A stretch of DNA of 63,855 nucleotides, the filler included, from Octopus bimaculoides (lineage: Eukaryota), in NCBI RefSeq assembly GCF_001194135.2. It is 4 parts of 4 records of this genome, joined end to end, with 100 filler letters (N's around TTAATTAATTAA, not from the genome) between each part and the next. Parts side by side here need not be neighbours in the genome. Positions count along the whole stretch, not along the records: positions 1 to 18,793 come from NC_069002.1; positions 18,894 to 50,869 come from NC_068989.1; positions 50,970 to 61,611 come from NC_069005.1; 1 more part is not named here. One strand, written 5' to 3'. The notes under the pieces are model-generated. The model worked only from the letters and a program-made list of their open reading frames with translations, was not told the origin of the DNA and did no database searches. Positions 1-63,855 of this stretch are shown in pieces. A program made the position numbers and the translations under genes. Positions within the stretch are counted from its first letter, which is position 1. Each line of letters opens with the position of its first letter.

Positions 1-209
1 ACATAAAAGACACCATTTCGAGCGTGGCCGTTTTCGTGCGGGTGACACGTAAAAGCACCCACTACACTCTCTGAGTGGTTGGCGTTAGGAAGGGCATCCA
101 GCTGTAGAAACTCTGCCAAATCAGACTGGAGCCTGGTGTTGCCATCCGGTTTCACCAGTCCTCAGTCAAATCGTCCAACCCATGCTAGCATGGAAAGCGG
201 ACGTTAAAC

Positions 210-240
<31 letters not shown>
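1..240 (+). mobile_element. 3' part of interspersed repeat ending in (GAT)n (family D)
   Basis: gtaaaagcaccc...ttggcgttaggaagggcatccagctgtagaaa...gttaaacgatgatgat. Related copies at about 57985-58190 (+) and 58730-59060 (-). Confidence 0.7.
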
Positions 241-242
<2 letters not shown>

Positions 243-345
243 ATATATATATATAGTTCAAATTTATAGAAAAACAAAAGATGAAGACTGGTGTGTGAAT
301 GACAAGCAAGTGTATTAGTTTGACGCTTGGGAAAAATGAAAAAGT

Positions 346-381
346 CTTTTGCGTTTCAAGCTTTTGCTCTTCAACAGAAAG
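346..381 (-). pseudogene. Decayed hammerhead motif at the 3' end of a Penelope-like element
   Basis: On the minus strand: cttt-CTGTTGA-a-GAGC-aaaa-GCTT-GAAA-CGC-A-aaag. Two core substitutions. Same strand as and downstream of the PLE ORF. Confidence 0.5.
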
Positions 382-1059
382 GAATAAGAGAAAATAAACA
401 CAGAGGGAGTGAAAAATATTTGTAGATTCCAGCAGTCCAGCATGGTGAATGTTTGGGAAAAAAAAAGAGGTTGAAAGAAAAGGAGACAATAATGAAGTGC
501 TAGTAATCCCAATAAGAGAAGGTGCACATACGTGTGTGTGTATGTGAGAATGGTGTGTGTGAGTGTGTAAGTGTGTTGTGTGTGTGAGTAGGGGCGAGTG
601 ACTCAGATGTGTGAATGTGTGCATGTATAACGTGTGTGTGTGCTGTGTGTAGCAGTTGTGCTTTTTCACATGGTGTGTACACATGTGTATGTGTCTGTGA
701 CCAAACAGTGTGCATGCATATGGTGTATATATGTGGGTGATAGTTATCTTTGTCTATGTATGTTGCATGTGTATGTATATATAGCCTGTGTTCAGGTATT
801 GTGTGCTTGTGTGGGTGTGGGAGTGTGCATGATGGTGTGTGGTGTATGTACTGAGTTATGGTGTATGTACTGATATGTGTGGTGATGCTATTGAAGATTG
901 TGTGTAGGTGTGTGGATGATGGTGTGGGTGCTGGGAAGTGGTCATTGCTAGTGTGTGTAGAGTGGTGTGGGTTTGGTATCAAATGAAGAGAGGAGGTGAG
1001 GTTGGTGTCAGATGAAGAGAGGAAGTGAGTTGAGCCCATATGGTGCAAAAGACCAAAGA

Positions 1060-2756
1060 GAGAAGATTAATTCCTGTTCACAGTGAAGCAGGAGTCTGGA
1101 TGGCCCCTGTGCAAAGACAGTCAGAACACAGACAGATGTTGTAGTGAATGACCAGTAGAATGGAAACTGTGTAAGACTGGGGTGTCATTGCCAAGTCTGA
1201 TGGTCAGCCAAGTGGCGTCCTATTTGACTGATGTACAGGGAAGGACAGAGAGAGCAGGAAATGCAGTAAATGATATTACGAGAAGTGAAGTTAAAGGAGT
1301 CGGTGATGTGATAGGGATGATGAAGGGTACCTGTGAGGATGGTGGTGTTGGAGAGGTAGCAACAGCATGGATGGGAGCAGGGGAACAAGCCAGGCTGGGA
1401 AGTAGGGTTAGGGAAGAAACTGTAGATCAGGCAATCACACAGGTTATGGAGCTCCTTTCAAGGAGTGAAGGGGTAGGTTGGGGAAGATATGTGAGGTGGA
1501 GGGGGCAGACTGGAATCACCAGAGGGCTTGGAGAATGGTGCGTTGGAGGGGCTGGATGGAGGGGTGGTAGGTGAGGAGAAATTGGAGATGGATAACAACA
1601 GGGCAGGTGCGAGGAGAAAGAGCAGAGGGAAGAAACTGTGGACCAGGAGGTCACAGAAGTTATGGGCTCATTTGAAGGGGGGAAGGGGTAGGTTGGGGAA
1701 GATATGCGAGGTGGAGGGGTTAGACTGGAATCACCAGAAGGCTTGGAGAATGGTACATTGGAGGGGCAGGGTGGAGGAGTGATAGGTGAGGGGAAACAGG
1801 AGATGGGCAACAGTGGGGTGGGTGTGAAGAGAAAAAGCAGAGGCACGGGCCACAGATTGTGTCCTAGCCAGGGCAGTGTGGATAGTGGTGAGGGAATATT
1901 CACGTAGGATGTAGTAGCAAGTTGTGAGTTTAGACTGATTCTCAAAGTCATGGTTGTCACTACAGAGCCTGCACAGACAGGGGAATTGGGAGTAGGGGAT
2001 GGAGAGGTTGGTGTGGGTAGGATGGGAGGAGGAGAAGTTAAGGTAGGAGTGTGATTTAGTGTGTTTGTAGTGGATGGAAATAGTGAGAGCGGAGTTGTGT
2101 TTTCTGACAGAAATGTCGAGAAATTTGATGGAAGAGTTAGAGATAGTGCAGGAGGGAAGGATTGGACAAAAGAGAAGAAGGAGTCTAGTTGTTTGCAGGA
2201 GAGTGAGGTTGCACCGATACAGTCATCGATATAATAACTGTATGGTTCAGGAGTAGGACCAGTGAACTGTGAGAATATTTGGGCCTCAGTGTAGCCAACA
2301 AATGGGTTTCCATAGTTGGTGCCCGTTCTCATTCCCATGGCCACTCCTGAGATCTGTTGGTAAAAATCCCCCACAAACGAGAAGCAGTTGAGGGAGAGAA
2401 CAAATTTGGCCAGATGAAGAAGTGTAGAGGTGTCAGGTTGAGGGTCAGGTCGAAGGTCCAGAAAGTGTTTCAGTGCAAGGAGTCCTTTGTTGTGTGAGAT
2501 CGCTGTTTATAAACTCTTGATATCAAGAATGAACAGAAATTTAGAGCAGCCAGAAGGAAAGGAGAAAGAGTTAAAGAGACAGAGAGCATCATTAGTGTCA
2601 TGGATGTAAGAGGGGAGGGTAGCAACTAGGGGGGCTAGGACACAGCCGAGATATTTGGTGATCATTTCCATGGGGCAGTTGCAGGCGGAGACGATGGGGT
2701 GACCAGGGTTGTTGGGCTTGTGAATTTTGGGAAGGAAGTAAATAGTGGGGGTGCAT
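1060..2756 (-). mobile_element. Penelope-like retroelement, decayed RT plus GIY-YIG, 5' truncated at (TA)n
   Basis: YFLPKIHKPNNPGHPIVSACNCP...LDIKSL (2507-2756), FYQQISGVAMG...YYIDDCIGAT (RT) and ITDSFNFTSRNIIYCISCSLCPSLYISQIGR (GIY-YIG, about 1200-1330). Frameshifts and internal deletion present. Confidence 0.9.
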
Positions 2757-2780
2757 GATATATATATATCTATATATCTA

Positions 2781-2827
<47 letters not shown>

Positions 2828-3341
2828 TGTATAGAGGTAACACACGAGTAAGTAGTTTATTTATGAAAAAGTAGAACGAAAATGCTACTTTCTTAAAATT
2901 GGGTACATTTTAATTTTCCTTTAAATAAATACATTAAGAGAAGAATGTTTTGGTTTTGTTTTACATGTTTCGGTTTTTGAAAAACCTTGTCAAAAATATG
3001 TACTAAAATGGAATATGTAGAGAGAAAAGAGCTATCAATAGAATTAACTTATAATTAAAATCAAGATTTACATTCATAGTTTACTTTCCTTTTTTCTGCA
3101 AGAGTATGTGGTAATTTCCGTTAGTTTCCATGGCATGACAAGTTGAACTGTCTGTGACTGCAAATTACTACTATCTGAGGGTTTTCTCCCCTATCAATAT
3201 AAAGAGACCATGTGCTTTTGTGGCTAAGGAGTCTACAATTCCTATTTCTAGCAATGCTGGTGCTCATTACACCCTTGTCACTCTTAGTGACAGTAACTTA
3301 TTTCCCAGTTGGTTTTAAATTGCTGCTAGCCACCTTGATTA

Positions 3342-3383
<42 letters not shown>

Positions 3384-3430
3384 AAGTTTTTAACTTTACA
3401 ACTTATGTCTCTTTACACTTCAACTCAAAG

Positions 3431-4290
3431 ATGACAGCACACTGGCTGGACCCCAAGACTCACATGAGACGACATGCTGTCCTGGCCTGCTCTTGGCTCA
3501 GAGGACATCACACCGTTGATGTTCTCACCCAGGACATGGTGAACATCCATTAAAAGTTCCATCTGCAAGGCAAGGTAACCAGGATCACGATGGATAATGG
3601 TAAAAACTTTGTTAAGGAATTTATGCAGTTTGGTATGGAAGTTGATCTCTTGCCAGACATTTCTGAGGCTGCTGCCAGTCTGGATGTGGAGGATGTCAAG
3701 GACATGAACCTGGATGTGGATCCTGAAGCTGGTGATGTGGATAAAGTTGAGTATTGAGTACATCTCTGTTGGTGCCATCTTTGATGAGTCAAGCAGCCTG
3801 GGCCTAAACCTGCCATTGCACATGAAGTGCACAGCCCATACCTTCAACTTGGTAACCAGTGTGGATGCCAACAAGGCTCTTGACAGGGCTTCATTCAAGT
3901 TAGCCGACAGGAAGGCCATGTCCGAAGCGCAGCAGCTGTGGTATCTGCAGGGCCGCAGCATGGTGGCAGCAGAGAGCATTCTGGACATGTTGAAGAGGAG
4001 GCTGGCGGTCCTCAACAGTCCCAGATGGAACCCTACCTATGACTCTGAATAGGGGAGCTGTCCACAGGGTGATGACACAGCCAAAGCTGCAGACTTTCAC
4101 TGATTATGATGTCGGCTTCCTGACAGAGTTCACCCAGGTGATGTCTAATGTTGCCAAGGCCTTGGATAAAATCCAGGGGGAGGACCAGGCTTATCTCAGG
4201 TGCCTTCTGCTAACTGTAATGGCTACCATCATGAAGTTGAAGGTGGCCAAGTTCAAACATCTGTATTGCAGTTATCTGGCAGACACGATA
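3431..4290 (+). mobile_element. hAT transposase fragment (pseudogenised)
   Basis: MTAHWLD...LAC...GHHTVDVL, ITMDNGKNFVKEF (first catalytic region DN), LPLHMKCTAHTFNLV (CxxH) and PRWNPTYD (TRWNS-like). Contains stops and frameshifts. Confidence 0.88.
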
Positions 4291-4861
4291 CTGATGTGTG
4301 TTTCAAGCGAGTGTAGACAAGCATATGCACATAGGCACATGTATGTGGGTGTGCATACGCGCATGTGTATGTATGGACATGCGCTCATGCGCGTTTGCCA
4401 TGAGCATATTTACACCTTTACTTTTTATTCTTATTGCTTATTGTTTACACTTTTTTACACTTTTTTTTGTATTTTGCCTTTAGCCCTGTTTTTTCTTGTG
4501 CATGTGCATATATAGACATGTGTGTGAATCTTTTTTGTGCATGTATGTGTGCAAGCATGTATGCGGGTATGTATATATTTTAATTTTTTTTGGCGAATGT
4601 GTGGGTGAGCATGTGTGTGTTTCAAGTGAGGGTGGATGAATATATACATATAGGCACATGTACGTGGGTGTGTGGGTGCGCAAGTGTATGTATGGACATG
4701 CTCACCTTTGCAATTACTATGAACATTTTTATTCCCTTACCTTCACTCCTTCCCCTTACTTAGCGGTCATTCTAATAGCTCTTTTGTCTTAATAATGGTC
4801 AATCACACAGTAATTTCCCTTTGTTTAACAGTCATTTTCATAGCATTTTTTTCGATGGCCC

Positions 4862-4922
4862 GATAGCTGAAGAGATGCCGCCATGGGTTTCTGCCCCAAC
4901 ATCTGAAACTCGCAGTCTTATC
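4862..4922 (+). ncRNA. Type I hammerhead ribozyme motif with GUC cleavage triplet
   Basis: Stem I gatag/ttatc, core CTGAAGA 4867-73, stem II GATG/CATC (one extra T before GAAA), GAAA 4905-08, stem III ACT-cgc-AGT, GTC at 4915-17. Confidence 0.7.
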
Positions 4923-5852
4923 ATGGCTACCGAATAATTGTCACATATTATATTTACATATGTATATATATATATATATNNNNNNNNNNNNNNNNNNNNN
5001 NNNNNNNNNNNNNNNNNNNNNNNNNNNNNNNNNNNNNNNNNNNNNNNNNNNNNNNNNNNNNNNNNNNNNTATATGGGAAGGTGCTGATAAGTTCCTGACT
5101 TTGGGTAAAAGAAAATGCAGGAGGGTCAGTGATGATGTTATTCAACATATTCCCCTCTCAGATTCAAACACTTATCGCAGCAGTCCTTCAGTTTTTCTAA
5201 CTTGGAAAGTTGAATCTCCAGCCAGGCTTTTGGCAATACCTTTAAAGCCAGGAACTTTTCAGCACTCTCTCATGTATGTATGTATACATATATATATATA
5301 TATATATATATAACTGACCTTTAAATAAGGAAAAAAAAAGAGAAACAGTAAAAGACTACTGTTTGAAATAGGCTGACCTGTAAAAAGGTCATTGCAATGG
5401 GCTAGGTCAGCCAATCTCAAATTGCAGTCCTTTTCTTTTTCTTTTTCTCTCTATCTAAAAGTTACCAACACCATATCTTTCCTGTTGCACTCTTGCATAC
5501 AACTAAAACTTCTTGCATACACTTAAGTATTAGGTTAATTACATATTATATCAACCTGTATTGAGTAATAAAATTCTATCCATCACCCAAACCACATTCC
5601 TTCACATACACACATATAAACCCTGGCGTTAATAATTTCTCTTGCATTCTGATGATTTTGATATTCAAAAGAATTACAACCCTGTTAAGCTCCATCCACA
5701 AACAAATGTCAGGCTAACAGTTTGCAATGGAGAGACAACCACTACCGTACTTCTTGTATCAGTCCAACTGGTAATCTAAAGCCTGAAAGAGATGGGCGTC
5801 TGTTAGAGGTTTGTGAAACCTTAAGTCACATGGAGCCAAATCAAACTGTTTT

Positions 5853-5910
<58 letters not shown>

Positions 5911-6424
5911 TACATACATACATACATACATACATACATACATACATTACACATATATACATATATACTGCGACTCTGGCTGGAGTGGTTACTGGTGATA
6001 GAAGGAAAACAGACAACCATTTTATCGGAAGACATGCTTCAGTTTTCTAAATTAACATACATAACATGATGTTGAGTATATATACATATATGCATATATA
6101 GTAGAAGCAATAGATACAGAAGATAGAGTATAGTGGAAACTTTATTTATCGCAGCGATTGTTTCAAAACTAATCAATGAATTACAGTGCGCCCCACAATG
6201 CAGAAGCATCTCTTCAGGTGATGCAACTCAGTTTCTTGTTGTTACATAAGTGATGTTTCGCTTCATGGATGATGCCAGGTAGCCATAAGCAATGAATGTG
6301 CTTTATCAGCATACTACAAGGGACATACCCAAAACACAGTTTAAATTTTAAATTTAAAGGCTGAACTTTAATTTCAACTTACATATATATTTGTGTGTGT
6401 GTGTGTGTGGAAAACAGAAGAACC

Positions 6425-6690
6425 AGATGACAAAGATGCCAAGAATATCAGTGTGGGAATATATCCCAAATAAGGTCATTCATGAAAAAGAGTGAAATGA
6501 GCAACGTGATTGAAGGATACCAAAAGTACAAGTTCCCTGGGAGCTGGACATGTCACAAGATTCATAACCAACAGATGGACCGGTGCAGTTGTCAAGTAGT
6601 ATTCAAGAGATGAAAAGAGACCACTTGGAAAACCCCCAAGACAATTGAAAAACAACATAGTCAGACAATTAGATATGATCTGTTCCATTC
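6425..6690 (+). mobile_element. RTE-clade LINE C-terminal fragment
   Basis: Frame reads (W)AGHVTRFITNRWTGAVVK*YSRDEKRPLGKPPRQLKNNI, typical of the RTE ORF end (WAGHVAR..NRWT...YPR..KRP.GRP). Confidence 0.7.
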
Positions 6691-6822
6691 CACATCTCTT
6701 TAATTAGAATTACTTATTGTTTAAACACTAAATATTTACAAAAATTATAGTTAATCTCTTGGGATTAATGCCGCATTCATTTTGACTCTGCCAGCCACTA
6801 ATATGGAATTGTATTTCACTGA

Positions 6823-8422
6823 TACCATAAAAACCCATGTAATTTGCACACCTGTGTAATTTATGCAGGTGATTTTTCAGGATAAAAATTGTTAAAAGAA
6901 GCTTCTACTCATGTAAAATTCACACCCAAAAGTTTTCAGAATAGTTGATATGGCCAGGGGAAAAAAAGGCTTTAAATTTAGTTGTATTTAGCATAATTTC
7001 ACTTACTTATGATTAGATTTTATTAAATTTTCATCAAATAAAAATAATTTCTGTTTAACAGGTATCACATTAAAGCTATTAAATTACAAAGTGTTTGTGT
7101 TGCCTATATAAATAAAATCAGTTTTGTGGGACTGACATGTGTCAGTGGGACTGACATGTGTCAGTCCATTTTACTTGCTTGGTATCCCCCCCCTTCTCCT
7201 CCCTTATGAGATTGACAATGTCAGCTTGCTTTAGCCACTCGGTATACCCTCCTCCTCCTCCTCCCTCGCCGTTAATGTTCCAATAATAAAAATAAATGAA
7301 AAATATGATGTTGATTGTGTGTGTGTGTTTGCATGTGTGTAACTGTATGAGATTGTGCGTTTAAGTGCATTTGTGTGTGTATGTGTAACTGTATGAGATC
7401 ATGTGTGTTTGTATGTGTACGTAACTGTATGAGACTCTGTGTGCCAGTGTGTGTGTACACGCACGTACATGCATGAGACTGTGTGTTTGTGTGTCTCCAC
7501 ATAACCAGAAATAATCAAAGTATTATTTTACAAATTGTGAGCATATATATATGATATAATGAAGGAAATTGTTGTATACAGTGCTCAGGTGTACTACAAC
7601 TAAAAAAAAAAAACCCATCAGGTGTACTGTTAGCGGATTTCAGGAAGCATGGAAGTTTTGAAGGATGTAGTGTCTCGACAGTTAACAACCGATGTGGGTA
7701 GTTTATTCCATGCTTCAGCAATTCTGAGCATGAAAAAATGTTTCCAAAAGTCATGGGTGTTGTGTTGTGTTTTGATTTTGTTAGCATGTCCACAAGTGTT
7801 TGTCGTATGGAATTCAAAAAGGTGCCCAAGGTTGTTGTTGGAAAGATGGTGGATAATCTTGTTTATAATGAACTTTATTTTACATTTCTTGCCCACAAGA
7901 GATTATGTCTGATCTTTAGCATACTGCTGTATGTCTTCTCAAACAACAATCACAAGAAAAGTTGTTGATAAGAATTATCAACAAAAACAAAGCTGATAAA
8001 TATGCACAGATGTTGCAAATTAAGTTTAATTACCAGTAAACATCAGCTTGGATGACACTTTACTCAACCGAGTAAAATATGGCCCGGACCATGATTACCA
8101 GCATAAACATCAGACTTTAAAAAGTAGTTAACCATTTAATGGTTTTAGTAAATTTATACAGAAAAGTAAATATTATACCATCCAACATAAATAAGTCAAC
8201 TTCATTATATTTAAGCCATTATGTTTTTTCTGTAAAAACCTATTCTGACATTAAATGAGTCAACTTCCTATACGAATGTTTACATTTTGTATGTCTTTTT
8301 TCAACAAAAAAAGTTTCTAAAAATATTCTGGAAACGATCTACTCATGTAATTTACAATCCCACTAAAGTTTAGTTTTTATTTTTGTGGAAAAAGTGCATA
8401 AATTACACGGGTTTTTACAGTA
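6823..8422. mobile_element. TA-flanked Tc1/mariner-type MITE carrying nested insertions
   Basis: Terminal inverted repeats taccataaaaacccatgtaatttgcac (6823) and gtgcataaattacacgggtttttacagta (ending 8422). A CR1 fragment and microsatellites lie inside. Confidence 0.55.
7515..7925 (-). mobile_element. CR1/L2-type LINE 3' fragment
   Basis: NTCGHANKIK...KHFFMLRIAEAWNKLPTSVVNC..SFK, the CR1-type ORF2 C-terminus. Homologous to 59890-60345. Confidence 0.8.
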
Positions 8423-8849
8423 ATTACATATATTTCACAACATATCTGTGAAGATATTTAGTTAAGTAAATGCTAATGTGGTAAGTATGATGACTCGAAA
8501 TACTCAGAGTATAAGCACAAGCATGACTGTGTAGTTCACTTCCCACTCATGAGGTTTTGGGTTCAGTCCTTCTGCATGGCACCTAAAAAGTCTTGTAAGT
8601 GGATTTGGTAGACAGAAATAGAAAAAAATCTTATATATATATACATACACACATTCCAATGTGAGGATATGTACTCATATAAGGTTGAAAACAACCTAGT
8701 TACACTGGTTATTATGCCTTATATATCTATGAGAAAATCTCATTGATTATAAATAGGTATATTAAAAATTTAGAATCTAAAAAGAAGAAAATGGAGAATA
8801 TATAGAGATAAAGTTACTTTATTAACATATAGTTAATAAAAATAAAAAT

Positions 8850-8940
8850 GCCTACAATTTGTTTCAATTTTACTCATTACAAATTTATAAATAAGATAAA
8901 ATTTGCATTTAAAATATAATGAGTAAAATCTCATCAGAGC
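8850..8940 (-). ncRNA. Type I hammerhead ribozyme motif with long stem II
   Basis: On the minus strand: gct-CTGATGA-GATTTTACTCATTA...TAATGAGTAAAATT-GAAA-CAAATTG-TA-ggc. 14-bp stem II and GTA triplet. Confidence 0.7.
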
Positions 8941-8994
8941 CAAATGTTGTTAAGCTGAGATTTTAAAAACAGACTAAAAACATGTAATCATTTG

Positions 8995-9087
8995 GCCCTG
9001 ATGAAGTTTTACTCATACAATATTCTAAATGCAAATTTAATTTTATCTATAAATTTGTAATGAGTAAAATTGAAACAAATTGTTCGC
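8995..9087 (+). ncRNA. Hammerhead motif, inverted copy of 8850-8940
   Basis: gcc-CTGATGA(8998-9004)-AGTTTTACTCAT...ATGAGTAAAATT-GAAA(9072-75)-CAAATTG-TT-cgc. Stem I is partly decayed. Confidence 0.55.
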
Positions 9088-9249
9088 ATTTTTATTAACT
9101 ATATGTTAATAAAGTAATTTTATATCTATATATTTTCTTGTTTTCACATTCTGTGTGTGTGAGTGTGTGTGTGTATGCGAGCATAACATTTTTATTTTAG
9201 TTGAGTCATTCTCTTATTACTCTGGTGTTTTGCCTGTGTGCTCACAGTC

Positions 9250-10640
9250 ATGAGGCAAGTTTCCTTTTACAATAGCTGAAATATTCTAGTATTCATAAAT
9301 CTTGGGGCTTTCATACATTTTTTTTTTGTCACTTAAAGCCACACAACATTTCTGTTTCAAACAATTTTTCACATGGTTTTCACCATAAGATTCATCTTAT
9401 GGATTAAACCATAAGATTCCTCTTATAGAAATCTTTCATTTATATACAACTTTGTATAGTTTCCTTTTACAATAGCAATGATATTTCCACTCAGCCCTCT
9501 ATTTGTTGGTTTCTTACAATTTTTTTATCCCTTAAAGCCAAGCAACTTTTTTTGTATCTAATATTTTTTCACGTGGTTTTCACTATAAGATTCTTCATAC
9601 TGAGTTCTTTCATTTATGTACAACTTTGGTATAGTTTCCTTTGACAATAACTGAGACAATTTGATTCAACCTCAAATTCGGAGCTTCTTATATTGTTTTG
9701 TCATTTAAAGCCATACAACTTTTTTCTAATCAAACAATTTTCCATGCAGTTTTTACCATAACATTTCTCTCATAGTGCACTTTCATTTACACTGAACTTT
9801 CGTTTAGTTTCCTTTTACAATAATCTTATGTTGAAAACAACGGGAAAAAAATATCTAAAAAAAATGGACGTGTGACTTTTAATGACTTTAAAATGGTAGC
9901 CCACAAAATCGAATTTTTTTGCAAAATATCTTAGATTTTGCAAAATAAAACTATACAAAAGTATATAAATGAAAGAGCTCTATAACAGGAATACGAAATT
10001 CAAAAAAAGTAGTGCAGCTCTAAGTAACAAAAACACAGTACAAACCCACCAAAATTGAGTTGGAATAAAATATCTCAGCTACTTAAAAGTACACTACACA
10101 AAATATGTTCAAATGAAATATTTCTATGAAAGGAATCTTATGTTGAAAACCTGTGAAAATTTGTTTGAAAAAGTGTTGTGTGGGACTAAATCTCAAAAAT
10201 TTTTTAAGTAACCCCCAAAATTTTATTTGAATCACAATATTTCAGCTACTGTAAAAGGAAAGTATACAAACAAAAGTTGTATATGAATGAAAGAGCAGGG
10301 CTGGTTCAAGATACTAGCAACTTCAGCAGTTGCCTGGGGCACCATGTGCTAGGGGTTGCTAAGGAGGGTGTGACAAAGACAAGGAAATTTCCATGACTGT
10401 CAGCTTGAACAGGCCAAAGTTCAGCTTGCCCAGGGTGCCAGCAACCCTAGGGCCAGCCCTGTGAAAGAGCTGTATGAGATGAACTCTATGGTGAAAACTA
10501 TGTGAAAAATTATTAGATACAAAACCAGTTGTGTTGCTGTAAGTGACAATAAAATGGTAAGTAACCCCCAAAATTGAGATTGTATCAAAATATCTCAGCT
10601 GTTGTAAAAGGAAGCTATACAGAAATGTATTCACATGAAA
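9250..10640. repeat. Foldback-like element: inverted arms built of tandem subunits of about 175-200 bp
   Basis: Motif gtttccttttacaata recurs at about 9258, 9459, 9633 and 9807. Reverse-complement versions (tgtaaaaggaa) occur at about 10250 and 10600. Confidence 0.55.
10296..10461. mobile_element. hAT-type MITE
   Basis: TIR cagggctgg/ccagccctg and 8-bp TSD tgaaagag at 10288-95 and 10462-69. Confidence 0.85.
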
Positions 10641-11811
10641 GAGATTGATGATAAATGCCACCTTTGTCCTTTCTTCCTTTCTAGTCAGCACTGAGCATTC
10701 CTTACTCTTTCCTTCTCTACTGGCAGACAGCCACTTCTTCACTATCAACTACCAACCAGCAAGTGAACTTGTCACTGCAACTACAATTACTGCTGTATCT
10801 CTAACTACATGTCAGGCAAACAAATAAATATATGTAAATAATGTTTCTTCCTTTTTGGTCTTGATTCTTTGATGTTTACTGGTTGCTCTGACACAAGAAC
10901 CAAAAACAAAAAAATGCATGTAATATGCAGCACAGACAGTAAACAAAAATATAATAGAACATTGTGGTGACATTTAGTAGAGATGACCTGGAAGTTGTTG
11001 CTCTTCGATTACTATCGCAAACAGCAGTAGCTTTCTTCAACTGAATTGATTGGTTGAAATTACCCAAATACAACAACTTTAACACAAAATGACTTCTAAA
11101 ATATGAAATTTTGTCCAAAATGTTGAAAGTAAACCGTGTTCAGCATGAGAAATTACACCAGTATACAAAGTTTCAAATTGTTTAGTTAAAAAAAAATAAT
11201 AAAAAAATTTGTGAGCGAAACTGAACAGATCCGGAGATTGTGCTGATAAATTTTCATATTTAGTTGTCAGTCGAAGAAAAGTTGCTTACAACATGGAGAA
11301 TATGGCCTCCTTGTTGGTTAGTAAAACATAGTTCTTGCTGTTGACATTGTACAGCACAGGTCTTCCTTGACTAAACCTATGGAATGCCTATGATCAAAGG
11401 CATTCCAACCATGATCATCCTGTCTTTATAGGGATATCCAGAACTACTTTATCCAGTGTATCCTTTGATTTTTAAGATGTTTTAGTATGCAATCTGAAAG
11501 TGATTTGAGTGCTATTTCTTGAGACTCCTTCATTGGTTCATAAAGCTTATTGTTGTTTAAACATACTGTGTACATTCCATCAAATGTCACTAGCATTCAG
11601 AAAAGACAATTTGTTATTCAAATATTTTGAATATATTATATCCAGAGTATGGCAACCTTTGCAAGGCCCATTATTCATGGAAGGGGATTTCAAATCTGAT
11701 TTTGACTTTTCACTTATATTTTATTCCCGTTTGCTGCTTTGTGGATTGACAACTTGGAAAACAAGGTCAAAACAGGAATATTATTTTTACACAAAGTACA
11801 GACATTGCTCA

Positions 11812-11990
11812 CAGGTTTGGCTGTGTGGTTAAGAAGTTTGCTTCCCAATCAAGTGATTTTAGGGGATCAGTCCCATTGCATGACACCTTGAGCATCTTCA
11901 GCAAATGTCTTCTTTTATAGTCCTGGGTTGACCAAAGCCTTGTGAGTAGATTTGGTAGACAGAAAATGAAAGAAGCCCATTGTATTGTGT
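11812..11990 (+). mobile_element. tRNA-derived SINE (family B)
   Basis: ggctgtgtggttaagaagtttgcttcccaa...gaccaaagccttgtgagtagatttggtagacagaaa. Related copies at about 8515, 43722, 49990, 52680, 52850 and 56975 (+), and 47135, 47630, 58200 and 59160 (-). Confidence 0.8.
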
Positions 11991-12587
11991 TGAGTCAAAA
12001 GTTCTGTAATATTTCAGTAACTTATTTGCTTTATCTATCAGTCACAACAAAAGCAGCCTAGCATTCAATGTAGAGGCCATCATGTTGCACAGTCTAAAAC
12101 CACCTTTCTACCAGTTCGTTGATCCAACACTGATACCAGTTCTTGTCCTTTAACAAGGTTAAGAGGATTTGATGAGAAACATCATCCGAGCATGTATGAA
12201 GGGAGTTGAAGAAGGAGGGGATGTTAAGTAAAGGTTAGGGTTAGTATTTTCACTCTATAAAAATGTCACTGTTATTGACAGAGGTAAACGAATTCCCAGT
12301 CTATAAAGACCTAAATAGACCAAAATTATTGTCCTTTTTTTTAAGGAAAAACAAAAACTAAAGGAAAATTAACAAGTGACTTTTGTACCAGCTAACCTCA
12401 TTTATAAAATTCCTTTCAGTTTTCTTCATCTAAGCTTTAAGTGTATGTGAAGCTTAGGGCATAACTATCTGGACTGATATAGTACCAGAAAACCAGAAAA
12501 ATGGTGAAAGGTTTGTATCCTGCCACTAATACTTCTTGTCATAAATAGTGCTTATTGCAAGGTTACAATGGCAAGAGATTTAATCTA

Positions 12588-12685
12588 CCACTCAGTCTAA
12601 GATCTCCACTCAGTCTAAGATCTCCACTCAGTCTAAGATCTCCACTCAGTCTAAGATCTCCACTCAGTCTAAGATCTCCACTCAG
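12588..12685. repeat. Perfect 18-bp tandem repeat (ccactcagtctaagatct) x5.4
   Basis: Five identical units plus a partial unit, at the 3' side of the minus-strand RTE fragment. Confidence 0.95.
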
Positions 12686-12719
12686 CTCTTGAGTACTTTA
12701 AGCATCCACTACTCTGTTG

Positions 12720-13690
12720 CCATCATTCAGACCAAGTCTCAACTCTAAGGATATCAAGAACTTCTTTTACTTCCTATCAGTCTCAGAACCCTCAAAAGGG
12801 TCGAAGGCTTTACCCTTAACCCTCTGACGAAGCACCATGAAAAAAAAAAAAAAATCCTCTTATGCCTAACTTTTCTCTCAAGATGCTTACACTCTGTCAA
12901 ACATGCACACTGACATTGCACATCCAGCGAAGCATACTGGCTTCATTTCTCTCAAGCCTACACATATCCTTGACTGTCACAGCCCATGTCTCACTACCAT
13001 GCGGCATAGCTGTTTGCACACAGGCATCAAACAATCTGCCTTTCACCTTGAGAGAGAGGCCCTTTATTGTCAGCAGGGGTAAGAGCTCTCTGAACTTAGC
13101 TCAGCCTAATCTTATTCACAGAGCTACACTCTCGGAACAACCACCTCCACTACTCACCTGGTCACCTAGATACCGGAAGCTATCTAGTACATCTAACCTG
13201 CAGATTTCTACCACATGTTCAGCATTTATTATGCCTGTGCATCTTTCACGTACAAAAGTTAGTTTCCTTGTTAACCTTCCTCTGATGTTGCTGCACTTTT
13301 TGTGTGTCCAAAGCTTACACTGGGTGTTTCTACCTACAGCTTTTCTACAGATTGAGCAGGGCCGTTTACCTGAGTGGATTTGTGATTTATTTGCCTTCCT
13401 ACTACCTATGACTTTGGTTTTTGCTAGGTTAACTCTAAGGCCCTTTGATTCTAGAGCTTGTCTCCATACCTGGAACTTCTTCTCTAGGTAGTGATTTAGC
13501 CATAAGAGCAATATCATCAGGTAGTGATTCAGCTATAAGAGCAAGGTCATCAGCATAGAGGAGCTCCCAGGGTAGTTTGTCTTGAATTCCTCTGCTATTG
13601 CCTGGAGGACTATGGTGAAAAAGATGGGGCTGAGCATCGATCCTTGGTGAACCCCTACTTGTACCATGAATTCATGTATTCACCTGATGA
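12720..13690 (-). mobile_element. RTE-type LINE RT fragment
   Basis: Minus strand reads GVHQGSMLSPIFFTIVLQAI... then ELLYADDLALIAES, followed by WRQALESKGLRVNLAKTK...FRYLGDQVSSGGGCSESV. Confidence 0.88.
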
Positions 13691-13997
13691 AAACTATTTT
13701 TTCTAATGATGTAATGTTTCCATTAATCAATTAAAAATTCGTTGGAAACAGCTGTAGTGGATTGACACATTATCTATCTGTTGTTATATATTTATTTATT
13801 ATTCACTTCACTTAGAACCTGCTCCTTGCATAGACCCGAAGTATATTATGGACTGTACATTTAGTGCAATGTGTGTTTCCTGATTAGCCTCAAGATTCAT
13901 GATATACTCAGTCAGGTACAGTTAATTGTATACACAACCTGAATATCTTTCTGCCTGTACTTTATTACCTGCATATGAATTCCTCTGTTTTTGTTGT

Positions 13998-14380
13998 TGG
14001 AGGCGCAATGGCCCAGTGGTTAGGGCAGCGGACTCGCGGTCATGGGATTGCGGTTTTGATTCCCAGACCGGGCGTTGTGAGTGTTTATTGAGTGAAAACA
14101 CCTAAAGCTCCACGAGGCTCTGGCAGGGGATAGTGGCGAACCCTGCTGTACTCTTTCACCACAACTTTCTCTCACTCTTACTTCCTGTTTCTGTTGTGCC
14201 TGTAATTCAAAGGGTCAGCCTTGTCACACTGTGTCACGCTGAATCTCCCCCAAGAACTACATTAAGGGTACACGTGTCTGTGGAGTGCTCAGCCACTTGC
14301 ACGTTAATTTCATGAGCAGGCTGTTCCGTTGATTGGATCAACTGGAACCCTCAATGTCGTAAGTGACAGAGTGCCAACAA
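13998..14380 (+). mobile_element. tRNA-derived SINE (family C)
   Basis: Head ggcgcaatggcccagtggttagg...gattcccag. 3' half shared with 54520-54830. Confidence 0.8.
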
Positions 14381-15026
14381 GTTGTGTACACATATTATTT
14401 TACAACCCAACCTGGTGCCTTACCATTTAAGTGTCTGATTCACTTGAATCCTGATCTATTATGTTTGTAAAAGAACTCAGAAGGCTGAGCCTCCAACCAG
14501 GCCTTTTGTGAGACCCTTAAAGCCAGGAACTTTTCAGCACCCCCTCGTAAGTTTGACGCATAGTAAAGCCCTGCTTGCATGTTTGTGATGGTGTTGGCTC
14601 CTCCGCATGTTTTAAATGGCAAACAACTCCACTTACCAAGCTATACATGGCATTAGCAAATTCCCATTTGTTCAATTGGCTAGAAATAACAGCAAAATCT
14701 CCATAAAATCACACCCTGTTGCTTTAATAAAATGATTCATCAGATAATGGGGGTCTGGAGTTCCCTACTCAAAGGGAAAAAGACAGGAGATTCGTGGTTG
14801 GATGCCTCTGATCATCGGTCGACTAAACAACTATGTTAAGATGCTGTACCCTTCTGACATTTCTACCACAATTCAAATGATTTGTTTCTCTGAATCAGCA
14901 AGCTTTATTACTACTCGAAGATCGTATTGATGATGATACTACCTTCATCATCAAGCGAATGAACCAGATAGAAAATAACAGACCTCAAGAGGCAGAGATC
15001 AAATGTCAGACACAAAGAGTGACTAG

Positions 15027-15253
15027 CGAGCTGGCAGAAACGTTAGCACGCCGGGCGAAATGCGTAGCCGTATTTCGTCTGCCGCTACGTTCTGAGTTCA
15101 TATTCTGCCGAGGTTGACTTTGCCTTTCATCCTTTCGGGGTCGATAAATTAAGTACCAGTTACGCACTGGGGGTTGATGTAATCGACTTAATCCCTTTGT
15201 CTGTCCTTGTTTGTCCACTCTATGTTTAGCCCCTTGTGGGCAATAAAGAAATA
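15027..15253 (+). mobile_element. tRNA-derived SINE (family A, tail type 1)
   Basis: Head gagctggcagaaacgttagc...gttcatattc. 15-bp TSD acaaagagtgactag at 15012-26 and 15254-68. Confidence 0.9.
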
Positions 15254-16859
15254 ACAAAGAGTGACTAGTACCTCCCCATCCCCTGTCACACCAAATTTGC
15301 CATTTGCTTCTGTTCATAATTTCAAAATAATTTTCAGTTGAAAAGGTGTGTGATTTAAGGGTGATTTAGCTGTTGTTTTTAGCACATCCCACAGCCACTT
15401 GGGACCTTCCTCATTTCTTTGTCATTCTCACATGTATTGATGTTTTTCAATATTTTTCTCCACATGAACACATTTAATGGAATCATGATGCACCCATGGA
15501 TGATCCACTGCAGGGATTTAATAAAATGAGAAAAGTTTTTGTAATTTACCNNNNNNNNNNNNNNNNNNNNNNNNNNNNNNNNNNNNNNNNNNNNNNNNNN
15601 NNNNNNNNNNNNNNNNNNNNNNNNNNNNNNNNNNNNNNNNNNNNNNNNNNNNNNNNNNNNNNNNNNNNNNNNNNNNNNNNNNNNNNNNNNNNNNNNNNNN
15701 NNNNNNNNNNNNNNNNNNNNNNNNNNNNNNNNNNNNNNNNNNNNNNNNNNNNNNNNNNNNNNNNNNNNNNNNNNNNNNNNNNNNNNNNNNNNNNNNNNNN
15801 NNNNNNNNNNNNNNNNNNNNNNNNNNNNNNNNNNNNNNNNNNNNNNNNNNNNNNNNNNAAATACCAAAAAGAGAGAAAATTTTAATTGGCTCTATGTGTG
15901 CTTTGATCCAGAATCCACAATAGGCTGTATGTATGCATGAATATTTTAAAACTTTTTTAATATGGACTTTAAAAATTATTTTGAAATTATAAACAGAAAC
16001 AAATGACAGATTCAGATTGTCTGTATTTTAAATGCCGATTAGAAAAAAAAAAAAACCCCAAAAAAACAGAAAATTAACAAGGAGTGGACATTCTAGGATT
16101 TAGGGGTGAGGATTGGGGGTGTAATTGAGGTTGCTACTAAAATATCTAGATAATTTTTGGTGTTTAACTGTATTCTTTTCTTTGTTGGATTCCAAGTCAA
16201 TTTTTTTCCATGCTAATGTCTGGTTTGATAATTTTCAAAATATTATGTCTAAGACGAGGTAAAATGAGTAATGACTAATTTCAATAATTTCTTCTCTTTA
16301 ACTGCATGATGCATAAATATATCAGGGAAAGAGTCACTGCAACAGATAGTGAAGAAACTATAAGCATTTTAATGAGCATTTTAATTTAGTCAGGTTTTAT
16401 TAATATCATATGTGTCATTTTTTCATAATACTCTTTCATTTGACCTAGATGTTTAAAAATTTTGTTGCATTTCTAGCCTTTCTGACTGATGTTTAAAGCT
16501 GGATAATGATATGGACGAATCTGTTTGCAAAAGTAATTCTGAAGAATTGAAGAGGTAAATTTACCTTATCTTGTCTTACTCATTTTGCCCCATATAAATT
16601 TGTCTTTTATATGCTCAATGAGAACGGTGAAAATTTTCTGAAATAGTGTTCTGAATACATTATGGTGTTTTTAATGCATTTAGAGGGGGTCATTTGCTAA
16701 GCTGGTATAGTTTTTGTAAGGTAGTGAACATTTGTAAAAAATATATTTCTTCTCAAAGTCAAAAATGAAGTAAAAACTCTTCATTGTTCCCCCACCCACC
16801 CCTATATATTTTATATGTGTGTGTGTGTCTTGGATTTACTCAAATGCATTCCCCCTGTG

Positions 16860-17647
16860 TTAGCTTTGTGAACCACCTTTCAAATTCTGAGTAAATCCTC
16901 TGTTGAACCGATTCACTGTTACTACTATTGCTATCACCACCACCATCGTTCTTATGATCACAACCACCACTACAGGCGACAGCAGTAGCTGGTTCTAATA
17001 AAACCATTAAGTAGGTAACTAGGTGGTTGGAGTTATCTCCGTTGAAGACAAGAGCACTTTCCACCGCCGCCGCGCAGCGTCGCCACTGCTGGCAACACTG
17101 CTGATGTTTGGTTGCTGAAGGTTTCAGCTGAGGGCTTTCTTCTGTTGTTGTGGAACCCATCTCTTGTGTGTGTTTGAGCTTATGCCTGGTTGCCTGTCTG
17201 TCCAGTGCAGGCCAATGCTGTGCAAGTGGTGCGGTTCTCAGCTGTACTACTGCCTTTACTATGTTGTCTTACTGGCCGCTATCGTAGGATCGCATCCGTC
17301 GGCATTTACTTCGCTACCGTTCCACCTCAACGAATGCTTCCAAATGCCGTGCACTTTAACCGCGAACGTTCCCTACACGCAATCACTTCCACACACAACA
17401 TCAACAGCCTAAACCGTTTCCTTCGTTTCCATCTATCCTGCGTACCGCCATCACCACCACCACTATTATTACCTAGCACCACTACTAACACATTTATTTA
17501 CAAGGCGACCCACTGTACGAATCACGGCTCTTTGATTTGCTACCGAGGTTAACAATACCACACCATCTCACGAACCCCCACTTTGTCTTCTTGTACCTCA
17601 ACATTATCTTCTACTCTTTTTCTACATTGTCCAGAGATCGCTCAATG
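16860..17647. promoter_or_regulatory. CpG-rich putative promoter or first-exon region
   Basis: Local CpG and GC enrichment (ccgccgccgcgcagcgtcgcc). Ends in ATG|GTAAGT at 17645-17653. Confidence 0.45.
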
Positions 17648-18478
17648 GTAAGTCTTTAAAAAATATACAGATAGAATGAGAGAGAGAAAGAAAGAAAGAA
17701 TTGCAAAAAAGAATGAAGGAGAGGTAGAAATGAGAATGAAAGAAAGAATGAAGAAAATAAAATTTAAAAAGTAGTTTTAAGAAACCTTTTACTCATCATT
17801 CACTGTCCATTTGAGTAATATATTTATTTATTCTAAGTGAAAAGTGTCAAATATGCAGTAAGTTAGACTCTGGTCTTAAGAATCCTTCCTTCCCCTCTAA
17901 AATAAGGAAGGAATGGAAGTTTATTTTCTGTTATTTAGTGTTCCTTCAGATCTTCCTTTTATTAATTAGTGACTTCAGGTGAAGCAACTTAGAATTTTAT
18001 CTCAGTTTTTCTTTTTCTTTCTTTCTCCCCTCTTCTGTAATTTCAAGTTTGGTTGTTTTTTTTTGTTTTTTCTCTTTAGTGTTGGTTTGTTGGGAAGAGA
18101 AAAAAATAACAAGGAAGAAATTCCTTTTAAGGAAAGAGAGAAAGAAAAAGGCAGTCGGAAACAAACAAACAAACAAAAATTATATTGATTGATTGTAAAG
18201 TTTGGTTCCATGTGTCCCCTCCCCTCCACCAAGAGAGTTTGTGATGGTGGGTCAGTCACGAAATGCTGTCTTCTCTCAAGTTTGACACATCAAGTAAAAA
18301 AGTAAAAGTGTGTTAGATTCCGCTCTATCTTAATTCCTTACAAATACTTCTTCCATACTTCATCTACAACACGTATGTATGTATATTTGCGTGTGTATAA
18401 ATGTATATATATATATATAAATGTTATGAACTTATCACCTGCTGCAATATATAAATGTATTTGTGTGTATACATGCAA

Positions 18479-18509
<31 letters not shown>

Positions 18510-18747
18510 GTGTGTGTGTGTACGTATATACATAATTCTATGTTTATGTGTATGTATATATATATATAAATGTGTGAACATGCATGTATATATATATATG
18601 TATGCATATACATGTGTGTCTATAAATGCGTATATATGTGTGTACGTGCATATAACTATATGAACTTCCTTCCTTTTATATTCCTGATTGTCGACTAATT
18701 CCATTCCATCAACAACCTTCTGCTACTAGAAAGTATTTGTGTATGTA

Positions 18748-18785
<38 letters not shown>

Positions 18786-18793
18786 GTGTGTGT

Positions 18794-18893
18794 NNNNNNN
18801 NNNNNNNNNNNNNNNNNNNNNNNNNNNNNNNNNNNNNTTAATTAATTAANNNNNNNNNNNNNNNNNNNNNNNNNNNNNNNNNNNNNNNNNNNN
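18794..18893. other. Scaffold gap with TTAATTAATTAA linker (18838-49)
   Basis: 100-bp N run with a central 12-mer giving stops in all six frames. Assembly artefact. Confidence 0.95.
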
Positions 18894-18927
<34 letters not shown>

Positions 18928-18984
18928 GGGAGAGACAGAGACAGTGAGAGAAAGAATGAAAGATTTTCTTAGAAGTTAATGGCT

Positions 18985-19400
18985 ACAAAAAAAGAACATT
19001 TCTGAAAACCAGAATACCAAGAACCTTTCGGAGCGAGTCTTTAAAGGTCATCGTGAGCTCGGCAATGCATAACGTGCACCGTTTCGTCCCCTTTATGTAG
19101 GGGCCTGAGTTCTCGAGTATTTTACATGCGGTCGAGTGTGGAATCTCCTCATCTCGTAATTGCCAGATATCGCTGGCCAGCAATGTCACGTATCTCCTTT
19201 CCGGGACTCTGAAGAAGGCGGATCATTGGAAATACGTTGTTTGAGAGAGTTCCCAGGAAACCCCTGAACACACGAGGATCATTAAGGACTCCCTTGTACC
19301 AGAGAGCATCCTGAGCTCCAGGACAGAGATTTTCGGACCATTCCTACATTTTCGAAAATTCCTGCTGGCCTTTTGCAATCTGCATGGCGGCACCACAACC
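18985..19400 (-). mobile_element. Penelope-like GIY-YIG endonuclease remnant
   Basis: SLKQRISN..., FRVPERRYVTLLASDIWQLRDEEIPHSTACKILENSGPYIKGTKRCTLCIAE resembles the PLE GIY-YIG C-terminus (T.LS.YIW.LK...PY......C.LC..EK). Confidence 0.7.
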
Positions 19401-19898
19401 GGAAACCAATAGCCAAGGCTGAAGGAAGACAATCGTTTACCTTCGTGGCGCTTAATGACCGCAGGATGGCAACCCGGCCGAAGATCGATGAACAATAGTA
19501 ACGGAAGATAATGACCTAGCTTTTATCTACATTTAGAAACGAGGCTTTCCCCACTCTATATTTTAAAAAGGAGGGCTTAATTGTGTATGTATATCTAGAA
19601 ATAATATACTTTTGTTTAACGAATATGTAATTTTGTCTTGCTGCGGAAATATAGTAGCAGCTAAGAGTACAAATCTTCCATATTTTGTATTTCTGGATAA
19701 GCATCAGAGATCGCTTCCTCCACCTCTCAACAAGCAAATACTGAAGAAATAAATCCTCTCATGTAAATGGTAAACAAACTATTACTAGTGTAAAGCAATT
19801 TACTTAATGATATGTGGTTGACAGCTGGAATTTAGTAACAGACATTCAATCATGTCCACACACGTGGTACATACACATACACACGCACACCCAAACAC

Positions 19899-19949
<51 letters not shown>

Positions 19950-20429
19950 GATACATACATACATACGTACGTACGTAAGTGTGTGTATGTATGTATGTAT
20001 ATATTCATAAGCACACTGATGTACACACCCGCACGCAGAAATATTTATTCAACCTGTAAATATAATTAAAACAAGGACCACATTCTCTCTATGATTCGAA
20101 GTAATGCGAGAGGTTTTACTTGTACAAATCCAGCAATGCTTTCACAATGACGCTAAACTTCTCTACTTTCAACACTGTCCATTACAATGGTTCACTAAAT
20201 TAATTATCTCTGAGGAAGTTCATTTCTCTTTCTATAATGACGCCTGACATGAACCTGCTGAGGCTCAGTGGTTTCAGGGGATTTCTTTTAGACCCCTTAA
20301 CTTATGATCAAACACTCATGATCGCATGATGGCGGTTTCGATTCCTGGACCCGGTGATGCGATTATTTATTGATCAAAATACAAGAAATATTTTATTAAA
20401 GAAACTTTCTGATTTTATTTCGGAGCTTC

Positions 20430-21010
20430 ACATGATGGGCGTTGATGAGGCGTCGACGATACGATAACGGAATCGGTAACATAAGAAGTTTGCCATTTCC
20501 AAGATCCCCAAGTACTTATAGCCCGTCTCTTATATCTGCTTCATAACCTCCCCAGACGGTATCGCTAGCCCGTCCATACATTTGACTGTTCCTCTCTTCA
20601 AGACTAACACACCACACTTTCTCAGTCCGAACTCCAATCTGATATCAGTACTGAATTCTTGGGATTCATTTTTATCAAAGTTTGAGGTCATTCATGAATA
20701 ACAAATGGTTGACTTTTTGCTAGCGGCTTTTGAATACCTACCCAGCTTTTGCTTTCCTCAGAATCAGTGCTAGTGGTATCAAGCACAGTACAAAAGTCAG
20801 TGGGGGCAGGCAGTCCCCTTGGAAGATACCCCTCCTAATTTCTACTATCCCTAAACTTCTTCCGTATGCTGTGAGGTCCGTCCTCCAATTCGCCATACTT
20901 TTTCCAAGCAATCGCTCAACATTCGATGCAACACCAAATAAGTTCATACACTTCATAATCCAAGAATGTGGCATCATATCGCACGCCTTACGATAATCGA
21001 TCCATGACAT
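20430..21010 (-). mobile_element. R4/Dong-clade non-LTR RT fragment
   Basis: [17 protein letters not shown]...IRRGIFQGDCLPPLTFVLCLIPL and DIRLEFGLRKCGVLVLKRG...YKYLGILE. Confidence 0.8.
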
Positions 21011-21181
21011 GACTTTTCCTCCTCTTGCAGTCTCTAAGTACTGTTTTGTCTATCAGGGGTTGATCCTTGGTACCTCTGCACTTACGCTTGCAACCCTTCT
21101 GCTCATGTGGCAGGACTCCATATTATTAACATTTTCATTAGCATCTTCTTTCAATTCTGTTTTCATTTCTTGCGGAGCGTC

Positions 21182-21234
<53 letters not shown>

Positions 21235-21922
21235 CTTTCTCTTTCTCTGACCCATTAGTTATGCTCATTGTACAACAATGATTACATAGTATTCATCACT
21301 ATCCTAATACCACAATCGAATGCCAGAGTAAATTGTTTCTTGTCCTCAAATAGCTTGCAGTATCCCCCAGTGACCTATCCCATGTGCTTTCTAATTACAG
21401 TAACCAACAATCATGGGTCAGAAAATAATGTTAGATGAAATCCTTGCGTACACACTGCAACGATCGAAAATTAATGAACGACGAATTGTATCTTCTTTAT
21501 CTTAATACTGCTTCTCCGACAAACAGTGCTTTATAGTGGCTCTCATTAGAAACCTGTAACAATTTTTATAAAGCAAACTGTCTCTTTTTGTCAAACAAGT
21601 TTGGAGTGACAAAAAATAAAGTATCATTTTTTCATACCCATTGAGACTAAGTCTTCGTTATTACAGACATCTAATCGATTATACACAAACGCCTAGTAAG
21701 AACCGTATCAGTCACCAACTGACCATTTGTAAATATAAATTCTGCATAATTTCTTGTGTGATTTTCTTTTCAATTGAAAGCATACACACACATACACACA
21801 CACACACGCATGCACACAAGTATATTTATGTGTGCGTGTATATGTTTGGCCGTGTGTATTTGTATGTTAATGTGCGTACGTATATACAAGCATATACATA
21901 TGTATGTATATATAGTTACATG

Positions 21923-21999
<77 letters not shown>

Positions 22000-23527
22000 C
22001 ATACATACATATACATATATATATATATGCATGTGCAACTATTATATATATGTATATATATGTGTATGTGTGTGTTCGTATGTATGCATATATTCACGTG
22101 TATGTGTGTGCATGTGTAAGCATGGATGTTTATATGTGACATCACTTAAACGAGTGTTAAAGCTTGGGAGAATATGTGAAGTAGATGAGATAGGTGGTTG
22201 AAAGTGTGGGTGTAGTGCTTCGAGTGGGAGTATGAGGTGATGATGGAAAGTGGTGAGAGGGTGGAAAAAAGAACGACCATGTTAAGTGAGTATTATTGAT
22301 GCAGAAAGGAAGATGTAGAGGATCAGAAATAGAGATAAAATAATTATCTTCCGGTTGGAATGAACAATGGAAGAAAATGAAGTTTAATGGAGTCGCTTGT
22401 ACAGGGAGGGAGGTGACAGAGATAGAAAAGAGAAAGAGAGGGAAAAGGGGGAGGTAATGAAAGAAGAAAAATAGTAATGTAAGAGCAAATGATAGAAAGA
22501 GAGAATGAAATAAAATAAGGAATGCGAGAAGGAAGGGTAGGATGGAAGAAAGAAAAAGAATGAAAGAAAGAACAACGGAAAGCTAATAGGCAAGAAGGAA
22601 ATAGAAAGTGAAAGAATGAAACTTGATATAACTGAAAGAAGGAAAATAATAGTGAAAGACAGAAATATCGAACGAATGATTGAATGAATGAGAATGAATA
22701 AGCAAGCAGAAAGGCAGGTTTAAAAACGGGATAGAAATGTAAAAGTGAAAAAAAGGAAATGTCCACTGCCATTACCGTTGACATAAGATGATAGATAAGT
22801 TATTTAGGTGAACACAATACGTGGACAGAAATAACCTCAAGTAATGGGGTACCTTCATAGTGAAGAAAGTTCGGGTTCTATTCTTCGAATGTTATCTTCT
22901 TTTCATACAATTTACTCTCGTGAAGGTTGCGAAAATAAGCTGTAAATTACACTTTACTTATGACGCAACACAGAATGAAAAAAAAGGGAATTATTACAAA
23001 AGAGAAATACGTAGGCTGGGCTTTATTCTGTTTCTTTCGTTTACTTATTTGATATCAGAACAATGACTTCGTTGGTTACGAGTTTGGAACGGGCTGGGTT
23101 TCTCGTGTTGCACGTGCTTGATGCAATGCAATTGGCGTGAGTGATAAGGGAGTGTCAGTAAATCGATGTAGAAATAATACCGCCAAGGACTTCGCTTGAG
23201 CCGTTCTTTTCATTTATATATATATATATAGAGAGAGAGAAGGCTGAAAAGGAACACACGAGTTGATATATATATATGGAAAAAAAGTCAAGGAAGAAAA
23301 TGCTAAAATAATTTAATAAAAAACATTTCAGTACCGGTTTCGGTCATTGAGACGTTTTTGAACTGTAAGTATGGAAAACAATTAAATTCTGGAAAAATTA
23401 AATGAAAAGTGTTTTGAAAGAATATTTGCAGCGACATAAAACTCCCTCATGCACTAAATATCAATCTGTAGAATATTCCTTTTATTCTTCTTGTTATTCT
23501 TAATATTTTCTTTTTTATTATTCAAAG

Positions 23528-23691
23528 GTTTGAGTGAACGTCGTTGTGGACTTGACGGCTATTGGTTGGGCAAATATCAAAATGAGACTTCAAATACAAA
23601 TGGGTGGACAAATTACACAGGATGCTATATACCGGAGGTTTGGGATGTTTACAGTAAAATGTTCGTCGATAAACCAGAAGCGACCAAATTG
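23528..23691 (+). CDS. PDFR: Class B1 GPCR (PDF-receptor-like), exon encoding end of hormone-binding ECD: (G)LSERRCGLDGYWLGKYQNETSNTNGWTNYTGCYIPEVWDVYSKMFVDKPEATKL
   Basis: AG acceptor 23526-27 and GTGAGT donor 23692. Contains the R-C-x-x-x-G-x-W and GWTNYTxCY motifs typical of PDF-type secretin-family receptors. Phase 0 end joins the exon at 37200 in frame. Orthology assigned from motif recall, not a search. Confidence 0.8.
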
Positions 23692-23819
23692 GTGAGTATT
23701 TCATATCTCTTCTCCTTCTTTGTTTTATTTTTGCTCTCTTCATCTAGTTTTCTTTGCTTATTCACATATTTGAACTTTATTTTTTCTGTATACAAGCCTG
23801 CTCTGAATTTTCCTGTTTT

Positions 23820-23820
<1 letters not shown>

Positions 23821-23906
<86 letters not shown>

Positions 23907-23938
23907 AAGAAGAATAACAACAACAACAATAACAACAA
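23821..23938. repeat. Compound microsatellite (AAT)n(AAG)n(AAC)n
   Basis: Read directly from the sequence. Confidence 0.95.
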
Positions 23939-24129
23939 GAGTAAATGCCCTGTTGCAATACCAGTTACTGGCTGTCATGGCTTTGATCTTAAATGATTAG
24001 AAGTGTTATCATGTTTTGTCTTTTTGTCTTTGTATAAAAGATTGGCTACAACAAATGTTCTGCTCAATACCACAAATTTGCTTGTCAGTTGCTTGACTTT
24101 AACCAGCTGAGCATGTCCCTTTGAGATGC

Positions 24130-25340
24130 ATTTCGCATAAAGAAGCGTGTTGGCGTACGTGGACGACATCACCATCATATTCTCAGACACCATGCATATC
24201 GAGGTAACATGCACTGCTCTAAGAAATTACGAGGTATTGACGGAAGCAAGACTCAATCAAGAAAAGATAGTGGGCTTGTTACTGGGCACCTACTGAGGCA
24301 GGCTAAGGCTTTCCAGAAGCGTCGGGTGCTGAACGGACCGGTTAAATTGTTTGGGATCTGGTTTGGTCTAAATCTCACGTGAAGAAAAACAGAAACGCTG
24401 TAACGAGCAAGGTGGCCTACGTCACCGGCAAATTGGCTGAGAGGAAGGTATCCCTGAAAGGTCAAGTAGAGATGACGAATACTTACATCGACACCATCAT
24501 ATGTTACTTTATGAGCGTCGTGTAACAAGACTGGAATGCCTACTCTTCTGTTGTCTGTGGAAAGGACAGATTTTACAAATCAGTTATTTCATTTATAGTC
24601 ACCATCTGCCGAGAAGGGAACTGGGCATGTCGTCACTGATGGCTCGCAGGCGTACATTGAGGTTAAGGCATTTTCAGTTTTTCTTTAACAAAAACAGATG
24701 TGGTGGTTGTGGTTTCTTTTTCCACAGCTCATCTCGTTTACGGATCTTTAGCCCTGGATCAAGCGTAGACCAAGTAGGTCACCTGACAACCACACTGTCA
24801 TAAACACTCACAACCAGTCAGGCAATACGGTAGATAAGTTCCATCGTAGCATGTTTTTACAAGGTTAGTAGGAGGAAGGACATCAAGGTATCAAATAAAC
24901 TCTCCGGGCTTGGAAGTGCCGTCAGCAGTCCTAACCAAGACGTATACAGAGCGACGACATTCCTCTGCAACCACTCGTCCATTGATATTTGGAGTCTGCA
25001 GTGGTGTGTAGGACGGATCCGGCAATCATAATGATTCCATTGTGAAGATACCTCCTCGCCTTCCTTCGGGTAGGAAGGACAAGCTGTTTTCATCCTTTGG
25101 TGGCCTTAGCTAAATCGGTTGTGTGATGGACCAAACCGAACGTACTGAAAACATACACCGTATTCTTTCACCAAGATTTCATCAAATATCATTCAGAAAG
25201 GCGAGGGAAGTTCTATGTTCTAAGAAATGTGTTGATAGGTGAATGAAAGTGGCAAGGATGGTCCGAGTGAATGGGTCTTCACTGAGTATGCGCCTGTAGA
25301 TTGAGCGAGGAAGATAGGGAGGGAACATTTACCTTAAAAG
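24130..25340 (-). mobile_element. Highly decayed non-LTR RT-like segment (possibly L1/Tx1)
   Basis: GC-richer block with degenerate motifs LLHDAHKVTYDGVD, NLTGPFSTRR...CPVTSPLSF and STYAN in RT order. The clade assignment is a guess. Confidence 0.35.
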
Positions 25341-25494
25341 ACAGAAGTTACCCCAGGTTTGGGGAACTTTTCTTTCTTTCATTGTGTTATCTTACTGTTT
25401 ATTTTACTGTTTACACCTTGAATGTTGAATTGTATTGAATCTTCCTGTACCCTCATCTACCTTCTGCAGATCTTTACTGGTTAATGAAGACGTC

Positions 25495-25495
<1 letters not shown>

Positions 25496-25528
<33 letters not shown>

Positions 25529-25534
25529 ATATCG

Positions 25535-25610
<76 letters not shown>

Positions 25611-25642
25611 CATTATTATTGTTATTACTATTATTATTATTG
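25496..25642. repeat. Compound microsatellite (AGT)n(ATT)n
   Basis: Read directly from the sequence. Confidence 0.95.
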
Positions 25643-28600
25643 TTATTATTATTTAAGCCGACTTAATATCATTGCGTGCTTCCGCTTTACAAACGGACAC
25701 ATCTCTACACATCTTTGATTGTGTGCAGTTTTTAGCTTCGATTTTGCTATTTATCTGCTGTACTTAATGCGCTTTATAAAATATATTATTTCTCAGTCAT
25801 TCAATATGTCTTTAGAACACCGTGTATTGTCATTATTCTTTGTATATTTCGAAGCTAAATTCGATTGATTATATTAAAAGATGAGAATTATCTTCGCTTC
25901 GTATTTTAACGAAAACGCTAAGGAATAAAGAAAAATGAAAATTCTCAAAACTTTGCTGCAGGGGAGAGAGTATTTTGTTCCAGTTTGCCGAAGATTTATA
26001 CTGTTTCTTCGAGCTGTCATAAAGAAACCGATTTATTCACCAAGAATATGGTCGGCATGACACAGTGTACACGTCTACAGAAACATCGCACAAAAGAAAA
26101 GTATACGGTTAATAATAAAGTTTTCCCATATCAAACTAAATAATATCGATTTTTAAGTTGTGTTTTTTATAGAAAAATTTCTTATTGTTTCTCTATACAT
26201 CTCACATTTAGTAGGCTAGTGTGTGTGTAAATATATATATACATGCACTCAGGTTTGTATGTATGTATATATATATATATATATATATNNNNNNNNNNNN
26301 NNNNNNNNNNNNNNNNNNNNNNNNNNNNNNNNNNNNNNNNNNNNNNNNNNNNNNNNNNNNNNTATATATATAAAACAAATAATAAATGAGTATATGCATA
26401 TATACGTCCAGGTATGTGCATACCTACGTCTACCTGTATACATAGGTGCATATCTGGGTACAGGACATTGCAAACAAAACGTAGACAAAAAAATAATAAT
26501 AACTAGAGTACAGAAAACACACAGGCCACATAGAGAACATTTTCCTTCATCAGCTACCCCTATTCTAACACAGCGTTTCGAAGAGTAGGGCAAGACGCAT
26601 CGTTAAAATGGCTCTTCCCACGAACCACAAACTAAATTTGTATACACAAATTAAATTGTACTATGGAGGAATGTAGTGGCGGACAGAAAACAAGACAGGA
26701 AAACAAACGGAAAACGCTATACGGCCAGACGTGAAAATTATGTGTATAATACACAAAGGGAACTTACGACTTGTCGGAAACCCTAGATTATGCCAACAAA
26801 CTAATCCGTGATGTGGAACAGTCCCTTAAACGCTAAATACTCATTGAGCTGGGTTTTCTCTGTGTGCACAACCAAAATATCCTATCTGATATTTCGACTT
26901 CCACCAGCCATGAATTCTCATCTTATTATATATATATATATATATNNNNNNNNNNNNNNNNNNNNNNNNNNNNNNNNNNNNNNNNNNNNNNNNNNNNNNN
27001 NNNNNNNNNNNNNNNNNNNNNNNNNNNNNNNNNNNNNNNNNNNNNNNNNNNNNNNNNNNNNNNNNNNNNNNNNNNNNNNNNNNNNNNNNNNNNNNNNNNN
27101 NNNNNNNNNNNNNNNNNNNNNNNNNNNNNNNNNNNNNNNNNNNNNNNNNNNNNNNNAAACACATAATATATATATATATATATATATATACGTATGTATG
27201 TACCATGTATATGTAACTTAATGAATGACAAGCATACGGATGTGATGTAATCACGTATACGCATACACACACACACACGCACACACACGCACACGCACGC
27301 ACGCACACACACACACACACACATACATATTTAACTTCCTTTATTATTACTCTGTTAGCTGTAAAAGACACTTTGCATACTTTGCAGTATATCATCACGA
27401 AACTTTCTGAATGCGTAAAGGAAGACAACAAATCCGCAAAACCTTTTTCTTCACCTTTCCTCCCTGCATTCAATCTTTAAAGAATTACGAAACAAACATC
27501 AGGGAACATTTGCAGATTCCCCACTTCCAGCATAAAGCGAATAACCTTATATTTGTGTTTCGTATTCTTGATGTTTTGTACCTGAGGCATTTCCTTGCTC
27601 TCTGTCCTATTCACAGCTAACAGGTCAACTCTCTCGTTCTCTCCATTTCTTTCTCTCTCTGTCTTATTTCCTCTGTCTGCGTCTCTCTTTCTTTTAACAT
27701 TAATAGTAACAGAAATATCATCGCCTACAGAAGCTCTATCTGCTACCGATAGCAACCCCATTTCTTTCGAATCATACCCTACTATCTTAAAGTAATGAAA
27801 TTGTACAAGGAGCATGAAACATGGAAGAAAGCAGTGAACGAGCCTAAATTTGTCTTGACCCAAAAATGTTACACTAATGCTAAATAAATCAAACAATAAA
27901 CACAGTAAAACAACTTCTACCATCTCTCTTTTTCTCTCTCACTCACTCTCTCTCTCTCTCTCTCTCTCTCTAACACAAACATACACACACACTTTTTCTC
28001 TCACACTCTTTCCCTTTTTCTAATAACAGTGGGGAAGGAATAACAAAGAAAACACAAGAAAATAGCAATCGTCCACCACCCTCCTTCTTCACCCTCCTTC
28101 CTCCTTCGTCTCCCCTTCATCTCCCTCCTTCTTCTCCTTTCCTCTCTCTCTCTCTCTCTCACTTTCTTCTCCCATTCCTCTCCCTCCTGCCTCTCCCACC
28201 TCTCTCTCAGCTTTCTCTTAACATCAAGAACAGCAACACCAACTACTAACACTACTGTTTCTATTTTTTACATTCAAATTATCTTCCTGAAAATTAATCT
28301 CCAAAACGCCGACCATGATATCCATCTACTATTCACCACCCTTTGCAGATAGATTACCTAATGATATGTCCATCCTATAACTACGACCTATCAAGCAGAC
28401 ATGCCACCCACAACCAACAATGAAAATACAACTGCTTCCATTTAATTGCACACTTTTCCATTTGAACTTTTCTCCTTAGAAAAATAATATCAACAAAGTA
28501 TGCTGTTGAGGCTATGCCAAAGTAATATTGAACTAGGAAAATATAGTCATCAATGAAAGAAAAACAATTTATTATTAATTAATTCATTGCAAGATCATTG

Positions 28601-30042
28601 CTTAATCGTTAAAGTTTAGAAAAAAAGTATTTTAAGTCGATATTCTATCAGCGTTTCCTGACAAATATTTGATTCATTTTATTGATTGACTAGCTATTGA
28701 TTATATATTAATTATTTTACAATGTTTTTAGAATGGTTAATTATTTCTAAAAATTACAGGTGAAACCTAAAAATTAATACAAATTGAAATTAATGTTATT
28801 GTGTTATTTTGCTTCAGCTATCTTTATTTAAGATAGTATTGCTGGCGGATTCTGTCACGGAAGAAATTATTAATAATAAGTCCACGTCCTGCGAAAGAGA
28901 CTATCGATTCAATAATACAACCTAAACAAAACAACCCGCAAACACAAGACACACTCTATACAGCAGTTATCCAGTGAAATTTACTTCCACCAGCAATCCA
29001 ATTAACCAACGCATTACACACTCAACACATAATACAAGCAGTAATACAACAAAAGACAACATCACACCTCAAGAGAAAAAAATAATCTGACGCAATAAAA
29101 TGCGGATAATTTGGTTAGCTGGGCTTTTTAGGAAAATAAATCCAACAACTAACTCGCCCATTAGAAATGCAATCAATAAGTGGAACAGTAAAAATATGCA
29201 AGACTTTTCTCAAGTTTAAAATGTGACACTGCTTTTGTTCTCTACACTTCAGTGATGGAGATTTGTATCTTTGTTAGAAACCAGCTCCTTCTTCAGAGGA
29301 AGAATTTCAATAATTAAAAGCAGAAGAGAACATGCATTCATAGGTACATACACACATATGCACATATATAAATATACACACATATGTATGTGCGCGTGTG
29401 CGTACCGTATCATTACTGTGCAATCTGAATGTCATGTATGCTTTGTTTAGATATTTATACGTCTTCCTTTTTACCTGTTACCAAAGCATATATTATTGTG
29501 ATTCTTCATATTTCATTCTTCTCACAATATATTTTCGGCTAATACATCAATTTTGTAGCATTGTGAAATTGAATAGCAAAATCGCCATTGTTCCATTAAG
29601 TGTTAATTTAGATTACGGTCTTGTATAGGCTGATTTATTCGTCCTTCACTGACAACCTTTATCCTGCAGTTATATATAAGTTCCTCTGTTACGTTTAGTT
29701 TCTAATTTCATGCAAAGGACAACAAGACTTTAATATTAAATTTCAGCCCTGAGAATCTTAACTAATACAGGTTCTATAATCTCTATCCGGCATAATAAAT
29801 TGTACAGGTTATTAACGAGGTAGGAATTTGCTTGTCACTCTTTTTATTACATTTTCTAGACGTTTCATATTTCGTTTTCGCTTTATATTTCATTTTCATC
29901 ATTAAATTGTTCCACATCAACCTTTATTTTTTGTTCGCTTCCAGCAGTAATCGTTCTCTGCTCTTCGAATTTTCTAGAATTATGATTGAATCGTAATATT
30001 TATGAATTTTTCAAGTTAGCGCATAATTTATAGTTGATAAGA

Positions 30043-30261
30043 CGGCGAGATGGCAGAGACGTTAGCACGCCGGGCGTAATGCTTGGCGATATTTCGTCTG
30101 TTTGTACGTAGTGCGTTCAAATTCCGCCTAGGTCGACTTTGCCTTTCATCCTTTCGTGGTCGATAAATTAAGTACCAGTTACGTACTGGGGTTGATGTAA
30201 TCGACTGGACCCGTCCCCCAAAGATTTTTGGCCTTGTGCCTAGAGTAGAAAAAGAATTTAA
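30043..30261 (+). mobile_element. tRNA-derived SINE (family A, tail type 2)
   Basis: Same head as 15027, tail ending gcctagagtagaaaaagaat. TSD agttgataaga. Confidence 0.88.
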
Positions 30262-31411
30262 AGTTGATAAGATTATTCTAATCAGTTAAAACCGTATATT
30301 TCCTTGTCTTTATTATAAATATTGCTGTTGGTGCTGTTCAACTATCCTTCCTTCTCGAAGAAGGCAGGCTGCGACTTGAAAGAGGTTTGGCTTTTATTAC
30401 AAACACATCGGGCCAATACGTTAAAATAAATTTAACGCTTCGGTGTCCATTCTGGCAGTGACACTTGTAATTAATTTTGTTTTCAATTTCCATTTTCTGT
30501 GAATATTAACATTAGTTGACTATACTAAAACTACTTTACTGTAATACTACGATGATTACCGTACATACTTGTGTATAAACTCTGCCCCTAACTTAGTGTT
30601 AAACAAAATTGTATCTCTTCATAGTTTTAGCTTTGCTTAGTGTATAACAGGATGGAGCAAAAAAATGCAGCTTTCGAAATTGGTAGCCAAGAATCGATAT
30701 TTTGATACGAATTAGGGTTAAAAGAAAGGTGTATAAATATTTTTTCGGGCCCCGCAACGCAACTCAAAAATTTAAAAATTGCTATTTTTGGCCGAATATT
30801 GGATTTCAGGGTATACGCAGTATATTATAAAGAAAAGAAAAAAAAGCAATGTGTTGGGTTAGAAGAAACAGGATTAAGCGCCAGACAAAATATTCTGTAG
30901 AACTTGTTTATGCTTTACGGTTTCATTTGAAATATTTCAAAGAACGTTTTTGCTTTTATCCCTCCAATGACGAAATATAACAAACAACTTGAAGCACTGT
31001 TTTCAATTTGCCCTTTAATAGAATTGATAAACTTGTATATAAGACAGACTCGTTATTTTATGGTAGTTTGAGAAATTTAATGAAATCGATGGCATATTTT
31101 AAAAGTATTAGCATTGTCTGTTTCTGAGTCTTTAATCAATCGCAACGTGCATATTTTAAGTTAGAAAAAGATTCTATTAAAAATCTAGTTGTTCTCGATA
31201 TTATTAGTTCTAATTTGTTAAACGTAGTTTGTTTCTCCTGTGTTATTTTTTAAGAGAAAAACATTAATTTACATTTAGAATTTTATTTTTTATAATGAAT
31301 ATATGTGTGTGTGTGCGGGTGTGTGTCGGTGTGCGCGCGCGCACGTTATGTATGAGTTCTCGTCTTTTGAAAAAGTCTATGGCCTGACCATTGATACTGG
31401 TATGAGAGGTC

Positions 31412-31479
<68 letters not shown>

Positions 31480-33741
31480 GCACACAAACACACATAAATA
31501 TATAATATATGCGTGTGTGTGTGTGTGTGTATGTGTCAACAGATTGCTGGTTTGGTTAATTGTCGTGGATCCGAGTAGTATATCTCAGTAGTCCTAGAAA
31601 TTTAATTTCACAAACCACTTTCGTGGAAAATATAATCCTTGTATATCTTATTTGAAATGTAATAATCTCTGTTAAAACTGGGATGTATTTTCTGAACATC
31701 AATTCGAGGTCCATTTCTAAAGCCAAATTCGAAAGTCAGAAATAACCGTGAAAATGTGTTGCACTCAATATGTGTGTTGTATTCTGGCAGCTGTAATGAG
31801 TCTATTGTTTTTGTACTTCATTAAAGGTTGTTTTCACACTTGTAAAAGTCGCCATAAAAGCTGACAGTTTCATCTTGTCCAAGATACTTTTGATTTTTAT
31901 GTCAGAACACAAATCTTCCTCTTCCTACTATCATAAAAGCATATACTCAACTCACTAAATATCATACCAATGTCTGAGAAATATTGGGTAATATCCAACA
32001 TCTTCGAATCGTTCCGAAACAACACATGAAGAATGGTTTTATAATAAGTCTATTCATTTCTCAAAACGTTGTGATTAGTGAAGGAGTATGATTTCACGAA
32101 AGCTTTCCAGCAGTATAGAGAGGCTATCGTTCTAATGTCTTGTTATCACCTCTCGACGGTGTATTTACATATTTTTTCAAATATCAGTTTCTAGTGCTTA
32201 GATTTTGACTCGTTGTACACATATACGATATCAAGAAAGATTCCCAGACAGTCTACACATAATGCAGCTATATGTCTTCGATCTTTTATATTTCTCTTCT
32301 TTTATAATTCTGTTTATGTGCAGCAATTCGATATAACCATATAATCTTCAGCTGCCTTCTTTTCTCTAACATAATTTCTACAAAGAGTTAATACTAGATG
32401 TGAAAGCAGTGAAAGTCATATCACTTGACATTTTTATATATATGAAGTGATGCTATAAACTTCTGTTGATATTTCCAGCTGATGACTATTATATTTCTGG
32501 GCATGTTTTGCGTGCCAAGATAACCAAATATCTAGTTCTTCATAATAAGGTGTCGATTTAATGAACCCGTTCAACATTCCATGTTTCCCTAAGATGCTGG
32601 ACACTCTTTCCTGGTGTGCTGAGTACAAAGTTACATTTTCGTGCATATATGTTTGGCAATCCAGACATCCATTAAATTGGTGCTCCAAAACAAAGACTCT
32701 TTACAAGTCTTTTGGCGTACTAGTCTGCACTGACAAACTACTTCCAATGAATCAGTCGCTCCGGGTTTGTAATATCTGGCTGGATTTTGATGTTTTGTAT
32801 TCCTCTGGAAGCAGACAGTCTCCTTCTTTATGCTAAGTATTTATGGCTGAGCAAGAACATGTTAGAAAGTGGATATCTCTTGCACCTTAACAATTAAGTA
32901 CATTTAATACGTTGGGTAAAAGAAATTCGTCGCAAAGATAGAAGCTCGCAGGTGCAGAGGGTGAGTATTGCAGCGGAATCCTTATATCTGCAACAACACA
33001 TATTTCTTGCAGAATTAAATCTGCTACATTGATATCTACTGCAGACACTAGGTGGTTCATAAATGACTCCTTGGTTCATAAATGAATCCTCAACTGCAAG
33101 TCGAGGTGTGAAAGTCAGTATTCTGCACTTTGATAACGAAACTTAATCTGCCAGGCAGTTTGATATTCGCCTCCAATGCCACAGCGTTTCCTTTTGTAAC
33201 CACCATTTTCGTCTTTTTAATATTGCATGATTCTGATTCGAGATTAAGTCGAAGAAACCATCAGTTTCGTGTTGCAGACTTTATATACAAAAGGAGGTAA
33301 ATCTGTTCACACTAATGTCTTCCAAATCCAATATGTCTTTTATTCACTGTATCAGGAGCGAGAACACCTGAAGATAGATGTCAATAAACTCAACATCAGA
33401 TGGACTGATCATGCTACGTTGAACCATTCTTAACAATGGCTTCTTCGTTGAGTTGATTCTCCCATCCTTGTCCACAAGATTTCTTTGATTCTTGGTCATC
33501 ATTTATACGCTTCTTCCGATTCTTTGAAGGGCAGAATATGCACACATACATACACATACATATACATACATACGTGCATATATACATACATACGTATGTG
33601 CATTCGTTACTTTTTGCATGTTATTCATTATTGATCTGATATAAAACTGAAGCTGTATCCTTTAATTTGCTGCTTTTCTATTCACAAACCGAGGAGATAT
33701 CTTGCAGAACAGTCGTTATTCTAACGAGATAATCTTGTAAT

Positions 33742-33796
33742 CACCTGAAGAGACACATGAGGAATCGATGCTAGGTGGGTCGAAACAATTGTAGTG
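33742..33796 (+). ncRNA. Minimal type I hammerhead ribozyme with palindromic stem III
   Basis: cac-CTGAAGA(33745-51)-GAC...GTC-GAAA(33782-85)-CAATTG-TA-gtg. Stem III is the perfect palindrome ACAATTGT. Confidence 0.75.
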
Positions 33797-33849
33797 GCTA
33801 ATAAGAATTCTATCTGCCAATATACATGTCACAGATGCATACATATATG

Positions 33850-33913
<64 letters not shown>

Positions 33914-34489
33914 CACGTATGTATAAACAGCTTGACACGTGATCGCCTCATCCAGTTCCTTTGTGGCCTTCCTAATATCCTTAACTCATATCTGTCCTTC
34001 CATAACAAAATAACAAACTTCGACATTACAAAAGGGATGCTACAAAGAGACATAACAAAGAAATGTGTTTACGAAGAAAACTATCTTTTTGTTGAAAGGA
34101 AGAGAAGGGTTAAAAATTGCAATCCAACACACAGGGAATTTAAAACTTGCAAGATTTAAAACAATACAATAATACGTGGAAACATGCATTAAAGAAATAT
34201 TAAAAATACTGTATAAAATCTTGAGTTTGTAATTCCTAACACAAAAATCTGACATCACGAAATATTGAAATTACGTTTCAATGTTTTTGTTCTGACTTTA
34301 TAATGTTATTTATGTTTGTTGTTTTATTATACAATTACATGATTCTTATTTTACAAAATCAAAAATGAAATACATTTCCTCCGCCATTCTTGTTCAAATT
34401 TAAGTGATTTACGTAAGTGGAAATCGTCATATAACATGTCTCAGTACAGCGCTGATCAGAATTGCTTATATACCATCGTTATAGAACTG

Positions 34490-34890
34490 CCCGGTAGTTT
34501 TTTCGTTATCTCACCCCCATTAAAAAATTGCCATTAAAAAACTAGGTTATCTCTCCACTAAAAAGTTGAGTTTATCTGGCGACAGGAGATTGGATTAAAA
34601 GGGTTTAGATCCTTTTGATTCAACACATTTTTGACTTTTGGCCCCCTCAATAGGAATGGTATGATTTTTTATCAAAATATTATCAGATTCAATAAGATGC
34701 TTAATCTTTTCAGTTTTCCTTTTTATTTTTTCCGTTTTCAAGTTTATTATTTTTTTCATTTTTTCTTTGTTTTATTGAGGATTAAGTGATTTTTCTTAGT
34801 TGGGGGAGATAACCGAAATTATCGATATGTTTCATAGAACAAGGGGGATAACCCAATTTTTTTAATGGGGGTGAAATAACCAATAATGAC
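34490..34890. mobile_element. Palindromic MITE-like element
   Basis: Inverted repeats gttatctcaccccattaaaaaattg / caatttttttaatgggggtgaaataacc, plus an inner inverted pair. Confidence 0.6.
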
Positions 34891-35129
34891 CAATTACTCT
34901 TGTAAACAAAGTATTCGGTTTTACAAGGACAATACTGGAAAAGTCATTCGAGCGAATGGAAAACTTCATTGCGATACCAATTCTGATTCATTGCTTTCTT
35001 AATTCCAATGCCCCCCACATCGACTCTGACTTCCATTGTTCCATGGTCAGTAAAGTAGAAGTTAAGAGTGATAGACAGAGGCGGGGAACGTTAGAGCGTC
35101 GGATAGGATATCATGGAACATTTGTTTCG

Positions 35130-35470
35130 TCTCTTTATTGCGTTCTGAGTACAAAACCTGTTATGAGGATATCACTCGAGTTACTGATGGCGGCTCATGG
35201 TTGGATGCTGTCTACCTTGATTTTGCTACAGTCTTCAACTTTGTGCCACACAAACGACTCATGGTAAAACTTTTGGTCGGAAAGAGGTAGTTACGGTTCT
35301 AGGATATTCTTCTTCACACTACGAGATGACTTCTGGTATACCACAAGGATCCGTTCTTGGACTCCTACTGTTTGTTGAATATATTAATGATATAGATGCC
35401 AATTTTAGGAATGTTACATTGCTGAAATATGCAGATGACATCAAGCTGTACCTCAAATTAAAAAGAACAG
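35130..35470 (+). mobile_element. CR1/L2 RT fragment
   Basis: AVYLDFATVFNFVPHKRLMVK and SGIPQGSVLGLLLFVEYINDID...LLKYADDIKLY. Confidence 0.85.
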
Positions 35471-35683
35471 ATCCTATGCGCTATTAATCTTTCGTTGCCT
35501 CTTGGTAGAAACTTCTGTAAGGAACTGACTTTTTGCTGTTTTCTGTAATATTAATACATGTGTGTGTAAGTTACTACATGTGTATGTTTTATTCTAATAC
35601 TTTCTAATGCTTTGGAATAAATAGACACACTGGAATGTCTACTTGTATGTCGTTTTGTTTCCTCTCCATTTTCTTTTTTCGCC

Positions 35684-35735
<52 letters not shown>

Positions 35736-36402
35736 GTATATATACACGTGGAATTGTAATAGTTGATCTACCTATAAACTTAATCACACATTACCGCAGA
35801 AGATCAAAGACAAGAGATCAAAGATATGAAGAATGTTTGCATTGATGCCAGGTTAGTTACCATAATGTTCATAAACATGTAAAGAACATAGATACAATTT
35901 TTGGATGCTTCACATCGGAAAAAATTATTAAGAAATTCAATTTGAATTATTTTCCATGTCACTAGTCCAGTTTTTATAGCTCCTCCTTTGTTCTCTGTTC
36001 TTCATGCATACGCTATGCTGGATTTTTTATGGCTAAATATACTCATTTATCCATTCTGATAGGCATTAATACTTTAAAACATTCACTAGTTTAATAGAGA
36101 CGTACAGAAATAGATATTTGCAGATATCCAGTTATTATGTGTTTATATATATATATATATATATNNNNNNNNNNNNNNNNNNNNNNNNNNNNNNNNNNNN
36201 NNNNNNNNNNNNNNNNNNNNNNNNNNNNNNNNNNNNNNNNNNNNNNNNNNNNNNNNNNNNNNNNNNNNNNNNNNNNNNNNNNNNNNNNNNNNNNNNNNNN
36301 NNNNNNNNNNNNNNNNNNNNNNNNNNNNNNNNNNNNNNNNNNNNNNNNNNNNNNNNNNNNNNNNNNNNNNNNNNNNNNNNNNNNNNNNNNNNNNNNNNNN
36401 NN

Positions 36403-36462
<60 letters not shown>

Positions 36463-36668
36463 CATGTGTGTAAAGAGAGATAGAGAGAGAGAAAAAGTTG
36501 AGAGAGAGGGGGGAGAGGGAGAGAGAGAGAATGAAAAATAGATTATGTAGCTAGACAGCGAAAGACAGAAAGACAGACAGACGCATATATAGACAGACAA
36601 ACAGATAGACATCTTGATAGACAAATAGAGAAATAGACAAACAGACAGTCAAACAGATAGATAGATAA

Positions 36669-36715
<47 letters not shown>

Positions 36716-37011
36716 TGTGTATCCAAGATATCTGCACATAGCTATAAATGTATATATATAAATTAAGCAAATATTTTTTTACTCGTAAATGCATGAACAT
36801 GGGGTTCACAGATATGCACATAAACATACATCCGTGACGGAGGTGGCGGGGGGGGGAATGCATATATATGTATACACGCATAAATATTTATGTAGCTGTA
36901 AAAGTATTTGAATTAATGCCCGTGTATTAATGTGTTTTTAGTAGGTACAATATATGTTTCATTCTTCTCATTAAATCTGTCTCTCGATAAATGTATGTAT
37001 GTATATATGTA

Positions 37012-37061
<50 letters not shown>

Positions 37062-37199
37062 GGTAGATAGATAGATAGATAGATAGATGGACAGACATAT
37101 GTATTATCCATGTATGTATACATGTAGGCAAACATCAATAGTTATTAGTATTTTATTCATATGTAAATATATGTTATTCGTTATCTTTTGTAATTCTAG

Positions 37200-37303
37200 G
37201 CATTGAAATCGATCGCTTACGGCACACGAACAATGGAAATCGTTGGACTAACCATATCTCTGGTCAGTTTGTTGATCTCTAGTTTTGTCTTCTTGTACTT
37301 CAG
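37200..37303 (+). CDS. PDFR: PDF-receptor-like GPCR, TM1 exon: ALKSIAYGTRTMEIVGLTISLVSLLISSFVFLYF(R)
   Basis: ttctAG acceptor and GTGAGT donor at 37304. 104 nt, phase 0 to phase 2. Typical class B TM1 (TRxxEIVGxxxSLxSLxxS). Absent from the ORF track because it is short. Confidence 0.85.
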
Positions 37304-38397
37304 GTGAGTAACATATTATTAGTATATTTTACTTTTCAGAGCTCTCGATTTTACAAGCTCCGGTTAATTCTGTGAGAGCGGACAGGAACTTGTTATCAAA
37401 GGCCTCATAGGGTCTCTTAGAGTCTCTTTCCACGAATTATAAGAATTGGTTCCTAGATGTTAAGTATTGTTGAAGGTATTTAACGTCCAAGGACAAATCT
37501 AAAAATCCCCACTGCCCCCAATAGAACAGTTTTTTAGCATGCTCTACCCTCATAACAATTCAAATTTCTCCGACATATCTCAGAGATATATTCAGTCATG
37601 TCTGCCACAATACTCAGCTGTGACAGACATCATTGACCTCTGAATGAACAAAGAAAGAAAAGTCGGCTCTGGCGGGATTCGAACTCCATATATCAAGTGA
37701 CGTAACTAATTAGTGCAAAACATTTTGTCAATCCTCTGCACTTGTTAAAGTTTAACATTTGCATTACTGCAGCATTGTTATAGCTTTTTTCTTTCTTTTC
37801 GTTTGATTTTTTTTTCTCCGTTTTCTTTTCTTTTTGTTGTTATTTCTTTGTTCTATTACTTTCTATCAGTTCAAAATCAAGTAAATAATAAAATAAAAGC
37901 CAGACTTCGTAAATACATCATAGAAAATCAATAGTGAGCTGAAGTAGGAAGCAAAGCACTTCATTTGAAAGTGCCATTCATATTTAACAGGACGGGTGTT
38001 GCAGAAGAAAAGAAAACAGTGGCCGGGTACACGCACGTAATGCCAAATTTATAGCAACAGTCAGACAAGAACGAAATATAATCAAAAGATAAAGGAAAAC
38101 AATAAAAATTGCAAACTCTTTGAGACATTAAAACGTGTTTTAAAGACATCTCTTCTTACAATGGGATTTTAATCTAATTTCAGAGTCGAATTCTTCAGCT
38201 TAATCCCTCAATGTTTATCGGTTTATATATAGATAATAGATAATTCTGTTTATAATAGCCGAAGATATATCAGGTTTAAGTGAATGTTGGTGTCTCAACA
38301 AATAACTTGCTAAGAATATGTACGAACAGAAATAAAAGGATGGAAAAGAGACGAAGTAGCGAATAAAGGGAGAGAAAGATAACTATGTATTTAGATC

Positions 38398-38430
<33 letters not shown>

Positions 38431-38465
38431 TAGATAAACAGACAGACAGACAGACAGACAGATAT

Positions 38466-38525
<60 letters not shown>

Positions 38526-39600
38526 TTTGTATGTATGTCGTGTATGTTTATAGATCTATATACATGTGCTTATGTGTGTACAGAGAAAGAGAAAAGAGAA
38601 AAGCATGGAAAGGAAGAACGAATGTGAGAAAACGTTTGAAAATAAAGTAAAAAAAAAATTAAAATCTTTACACAGAATAAAGAATAACATGTTAAGGAAT
38701 GGTAAGAATGTGAACCAAAACATCAAGAGACGGAAGAAAATCTGCGAAGAAAAAGAGACATTGTTAGAAACCATGAAAGTAAGAAGAAATTTTAATAGAG
38801 AAAATGATAAGAAGTGGAGCGATAAAAACAAACATCGTGTACTCCACAAATCAGCTTCTGAAGCATGTTGTTCCGAGTTCGATTCCAGCTCATGGCTTTT
38901 TTATGGCTTTTTCTCGAGTGTCTTATGTATAGCCTCTCATTGAATTAGGCAGGTCATTAATGGGATAACAAAAGTAATCTAATGATTGATTGATTGACAG
39001 AATTATATATATTATTATTATTATATATATATATAGGTTATGACCGATAGTCGTGTCAATTAGACCCAGAAGTTTCAGGTAATGCTGAGTATGTGCTATG
39101 GATAGACCACAGTTAAGCTCCAGGATCGGTGGTTATGCGAATAAGGGGTCCAATGTAGGTCATATATCAGCGTGTGAATATAAGTATATATATATATATA
39201 TATATATACATACATATAGACCCACAGCATATATATAAGCAGAAATATTTCTTGGTGAATTATTTTCTCAAGCCATTTCTAGAAATAAAATTTATTCACT
39301 TCATTTTATTTATGTTCGTCTTAAAGTGCATTTCTACAAATATATCAACATGTCTTTATATACTAAAGTGGAAGGTAATTCGAGAAGGGTTATCGAAAGC
39401 CTTCTGGAATTGCCTGTAGTCTATTTATATTATTCCAAATTATAGGATTAATATTGTTGGTGATACCAGCGGATGTCGGTTGCGAATTCTCTCCCCTGCA
39501 CAGATAGATAGATAGATAGATGGATGGATGGATGGATGGATGGATGGACGGACGGATGGACGGACGGACGGACGGACGGACAGACGGATGGATGGATGGC

Positions 39601-39653
<53 letters not shown>

Positions 39654-40207
39654 CGATACGCAGAAAGGCGGAAACACACACTCATTCATTATAATGGAAT
39701 ATCAGGCATATATCACATGGGTATCTTCCTTTGTAATGAACATATATTTCGAGTTATTGTCTTCGTGTGAAACACCTTATGTATTCTATGCATTTCATTG
39801 TATAATAGTCAGTAATATGAATTTTTAAGTATTTCTGTGATACTCTTCTATAATCAAGTTGATGCTAAAATATTAGTCAGTAACACTAAAACTTAATGCA
39901 GCTATCTGTATTTTGTTATAGATTCAGAAAGTTGTACGATTCTGTATAAAGTTTACACATAATGCTGCAGAAGATGTACGGATTTTAGCTTCAGCTGGTT
40001 TGCATAATAAATAGAGGAGGCTAACGACCAGTAACTGAAGTACGATTAGCTCAGTTATACAGCTCTTCACAATGGCTGCAGACATGAACAGTGCACATCA
40101 TCTCTTTGTCTGGGAATAATACACTTAGCTACTATATGTAAATATATCTATGAATCTCTCTCTCACTCTCTCTCTCACACACTTTCTCTCTCTCAATATT
40201 TATAAAC

Positions 40208-40238
<31 letters not shown>

Positions 40239-40287
40239 TNNNNNNNNNNNNNNNNNNNNNNNNNNNNNNNNNNNNNNNNNNNNNNNT

Positions 40288-40495
40288 TGTCATATTTTCC
40301 TCGTGTCATGTGGTCTCTTTACACACACACATATATATACATATACACATATATGTATACACATATATATATATATATACATATACATACTTGTCATATT
40401 TTCCTCGTGTCATGTGGTCTCTTTACACACACACATATATATACATATACACATATATGTATACACATATATATATATATATACATATACATATC
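40288..40495. repeat. Tandem duplication of about 103 bp (ttgtcatattttcctcgtgtcatgtggtctcttt + CA/TA tract)
   Basis: Two near-identical units next to an N gap. Could be an assembly artefact. Confidence 0.7.
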
Positions 40496-40639
40496 TGTGT
40501 GTATGTATTTATCTATCTATATCTATCTTTTATAGATAGAAAGATAGTTAGATGGATACATATGTGTATGTTTGTGTGTGAATGTGCGCATGTGTTAATG
40601 TGTTTTTATTTATGTACGTGTATATATTTCTTTTGTCCA

Positions 40640-40930
40640 GGAGGTCTCCCTCGTGAGGGAATTCATGGCCAATATGCAAATTTTAGAATTAGAGAATCTC
40701 AAAAACATCTGCCGAAAATTATCCGTAGAATTCTCCACCGTCTCTATTGTTGTCAATCATCGACATTTTATTGCTTTCTATTTGGCTTCCGATCTGAGGA
40801 ATTTGTTTCGAAATACACACGTTGCCTATTTGTTCCAACATGGCATTTATTGGACACTCTGCGACTTATACGACAAACAGGAATGTTTCTTCGATATAGT
40901 CAATGGAGCAGAAATACATTGCTGCAATGA
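40640..40930 (-). mobile_element. Possible Helitron Rep remnant
   Basis: Frame-shifted motifs CISAP..., KSQSV, HVGTNRQRVYFE resemble Helitron YVSAPEA...KSH...VHLPNQQRVYF. Confidence 0.3.
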
Positions 40931-41624
40931 AGTATAAAGCAATACAATTTTTTAGATGTCGGTGTCTAGATCAGATTATTTAATAGTGTCAGATACATTG
41001 AGATATTACACACATATATCGAAAATAATATGGTAGAGAGTGTTCTTGTGTGTAAGGAGAGTGAATACAAAAGAACGTATGTTCTATGCGTAATACATGA
41101 ATATCGATTGAAAAGCTGTAAGCTCTACACTATTTCTTCCTGGTGCTAATCTTTGGAAATCAAAGTCATTTATTTATATTGCGATTACTACCAGACTAAT
41201 TCAGAGACAAGCGTAAATAATTTATTAATCCAGCTGATTCAGCATCTCTGAATGGATAAATGATGTGTATGTTATGTATACATATGTTTCCAGCTGTACG
41301 ATTATTGATGATTACGGGGTGGCATCGCTAAACGGTGATGTGTATACGTACAAGGTTATTACCAGTTCAGATATGCTTGGGAAATATTCGAAGCCATCCG
41401 AAATTCATTCGCCGTGTTTTGTTATGGAGAACATTTCTCCATAACAAAACACGGCGAGTGAATTTCGTATGGAGAAAATTTTCTGCATTACAAAATACGG
41501 TGAATAGCTTTGCTACGGGTTCGAATATACCCCGAGCATATTTGAACTGGTATCAACCTTGTATTGACAATAATAGTTACAAATTTTGACATAAGAGTAG
41601 TAATTTTGAAGGTGTGGGCGAGGT

Positions 41625-41785
41625 GAGTTGATTGCATCAATCATGGCGTTCAACTGATACATTTGTCGGCCATGAAAGGCAAAGTCGGCCTCGGCAGGAT
41701 CTTAAACCCAGAACGTAATGACAGACGAAATGCCGTTAAGCATTTTGCCCGGCGTGCTAACGATTTTGCCCGCTCACCGCCAAGA
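41625..41785 (-). mobile_element. SINE family A, partial
   Basis: Reverse complement of the family A head (cccggcgtgctaacg). Confidence 0.75.
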
Positions 41786-42949
41786 TTATTGATAAGGATC
41801 AGCTGTCCTCATGATGACTAATCAATTAATTGGTCAGTCTGCTAATATCATAATTTCTGATTTGACCACTGTTTTACATCAGTTACCATATTGAATAATA
41901 GGTTTCTATAGTTGCTGTTGTTCATTGTTTTAGCCCTCAGTTAACCCTGACCGAGCACACTGGAGTTTTATCGTCTTATTCGTAATATCTGGTTAAACAT
42001 TATCCAATGTGTCCCTTTCTGTTTCTAAAGCAGTAAAGTATAATTTGTGGGGAGATTAACATCGATATATCTTGTTTTCCCGACTCTTAGAGAAAACGCC
42101 TTGCATTTTTACTTCTGGCATCACAAACAAAAATGAAACATTAAATACGAAGAACCTACTGTTTCGATTCACTCCGATAGATTCAGCGATTCATAATTCT
42201 CAAATTTACTTTGATGGCATAAAAGATACTTGTCCATGTTAGACGCACACCAATGTCAGCTGCGTATATTCAGCATGAAAGTTTTTAGTGCCAAACTTTC
42301 CATATAGGCTCCGGAGTGATATTTGAAGATATTTCGTTTTTAGAAAAAACGTGTACCTTATATGCCATAAAAATATGTCATTGCCGTGGGCATCATCCAC
42401 ATAAAACACAATTTGCAATTTATTTACTGCCCGGTTTTTACTGCCTAACTTTTAGGTATTATGGATACATTTAGTCGTAGTTGCAAATGGCCATTTCATT
42501 AACATACTATGTTCGATATACTACATATAATCTGAGTTTTTATAATGATCTTCTACATAATGTTTGTAGCTTCGTTGTAGACTTTACTCCTCTCAAGTAA
42601 CACATATTTACTGCCCAGTTCTTATGCGTTAATGGAACATTCAACCCGATTCAACTTGCTTCAAATGCTGTTTCTTTTCCTGGTTAAAACAGAGGAATCC
42701 TGAAACCGTTTCTTCAGTTTCTGGAACCATTATCTTATTATTGATACAACAATATGTTATTATCTTTAATTCGGTTAATTATATTTTAATAATCGATATC
42801 TATTTATTAATTATGCTTACTGCTGTTATTTCTTTTAACTTTTCACAACCAGTACAATGGTCTACATTGTTTTTTGTTTTTTGACATTTGAATTCTGAGT
42901 TCTAAAACAATAACAATAACATTGAAGTGAATAATATTCAATTCATAAG

Positions 42950-43003
42950 AATAATAATAATAACAATAAGAAGAAAAGTAGTGGCAGTAGTAGCAGCAGC
43001 AGC

Positions 43004-43038
<35 letters not shown>

Positions 43039-43132
43039 GAGGAGGAGGAGGAGGAGGAGGAGGGGGGGGTAGGAGAGGAAGAAGAAGAAGGAGAAGAAGA
43101 AGAAGAAGAAGAAGAAGAAGAAGAAGAAGAAG

Positions 43133-43164
<32 letters not shown>

Positions 43165-43180
43165 GAAGAAGAAGAAGAAG
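42950..43180. repeat. Compound microsatellite (AAT)/(AGT)/(AGG)/(AGA)n
   Basis: Read directly from the sequence. Confidence 0.95.
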
Positions 43181-45009
43181 GAAGTGCAATTGTTTCCAGC
43201 ATTATTAATAATTGGACAAAATTGTGATAAATACTTCGGATATGGTCCCTCAAAAAAATAATATTCTTCCACAGAATATCAATCATAATAATGGCTTGAC
43301 TTGAGGCCATTACAAGGAATATAAATATATCGATTAGTTATTTAAATGGAAATATGATGATCAAAGGTATATAACTATTCTTAATGAAATATTTGCACAT
43401 TGCTTTCTATTTTAAACACATATTCAGCATAAAAACACATACACATATATAAAACACATATATACACACATGTAGCCAGAATTTAACGATTTATAAGAAC
43501 ACAGAACATGCAAATCAGCTAAAATCAAAGACAATATGCAAAGTTCGAGTTCCTACAAAGATGTCCATGTTTCTTAAACAAATTTTTCACATCCGTTTTG
43601 TTAATGGCCATTTGATAGACGCCGCTTCTAAAAGGTTTATTACAACATTGACCTTTCAAGAATATTGAAGAGGAAAGAAATCCAATAACTGGGAGGCCTG
43701 ACTTTTATATATATTTATATACAGGGGCAGGCATGGCAGTATGGTAAGACATTTGCTTCCCAACCATATGGCTCTGGGTTCAATCCCACTGTGTAGTACC
43801 TGGGGTAAGTGTATTTTATTGTAACCGCCTTGTGAGTGAATTTGATAGTCGGAAACTGAAACAAAGCCGACCGATTGGACAAGTACCAGGCTTTACGTAT
43901 ATGCAATTGGATATATATATTATATATGCATGTATATATACATATATACGTAGGCATGTACATTGATGTATATATATATATAAATGTTTTGTACTCTTTT
44001 TCTGTATAACTCCTTCGACTACTAGAGATAAGGTCGGTCAACTGTCGTGTTGAAGACGGCTAATGAGCGACAAACACGGATCAACGACTGTCCTCTTATC
44101 TCCAGACAATAAACCTTAATGGTTTATCAATTTTGGAGAATTCTTGACTCTTGGGACTATCTCCTCATCTCACGTGGTTCAGGTTTTAATTTCCTTCCGG
44201 TAAATATGGCAGAATCTCTAGAAGCAGAGATAATTCTAATAAATCAAGACTTGATGTTGTTTGATATTTGACATACCTGTATCTTCAAATACTTATATGT
44301 AACCGTTATTCCGCTATATTGCTTGTAGTAATAACAATATTATATACAAAGCAATATATTTCGGATTAAGAACATACATAACTGTGTGGGTGCGTGATTT
44401 CCTAAAAATTCTTTTCCATTTTCTCGGTTTGACATTTTAGATAGATATTTTTATATGTTATGGATATATTTTTAGTAGAAAAATTTAATGTCATTCTTCA
44501 TATTCAACAGTTTTCTGTCAGTGAATAGAGTTCTGATATATTAAGAAGCGATTGAGAGATGTAAACCGAGAGTGTTGTTTCCGTTATAAGTCACTGTGCT
44601 ACTGAATAATTCAAAATTATTAGAATTCTTAGAAGCGGTTTATGTATTATGCGTCATTTTCAAATATATGCCCTACCATACGAAAAGATTTATGGCGAAT
44701 CGATGGTCTTGCGGAGAAGACTTCATGAAGTTATTTAGGGAGTGAGGCTTAAGAATTGCAGTTCATACCACTATTAATTTTCTCGGTATTACCTAAAATT
44801 AAGAATAAAATTATGTTTTAGACTTTCTAAGAAGATAATGGTTTATATTTGAGTTACAAGGTCAACTATTTTGAGAGTAGTGACAATTAGACGATACTTT
44901 TAATCCCGCAAATTGACTGGTTCATTATTTTGTTGACCCTAGTATGATAAAATATAAAGTTCATATCGTCAGGGTATGATCTCAGGACGTAAGAAGTTGG
45001 AAGGAATAT

Positions 45010-45212
45010 TGGTTTCAAATTTTGGAACCAGGCCAGCACTTTCGGGGAGTATATCGACCCCCAGTGTTTAACTGGAACTTATTTTATCGACCCCCGAAAG
45101 GATAAAAGACAAACTCGACCTCGGTGGAATTTAAACTCAGAACGTCAAGACGAGCCAAATGCCGCTAAGCAATTTTTTCCTGCGCGGTAAGGATTCTGCT
45201 AGCTCACCGCCT
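45010..45212 (-). mobile_element. SINE family A
   Basis: Reverse complement of the family A consensus (atcgacccccgaaaggat...gctagctcaccgcc). Confidence 0.8.
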
Positions 45213-46265
45213 CTAATATCAATAATCCACATTATCTACAAATGGGACAATTTTTATTAATTACTCTCATTATTATAATGATATTCTTGTAAATATTGCT
45301 GACTTGCGATGAAAGAAAAGTCACAACATATTCATTATGTGTCGATTAGATAAGACACAGAAATAATTTAAATGCTGGTTTAACGACACTCTTACATTCC
45401 ATCTGCATTCGATGAATTGGTGGTATAACAATTCGTCACTGTTTGCTTTGTGAAAGAAACCGAGTTTCTTGCCCATTGAGAAAGTATGATGGTCATTACT
45501 GGAATTATTTTAATCATAAATCCTTTCGATCAGAGCTGACCTGGTGCTTTCAATAGTTTCTACTCAACCCTCTCTTACAGTTCTAAAACCGTTATGTGTC
45601 TCTAATAAATGATTTCCAATGATGAAATAATGGTGATTAAATATCAATATTTTCATAACACGAATCAAAATAGTTTACTGAATTTTATTTACTGAATTGA
45701 TATCTTATCAGTGCTGACTTTGATCTTTCCTCGTTCTGAACGCCAATAAAACACGTACCATTAATATTCCTGGTTTGACAAGTTTAAGTATAAATATCTC
45801 GCTCAAAAAATAACTCTTTGTTCTTTTGCCAGTGTTAGAGATATGTGTTACAAATCGATAAGATTTAAGAGATGTTTGGCTATCTCTAGCAAGTAGTACA
45901 GCATCGTCATTGCCATCAGCATCATCATCATTATCCTCATCATCAGCAGCAGTAGCAGTAGCAGCAATATAGTTGTCCTCATTACAATCGTCATCATCAT
46001 GTTGAGATGGAGCATTCATGCTGTTTCATGCTATTTCCAATACGTGTAAAATTACGCGTTACCTTCAAGAATTTACCGAAGGATATATAAATTGACTGAC
46101 AATTAAATCCGGTTATTGAATTTGAGCTCGGATTTCAAACCTAGATGAAGGAGATTTCTGAGTTAATGCATTCAACTCTTAACCAATCCACATCTCTTAG
46201 AGTTTAAAAGACTACTTTTACTAATTTCTCCATCATGTCTTATTTAAGACAGTATAAATATTGTT

Positions 46266-46590
46266 TTCTACTCTAGTCACAAGGAGAATTTGGTGGGAAG
46301 AGGCCAGTCGATTAGATCGACCCCAGTACACAGCTGGCAGAATTTGAACTCAGAACGTAAAGACAGACGAAATACTGCTAAACATTTCACCTGGCGTGCT
46401 AACAAGGACAGACAAAGGGATTAAGTCGATTACATCGACCCCCGCGCGTAAGTGGTACTTAATTTATCGACCCCGAAAGGATGAAAGGCAAAGTTGACCT
46501 CGGTGGAATTTGAACGCAGAACGCAGTGGCAGACGAAATACCGCTAAGCATTTCGCTTGGTGTGCTAACGTTTCTGCCAGCTCGCCGCCT
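46266..46590 (-). mobile_element. Two adjacent SINE family A copies with different tails
   Basis: 46266-46403 is a tail-2 copy with an internal deletion. 46404-46590 is a tail-1 copy. Confidence 0.75.
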
Positions 46591-47134
46591 TAAGACGGCG
46601 ATGTCATTTGATGACATTTGCTTGCTATTTCTAGCCGGTTGGTCGACTTCATAAATACTCTCTCGTTAAATCAAAAGTTGGCGTAAATCATGTGCAACTA
46701 CCATACTAAATAATGGTAATGAAGTTTATATAATATCACGTGACTAGTACATGACCGGAAATTATTTCAGTGAAACAGCAAAGGGAAATTCAAAATTGTA
46801 TTCAATGTACATAAACGTAATTAAATAATGTACATAAATGTAATTAATGTGCATAAAAGTAATTAAAGGTTATTGTTCTCATTTAGCGCTAGGTAAGACC
46901 GAACTAAGTAGATTTGTGATAAAAGGATTCCGACTATGAGTATCCTGTCCATCTTTCGTTAAGCATGAAATGTATCCTCCTTTATGAGTGACTGAGGTGT
47001 AATTTGAGAAAGACTTAGCTACCATTTCTTGGAAATCGAGCGGCCATATAGAAGTTTACTCACTAATGTATGTAGCATTGCAAATCAAGGAATTGGTTAT
47101 CCGTGACAAGATTACGTATGCTTTTAGTCTTTTA

Positions 47135-47804
47135 TTCGTTTCAGTCATTTGACTGCGGCCATGCTGGAGCACTGCCTTTAGTCGAACAAATCGATTTTAG
47201 TTGAACAAATCGACTTATTCTTTGTAGGCCTATTACTTATTCTATCGGTTTCTTTTGCCGGACAGCTAAGTTACGGGGGACGTAAACACACCACCATCGG
47301 TTGTCAAGCGACGTTAGGGGGACAAGCACACATACACAAACATATACACACATACATATATATATATACGACGGGCTTCTTTCAGTTTCCGTGAACTAAA
47401 TCCACTCACAAGGCTTTCGTCGGCCTGAGACATTTGTCCAAGGTGCCACGCAGTATGACTGAACCCGGAACCATGTGGTTGGTAAGCAAGCTTCTTACCA
47501 CACAGCCGCTGCTAAGGATTTCTTACATAGGTATTAGACGTCGTTTTAGGAAAGAATGTCGTGGATACATTCAACCTATCTTTTTTTGTTTGTGTCAGTC
47601 ATTAGACTACGAGCATGTGGAGCGCCACCTTGTGGAATTTTAGTCGAACTAATTGACCCCAGTACATATTTTTGTTTCGTTTAACGCATGGTATTAATCC
47701 TATCCTTCATTTACCGAACCGCTAAGTTGCGGGGACATAAATACATCAGCATCTGTTGTCAAGCAGTGAGGGGGGACAAATAATACACTCACACACACAC
47801 ACAC

Positions 47805-47843
<39 letters not shown>

Positions 47844-48010
47844 TATATATACACGCTGGGATCCTTTCATTTTTCACTAACAAGCTTTTGGTCGGTAGGA
47901 GGCTATAGTAGCTTTTGGCCGGTAGGAGGCCACTTGCGCAAGGTGTCACGCAGTGGGACTGAACCAGGAACCATGAGGTTGGAAGCAAAACTTCTTACCA
48001 CACAGCTAGC
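47135..48010 (-). mobile_element. Two tandem SINE family B copies
   Basis: Reverse-complement heads at about 47505 and 48005 (cttcttaccacacagcc/gct), each followed by the tail gctaagtt.cggggac.taaa. Confidence 0.75.
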
Positions 48011-48314
48011 ACGTTTAATACATGTTTTGAGCATAATGGATTTGAAATCAAAACGTGAAAGACTGACAAAATACAGTATGAAGAAAGACAATAAAGCATC
48101 CCCGAGATTGCACCAAACGATATAAAACTGAATGGATCGTAAGATGAGGTAATTTCAGATAAACTATGTTTGAATACAAAATGGTGGAAATTTGGTTGTA
48201 ACTGTTTTGTTTATTGATCTGTTTGAGGAAGGTTGACGAGGGATTAATCGACAAGAACAGTATTAACATACATTTAATAAACTGTGTTTTTATGTCCTTA
48301 TGCTCTAATTGCAG

Positions 48315-48474
48315 AAGTTTGAAATGTCACCGCACCAGAATACATAAAAACCTGTTTGGAGCTATGATCATTCAAGTGGTAATAAGACTGCTGCTCTACA
48401 TTGACCAATTTGTATCGCAACAAGAAAGTCAATATCTGATGGTTGACGGCCGTTTGTCTGTGATCACGTCAATT
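48315..48474 (+). CDS. PDFR: PDF-receptor-like GPCR, ICL1/TM2 exon: (R)SLKCHRTRIHKNLFGAMIIQVVIRLLLYIDQFVSQQESQYLMVDGRLSVITSI
   Basis: ttgcAG acceptor and GTAAGT donor at 48475. Phase 2 start completes the R codon from the previous exon. Contains the class B signature RTRIHKNLF and PDFR-like QVxIRLxLYIDQ. Confidence 0.85.
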
Positions 48475-48849
48475 GTAAGTTCCTAAAATAAGAATGATAA
48501 TTATTTCTAACATTTGTGACAATCCATAACATTTGTGTTATAAGGGAGAAGACAGTCGAATCGTTTACTTGCTTCAGTCACTGGACTAAGGCAATACAGG
48601 ATTCTATGTGTATGTGTGCGTGTGTGTGTGCGTGTCTATCTATCTATATACATATATATGTATATGTAGATACATACATTTCTTGAATGTTATTTAAATT
48701 TTGACACAGAAAAGAAGGTCAAGTCAACATAAAGTGAATCAACCCTCAACAGCACACAGCTGTAATATGATACCGCAAGGCATTTTGTTCGCATATGATA
48801 CCGCAATGCATGTCTGTTAAGCCACTGCTGCCATTGTGATAAGAAGAAT

Positions 48850-48987
48850 AATCCTTTCCACTATAGGCACAAGGCCTGAAATTTGGCGGGAGGGGGCCAG
48901 TCGATTAGATCGACCCTAGTATGCAACTGGTACTTAATTCATCGACCCCGAAAGGATGAAAAGCAAAGTCGACCTCGGCGGAATTTT
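48850..48987 (-). mobile_element. SINE family A, 5' truncated
   Basis: ggcacaaggcctgaaattt...gacctcggcggaattt. Confidence 0.8.
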
Positions 48988-49704
48988 ATGAAAAGAATAA
49001 CGTTGTGTATAGTCGTCTAAATGAATTAGTCCATTATTTGAAAATTTCCTTTCTCAGAGAAAACTAATTTGTTAACAGTGAAGGCGAAATTCAAACACAA
49101 GAGACTGAGAGATGTAATTGATTACCAAAGGACATTTTATTCATCTTTCTGATTCTGCGAATGAACATCTTAAAAAAGAAGCATTTTTCAGATTATACAA
49201 TTCTTCATGCTTTACTATTTATGCACTTTTGTGACACCACACTTGTCCAAATACAAATAAGAGAATCACTCCATTGATGTGTTATATTAAACACGGCAGA
49301 TGTAAAGCTTAGCATTATTTTAATCTAGTCCTTTTCATTCAGAGTTAGCGAATACCTTTTATCCAGAACAAACTTATATTCTCACTTCAGTAGAAGAATT
49401 CATTAGTCATCCAGCTTCTCTGCCCACTAGTCTTGGTGGGGCATCTAAGGAGTAGAGTCCCCAGGCCCTTCAGAAGTAATCGTCATTAAACTCTCAGATT
49501 AGATTCCAAAGCCGAAATAACTGAGACGACAAAGGACATTAAGGTTATTATCCAATCATGTCGTTGTATGTCTACCTCTAGGTTTCCCACTGCAGCATTC
49601 GAGCTGATACCGAAGCTGTGCTTTCTCAAAGCGGTCAAGTAACGGCTTCATCTGGGAAAACAAGAATTCATTAATATCGTGATAGATACTTCATACAATA
49701 TTCT

Positions 49705-49912
49705 TTTCTACTCTAGGCACAAGGTCTGAAATGTTTTGGTAGGGGCCCAGTCGATTAGATCAATCCCAGTACGCAACTGGTACTTAATTTGTCGACCCCG
49801 AAAGGATGAAAGGCAAAGTGGACCTCGAATTTGAACTCAGAACGTAAAGACAGACGATATACCGCTATGCATTTCGCCCGGCGGGCTAACGTTTCTGCCA
49901 GCTCGCCGCCTT
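49705..49912 (-). mobile_element. SINE family A
   Basis: Near full-length reverse-complement copy ending gccagctcgccgcc. Confidence 0.85.
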
Positions 49913-50568
49913 ATACTTCTTACAATATTAATCATCCTATTGTATTTTCTGGGAGAACGATTTACATACGAGCTACGCTCTGCTAAGCGTACCTTTTTTA
50001 TGGGTGCAGGCGAGTTTGAGGGGCTCAGCAGCTTACTTCTCGACCATGTGGTCTTCGGTTCACTCCCAGTGCTCAGGACCTTGGGCTCTTTTACTGTAAC
50101 ACCGGACTGACCAAAGCTACGTGTGTAGATTTGGCAGATGCTAGACTGAAAGAAGCCTGTCATATGTGCATGTACGTGTGTGTGTGTGTGTGTGTGTGTT
50201 TGTGTGTGTGTGCGTGTGTGATCTGCCGTATGAATGCGTGGACACGCATATCCATTGTGTACGTGTGTATATCTGCTATGTGTGCGCGTGGGAGTGCATG
50301 TAAGCTGACTTATAGCAGTGGGTTCATATCAGCTATACGTGTATACGCGTGTGTGCACGCACACGTGGTTGCGTGTGCATCTGCTGTGTGTGCATCAGCA
50401 ATTATGTGAACACTCACAATCGGCTCTCAGTGTCGCCAGTTGTGAGAATGTGTTGCTCCACCGCTTCATTACTCAAATGGTCTCAGATTGAGTTCTAGTT
50501 TTCTTGGTTTTCTTTTCATATAATTCTAGAATAAATACAATGATATTCAATCGTCTCTTGCGCTTAAT

Positions 50569-50617
<49 letters not shown>

Positions 50618-50869
50618 CGAAAGAGAGAAAGAGAGAATAATTATACCAACATATTTAACGACCTCTTATTTTTTCTTCTAATACGATTAAATAAGCCACA
50701 AATTCAACGGCAGATTAGCTTGGCAGTTCTCAACCAAGCGAAATGATACTTAGTAGCAGAGTATATTAACGACATTGATGTGTGTAGATATATAACAATA
50801 AAGATGTACTTGTAAGATATCGCCATGAACGGATGGAAGCACAAATGGCGGCGTTCGACAGGTTGAATC

Positions 50870-50969
50870 NNNNNNNNNNNNNNNNNNNNNNNNNNNNNNN
50901 NNNNNNNNNNNNNTTAATTAATTAANNNNNNNNNNNNNNNNNNNNNNNNNNNNNNNNNNNNNNNNNNNN
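50870..50969. other. Scaffold gap with TTAATTAATTAA linker (50914-25)
   Basis: Same 100-bp structure. Separates the PDFR-like exons from the WDR34 exons. Confidence 0.95.
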
Positions 50970-51329
50970 GAAACCAATATTTAAGAGAGTTTTTTTTTTG
51001 CTTGTTTATTTTTGCCAATCCTTTCTGTTATCAAGTATTGTTATCTTAATTGTAACTCTTGACTAATCAATATCATTTCTCTTAAGACGTGCCCTCAATT
51101 GTGTTTTTTCATTCATTTATTTACGTACTCATTGCTCCCTAACTTTGACAAACACTGGGGTTGATCTAATCAACTGGTCCCCTCCCCCAAAATTTCGGGC
51201 CTTCTGCCAAGAGTAGAAAAGAATAAAAATTTATTTCAGTTTAGCAAAAAATGGTTTGCTTTTGCAACCTCCAGTTGTCCTCTAGAACCTCCAGTTGTCC
51301 TCCACATTATGTGATGCTATATCCTCCTC

Positions 51330-51960
51330 TTTTTTGCCAAAAGCTTCAAGTAATACATCTCTAGATCTCCCTCCATTCATAGGATCCTTAAGCTTCTAGA
51401 CCCTTCTTTTCCTCTTCCTGGTCATCTTCTGGGCAGCCATTTATCCCTGATCCTGAAGTCGCTAAGTTCTAACCTATGTTGTGGGGTGCATTCTTCACCA
51501 GGGAAACTTTCGGCGTTTATAAGTAGCCATCTTTCTCGTTTCCTGGTGAGAATGTAGCCAATCTGACAAGTGTAGCCACGAGACTTGTAGGCGAACAGGT
51601 GACTGGCAGGTTTCCTGAAGTTAGTATTACAGATCATAAGACCACTTGCATCACAGAACTTCAGCAGCCTGGTTCCCTCCTCACTGCGGGAACCACATCC
51701 GTTCCCACCATGTACACATTGGATGTTGTCCAACATGCCTGTTGAAGTCACCAGTCACAAAGAGAAGGTCCCTGTCTGCAAGAGGGTGTCATAAAATTGG
51801 TCTTTCTGTTCATCAGGTAACCCCGGCTGAGGGGCATAGGCTGAGATAATGGTTGCTAATCCATGTTGCAACACCAATCTAATCCTAAGTATTCTATCAC
51901 AGACTCTGACTTCCTCGGTTACCTTATCAAACCATTTGTCTGCAAGGAGTATAGCCATGC
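51330..51960 (-). mobile_element. RTE-type LINE AP-endonuclease fragment
   Basis: RVCDRILRIRLVLQHGLATIISAYAPQPGL...EEGTRLLKFCDASGLMICNTNFRK...CTPQHRL. Confidence 0.88.
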
Positions 51961-52386
51961 CCCCAGCCCCATGTGTGTGTGTATGTGTGTGGTGAGTGTG
52001 TGTGTGTGTGGTGAGTGTGTGTGCGTGTGTGTATATCTACCTGAGTTTTAACCTGAAATTAGAGTATATGGATCTAATTACTAAAACAAAACCACCACCA
52101 CTACTACTACCACCACCACCACCACCACCACTACTTCTTGACACGAACCAAAGACTGTGCCCTTTTCATTGTCTGAAATAAGGAAAGGACCCATTAGATA
52201 ATGTAAATCTCAGGAAATTGGAAATATATGGAAAGGTCATGGTTGGAGAACCCTTCATTTAAAGGCTTGCCTGATCAGTGTTGGGCTCTACTACTACTAC
52301 TACTGCTCCCACCACCACCACCACCTTCTCTTCCTTCTCTTGAAACATGTGTAATGGTCTCTTTTTTTTTTTCTTTGTCTTTTCAG

Positions 52387-52439
52387 TGCCAGGTGACTGG
52401 TTTGTCCTGGAATTCTTCTGGTTCCGTCATTGCAGCATC
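52387..52439 (+). CDS. WDR34: WDR34/DYNC2I2 exon: CQVTGLSWNSSGSVIAA(S)
   Basis: tttcAG acceptor and GTATCCTTT donor at 52440. Resembles recalled human WDR34 VTSISWNSTGSVVACA. Confidence 0.85.
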
Positions 52440-52849
52440 GTATCCTTTGTTTTTAAAAATTTTTCTTTTTCTTTTCTGAAGACTGGGAGCTGGGAGGGAA
52501 AAATTCCTGACTTTTAGTGTTTGTGCAGCACTTCAAGATATTTGAGTTCATCTCAGACTGAAGCTTGCACCTGAGTTCTTACATCAAGTAAACACCCACT
52601 GCTTCAAGGAACGAGACAGCGAGTGGTCTTACAATGGGCAACGGATTAGTTTTACTCTCTATGATCAGGTATTGTCTGCTTCCCAATCGTGTGGTTCTGA
52701 GTTCAGTCCTACAGCATAGCACCTTGCGCAGAGTGGCTTTTTATTATAGCCCTGAGCTGATCAAAGCTTTGCGAGTGAATTTGATACATGGAAACTGAAA
52801 GAAGCCTGTCATATATGCATCATCATCATCATCGTTTAATGTTGATAGG

Positions 52850-53012
52850 CATAGGGGTAGCTGTGTGGTAAGAAGCTTGCTTACGAACCACATGGTTCCG
52901 GGTTCAGTCCCATTGCATAGCACCTTGGGCAAGTGTCTTCTACTATAGCCTCGGGCCGACCAAAGCCTTGTGAGTGGATTTGGTAGACGGAAAACTGAAA
53001 GAAGAAACGGTA
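52850..53012 (+). mobile_element. SINE family B
   Basis: gtagctgtgtggtaagaagcttgcttacgaaccacatggttccgggttcagtccc...ggtagacggaaaactgaaagaag. Confidence 0.85.
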
Positions 53013-53239
53013 TGTATACACGAGTATACATACAGACCATCTATATCATGGACAATGGATGTTAACTGATGGTTGAATGGAATATTATGGACCCAGTGAA
53101 ATCCTGGATGTTTTATTGGTGGTCGATTGACAGGAAATTGGGGTTTCAAATACACTCGAAGCACCAAAGTGAGGGCCATGGAATTAAGTCTAATGAATGC
53201 ATAGTACTTGTTGTTTTGCCTAAAGTTAGGGGCCTATGA

Positions 53240-53453
53240 TTAACCGTTTTCATACCAACCCATTTCTGACCACCTCACCTGGATCCATAAACACAAATTA
53301 AATTAAAATCTTCCATCAAATTCTCGTTAATTTATGTTCCAAACAACAGCTTAATAACAACAAACTAATTTTGTTAAATTCTTCATTATTTAGGAAATTA
53401 ATTAAAACAAAAGTGAAATATTTCAACAGAAATGTGGTTACAAAAGGGTTTAA
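53240..53453. mobile_element. TTAA-flanked piggyBac-type MITE
   Basis: TTAA-ccgttttcatacc ... ggttacaaaaggg-t-TTAA with imperfect TIRs. Confidence 0.5.
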
Positions 53454-54519
53454 GAGCATTGCAGCCTGACGTTTTCATGTTCCTGTAAATCCAAGATTGC
53501 TTCATCCAATGAGTTTGAGAGAGATTTGGCTTCTATTTCTAGCAGGTGACACCTTGTTTGCTTGTGGAATGTCAGATGTTGTTGGAATAAAGTACAGTGA
53601 GTACAGCAAGGCACATAACTGGGAGCTTGGATGTCCTTGAAAGAAAGTACAGTAAATAGTCTTATAGCCCAGGGGTTTTCAAACTGTGGTCCGCAGACCA
53701 CAGGGGGTCTGCAAGGACAAGACAGGGGGTCAGCAGATACTTTTTATGGGCAATTTGATTTTATATATGTTTTTTAATCAAAATCTTTTAATTGACAATA
53801 AAACCTATTTGTTAAATAAATAAATGTAAAAATATATGTTATTTTAAGCAAATATTTATGTATAAATTTCATAAGCGTTTATAAGCAACTGTGTCTGTAC
53901 AAAGCAGTTTCTATTTATAGTCAGACAAATATATTAGCTGTGAGTGTCAGCTTGAAATATTTGGTCTTGTTTTCTTTTTATGAGGTTTTTCCCCACATTT
54001 TTATCGTTCCTGCTGTCTCATGTTAACACCTCACTAAATTTTCTGGGTCCATTTTTCATTGATTTGTCTGTTTTTTTTCCCAGCCATAACTATCTCATAA
54101 TTTATATAGTTTTTTTCTTCTTTTTTCGTTTTTTTTTTCCTCATGTTTTGAGTACCTCATTTAATGTTTCTTTCTGTTTTTTTTTTTTTTTAATAATATT
54201 GTGTGTGTGTGTGTGTGGTGGTTTGAATGTTATGGTTCTGTTCTCATAAAGCTGACACACAATTAATGCCATTTCAGCTGTGACAAATAAGTCTTGTTTG
54301 TTTTGGTTTTGTAGATGTAAATATACATCAAGAAAAAAAGAAAAAAGAAAAAAAAAAACAAACAAACAAACAAAAAAAAAAATGAAAGCCACATCTTCTC
54401 TGCCTCCTTCCCGTCATTCCCTTACTGCTGCTGCCAAACCCACCACCACCACCACCGCTGCTGCTGCTACTACTACTACTACTACTTCTACCACCACCAC
54501 CACCACTGCTGCTGCCACT

Positions 54520-54830
54520 GCTACTACTACTACTACTGGTACTCTGTTGGTTATGGCAATGAGGATTCCTGTTGATCCGTGCAAGTGGTTGAGAGCTCCA
54601 CAGACACACATCCCCATGACATTAGTTCTCAAGGAGATTCAGTGTGACACAGAATGTAACAAGACTGGGGCCCTTTGCAATTCTGGTATAACCTCATTTC
54701 TGCCGGCTGAGTGGCCTGGAGCAATGTGAAAATAAAGTGTCTTGCTCAAGGAGACAACGCATTGCCAGGAATCAAACTCATGACTTTACAATTGTGAGCC
54801 AAGTACCCTAACCACTACACCAATGTCTTC
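54520..54830 (-). mobile_element. tRNA-derived SINE sharing family C tail
   Basis: Minus strand tggtgtagtggttagggtacttggctcac...gagtttgattcctgg. 3' half matches the 13998 element. Confidence 0.75.
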
Positions 54831-55098
54831 ACACTACTACTATTAACAACAACAACATTCATAATTTTGGCCCAAGGCCAGTAAATTTGAGGGTGAGGTG
54901 GGGACGGGGGTGTTTGATTACATCAATCCCAGTACGCTACTGATATTTTATTGATACTTGATTCAGCAAACAAGATGAGGCCCTTAGTTACCAACAAAGC
55001 TCTCTGACCTTTGCACAGCCTGTTCTTATTCTTTATGTATGGTGCTTGATGTTGAGTTTTCACTGTGTTTTTCAGCAATTCCCTTAACTCGATCCTAG

Positions 55099-55280
55099 GT
55101 ATGGTCGGTTTGACCATGACAGTTGGTGTACGCACAAGGCTGCCCTCTGCACTTGGAATATAGACAGTCAAACCTTGGACCCGAGAAAAGCCAGCAAAGT
55201 CATTGAGCTATCATGTTGTTTGATGTGTGTTGCCTTCCACCCAGCCAACCCAGCTCTTGTGTGTGCAGGAAACTTCAACG
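55099..55280 (+). CDS. WDR34: WDR34 exon: YGRFDHDSWCTHKAALCTWNIDSQTLDPRKASKVIELSCCLMCVAFHPANPALVCAGNFN(G)
   Basis: 182 nt, phase 2 to phase 1, GTAAGT donor at 55281. Resembles human YGRLDHGDWS...CAWNLD...LCLAFHP. Confidence 0.92.
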
Positions 55281-55368
55281 GTAAGTGATGACAGGAGAAA
55301 GATCACAACAGATGCCATTTACATTATTTACATTTGACAGATATTTGTCCTCATCTTGTTTGTTGTTA

Positions 55369-55412
55369 ACACAACGTTTCGGCTGATATACCCTCCAGCC
55401 TTCATCAGGTGT
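55369..55412 (-). ncRNA. Minimal type I hammerhead motif (left arm of inverted element)
   Basis: On the minus strand: acac-CTGATGA-a-GGCTG-gagggtatat-CAGCC-GAAA-CG-TT-gtgt. Palindromic ACGT stem III, 4-bp stem I, 5-bp stem II. Confidence 0.65.
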
Positions 55413-55637
55413 ATTGCGGAAATTTTGAACCTGGGCTCTCATTCCTAAGGTATTTTTCGATGTTGTTGTTATTAATATTTTTATCATATACACATAGGCA
55501 TATGGCGTAGTGGTTAAGAGCAAGGGCTACGAACCCCAAGATTCCAAGTTCGATTCTAAGCAGTGACCTGAATAATAATAATAATAACATTGAAAAATAC
55601 CTTAGGAACGAGAACCCAAGTTTGAAATTTCCCCAAG

Positions 55638-55681
55638 ACGCCTGAAGAAGGCTGGAGGGTATATCAGCCGAAACGTTATGT
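55638..55681 (+). ncRNA. Minimal type I hammerhead motif (right arm)
   Basis: acgc-CTGAAGA(55642-48)-a-GGCTG...CAGCC-GAAA(55670-73)-CG-TT-atgt. Stem I has one mismatch and one wobble. Confidence 0.55.
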
Positions 55682-55957
55682 TAACAACAAACAAGATGAG
55701 GACAAATATCCGTCAAATGTAAATAATGTAAATAATGCTCATAATTCCTCATCTCTTAAATATAGAACTGTAAGATGCCATTTAACCCTTTAGAAATCAC
55801 AGATTTTGATGAGGTAGTCATTTATTTTTAGAACGACATTATAGGGTAGGTAAGAGAGGCTGAATGTGGCTAGTTGGAATAACCCCAACTTCATATTAGA
55901 TTAATCTACCTGACCTCTTTTGAGCTTTACCTGAAATATCCATTCTATCTTTTGCAG

Positions 55958-56100
55958 GTGAAATCATGCTATGGGATTTTAGCCATGACAATGTATTACT
56001 TGTGGATAGTTATGGTATGGGAGATGGAGATGCACACAGGGAGCCTGTTGCTAAGCTACAATGGGTCCTAGACCCTGAAAGTCACTCTAAAACATACAAG
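55958..56100 (+). CDS. WDR34: WDR34 exon: (G)EIMLWDFSHDNVLLVDSYGMGDGDAHREPVAKLQWVLDPESHSKTYK
   Basis: ttgcAG acceptor, GTAAAC donor, 143 nt, frame consistent with neighbouring exons. WD40 repeat. Confidence 0.9.
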
Positions 56101-56763
56101 GTAAACCTTCATTTTGTTCTTCTGTCTTTTATATATATATATATATCTAAAGAAAACTGGACAAGGTATAAATAATGGTCATTTGAATAATTTTTCCTTT
56201 ACTGGAGTAAATTTGGCTTACAGCTGTTTCCAGTATTCATTATAGGTTCATTACTCTTAGGTTTACTCAATTGGTCTATTGATCCGTTGAGAAAAGTTGA
56301 ACAACAAAAAGAATTAATGCTACTTTCATCAGAGCCATTTCTGATTTTATATACATCAGGTCCATGCCATCGGTAATTACTCAGGGTCGGCAGTTGGTGG
56401 CGTTTATGTAGTAAAACAGACAAATAAATAAACGAAACACGGATACGCAACTAAGTTGGAGGCAGATTTACTTCTGCCTTTATAATACATAAAGAAAACA
56501 GTGTTATAGGAATGCACGCAGCACATGTACTACATAAAAGTACTGTGCTTAGCTTAAATACTGAGATCGAAAGGCAATCTACAAAAAGATAAAATATTTT
56601 GTATTTTATGCAGAGTAATCAGAGTAACCTTCATAATTTTATTGAATTCGGTGAATATTTTGCCATAAAAGGAAAATGTTACTATTGATCTGTTTTATTC
56701 GGGTTAGGCACTGTCTACCTTGCCTACCCAGGCGACATGTCCCTGATATATATGTATGTATGA

Positions 56764-56795
<32 letters not shown>

Positions 56796-56827
56796 CTAAA
56801 ATAGTCATGTTTATCACTGTTTGGCAG

Positions 56828-56907
56828 CTTGTCAGTGTGAGTGGAGATGGCAAACTTCTGGTTTGGACAGTAGACATGAAGTTAAACAAACTGACCCTTA
56901 CCCAACA
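56828..56907 (+). CDS. WDR34: WDR34 exon: LVSVSGDGKLLVWTVDMKLNKLTLTQ(Q)
   Basis: gcAG acceptor, GTAAGT donor, 80 nt. Resembles VLSVATDGKVLLW. Confidence 0.9.
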
Positions 56908-56974
56908 GTAAGTACAAACTTTATTGTTATCACATATGTATGTATGTAGGTGTGTATGTGTATACACACAGGTA

Positions 56975-57390
56975 CTGGAGTAGGTGTATGGTAAGAAGCT
57001 TGCTTCTCAACCACATGATCCAGGTTCAATCTCAATGTGTGGTACCTTGGGCAAGTGTGTTCTACTATAGCCCCAGGTTGACCAAAGCTTTATGAGTGGA
57101 TATGGTGTGCAGAGACTGAAAGAAGTCCCTCTATGTAGATGTGTATATGTTTGTGCGTGTCTGTCCTCATCTTGACATTGAATGATAGTCGTAAACGAGT
57201 GTCACTGTCATACAAGCAGTGTCACTCGTTTCCTGTCTTCCATGTCTGGGCTCTGGGAGGGAAATATTACCTCGGTTGGAAAGAGGTGAGGGTTGGTGAC
57301 AGGAAGGGCGTCTGGCTGTGGAAATCCCTACTCTGTCTGATTCATCCATACATGGAAAAAGGATGTTAAATAAATGATGATGATGATGAT
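56975..57390 (+). mobile_element. SINE family B with (GAT)n tail
   Basis: Family B head plus tail ggtgacaggaagggcgtctggctgtggaaa...gttaaataaatgatgatgat. Confidence 0.75.
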
Positions 57391-57432
57391 GATATAATGC
57401 ACTGATGCATCTTTCCTTTTCTAAATCTGCAG

Positions 57433-57623
57433 GTTTGCTGTCACATCACAGAGCCTTCCTAAATCTTTACGGGGCAAAGGTAGTCGATCTGACCGGGAAG
57501 TTGGCCTTACCTGTTTATCATCTACTCACTATGGTGACCACGTCTGTTTCATCGGTTCAGAGACTGGTGCCATTTTCAAGTGCTGCACTCAACAAGATGG
57601 ACATCGAGGAGTCGACATGGACG
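57433..57623 (+). CDS. WDR34: WDR34 exon: FAVTSQSLPKSLRGKGSRSDREVGLTCLSSTHYGDHVCFIGSETGAIFKCCTQQDGHRGVDMD(G)
   Basis: ctgcAG acceptor, GTAAGT donor, 191 nt, phases 2 and 1 consistent. Resembles EVGATAV...FILGTEGG. Confidence 0.9.
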
Positions 57624-58402
57624 GTAAGTCTGTTTTCATCACACAGTCGACTTCTTATCTCTTCAGCTTTTACTGATGTGTTGTGTGTCATAGTCAATGT
57701 AAATATATTATGAAAGACAAATTAACTGTGGTATTAGTCCAAAGATAATATCTCTTATGGATGTACAGTGTTTAAAAACACAAAAATATATCAGTAGCAG
57801 AGAAAAATCTTCCAGCAATGGTGGCGAAAATGCTAGGTATGCGTTTCTGCATCATTGCACTTTGTCAATAATTTGTACCCACTGCCAGTCCCATACTAAA
57901 GCAAACTCTGTTGCTACTCAAATAGGAAAACAGTGATTGGGCAATCACTGATATTGTGATCAGCTGTCGGGCTGAATAAAAGCACCCATGTAGCGTCACG
58001 CAAAAGCATCCTTTATGGTGCCACGTAAAAGCACCTGTGTGGTGCCACATAAAATTGCCCGTGTGACGCCATGTAAAAGCACCCAGCACACTATGTTAAA
58101 ATGGTTGGTGTTAGGAAGGGCATCCAACCATAGAAACCACACCAAAGCGGACTGGAGTCTGGTGCTTTGGTTTGGTCTGACTGGGGCTATAGGAGAAGAC
58201 ATTGGCCCATGGTGCTTCACTGTAGGATTGAACTTCAGATCATGTGGTTGGGAAGCAAGCTTCTTAACCACACAGTTTCATCTGCCCATTTCTGATTGTT
58301 ATTCTCATTTCTTGGATTTATACAAATTGCCAAATTAATATTCTGCTGCCAGCAATTAATATCTCTTAATTAAATTATTTCCTTTTTTTTTGTTTTCTTT
58401 AG

Positions 58403-58548
58403 GCAAACCAATGTTGCCATCACCTGTTGTGTTTACTTATAAACCTCACCTGGGCCCCGTTAATGCAATAGACTGCTCCCCTTTTCATCCACATGCCTTC
58501 CTTACCACTGGAATGGATCAGTCCATGAAGATATGGAATGCTCTGCAA
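58403..58548 (+). CDS. WDR34: WDR34 exon: (G)KPMLPSPVVFTYKPHLGPVNAIDCSPFHPHAFLTTGMDQSMKIWNALQ
   Basis: Long polypyrimidine tract plus AG, GTCAGT donor, 146 nt. Resembles [29 protein letters not shown]. Confidence 0.92.
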
Positions 58549-59541
58549 GTCAGTAATCTCTCTTTTGGTATTATGTTACGTTCCTTTCTATTAAAAGTTG
58601 TATTTGCTTTTACTCATCGTCATTTAACATCTGTGTTCCATGCTGGAGCTGATTCATTCAACCGAAAATTCTTCAAGGCACTGCCCTAGCAGAATACTGA
58701 GAATGAACGATACTCTTGTATCATCCTCATCCTCCTCATCATCATCGTTGTCTGCTTTCCATGCTGGCATGGGTTGGGCAGTTTGACTGAGGGCTGGCAA
58801 GACAGAAGGCTGCACCAGGCTCCAATCTGGCCTGGCAATGTTTCTACAGCTGGATGCCGTTCCTAATGTCAACCACTCTGAGAGTGTAGCAGGTGCTTTT
58901 TATGTGCCACCGGCACAGGGGCCAGAGGGGTCTGGCAACGACCACGATTGGTTGGTGCCTTTTACGTGCCACCAGCACGGAAGCCAGTCAAGGTGGTGCT
59001 AGCATCGGCTACGTTCGGGAGGTGCTTTTTACGTGCCCCTGGCACAGGGATCACAACTACAATTTCCATTTGATTTTGATGTACGGACAATCGTTATACA
59101 ACCATCAAACAGTGTCAAGACAAATGGACTCAAACACACACACATATACATATGAAATGAAAAAGCTTCCTTCAGTTTCTACCTACCAAATCCACTCTCA
59201 GGGTTTTCTTTGGCTAGGGGCTATAATAAAAGACACTTGCTCAAAGTGCCAAGTGGGACCATGTGGTTGGGAAGCAAACTTTTTACTATACAGCCACACC
59301 AGAATGTACACACACACACACACATGTAGAATGGTGCTAATATTATGTCTCCAGAAAAATTCCTTTGAAAGAGGCTTTTGTATTAAAGACTACACAGAAC
59401 TCATTCAGGATTATGTCAGAAGATTATCAGACACAAAAATCTTTTAACAGTTTCACAAAAAATGTAATAAATTGCTGAATTTCATTTTTCAACCTCACAT
59501 AATTTTTTTTCTCCTCCCCCGCTTTTTTTTCCTTCTTCTAG

Positions 59542-59750
59542 TTGGAACCTGTCAAAGTGTTGAAACCTGATCAGGGTTCTCTTGTTTGTGGGTCCTGGTC
59601 CCCTGTTCGACCTCTTGTCATTGCTGCTGCTACAGATACGGGATTGCTGCTCTTGTATGACTTACAACACAGTATGCTGAAACCTCTGCACACTTTGGAA
59701 GCTGGCACCCACAAGGCTCCCATCTATTCCTGTTCTTTCAATACTCAACG
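59542..59750 (+). CDS. WDR34: WDR34 exon: LEPVKVLKPDQGSLVCGSWSPVRPLVIAAATDTGLLLLYDLQHSMLKPLHTLEAGTHKAPIYSCSFNTQ(R)
   Basis: ttctAG acceptor, GTAAGT donor, 209 nt. WSPVRPLV motif as in human WDR34. The last exon was not found in the window. Confidence 0.92.
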
Positions 59751-59889
59751 GTAAGTGTAAATGCTGACATAGTGTTGATGCCATGACCATCCATCCTTTT
59801 ATTTGGTGGTGGTGGTGGTGGCAGTAGCGTAATCTGGGACTACATCATCTCCATCATCATCATGATAATGAAATTATTGCGTCTGGCAC

Positions 59890-60345
59890 TCAGGTGCACA
59901 TCAACTCATCAAAGGTGCATGTGCAGTACATAGAATTAGGTACAAAAGTCAGGAAAGTGAGCAGTGTACGAGTCATGATATACATGTGTGCATGTGTATG
60001 GAGGGTGGGGGGGATATCAAGTGTAGTGTTGGGGAATTCCAGGAAGCATGGAGGTTTTAAAGGATGCAATGTCTTGGCAACTAACAACTGATGCAGGGAG
60101 TTTGTTCCATGCTTCAGCAACTCTGAGTGTGAAAAAATGTTTCTGAAAGCCATGGGAGCTGTGCTGTTTTCTGACTTTGTAGGTATGCCCACATGTGTTA
60201 GACACATGGAGCTGAAAAAGGTGCTCAAGGTGATTGTTGGCATGATGGTTAATAATTTTGTGGGTATTTACATCAACAAGACTTCTTGATATTGCTGTTG
60301 TGGATGCTGGGTTTTTCCTCCCCAAATGCATGGTGGTACACTTGT
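59890..60345 (-). mobile_element. CR1/L2-type LINE 3' fragment
   Basis: KCTTMHLGRKNP...NTCGHTYKVRKQ...HFFTLRVAEAWNKLPASVVSC..SFK. Confidence 0.82.
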
Positions 60346-60499
60346 CCGCAGCCAGCTTGCTCAATAAAGAGAATGAATGGGAGAAAGAGAGTCTACCGAA
60401 AAGAATAGTCAAAGAAAGGCATAGGTGTGGTTACATGGCTGAAGTGACCAGAGAGTGGAGAGGAACAGAGAGAGTGGTTTCTTAAGGTAGGAGAGTGTG

Positions 60500-61420
60500 A
60501 ATATGATCAGTGTGTGTGTGTTTATGTGAGTTGTGAGTGATGTATGTTTAAGGGAGTGGCGCTATGGACAAGTTAGCAGCAGTAGTTAGACTTGGTGGTG
60601 AGAGACAAAGTGACAAGCATGTTGGTGTTGCTGTGTGTGTGTGTGTGAGTTTGTGTATATGTGTGTCTATGTATGTGCGTATGGGTGACGTGAGAAGTGT
60701 GTGAATGCGTTGGTGTTGCTGTATGTGTGTGTGTGTATGGGTTTGTGTATATGTGTCTCTGTATGTGTGTGTGTGTGAGAGGCGATGTGACAAGTGTGTG
60801 AGTGTGATGATGTTGCTGTGTATGTACATATGTGTTTGTGTGTGAATGCATGTCTACAGGTGTTTGTGTATGTATTTGTGTGTGTGTGTTGTGAGGGTGT
60901 GAGAAACGACATGACAAGTGTGTGAGTGCATGTGTGCAGATATGTGTATGTATGTATGTACATTTGCATGTGTGTGTGTGAACGGTTTTTTGTACATGCC
61001 AAGATATGGCAATGTGTGTGTGTGTGGGGGTGGGGGGCGATGTACAAGCTATGTATATGGGTGTGTGGAAGATGAATTAAAAATAGAATTAATTTAAATT
61101 AAATGAAAAAAATTAAATGATAAATTGAAAAAAATCTTTTAAATTAAAAAAAATTGAAATTAAATTGAATTAAAAAAAAAATCTATGTGGAAGATGTTAC
61201 TGTGAGGATGGTGGGGTGTTCAATCCAAGCAGTTGAGGGGTTTGAAGAGAGACGTAGCGCTGCTGGAGGTGAAGATTGGTGATGGTGAATCCATGGTACA
61301 GGGCCGAAGATAGTGAGGTGTCCGGTGGAATTGGTGCCAGCAGAGCGAAAATGCTGGGCAATAGGTGTATTTGTTTTGCAGGTGGGTATCCTCTTGTAAC
61401 TTAGTGGTTTGGCAAAAGAG
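60500..61420 (-). mobile_element. Penelope-like 3' remnant with degenerate CA-rich tract
   Basis: TPIAQHFRSAG...HLTIFG (GIY-YIG C-terminus-like) followed by a CA-rich tract similar in layout to 500-1100. Confidence 0.5.
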
Positions 61421-61567
61421 ACTGATAGAATAAGTACTAGGCTTACAAAGAATAAGTCCTGGGCTTGATTTTTTTTGATTAAAACCATCTAAGGTGGTTC
61501 TCCAGCATGGCCACAGTCAAACGACTGAAACAAATAAAAGACTACATATATACATATACATATATAC

Positions 61568-61611
<44 letters not shown>

Positions 61612-61711
61612 NNNNNNNNNNNNNNNNNNNNNNNNNNNNNNNNNNNNNNNNNNNNTTAATTAATTAANNNNNNNNNNNNNNNNNNNNNNNNNNNNNNNNN
61701 NNNNNNNNNNN
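61612..61711. other. Scaffold gap with TTAATTAATTAA linker (61656-67)
   Basis: Same 100-bp structure. Confidence 0.95.
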
Positions 61712-61757
<46 letters not shown>

Positions 61758-62272
61758 TAGATAGATAGATATGTTTGAATACACATAGATACATACTTGC
61801 ATACATACATTCATGCATGCATGCATGCATACTATCAAAAACATTTCATTCATACATACGTATATACATACATACATGCATACATACATACATACATACA
61901 TACATACATACATACATACATGCATACATACATTCAGACATACATACATACATAGATATACACAAACATAATTAACAGTGTGCTGGAATGCAAGTCACGT
62001 AACCAGACAATTCAGTGTCAGCAGACAGTTCTACACAGTTCCTATGTCTATGATCGTGAAACCAATGATCATATCGCAGGAGAGAGCAGAGCACGACATA
62101 TTTTGAGTGGTCTTCTTTTCGTATTTCTCTTTTTTTTTTCTTTTATTGTTGTTAGAAAAACTACAGAAACACGTGTAATTAAAAATTCCACCATAAATAA
62201 ATAGAAAATTCCCACCAATAAAGACACTACAACTACACCACTAACAGTACCACCATACCACTACCACTGCTG

Positions 62273-62338
<66 letters not shown>

Positions 62339-62499
62339 TTACTACTACTACTGCCCCTGCTGTTGCTGCTGCTGTTTTGGGTGTAATAACGATTGAAATA
62401 TTTAGTATGTGAACATCTTCAGTCTTCACTCTTCACACGTGTAAAGAATATATATGTACACATATATATATATATGTATATCTGTGTGGGGGTGCATGT

Positions 62500-62553
<54 letters not shown>

Positions 62554-62861
62554 ACATATATATATATACATACACATATATATATATACATATATATACA
62601 TTCATATACATATACATGTGTGTGTGTGTGTGTGTGTGTGTATGAAATGATTATTGACCCGTAATCCATAAATAGATACGATTCAGAATTGCCAAAATTC
62701 GAACCCTCATTCCGTTTATCTTTCTTCTTTTCTCTACTTCTTCGGGCTTAAAAACTCACCTCTTTGTTTCAATCGTTTTGAGAGAGGGAGAAAGAGAGTG
62801 AGTGAGTGAGTGACAGAGAGAGAGGGAGAGAGATTTATTTATGTGTATATATATGTTGTGC

Positions 62862-62971
<110 letters not shown>

Positions 62972-63824
62972 AATCCTACTTTATCTCATTAAAGAAAAAA
63001 GAAAATGAATACTCGAAAGGCAACAGTTTGCAACGAAAACACTTAGAAACCAACTAAATCCACAAGATGATTTCGTATATATATATATATTGTGTTTTTT
63101 TTTTCATGGCAATACTAATAAGAACAGATAGCTGTTGTGAACATTAACACAGTCAGGTAGTCAGTGGCAACTTATTAGAAAAATTATCTAATCACAGAAG
63201 TGCTATTGTCCAGTTTATTACCTGTGCGCCTTTGGTAAACACCTGCGGTTGTTGCTGCTCTCCTTTTAGCATTAACTACACCTGTCACACAACATGGTTA
63301 CAAAGAAGAATCAGCACCACTCTACATCACCTTCACTACACACACCCTCTACCTACAACAGCCTAGCAGCTTTATTTTTCAGTCCATATGTTTCTCTAAT
63401 ATTACAGACTCGTTTGAAGTTTGATTGCTTAAACGGTGTTAAATTAAAAGAAATACGTATTATTCGTTATCTGACAATCTCCCTAAACATTAAAACAGTT
63501 ATAGACACTTCAACGAAGCCTTCTCCAATCAAAATACAAACAAGTTTCATATGAAGAGGTGTTTACTTATTTGGTCGCTAATTTCTTCTCAGTATCATGC
63601 GACAATCATTGTTTGCTGGTTTTAAAATAAACTGCATGCAATCGAAGCATTTGTTTATTTCCAGCTGGTCACAGAAATCGACGATGATTGAGTCGTCACT
63701 GAACACGATTTGCTCACAGCGTATACATATGTACTCGCATTAATTGGCTTTCATTCTCTCCTCCCATCTCCCACTCTCCTCTTTTTCTCTTTATATAAAC
63801 TTTGTGCGTGCGTGCGTATATAAG

Positions 63825-63855
<31 letters not shown>

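Follow-up and report, generated by a model that had tools for sequence, protein, structure and literature searches.

Results

Hammerhead motifs and Penelope-like remnants in the window

The DNA analysed, called hereafter the window, is a stretch of 63,855 nt from Octopus bimaculoides. It contains twelve hammerhead-shaped motifs, for which self-cleavage is predicted, belonging to about nine unrelated repeat families (Table 1). Named by the first C of the core and the strand, they are 4867+, 8937-, 8998+, 33745+, 55408- and 55642+, the weaker 377-, 2993-, 6217- and 23362-, and two absent from the original prediction, 13684+ and 56332-. The cores that it had placed at 4862, 8850/8995, 33742 and 55369/55638 all exist, mostly on the strand given and within a few bases. 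Four sites (346, 2959, 6150 and 23329) had been described as decayed. This was correct for 377-, 6217- and 23362-, but not for 2993-, which carries the published U3-A8 variant and is otherwise intact. Stem III had been said to be palindromic in most motifs; 4867+ has a real stem III of 3 bp, and loop III of 8937/8998, ACAAATTGT, is a palindrome but for one base.

Table 1. Features of the window (positions in nt; a point stands for both strands).
Position	Strand	Feature	Evidence
345..381	-	Minimal hammerhead, decayed at A6 and U16.1	Descriptor score
1011..2752	-	5'-truncated, broken Penelope-like element: reverse transcriptase, then GIY-YIG endonuclease	tblastn
2959..2996	-	Minimal hammerhead, U3-A8 core pair, ACATGT	3-8-pair descriptor
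4862..4922	+	Type I hammerhead, stem I 5 bp, stem III 3 bp, extra T before GAAA	Descriptor
6148..6222	-	Type I hammerhead within a multi-copy repeat, decayed at U16.1 and in stem II	Score 13.9, depth
8772..9152	.	Fold-back holding two head-to-head hammerheads (8850-8940, -; 8995-9087, +), stem II at least 12 bp	Descriptors
13678..13762	+	Type I hammerhead, stem I 6 bp, ACAGCTGT; unit about 13674-13974	Descriptor score
19031..19340	.	C-terminal PLE-type endonuclease remnant, two oppositely oriented pieces	Relatives, tblastn
23329..23366	-	U3-A8 minimal hammerhead, decayed at G5, ACCGGT	3-8-pair descriptor
33741..33797	+	Type I hammerhead, core intact, ACAATTGT	Descriptors, sub-threshold Rfam
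55322..55772	.	Family A insertion: inverted arm, joint, tRNA-like head, (AAT)n, pLTR-like body with hammerhead, one-sided tail	Repeats, reads, arms
55369..55412	-	Type I hammerhead of minimal form with intact core, one A added after A9, palindromic ACGT; cleavage predicted after 55373	Descriptor scores
55497..55570	+	tRNA-like head, A box (55503), B box (about 55547); family 5' start fixed near 55487-55497	Box patterns, alignment
55637..55682	+	Second copy of the 55369-55412 hammerhead, with two breaks in stem I; cleavage predicted after 55677	Descriptor score
55736..55772	+	Tail of about 36 nt, right unit only	Family contig ends, arm alignment
56158..56489	-	332-bp multi-copy unit, type I hammerhead (56214-56337), long stem II, ACAGCTGT	Descriptor, reads
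61303..61365	-	Candidate PLE endonuclease end	Weak 21-aa match

Type I architectures scoring at least 18 on a tolerant scale numbered 8 in the window, against a mean of 0.06 and a maximum of 2 in 338 shuffles, and a strict descriptor matched 55408- and 8937-, against 0.03 matches per shuffle (300 shuffles). Both descriptors were composed with the motifs already viewed, so that these margins are flattered. The excess over shuffled sequence that the original prediction required is thus present for the full architecture, but not for the bare box CTGANGA (35 in the window, shuffle mean 27.7, maximum 47). Neither 377- (score 15.5) nor 6217- (13.9) is significant alone, their scores being in the range of 0.6 to 1.8 matches per shuffle. 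With a descriptor whose sole requirement at 3-8 is a Watson-Crick pair, 2993- matched without other core change, as did a match of equal quality in 0.2% of 500 shuffles, and 23362- matched with one further change (G5); two such matches were seen in none of the 500. Both motifs carry U3...A8, and they have a downstream stretch in common (p = 0.013, uncorrected).

The Rfam search that had been proposed gave a mixed outcome. Hammerhead_1 matched 33739-33799 at 18.3 bits, under the gathering score of 34, and no hammerhead was found in 4820-4950 or 55300-55800; for the whole window, the best 150 of 213 matches held just microsatellite or fold-back look-alikes and no hammerhead. Local folding energies were unremarkable for most motifs. 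The families had been announced as unrelated in sequence, and this holds for their flanks: none of 90 comparisons survived correction (best p 0.01).

Two Penelope-like element (PLE) coding remnants were confirmed, at 1011-2752 and 19031-19340, whereas a third that had been proposed, at 61303-61365, is weak (E = 0.35 against the window, and 4e-4 just against the local 440 bp). The first, interrupted by stops, frameshifts and an internal duplication (1410-1843), matches protein P0002 by tblastn with E = 2e-92. The Pfam order in P0002 is RVT_1, GIY-YIG, so that the remnant has, in broken form, the reverse transcriptase-then-endonuclease order of endonuclease-bearing PLEs. Directly 5' of it lies the (TA)n run in which the 2993- motif ends. 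The 377- motif sits about 630 nt beyond the end of the PLE frame, and is likely the 3' end of this same remnant. For 19031-19340, 45 relatives were found at E<=0.001; they show YIG and Cys motifs, from which we take this sequence to be a PLE-type endonuclease. With these relatives, tblastn placed P0005 aa 236-312 on the minus strand and aa 306-327 on the plus strand. Pfam on 21 frames of the window gave no PLE domain, the domains being reached via homologues. No reverse transcriptase or GIY-YIG coding was found inside the hammerhead family units, nor any enzyme partner tied to an individual family.

Read depth of the hammerhead units

Reads were mapped to seven of the twelve motifs, namely 6217, 8937, 8998, 13684, 55408, 55642 and 56332. 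Three families are clearly multi-copy: 55408/55642, 56332 and 6217. The 6217 repeat had depths of 2,010 and 2,910, against 18-21 and 45-58 for single-copy pieces. For the 56158-56489 unit, which is flanked by a 10-bp direct repeat and resembles a retrozyme monomer, summed depth was about 6,000-39,000 against about 45 in the flank, and the majority read letter at 56236 completes the stem II G-C pair of its motif. This unit and the 6217 repeat are non-coding, multi-copy and 150-450 bp long; the 13684 unit is so in part, with a depth of 5,851 (79 contigs) at 13935, its motif bin possibly including spill from a neighbouring LINE. Its motif has an A opposite G at the stem II base. The 8937/8998 pair is barely multi-copy, at just about 6-9 times the depth of single-copy pieces, and 8998+ has a mismatch in stem I adjoining the core. 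At 8772-9152 the inversion is present, and a target duplication was looked for and not found. Direct repeats of 8-12 bp near 6217, 13684, 33745, 377, 2993, 4867 and 23362 were at chance level for the ranges searched, and outside family A, described below, no target duplication was significant alone.

Structure of the family A insertion

The 55408/55642 family, hereafter family A, is represented by an insertion bordered by an exact 12-bp direct repeat (55310-55321 and 55773-55784). Loose read ends at 55321 and 55772 define the same edges independently of this duplication. The arms are 91% complementary across 163 nt, and family contig ends cluster at 55736/55737 (171 and 308) and 55772 (330). 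An inverted 5'-truncated copy, a one-sided tail and a target duplication make up the insertion footprint of endonuclease-bearing PLEs. Depth in run X1 was 0.85-3.2 million, against 45-54 in the flanks; this is about 10^4-fold over flank depth and is not a copy number.

In 55642+, a stem I mismatch adjoins the core. Most family reads carry the pairing letter at 55640, and most RNA family reads carry it at 55678. At 55640, an A, which restores stem I, was found in 605/656 and 617/658 RNA reads of X21 and in 99% of DNA depth. At 55678 the pairing letter reached 80% of RNA reads versus just 15% of DNA depth, probably because contigs carrying it were placed on the left arm.

The original prediction had passed over the tRNA-like head, the most unusual part of the insert. 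It is the sole match to an A plus B box in the window, and one of 300 shuffles gave such a match. The head also aligns with the heads of a different repeat of the window, scoring 39.5 and 36.5 against a background of 14.9+-3.1. Neither ARAGORN nor Rfam called it a tRNA, and at a lowered threshold ARAGORN made 21 weak calls, none at the head. At least five joints (among the 15 listed of 293), in 9 contigs, fuse inverted arms of differing lengths to 55496/55497, so that the link between head and hammerhead recurs at further loci. Loose ends 5' of 55497 and beyond 55772 were heterogeneous (agreement 0.43 and 0.41). Family A thus has the A and B boxes and fixed 5' end of a tRNA-derived SINE head, but not the LINE-derived 3' end with simple-repeat tail of SINEs: on the 3' side it ends in PLE fashion, at two fixed stops.

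No ORF was found inside the insert. In the left arm, a frame of 41 codons begins with an ATG at 55442 (-) and stays open across the hammerhead as far as the arm end; searched among longer proteins, a weak test, it had no relative. The right unit has ACG in place of this ATG, plus a stop, and most family reads have a T at 55609, which gives the ATG in the right unit too. Metagenome contigs scanned with the exact family A pattern gave no match.

Family RNA was read equally in both directions, without a pile-up of starts. This is consistent with read-through from host transcripts, and a dedicated family A transcript is not indicated. A>G and T>C places were commoner in RNA than in DNA contigs; this may be editing, but the RNA and DNA are from different individuals.

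Tandem units, RNA ends and circles

The results do not support an active retrozyme system, whether by circular RNA or by working dimers. No head-to-tail hammerhead tandem units occur within the window. The paired motifs stand head-to-head on opposite strands, so that they cannot act as a tandem dimer in one transcript. The predicted cofold of two 55408 copies formed helices other than the hammerhead dimer and was uninformative. RNA read ends did not pile up at cut sites: no molecule ended there in the RNA runs examined (3 and 2, all from a single study, with about 6% of each run read), from libraries of a kind that can lose small circles. Circular folds of seven candidate units, which have guessed boundaries and are old copies, were no more stable than shuffles (z from -1.25 to +1.06). 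Among the joints listed there was no unit-length back-joint. An RNA back-joint from 55772 to 55582 was considered as a circle and rejected, since it contains 15 additional letters and also occurs in a DNA contig, and so belongs to a genomic locus.

Several hammerhead families mobilised by PLE enzymes as a retrozyme system had been proposed. What stands of this is a set of mostly non-coding repeats, three of them clearly multi-copy, beside two PLE coding remnants, and one insert with a PLE footprint; the retrozyme system is not supported.

Discussion

PLE hammerheads and PLE-derived retrozymes are already published (Cervera and de la Pena 2014, PMC4209133; PMC7229834; Li, Clavereau and Pollet 2026, 10.64898/2026.07.22.740005). 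The window motifs resemble the minimal pLTR hammerheads of endonuclease-bearing PLEs in their unpaired base after A9, short stem I and palindromic helix III, in the many unrelated, mostly solo families per genome, in opposite-strand pairs 100-700 bp apart and in the U3-A8 core variant, seen here in 2993- (PMC4209133). Those motifs conserve G10.1-C11.1, whereas 13684 and 56332 have an A opposite G at this place, and the parts of PMC4209133 cited describe no tRNA-like head such as that of family A. The inverted 5'-truncated arm, one-sided tail of 30-40 nt, duplication of 8-12 bp and ends downstream of the cut site ally family A with PLE insertion units (PMC8557442; Pen2a_Av, PMC3846280; Poseidon_Ac, PMC11167929). 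Unlike these, it is without ORF, and its fixed start lies at an A/B-box head instead of a TATA/Inr promoter. For Poseidon, cutting by the hammerhead in vitro is protein-dependent and dispensable for insertion, and RNA-seq ends are absent at cut sites, as here (PMC11167929).

With animal non-LTR retrozymes, the window units share a non-coding length of 300-400 bp, a type I hammerhead, coexistence with PLEs and a proposed dependence on them; those retrozymes however form tandem arrays yielding circular RNA, whereas our units are solo or head-to-head (PMC7229834, 10.64898/2026.07.22.740005). The SINE-like Sm-alpha/Sj-alpha repeats of Schistosoma likewise combine tRNA-derived sequence and a hammerhead in one short repeat, and are transcribed by polymerase III, which for family A is proposed. 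They are tandem, with a canonical hammerhead freeing monomers, and the PLE-type arm, tail and duplication of family A are not mentioned in the parts cited (PMC2770079, PMC6765202). Our literature search did not find a tRNA head on a PLE-type end in print.

Most probably the motifs belong to repeats at the 3' ends of two kinds of element, Penelope-like retrotransposons and short passengers without coding sequence, the latter likely pasted in by the same enzymes; the hammerhead relic downstream of the 1011-2752 remnant counts for this reading. From published PLE biochemistry, the PLE protein would bind RNA close to the hammerhead and nick AT-rich DNA, and reverse transcription would begin within the RNA, from two sites separated by about 36 nt, once per DNA strand. 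In family A these start sites would be 55735 and 55772, 58 and 95 nt beyond the cut site. Priming on two strands would leave outward-pointing 3' ends joined head to head. Most copies would stop early, so that the hammerhead-bearing end alone remains and later decays. Ribozyme cutting would require a partner copy or the protein, insertion being independent of it. Family A itself likely provides its RNA by way of a polymerase III promoter derived from a tRNA. Such a promoter would account both for the fixed 5' start of the family and for its being so abundant.

Its tRNA head on a PLE-type end suggests either a PLE-mobilised SINE or the tRNA-promoter repeat of an autonomous PLE. The first has nearly an even chance: family A (55497-55772) would be a SINE working on Penelope instead of LINE enzymes, with a polymerase III tRNA head and a hammerhead-bearing PLE end, in some ten thousand copies each with the PLE footprint of inverted arm, tail and duplication. 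In the second, which is possible but rather doubtful, family A would be no separate passenger but the pLTR, or end repeat, of a PLE that is autonomous and has a tRNA-derived promoter, and its copies the stumps of that element. The open left-arm frame crossing the hammerhead is what such a repeat could be expected to show, as the Poseidon and Pen2a pLTRs hold their ORF start (PMC3846280, PMC11167929), and the ATG of most family reads agrees with it. The heterogeneity of the loose ends, however, means that most copies join no common ORF, the frame had no relative in the weak protein test, and the right unit here is interrupted.

Most sites can be read equally well as truncated PLE ends or as non-autonomous elements. 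The canonical-type motifs (56332, 13684, 33745, 6217 and 4867) could be solo copies of live non-LTR retrozymes, with circular RNAs made from tandem arrays elsewhere in the genome; we hold this to be quite possible, though under even. Mussel and axolotl retrozymes (PMC7229834) likewise have units of about 300-400 bp, a stem I of 5-6 bp and a four-base palindrome as loop III; the 332-bp multi-copy unit with its 10-bp direct repeat agrees with this, and solo monomers are frequent in such families. Against it stand the absence of tandem units from the window, of RNA ends and of unusually stable circles, and the cleavage of just one of nine Xenopus dimers in a 2026 preprint (10.64898/2026.07.22.740005). 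That the motifs are random look-alikes within AT-rich repeat DNA is very improbable. The bare core without enrichment, the tuned descriptors, the non-significance of 377- and 6217- and the ordinary folding energies would agree with it; but the excess of full architectures, the paired change to U3-A8 and the mending of broken pairs by family reads do not, and for the eight strong motifs the shuffles and the pair-restoring reads rule it out.

Thousands of hammerheads per genome are reported for PLE-rich invertebrates, so that their density here is expected (PMC4209133, PMC7229834), and the finding as first posed adds a host, not a mechanism. The sole departure from published systems is the tRNA head of family A on a PLE-type end. 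The integration of PLEs and the role of their ribozyme are both open questions (PMC11167929), which can be tested on family A, since this 280-nt element starts at a fixed point, has two fixed 3' stops and is present in very many copies. If the SINE reading is true, family A, inserted independently thousands of times, would be a short natural substrate on which to study PLE integration, and would demonstrate that a polymerase III RNA is mobilised in trans by a PLE protein.

Hammerhead motifs in the window

The bare hammerhead core CTGANGA was not enriched (35 occurrences, versus a mean of 27.7 per shuffled sequence). In contrast, the full type I architecture was clearly above the shuffles: a strict descriptor matched 55408- and 8937- (motifs are named by the first C of the core and the strand), versus 0.03 matches per shuffle (300 shuffles), and eight motifs reached a tolerant score of at least 18, versus a mean of 0.06 per shuffle (338 shuffles), with score weights chosen once the motifs had been seen. 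The original observation of many hammerheads is confirmed for the full architecture. Two of the eight, 13684+ and 56332-, are new.

Motifs 377- and 6217- scored at about one chance match, so that both depend on their context. Both are decayed, as originally described. Motifs 2993- and 23362- carry a U3-A8 swap that preserves the 3-8 pair and is known from Schistosoma Penelope-like elements (PLEs; passages of PMC4209133). A descriptor of this form, also designed once the motifs had been seen, had matches in 0.2% of 500 shuffled sequences, and no shuffled sequence gave two. These two motifs have a common downstream stretch (p 0.013, uncorrected); none of 90 flank comparisons was significant after correction, in agreement with the predicted unrelatedness of the families. 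The suggested Rfam search gave a single hammerhead match, at 33739–33799 and below threshold, with no hammerhead at 55300–55800 or 4820–4950, nor among the best 150 of 213 whole-window matches.

Where stem II begins in 13684+ and 56332-, at its base, an A faces G in place of the usual G10.1-C11.1 pair, a state read from the window copies and putative for their families; our search of open-access listings found no paper on this variant. Both share helix III ACAGCTGT, though their flanks are unrelated.

Coordinates of the main features (all motifs listed have tolerant scores of at least 18)
Feature	Position	Remarks
Motif	55408-	family A
Motif	33745+	
Motif	55642+	family A
Motif	56332-	
Motif	13684+	
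Motif	8937-	
Motif	4867+	
Motif	8998+	
Family A insert	55322–55772	exact 12-bp repeats on both sides
Family A inverted arm	up to 55479	
Family A tRNA-like head	55497–55570	
Family A rest		(AAT)n run, hammerhead-bearing body, ~36-nt tail
56332 unit	56158–56489	332 bp, 10-bp direct repeat
SINE-like families	11820–11985; 13998–14209; 15026–15211	at least three, abundant; related copies
Palindrome	41349–41563	215 bp, imperfect (76%)

Anatomy and abundance of the inserts

Read ends coincided with both borders of the family A insert. Its tail is missing from its inverted arm, and contigs stopped at 55736/55737 or 55772. This layout matches the PLE footprint in passages of PMC8557442 and PMC3846280, and the tail corresponds to the interval separating the two internal sites at which reverse transcription starts in Poseidon (passages of PMC11167929). 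Summed DNA depth was 0.85–3.2 million, versus 45–54 in the flanks (read run X1), which is a sign of very high abundance and not a copy number. Five of the 15 joints listed (of 293), on 9 contigs, fused arms of differing length to 55496/55497; head and hammerhead are therefore linked at further loci, with a fixed 5' start. The stem I pairing letter was present at 55640 in most family A reads, and at 55678 in 80% of RNA reads versus 15% of DNA depth, the low DNA share being probably a placement effect.

The head gave the only A+B-box match in the window (one of 300 shuffles had one). It can be aligned to the heads of another repeat in the window, and one of the SINE-like families has a similar head; neither ARAGORN nor Rfam called a tRNA there. 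An open frame of 41 codons runs in the left arm from an ATG onward through the hammerhead, and no protein relatives of it were found.

Read depth covered seven of the twelve motifs, all but 377, 2993, 4867, 23362 and 33745. It was ~6,000–39,000 for the 56332 unit, where a majority read letter completes a stem II pair, ~50–100 times single-copy for the repeat around 6217-, and just ~6–9 times for the fold-back carrying 8937- and 8998+. Multiple copies exist for the 13684 unit, at least for its part at 13935.

RNA evidence

Three raw RNA runs from one study were used, ~6% of each being read. Family A gave ~250–1,450 reads per direction, evenly in both. The proposed search for read ends at cut sites was negative: no pile-up was seen at predicted sites 55373, 55677 and 56219 in the three runs, nor in two runs at 6153, 8853, 9084 and 13756, where depth was low. 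Poseidon RNA-seq likewise has no ends at cut sites (passages of PMC11167929). Circular folds of seven candidate units were of unremarkable stability. At 55250–56500, A>G and T>C places numbered 45–56 and 41–44 in RNA, versus 30 and 12 in DNA contigs, an excess that may reflect A-to-I editing of fold-back repeats.

PLE coding remnants and neighbouring features

Of the PLE remnants predicted, two were recovered and the third, at 61303–61365, is a weak endonuclease match. Remnant 1011–2752(-) matches PLE protein homologue P0002 (tblastn, E 2e-92), with reverse transcriptase running into endonuclease, and is damaged by stops, frameshifts and a 218-bp duplication. P0002 has RVT_1 followed by GIY-YIG; its Cys linker, a Neptune/Nematis-type feature (passages of PMC8557442), points to that type as a tentative assignment. 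Motif 377-, ~630 nt beyond the remnant's end on the same strand, is likely the 3' end of this PLE itself. At 19031–19340, an endonuclease C-terminus lies in two opposed pieces meeting near 19272, a split resembling an inversion arising at insertion.

The window has 36% GC, is microsatellite-rich and contains 1,232 N. Introns of a WD40 gene (52396–58560; exons near 52400–58600, Pfam WD40, E 2.7e-5) house family A and the 56332 unit; we take this gene to resemble the dynein-2 intermediate chain WDR34. Frames at ~23550–23700 and ~40640–40810 presumably are class B GPCR exons, and had no match in Pfam; motif 23362- lies near the former on the opposite strand. From their translations, we take 3708–4515, 12841–13665, 20738–21049, 51422–52036, 7630–7902 and 60017–60430 to be hAT-like transposase and LINE fragments, 20738–21049 having a Pfam RVT_1 match. 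An AT-rich unit of 70–160 bp is clustered at 9258–10640 in direct and inverted copies (72–84% identity), and 9260–10084 is low copy elsewhere by read depth. The palindrome, without a hammerhead match, is possibly a MITE or other fold-back.

Origin of the motifs

The motifs most probably represent end repeats of PLEs, together with short passengers. A PLE protein would have inserted both, with reverse transcription primed internally and on both strands, and the copies would have decayed afterwards. The predicted mobilisation of hammerhead families by PLEs is partly supported: the insert anatomy was observed directly; the link to the enzyme, cutting and polymerase III transcription are putative. 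That the motifs are chance look-alikes is extremely improbable given the eight high-scoring ones, even with an unenriched bare core and two motifs at chance level.

Family A might be the repeat of an autonomous PLE, which we consider possible but rather doubtful. The left-arm frame is as in PLE end repeats bearing their ORF start, and speaks against a separate SINE; however, it has no protein relative, and reads show heterogeneous sequence beyond both ends of family A. Live circular retrozymes at other genome sites, which are compatible with PLE-driven insertion, fall somewhat short of probable.

Available passages describe thousands of solo copies of PLE minimal hammerheads (PMC4209133), animal retrozymes (PMC7229834, 10.64898/2026.07.22.740005), schistosome hammerhead SINEs of tRNA origin (PMC2770079, PMC6765202) and 235 Hammerhead_1 matches in the giant squid genome (PMC6962438). 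The word "ribozyme" is absent from the main text, as available, of the Octopus vulgaris repeat annotation (PMC13282606), and the passages of PMC10886601 held nothing relevant. Open-access listings turned up no paper describing an element that combines a tRNA-like head and a PLE footprint. The hammerheads of the window are mostly of a known kind, and family A departs from it.
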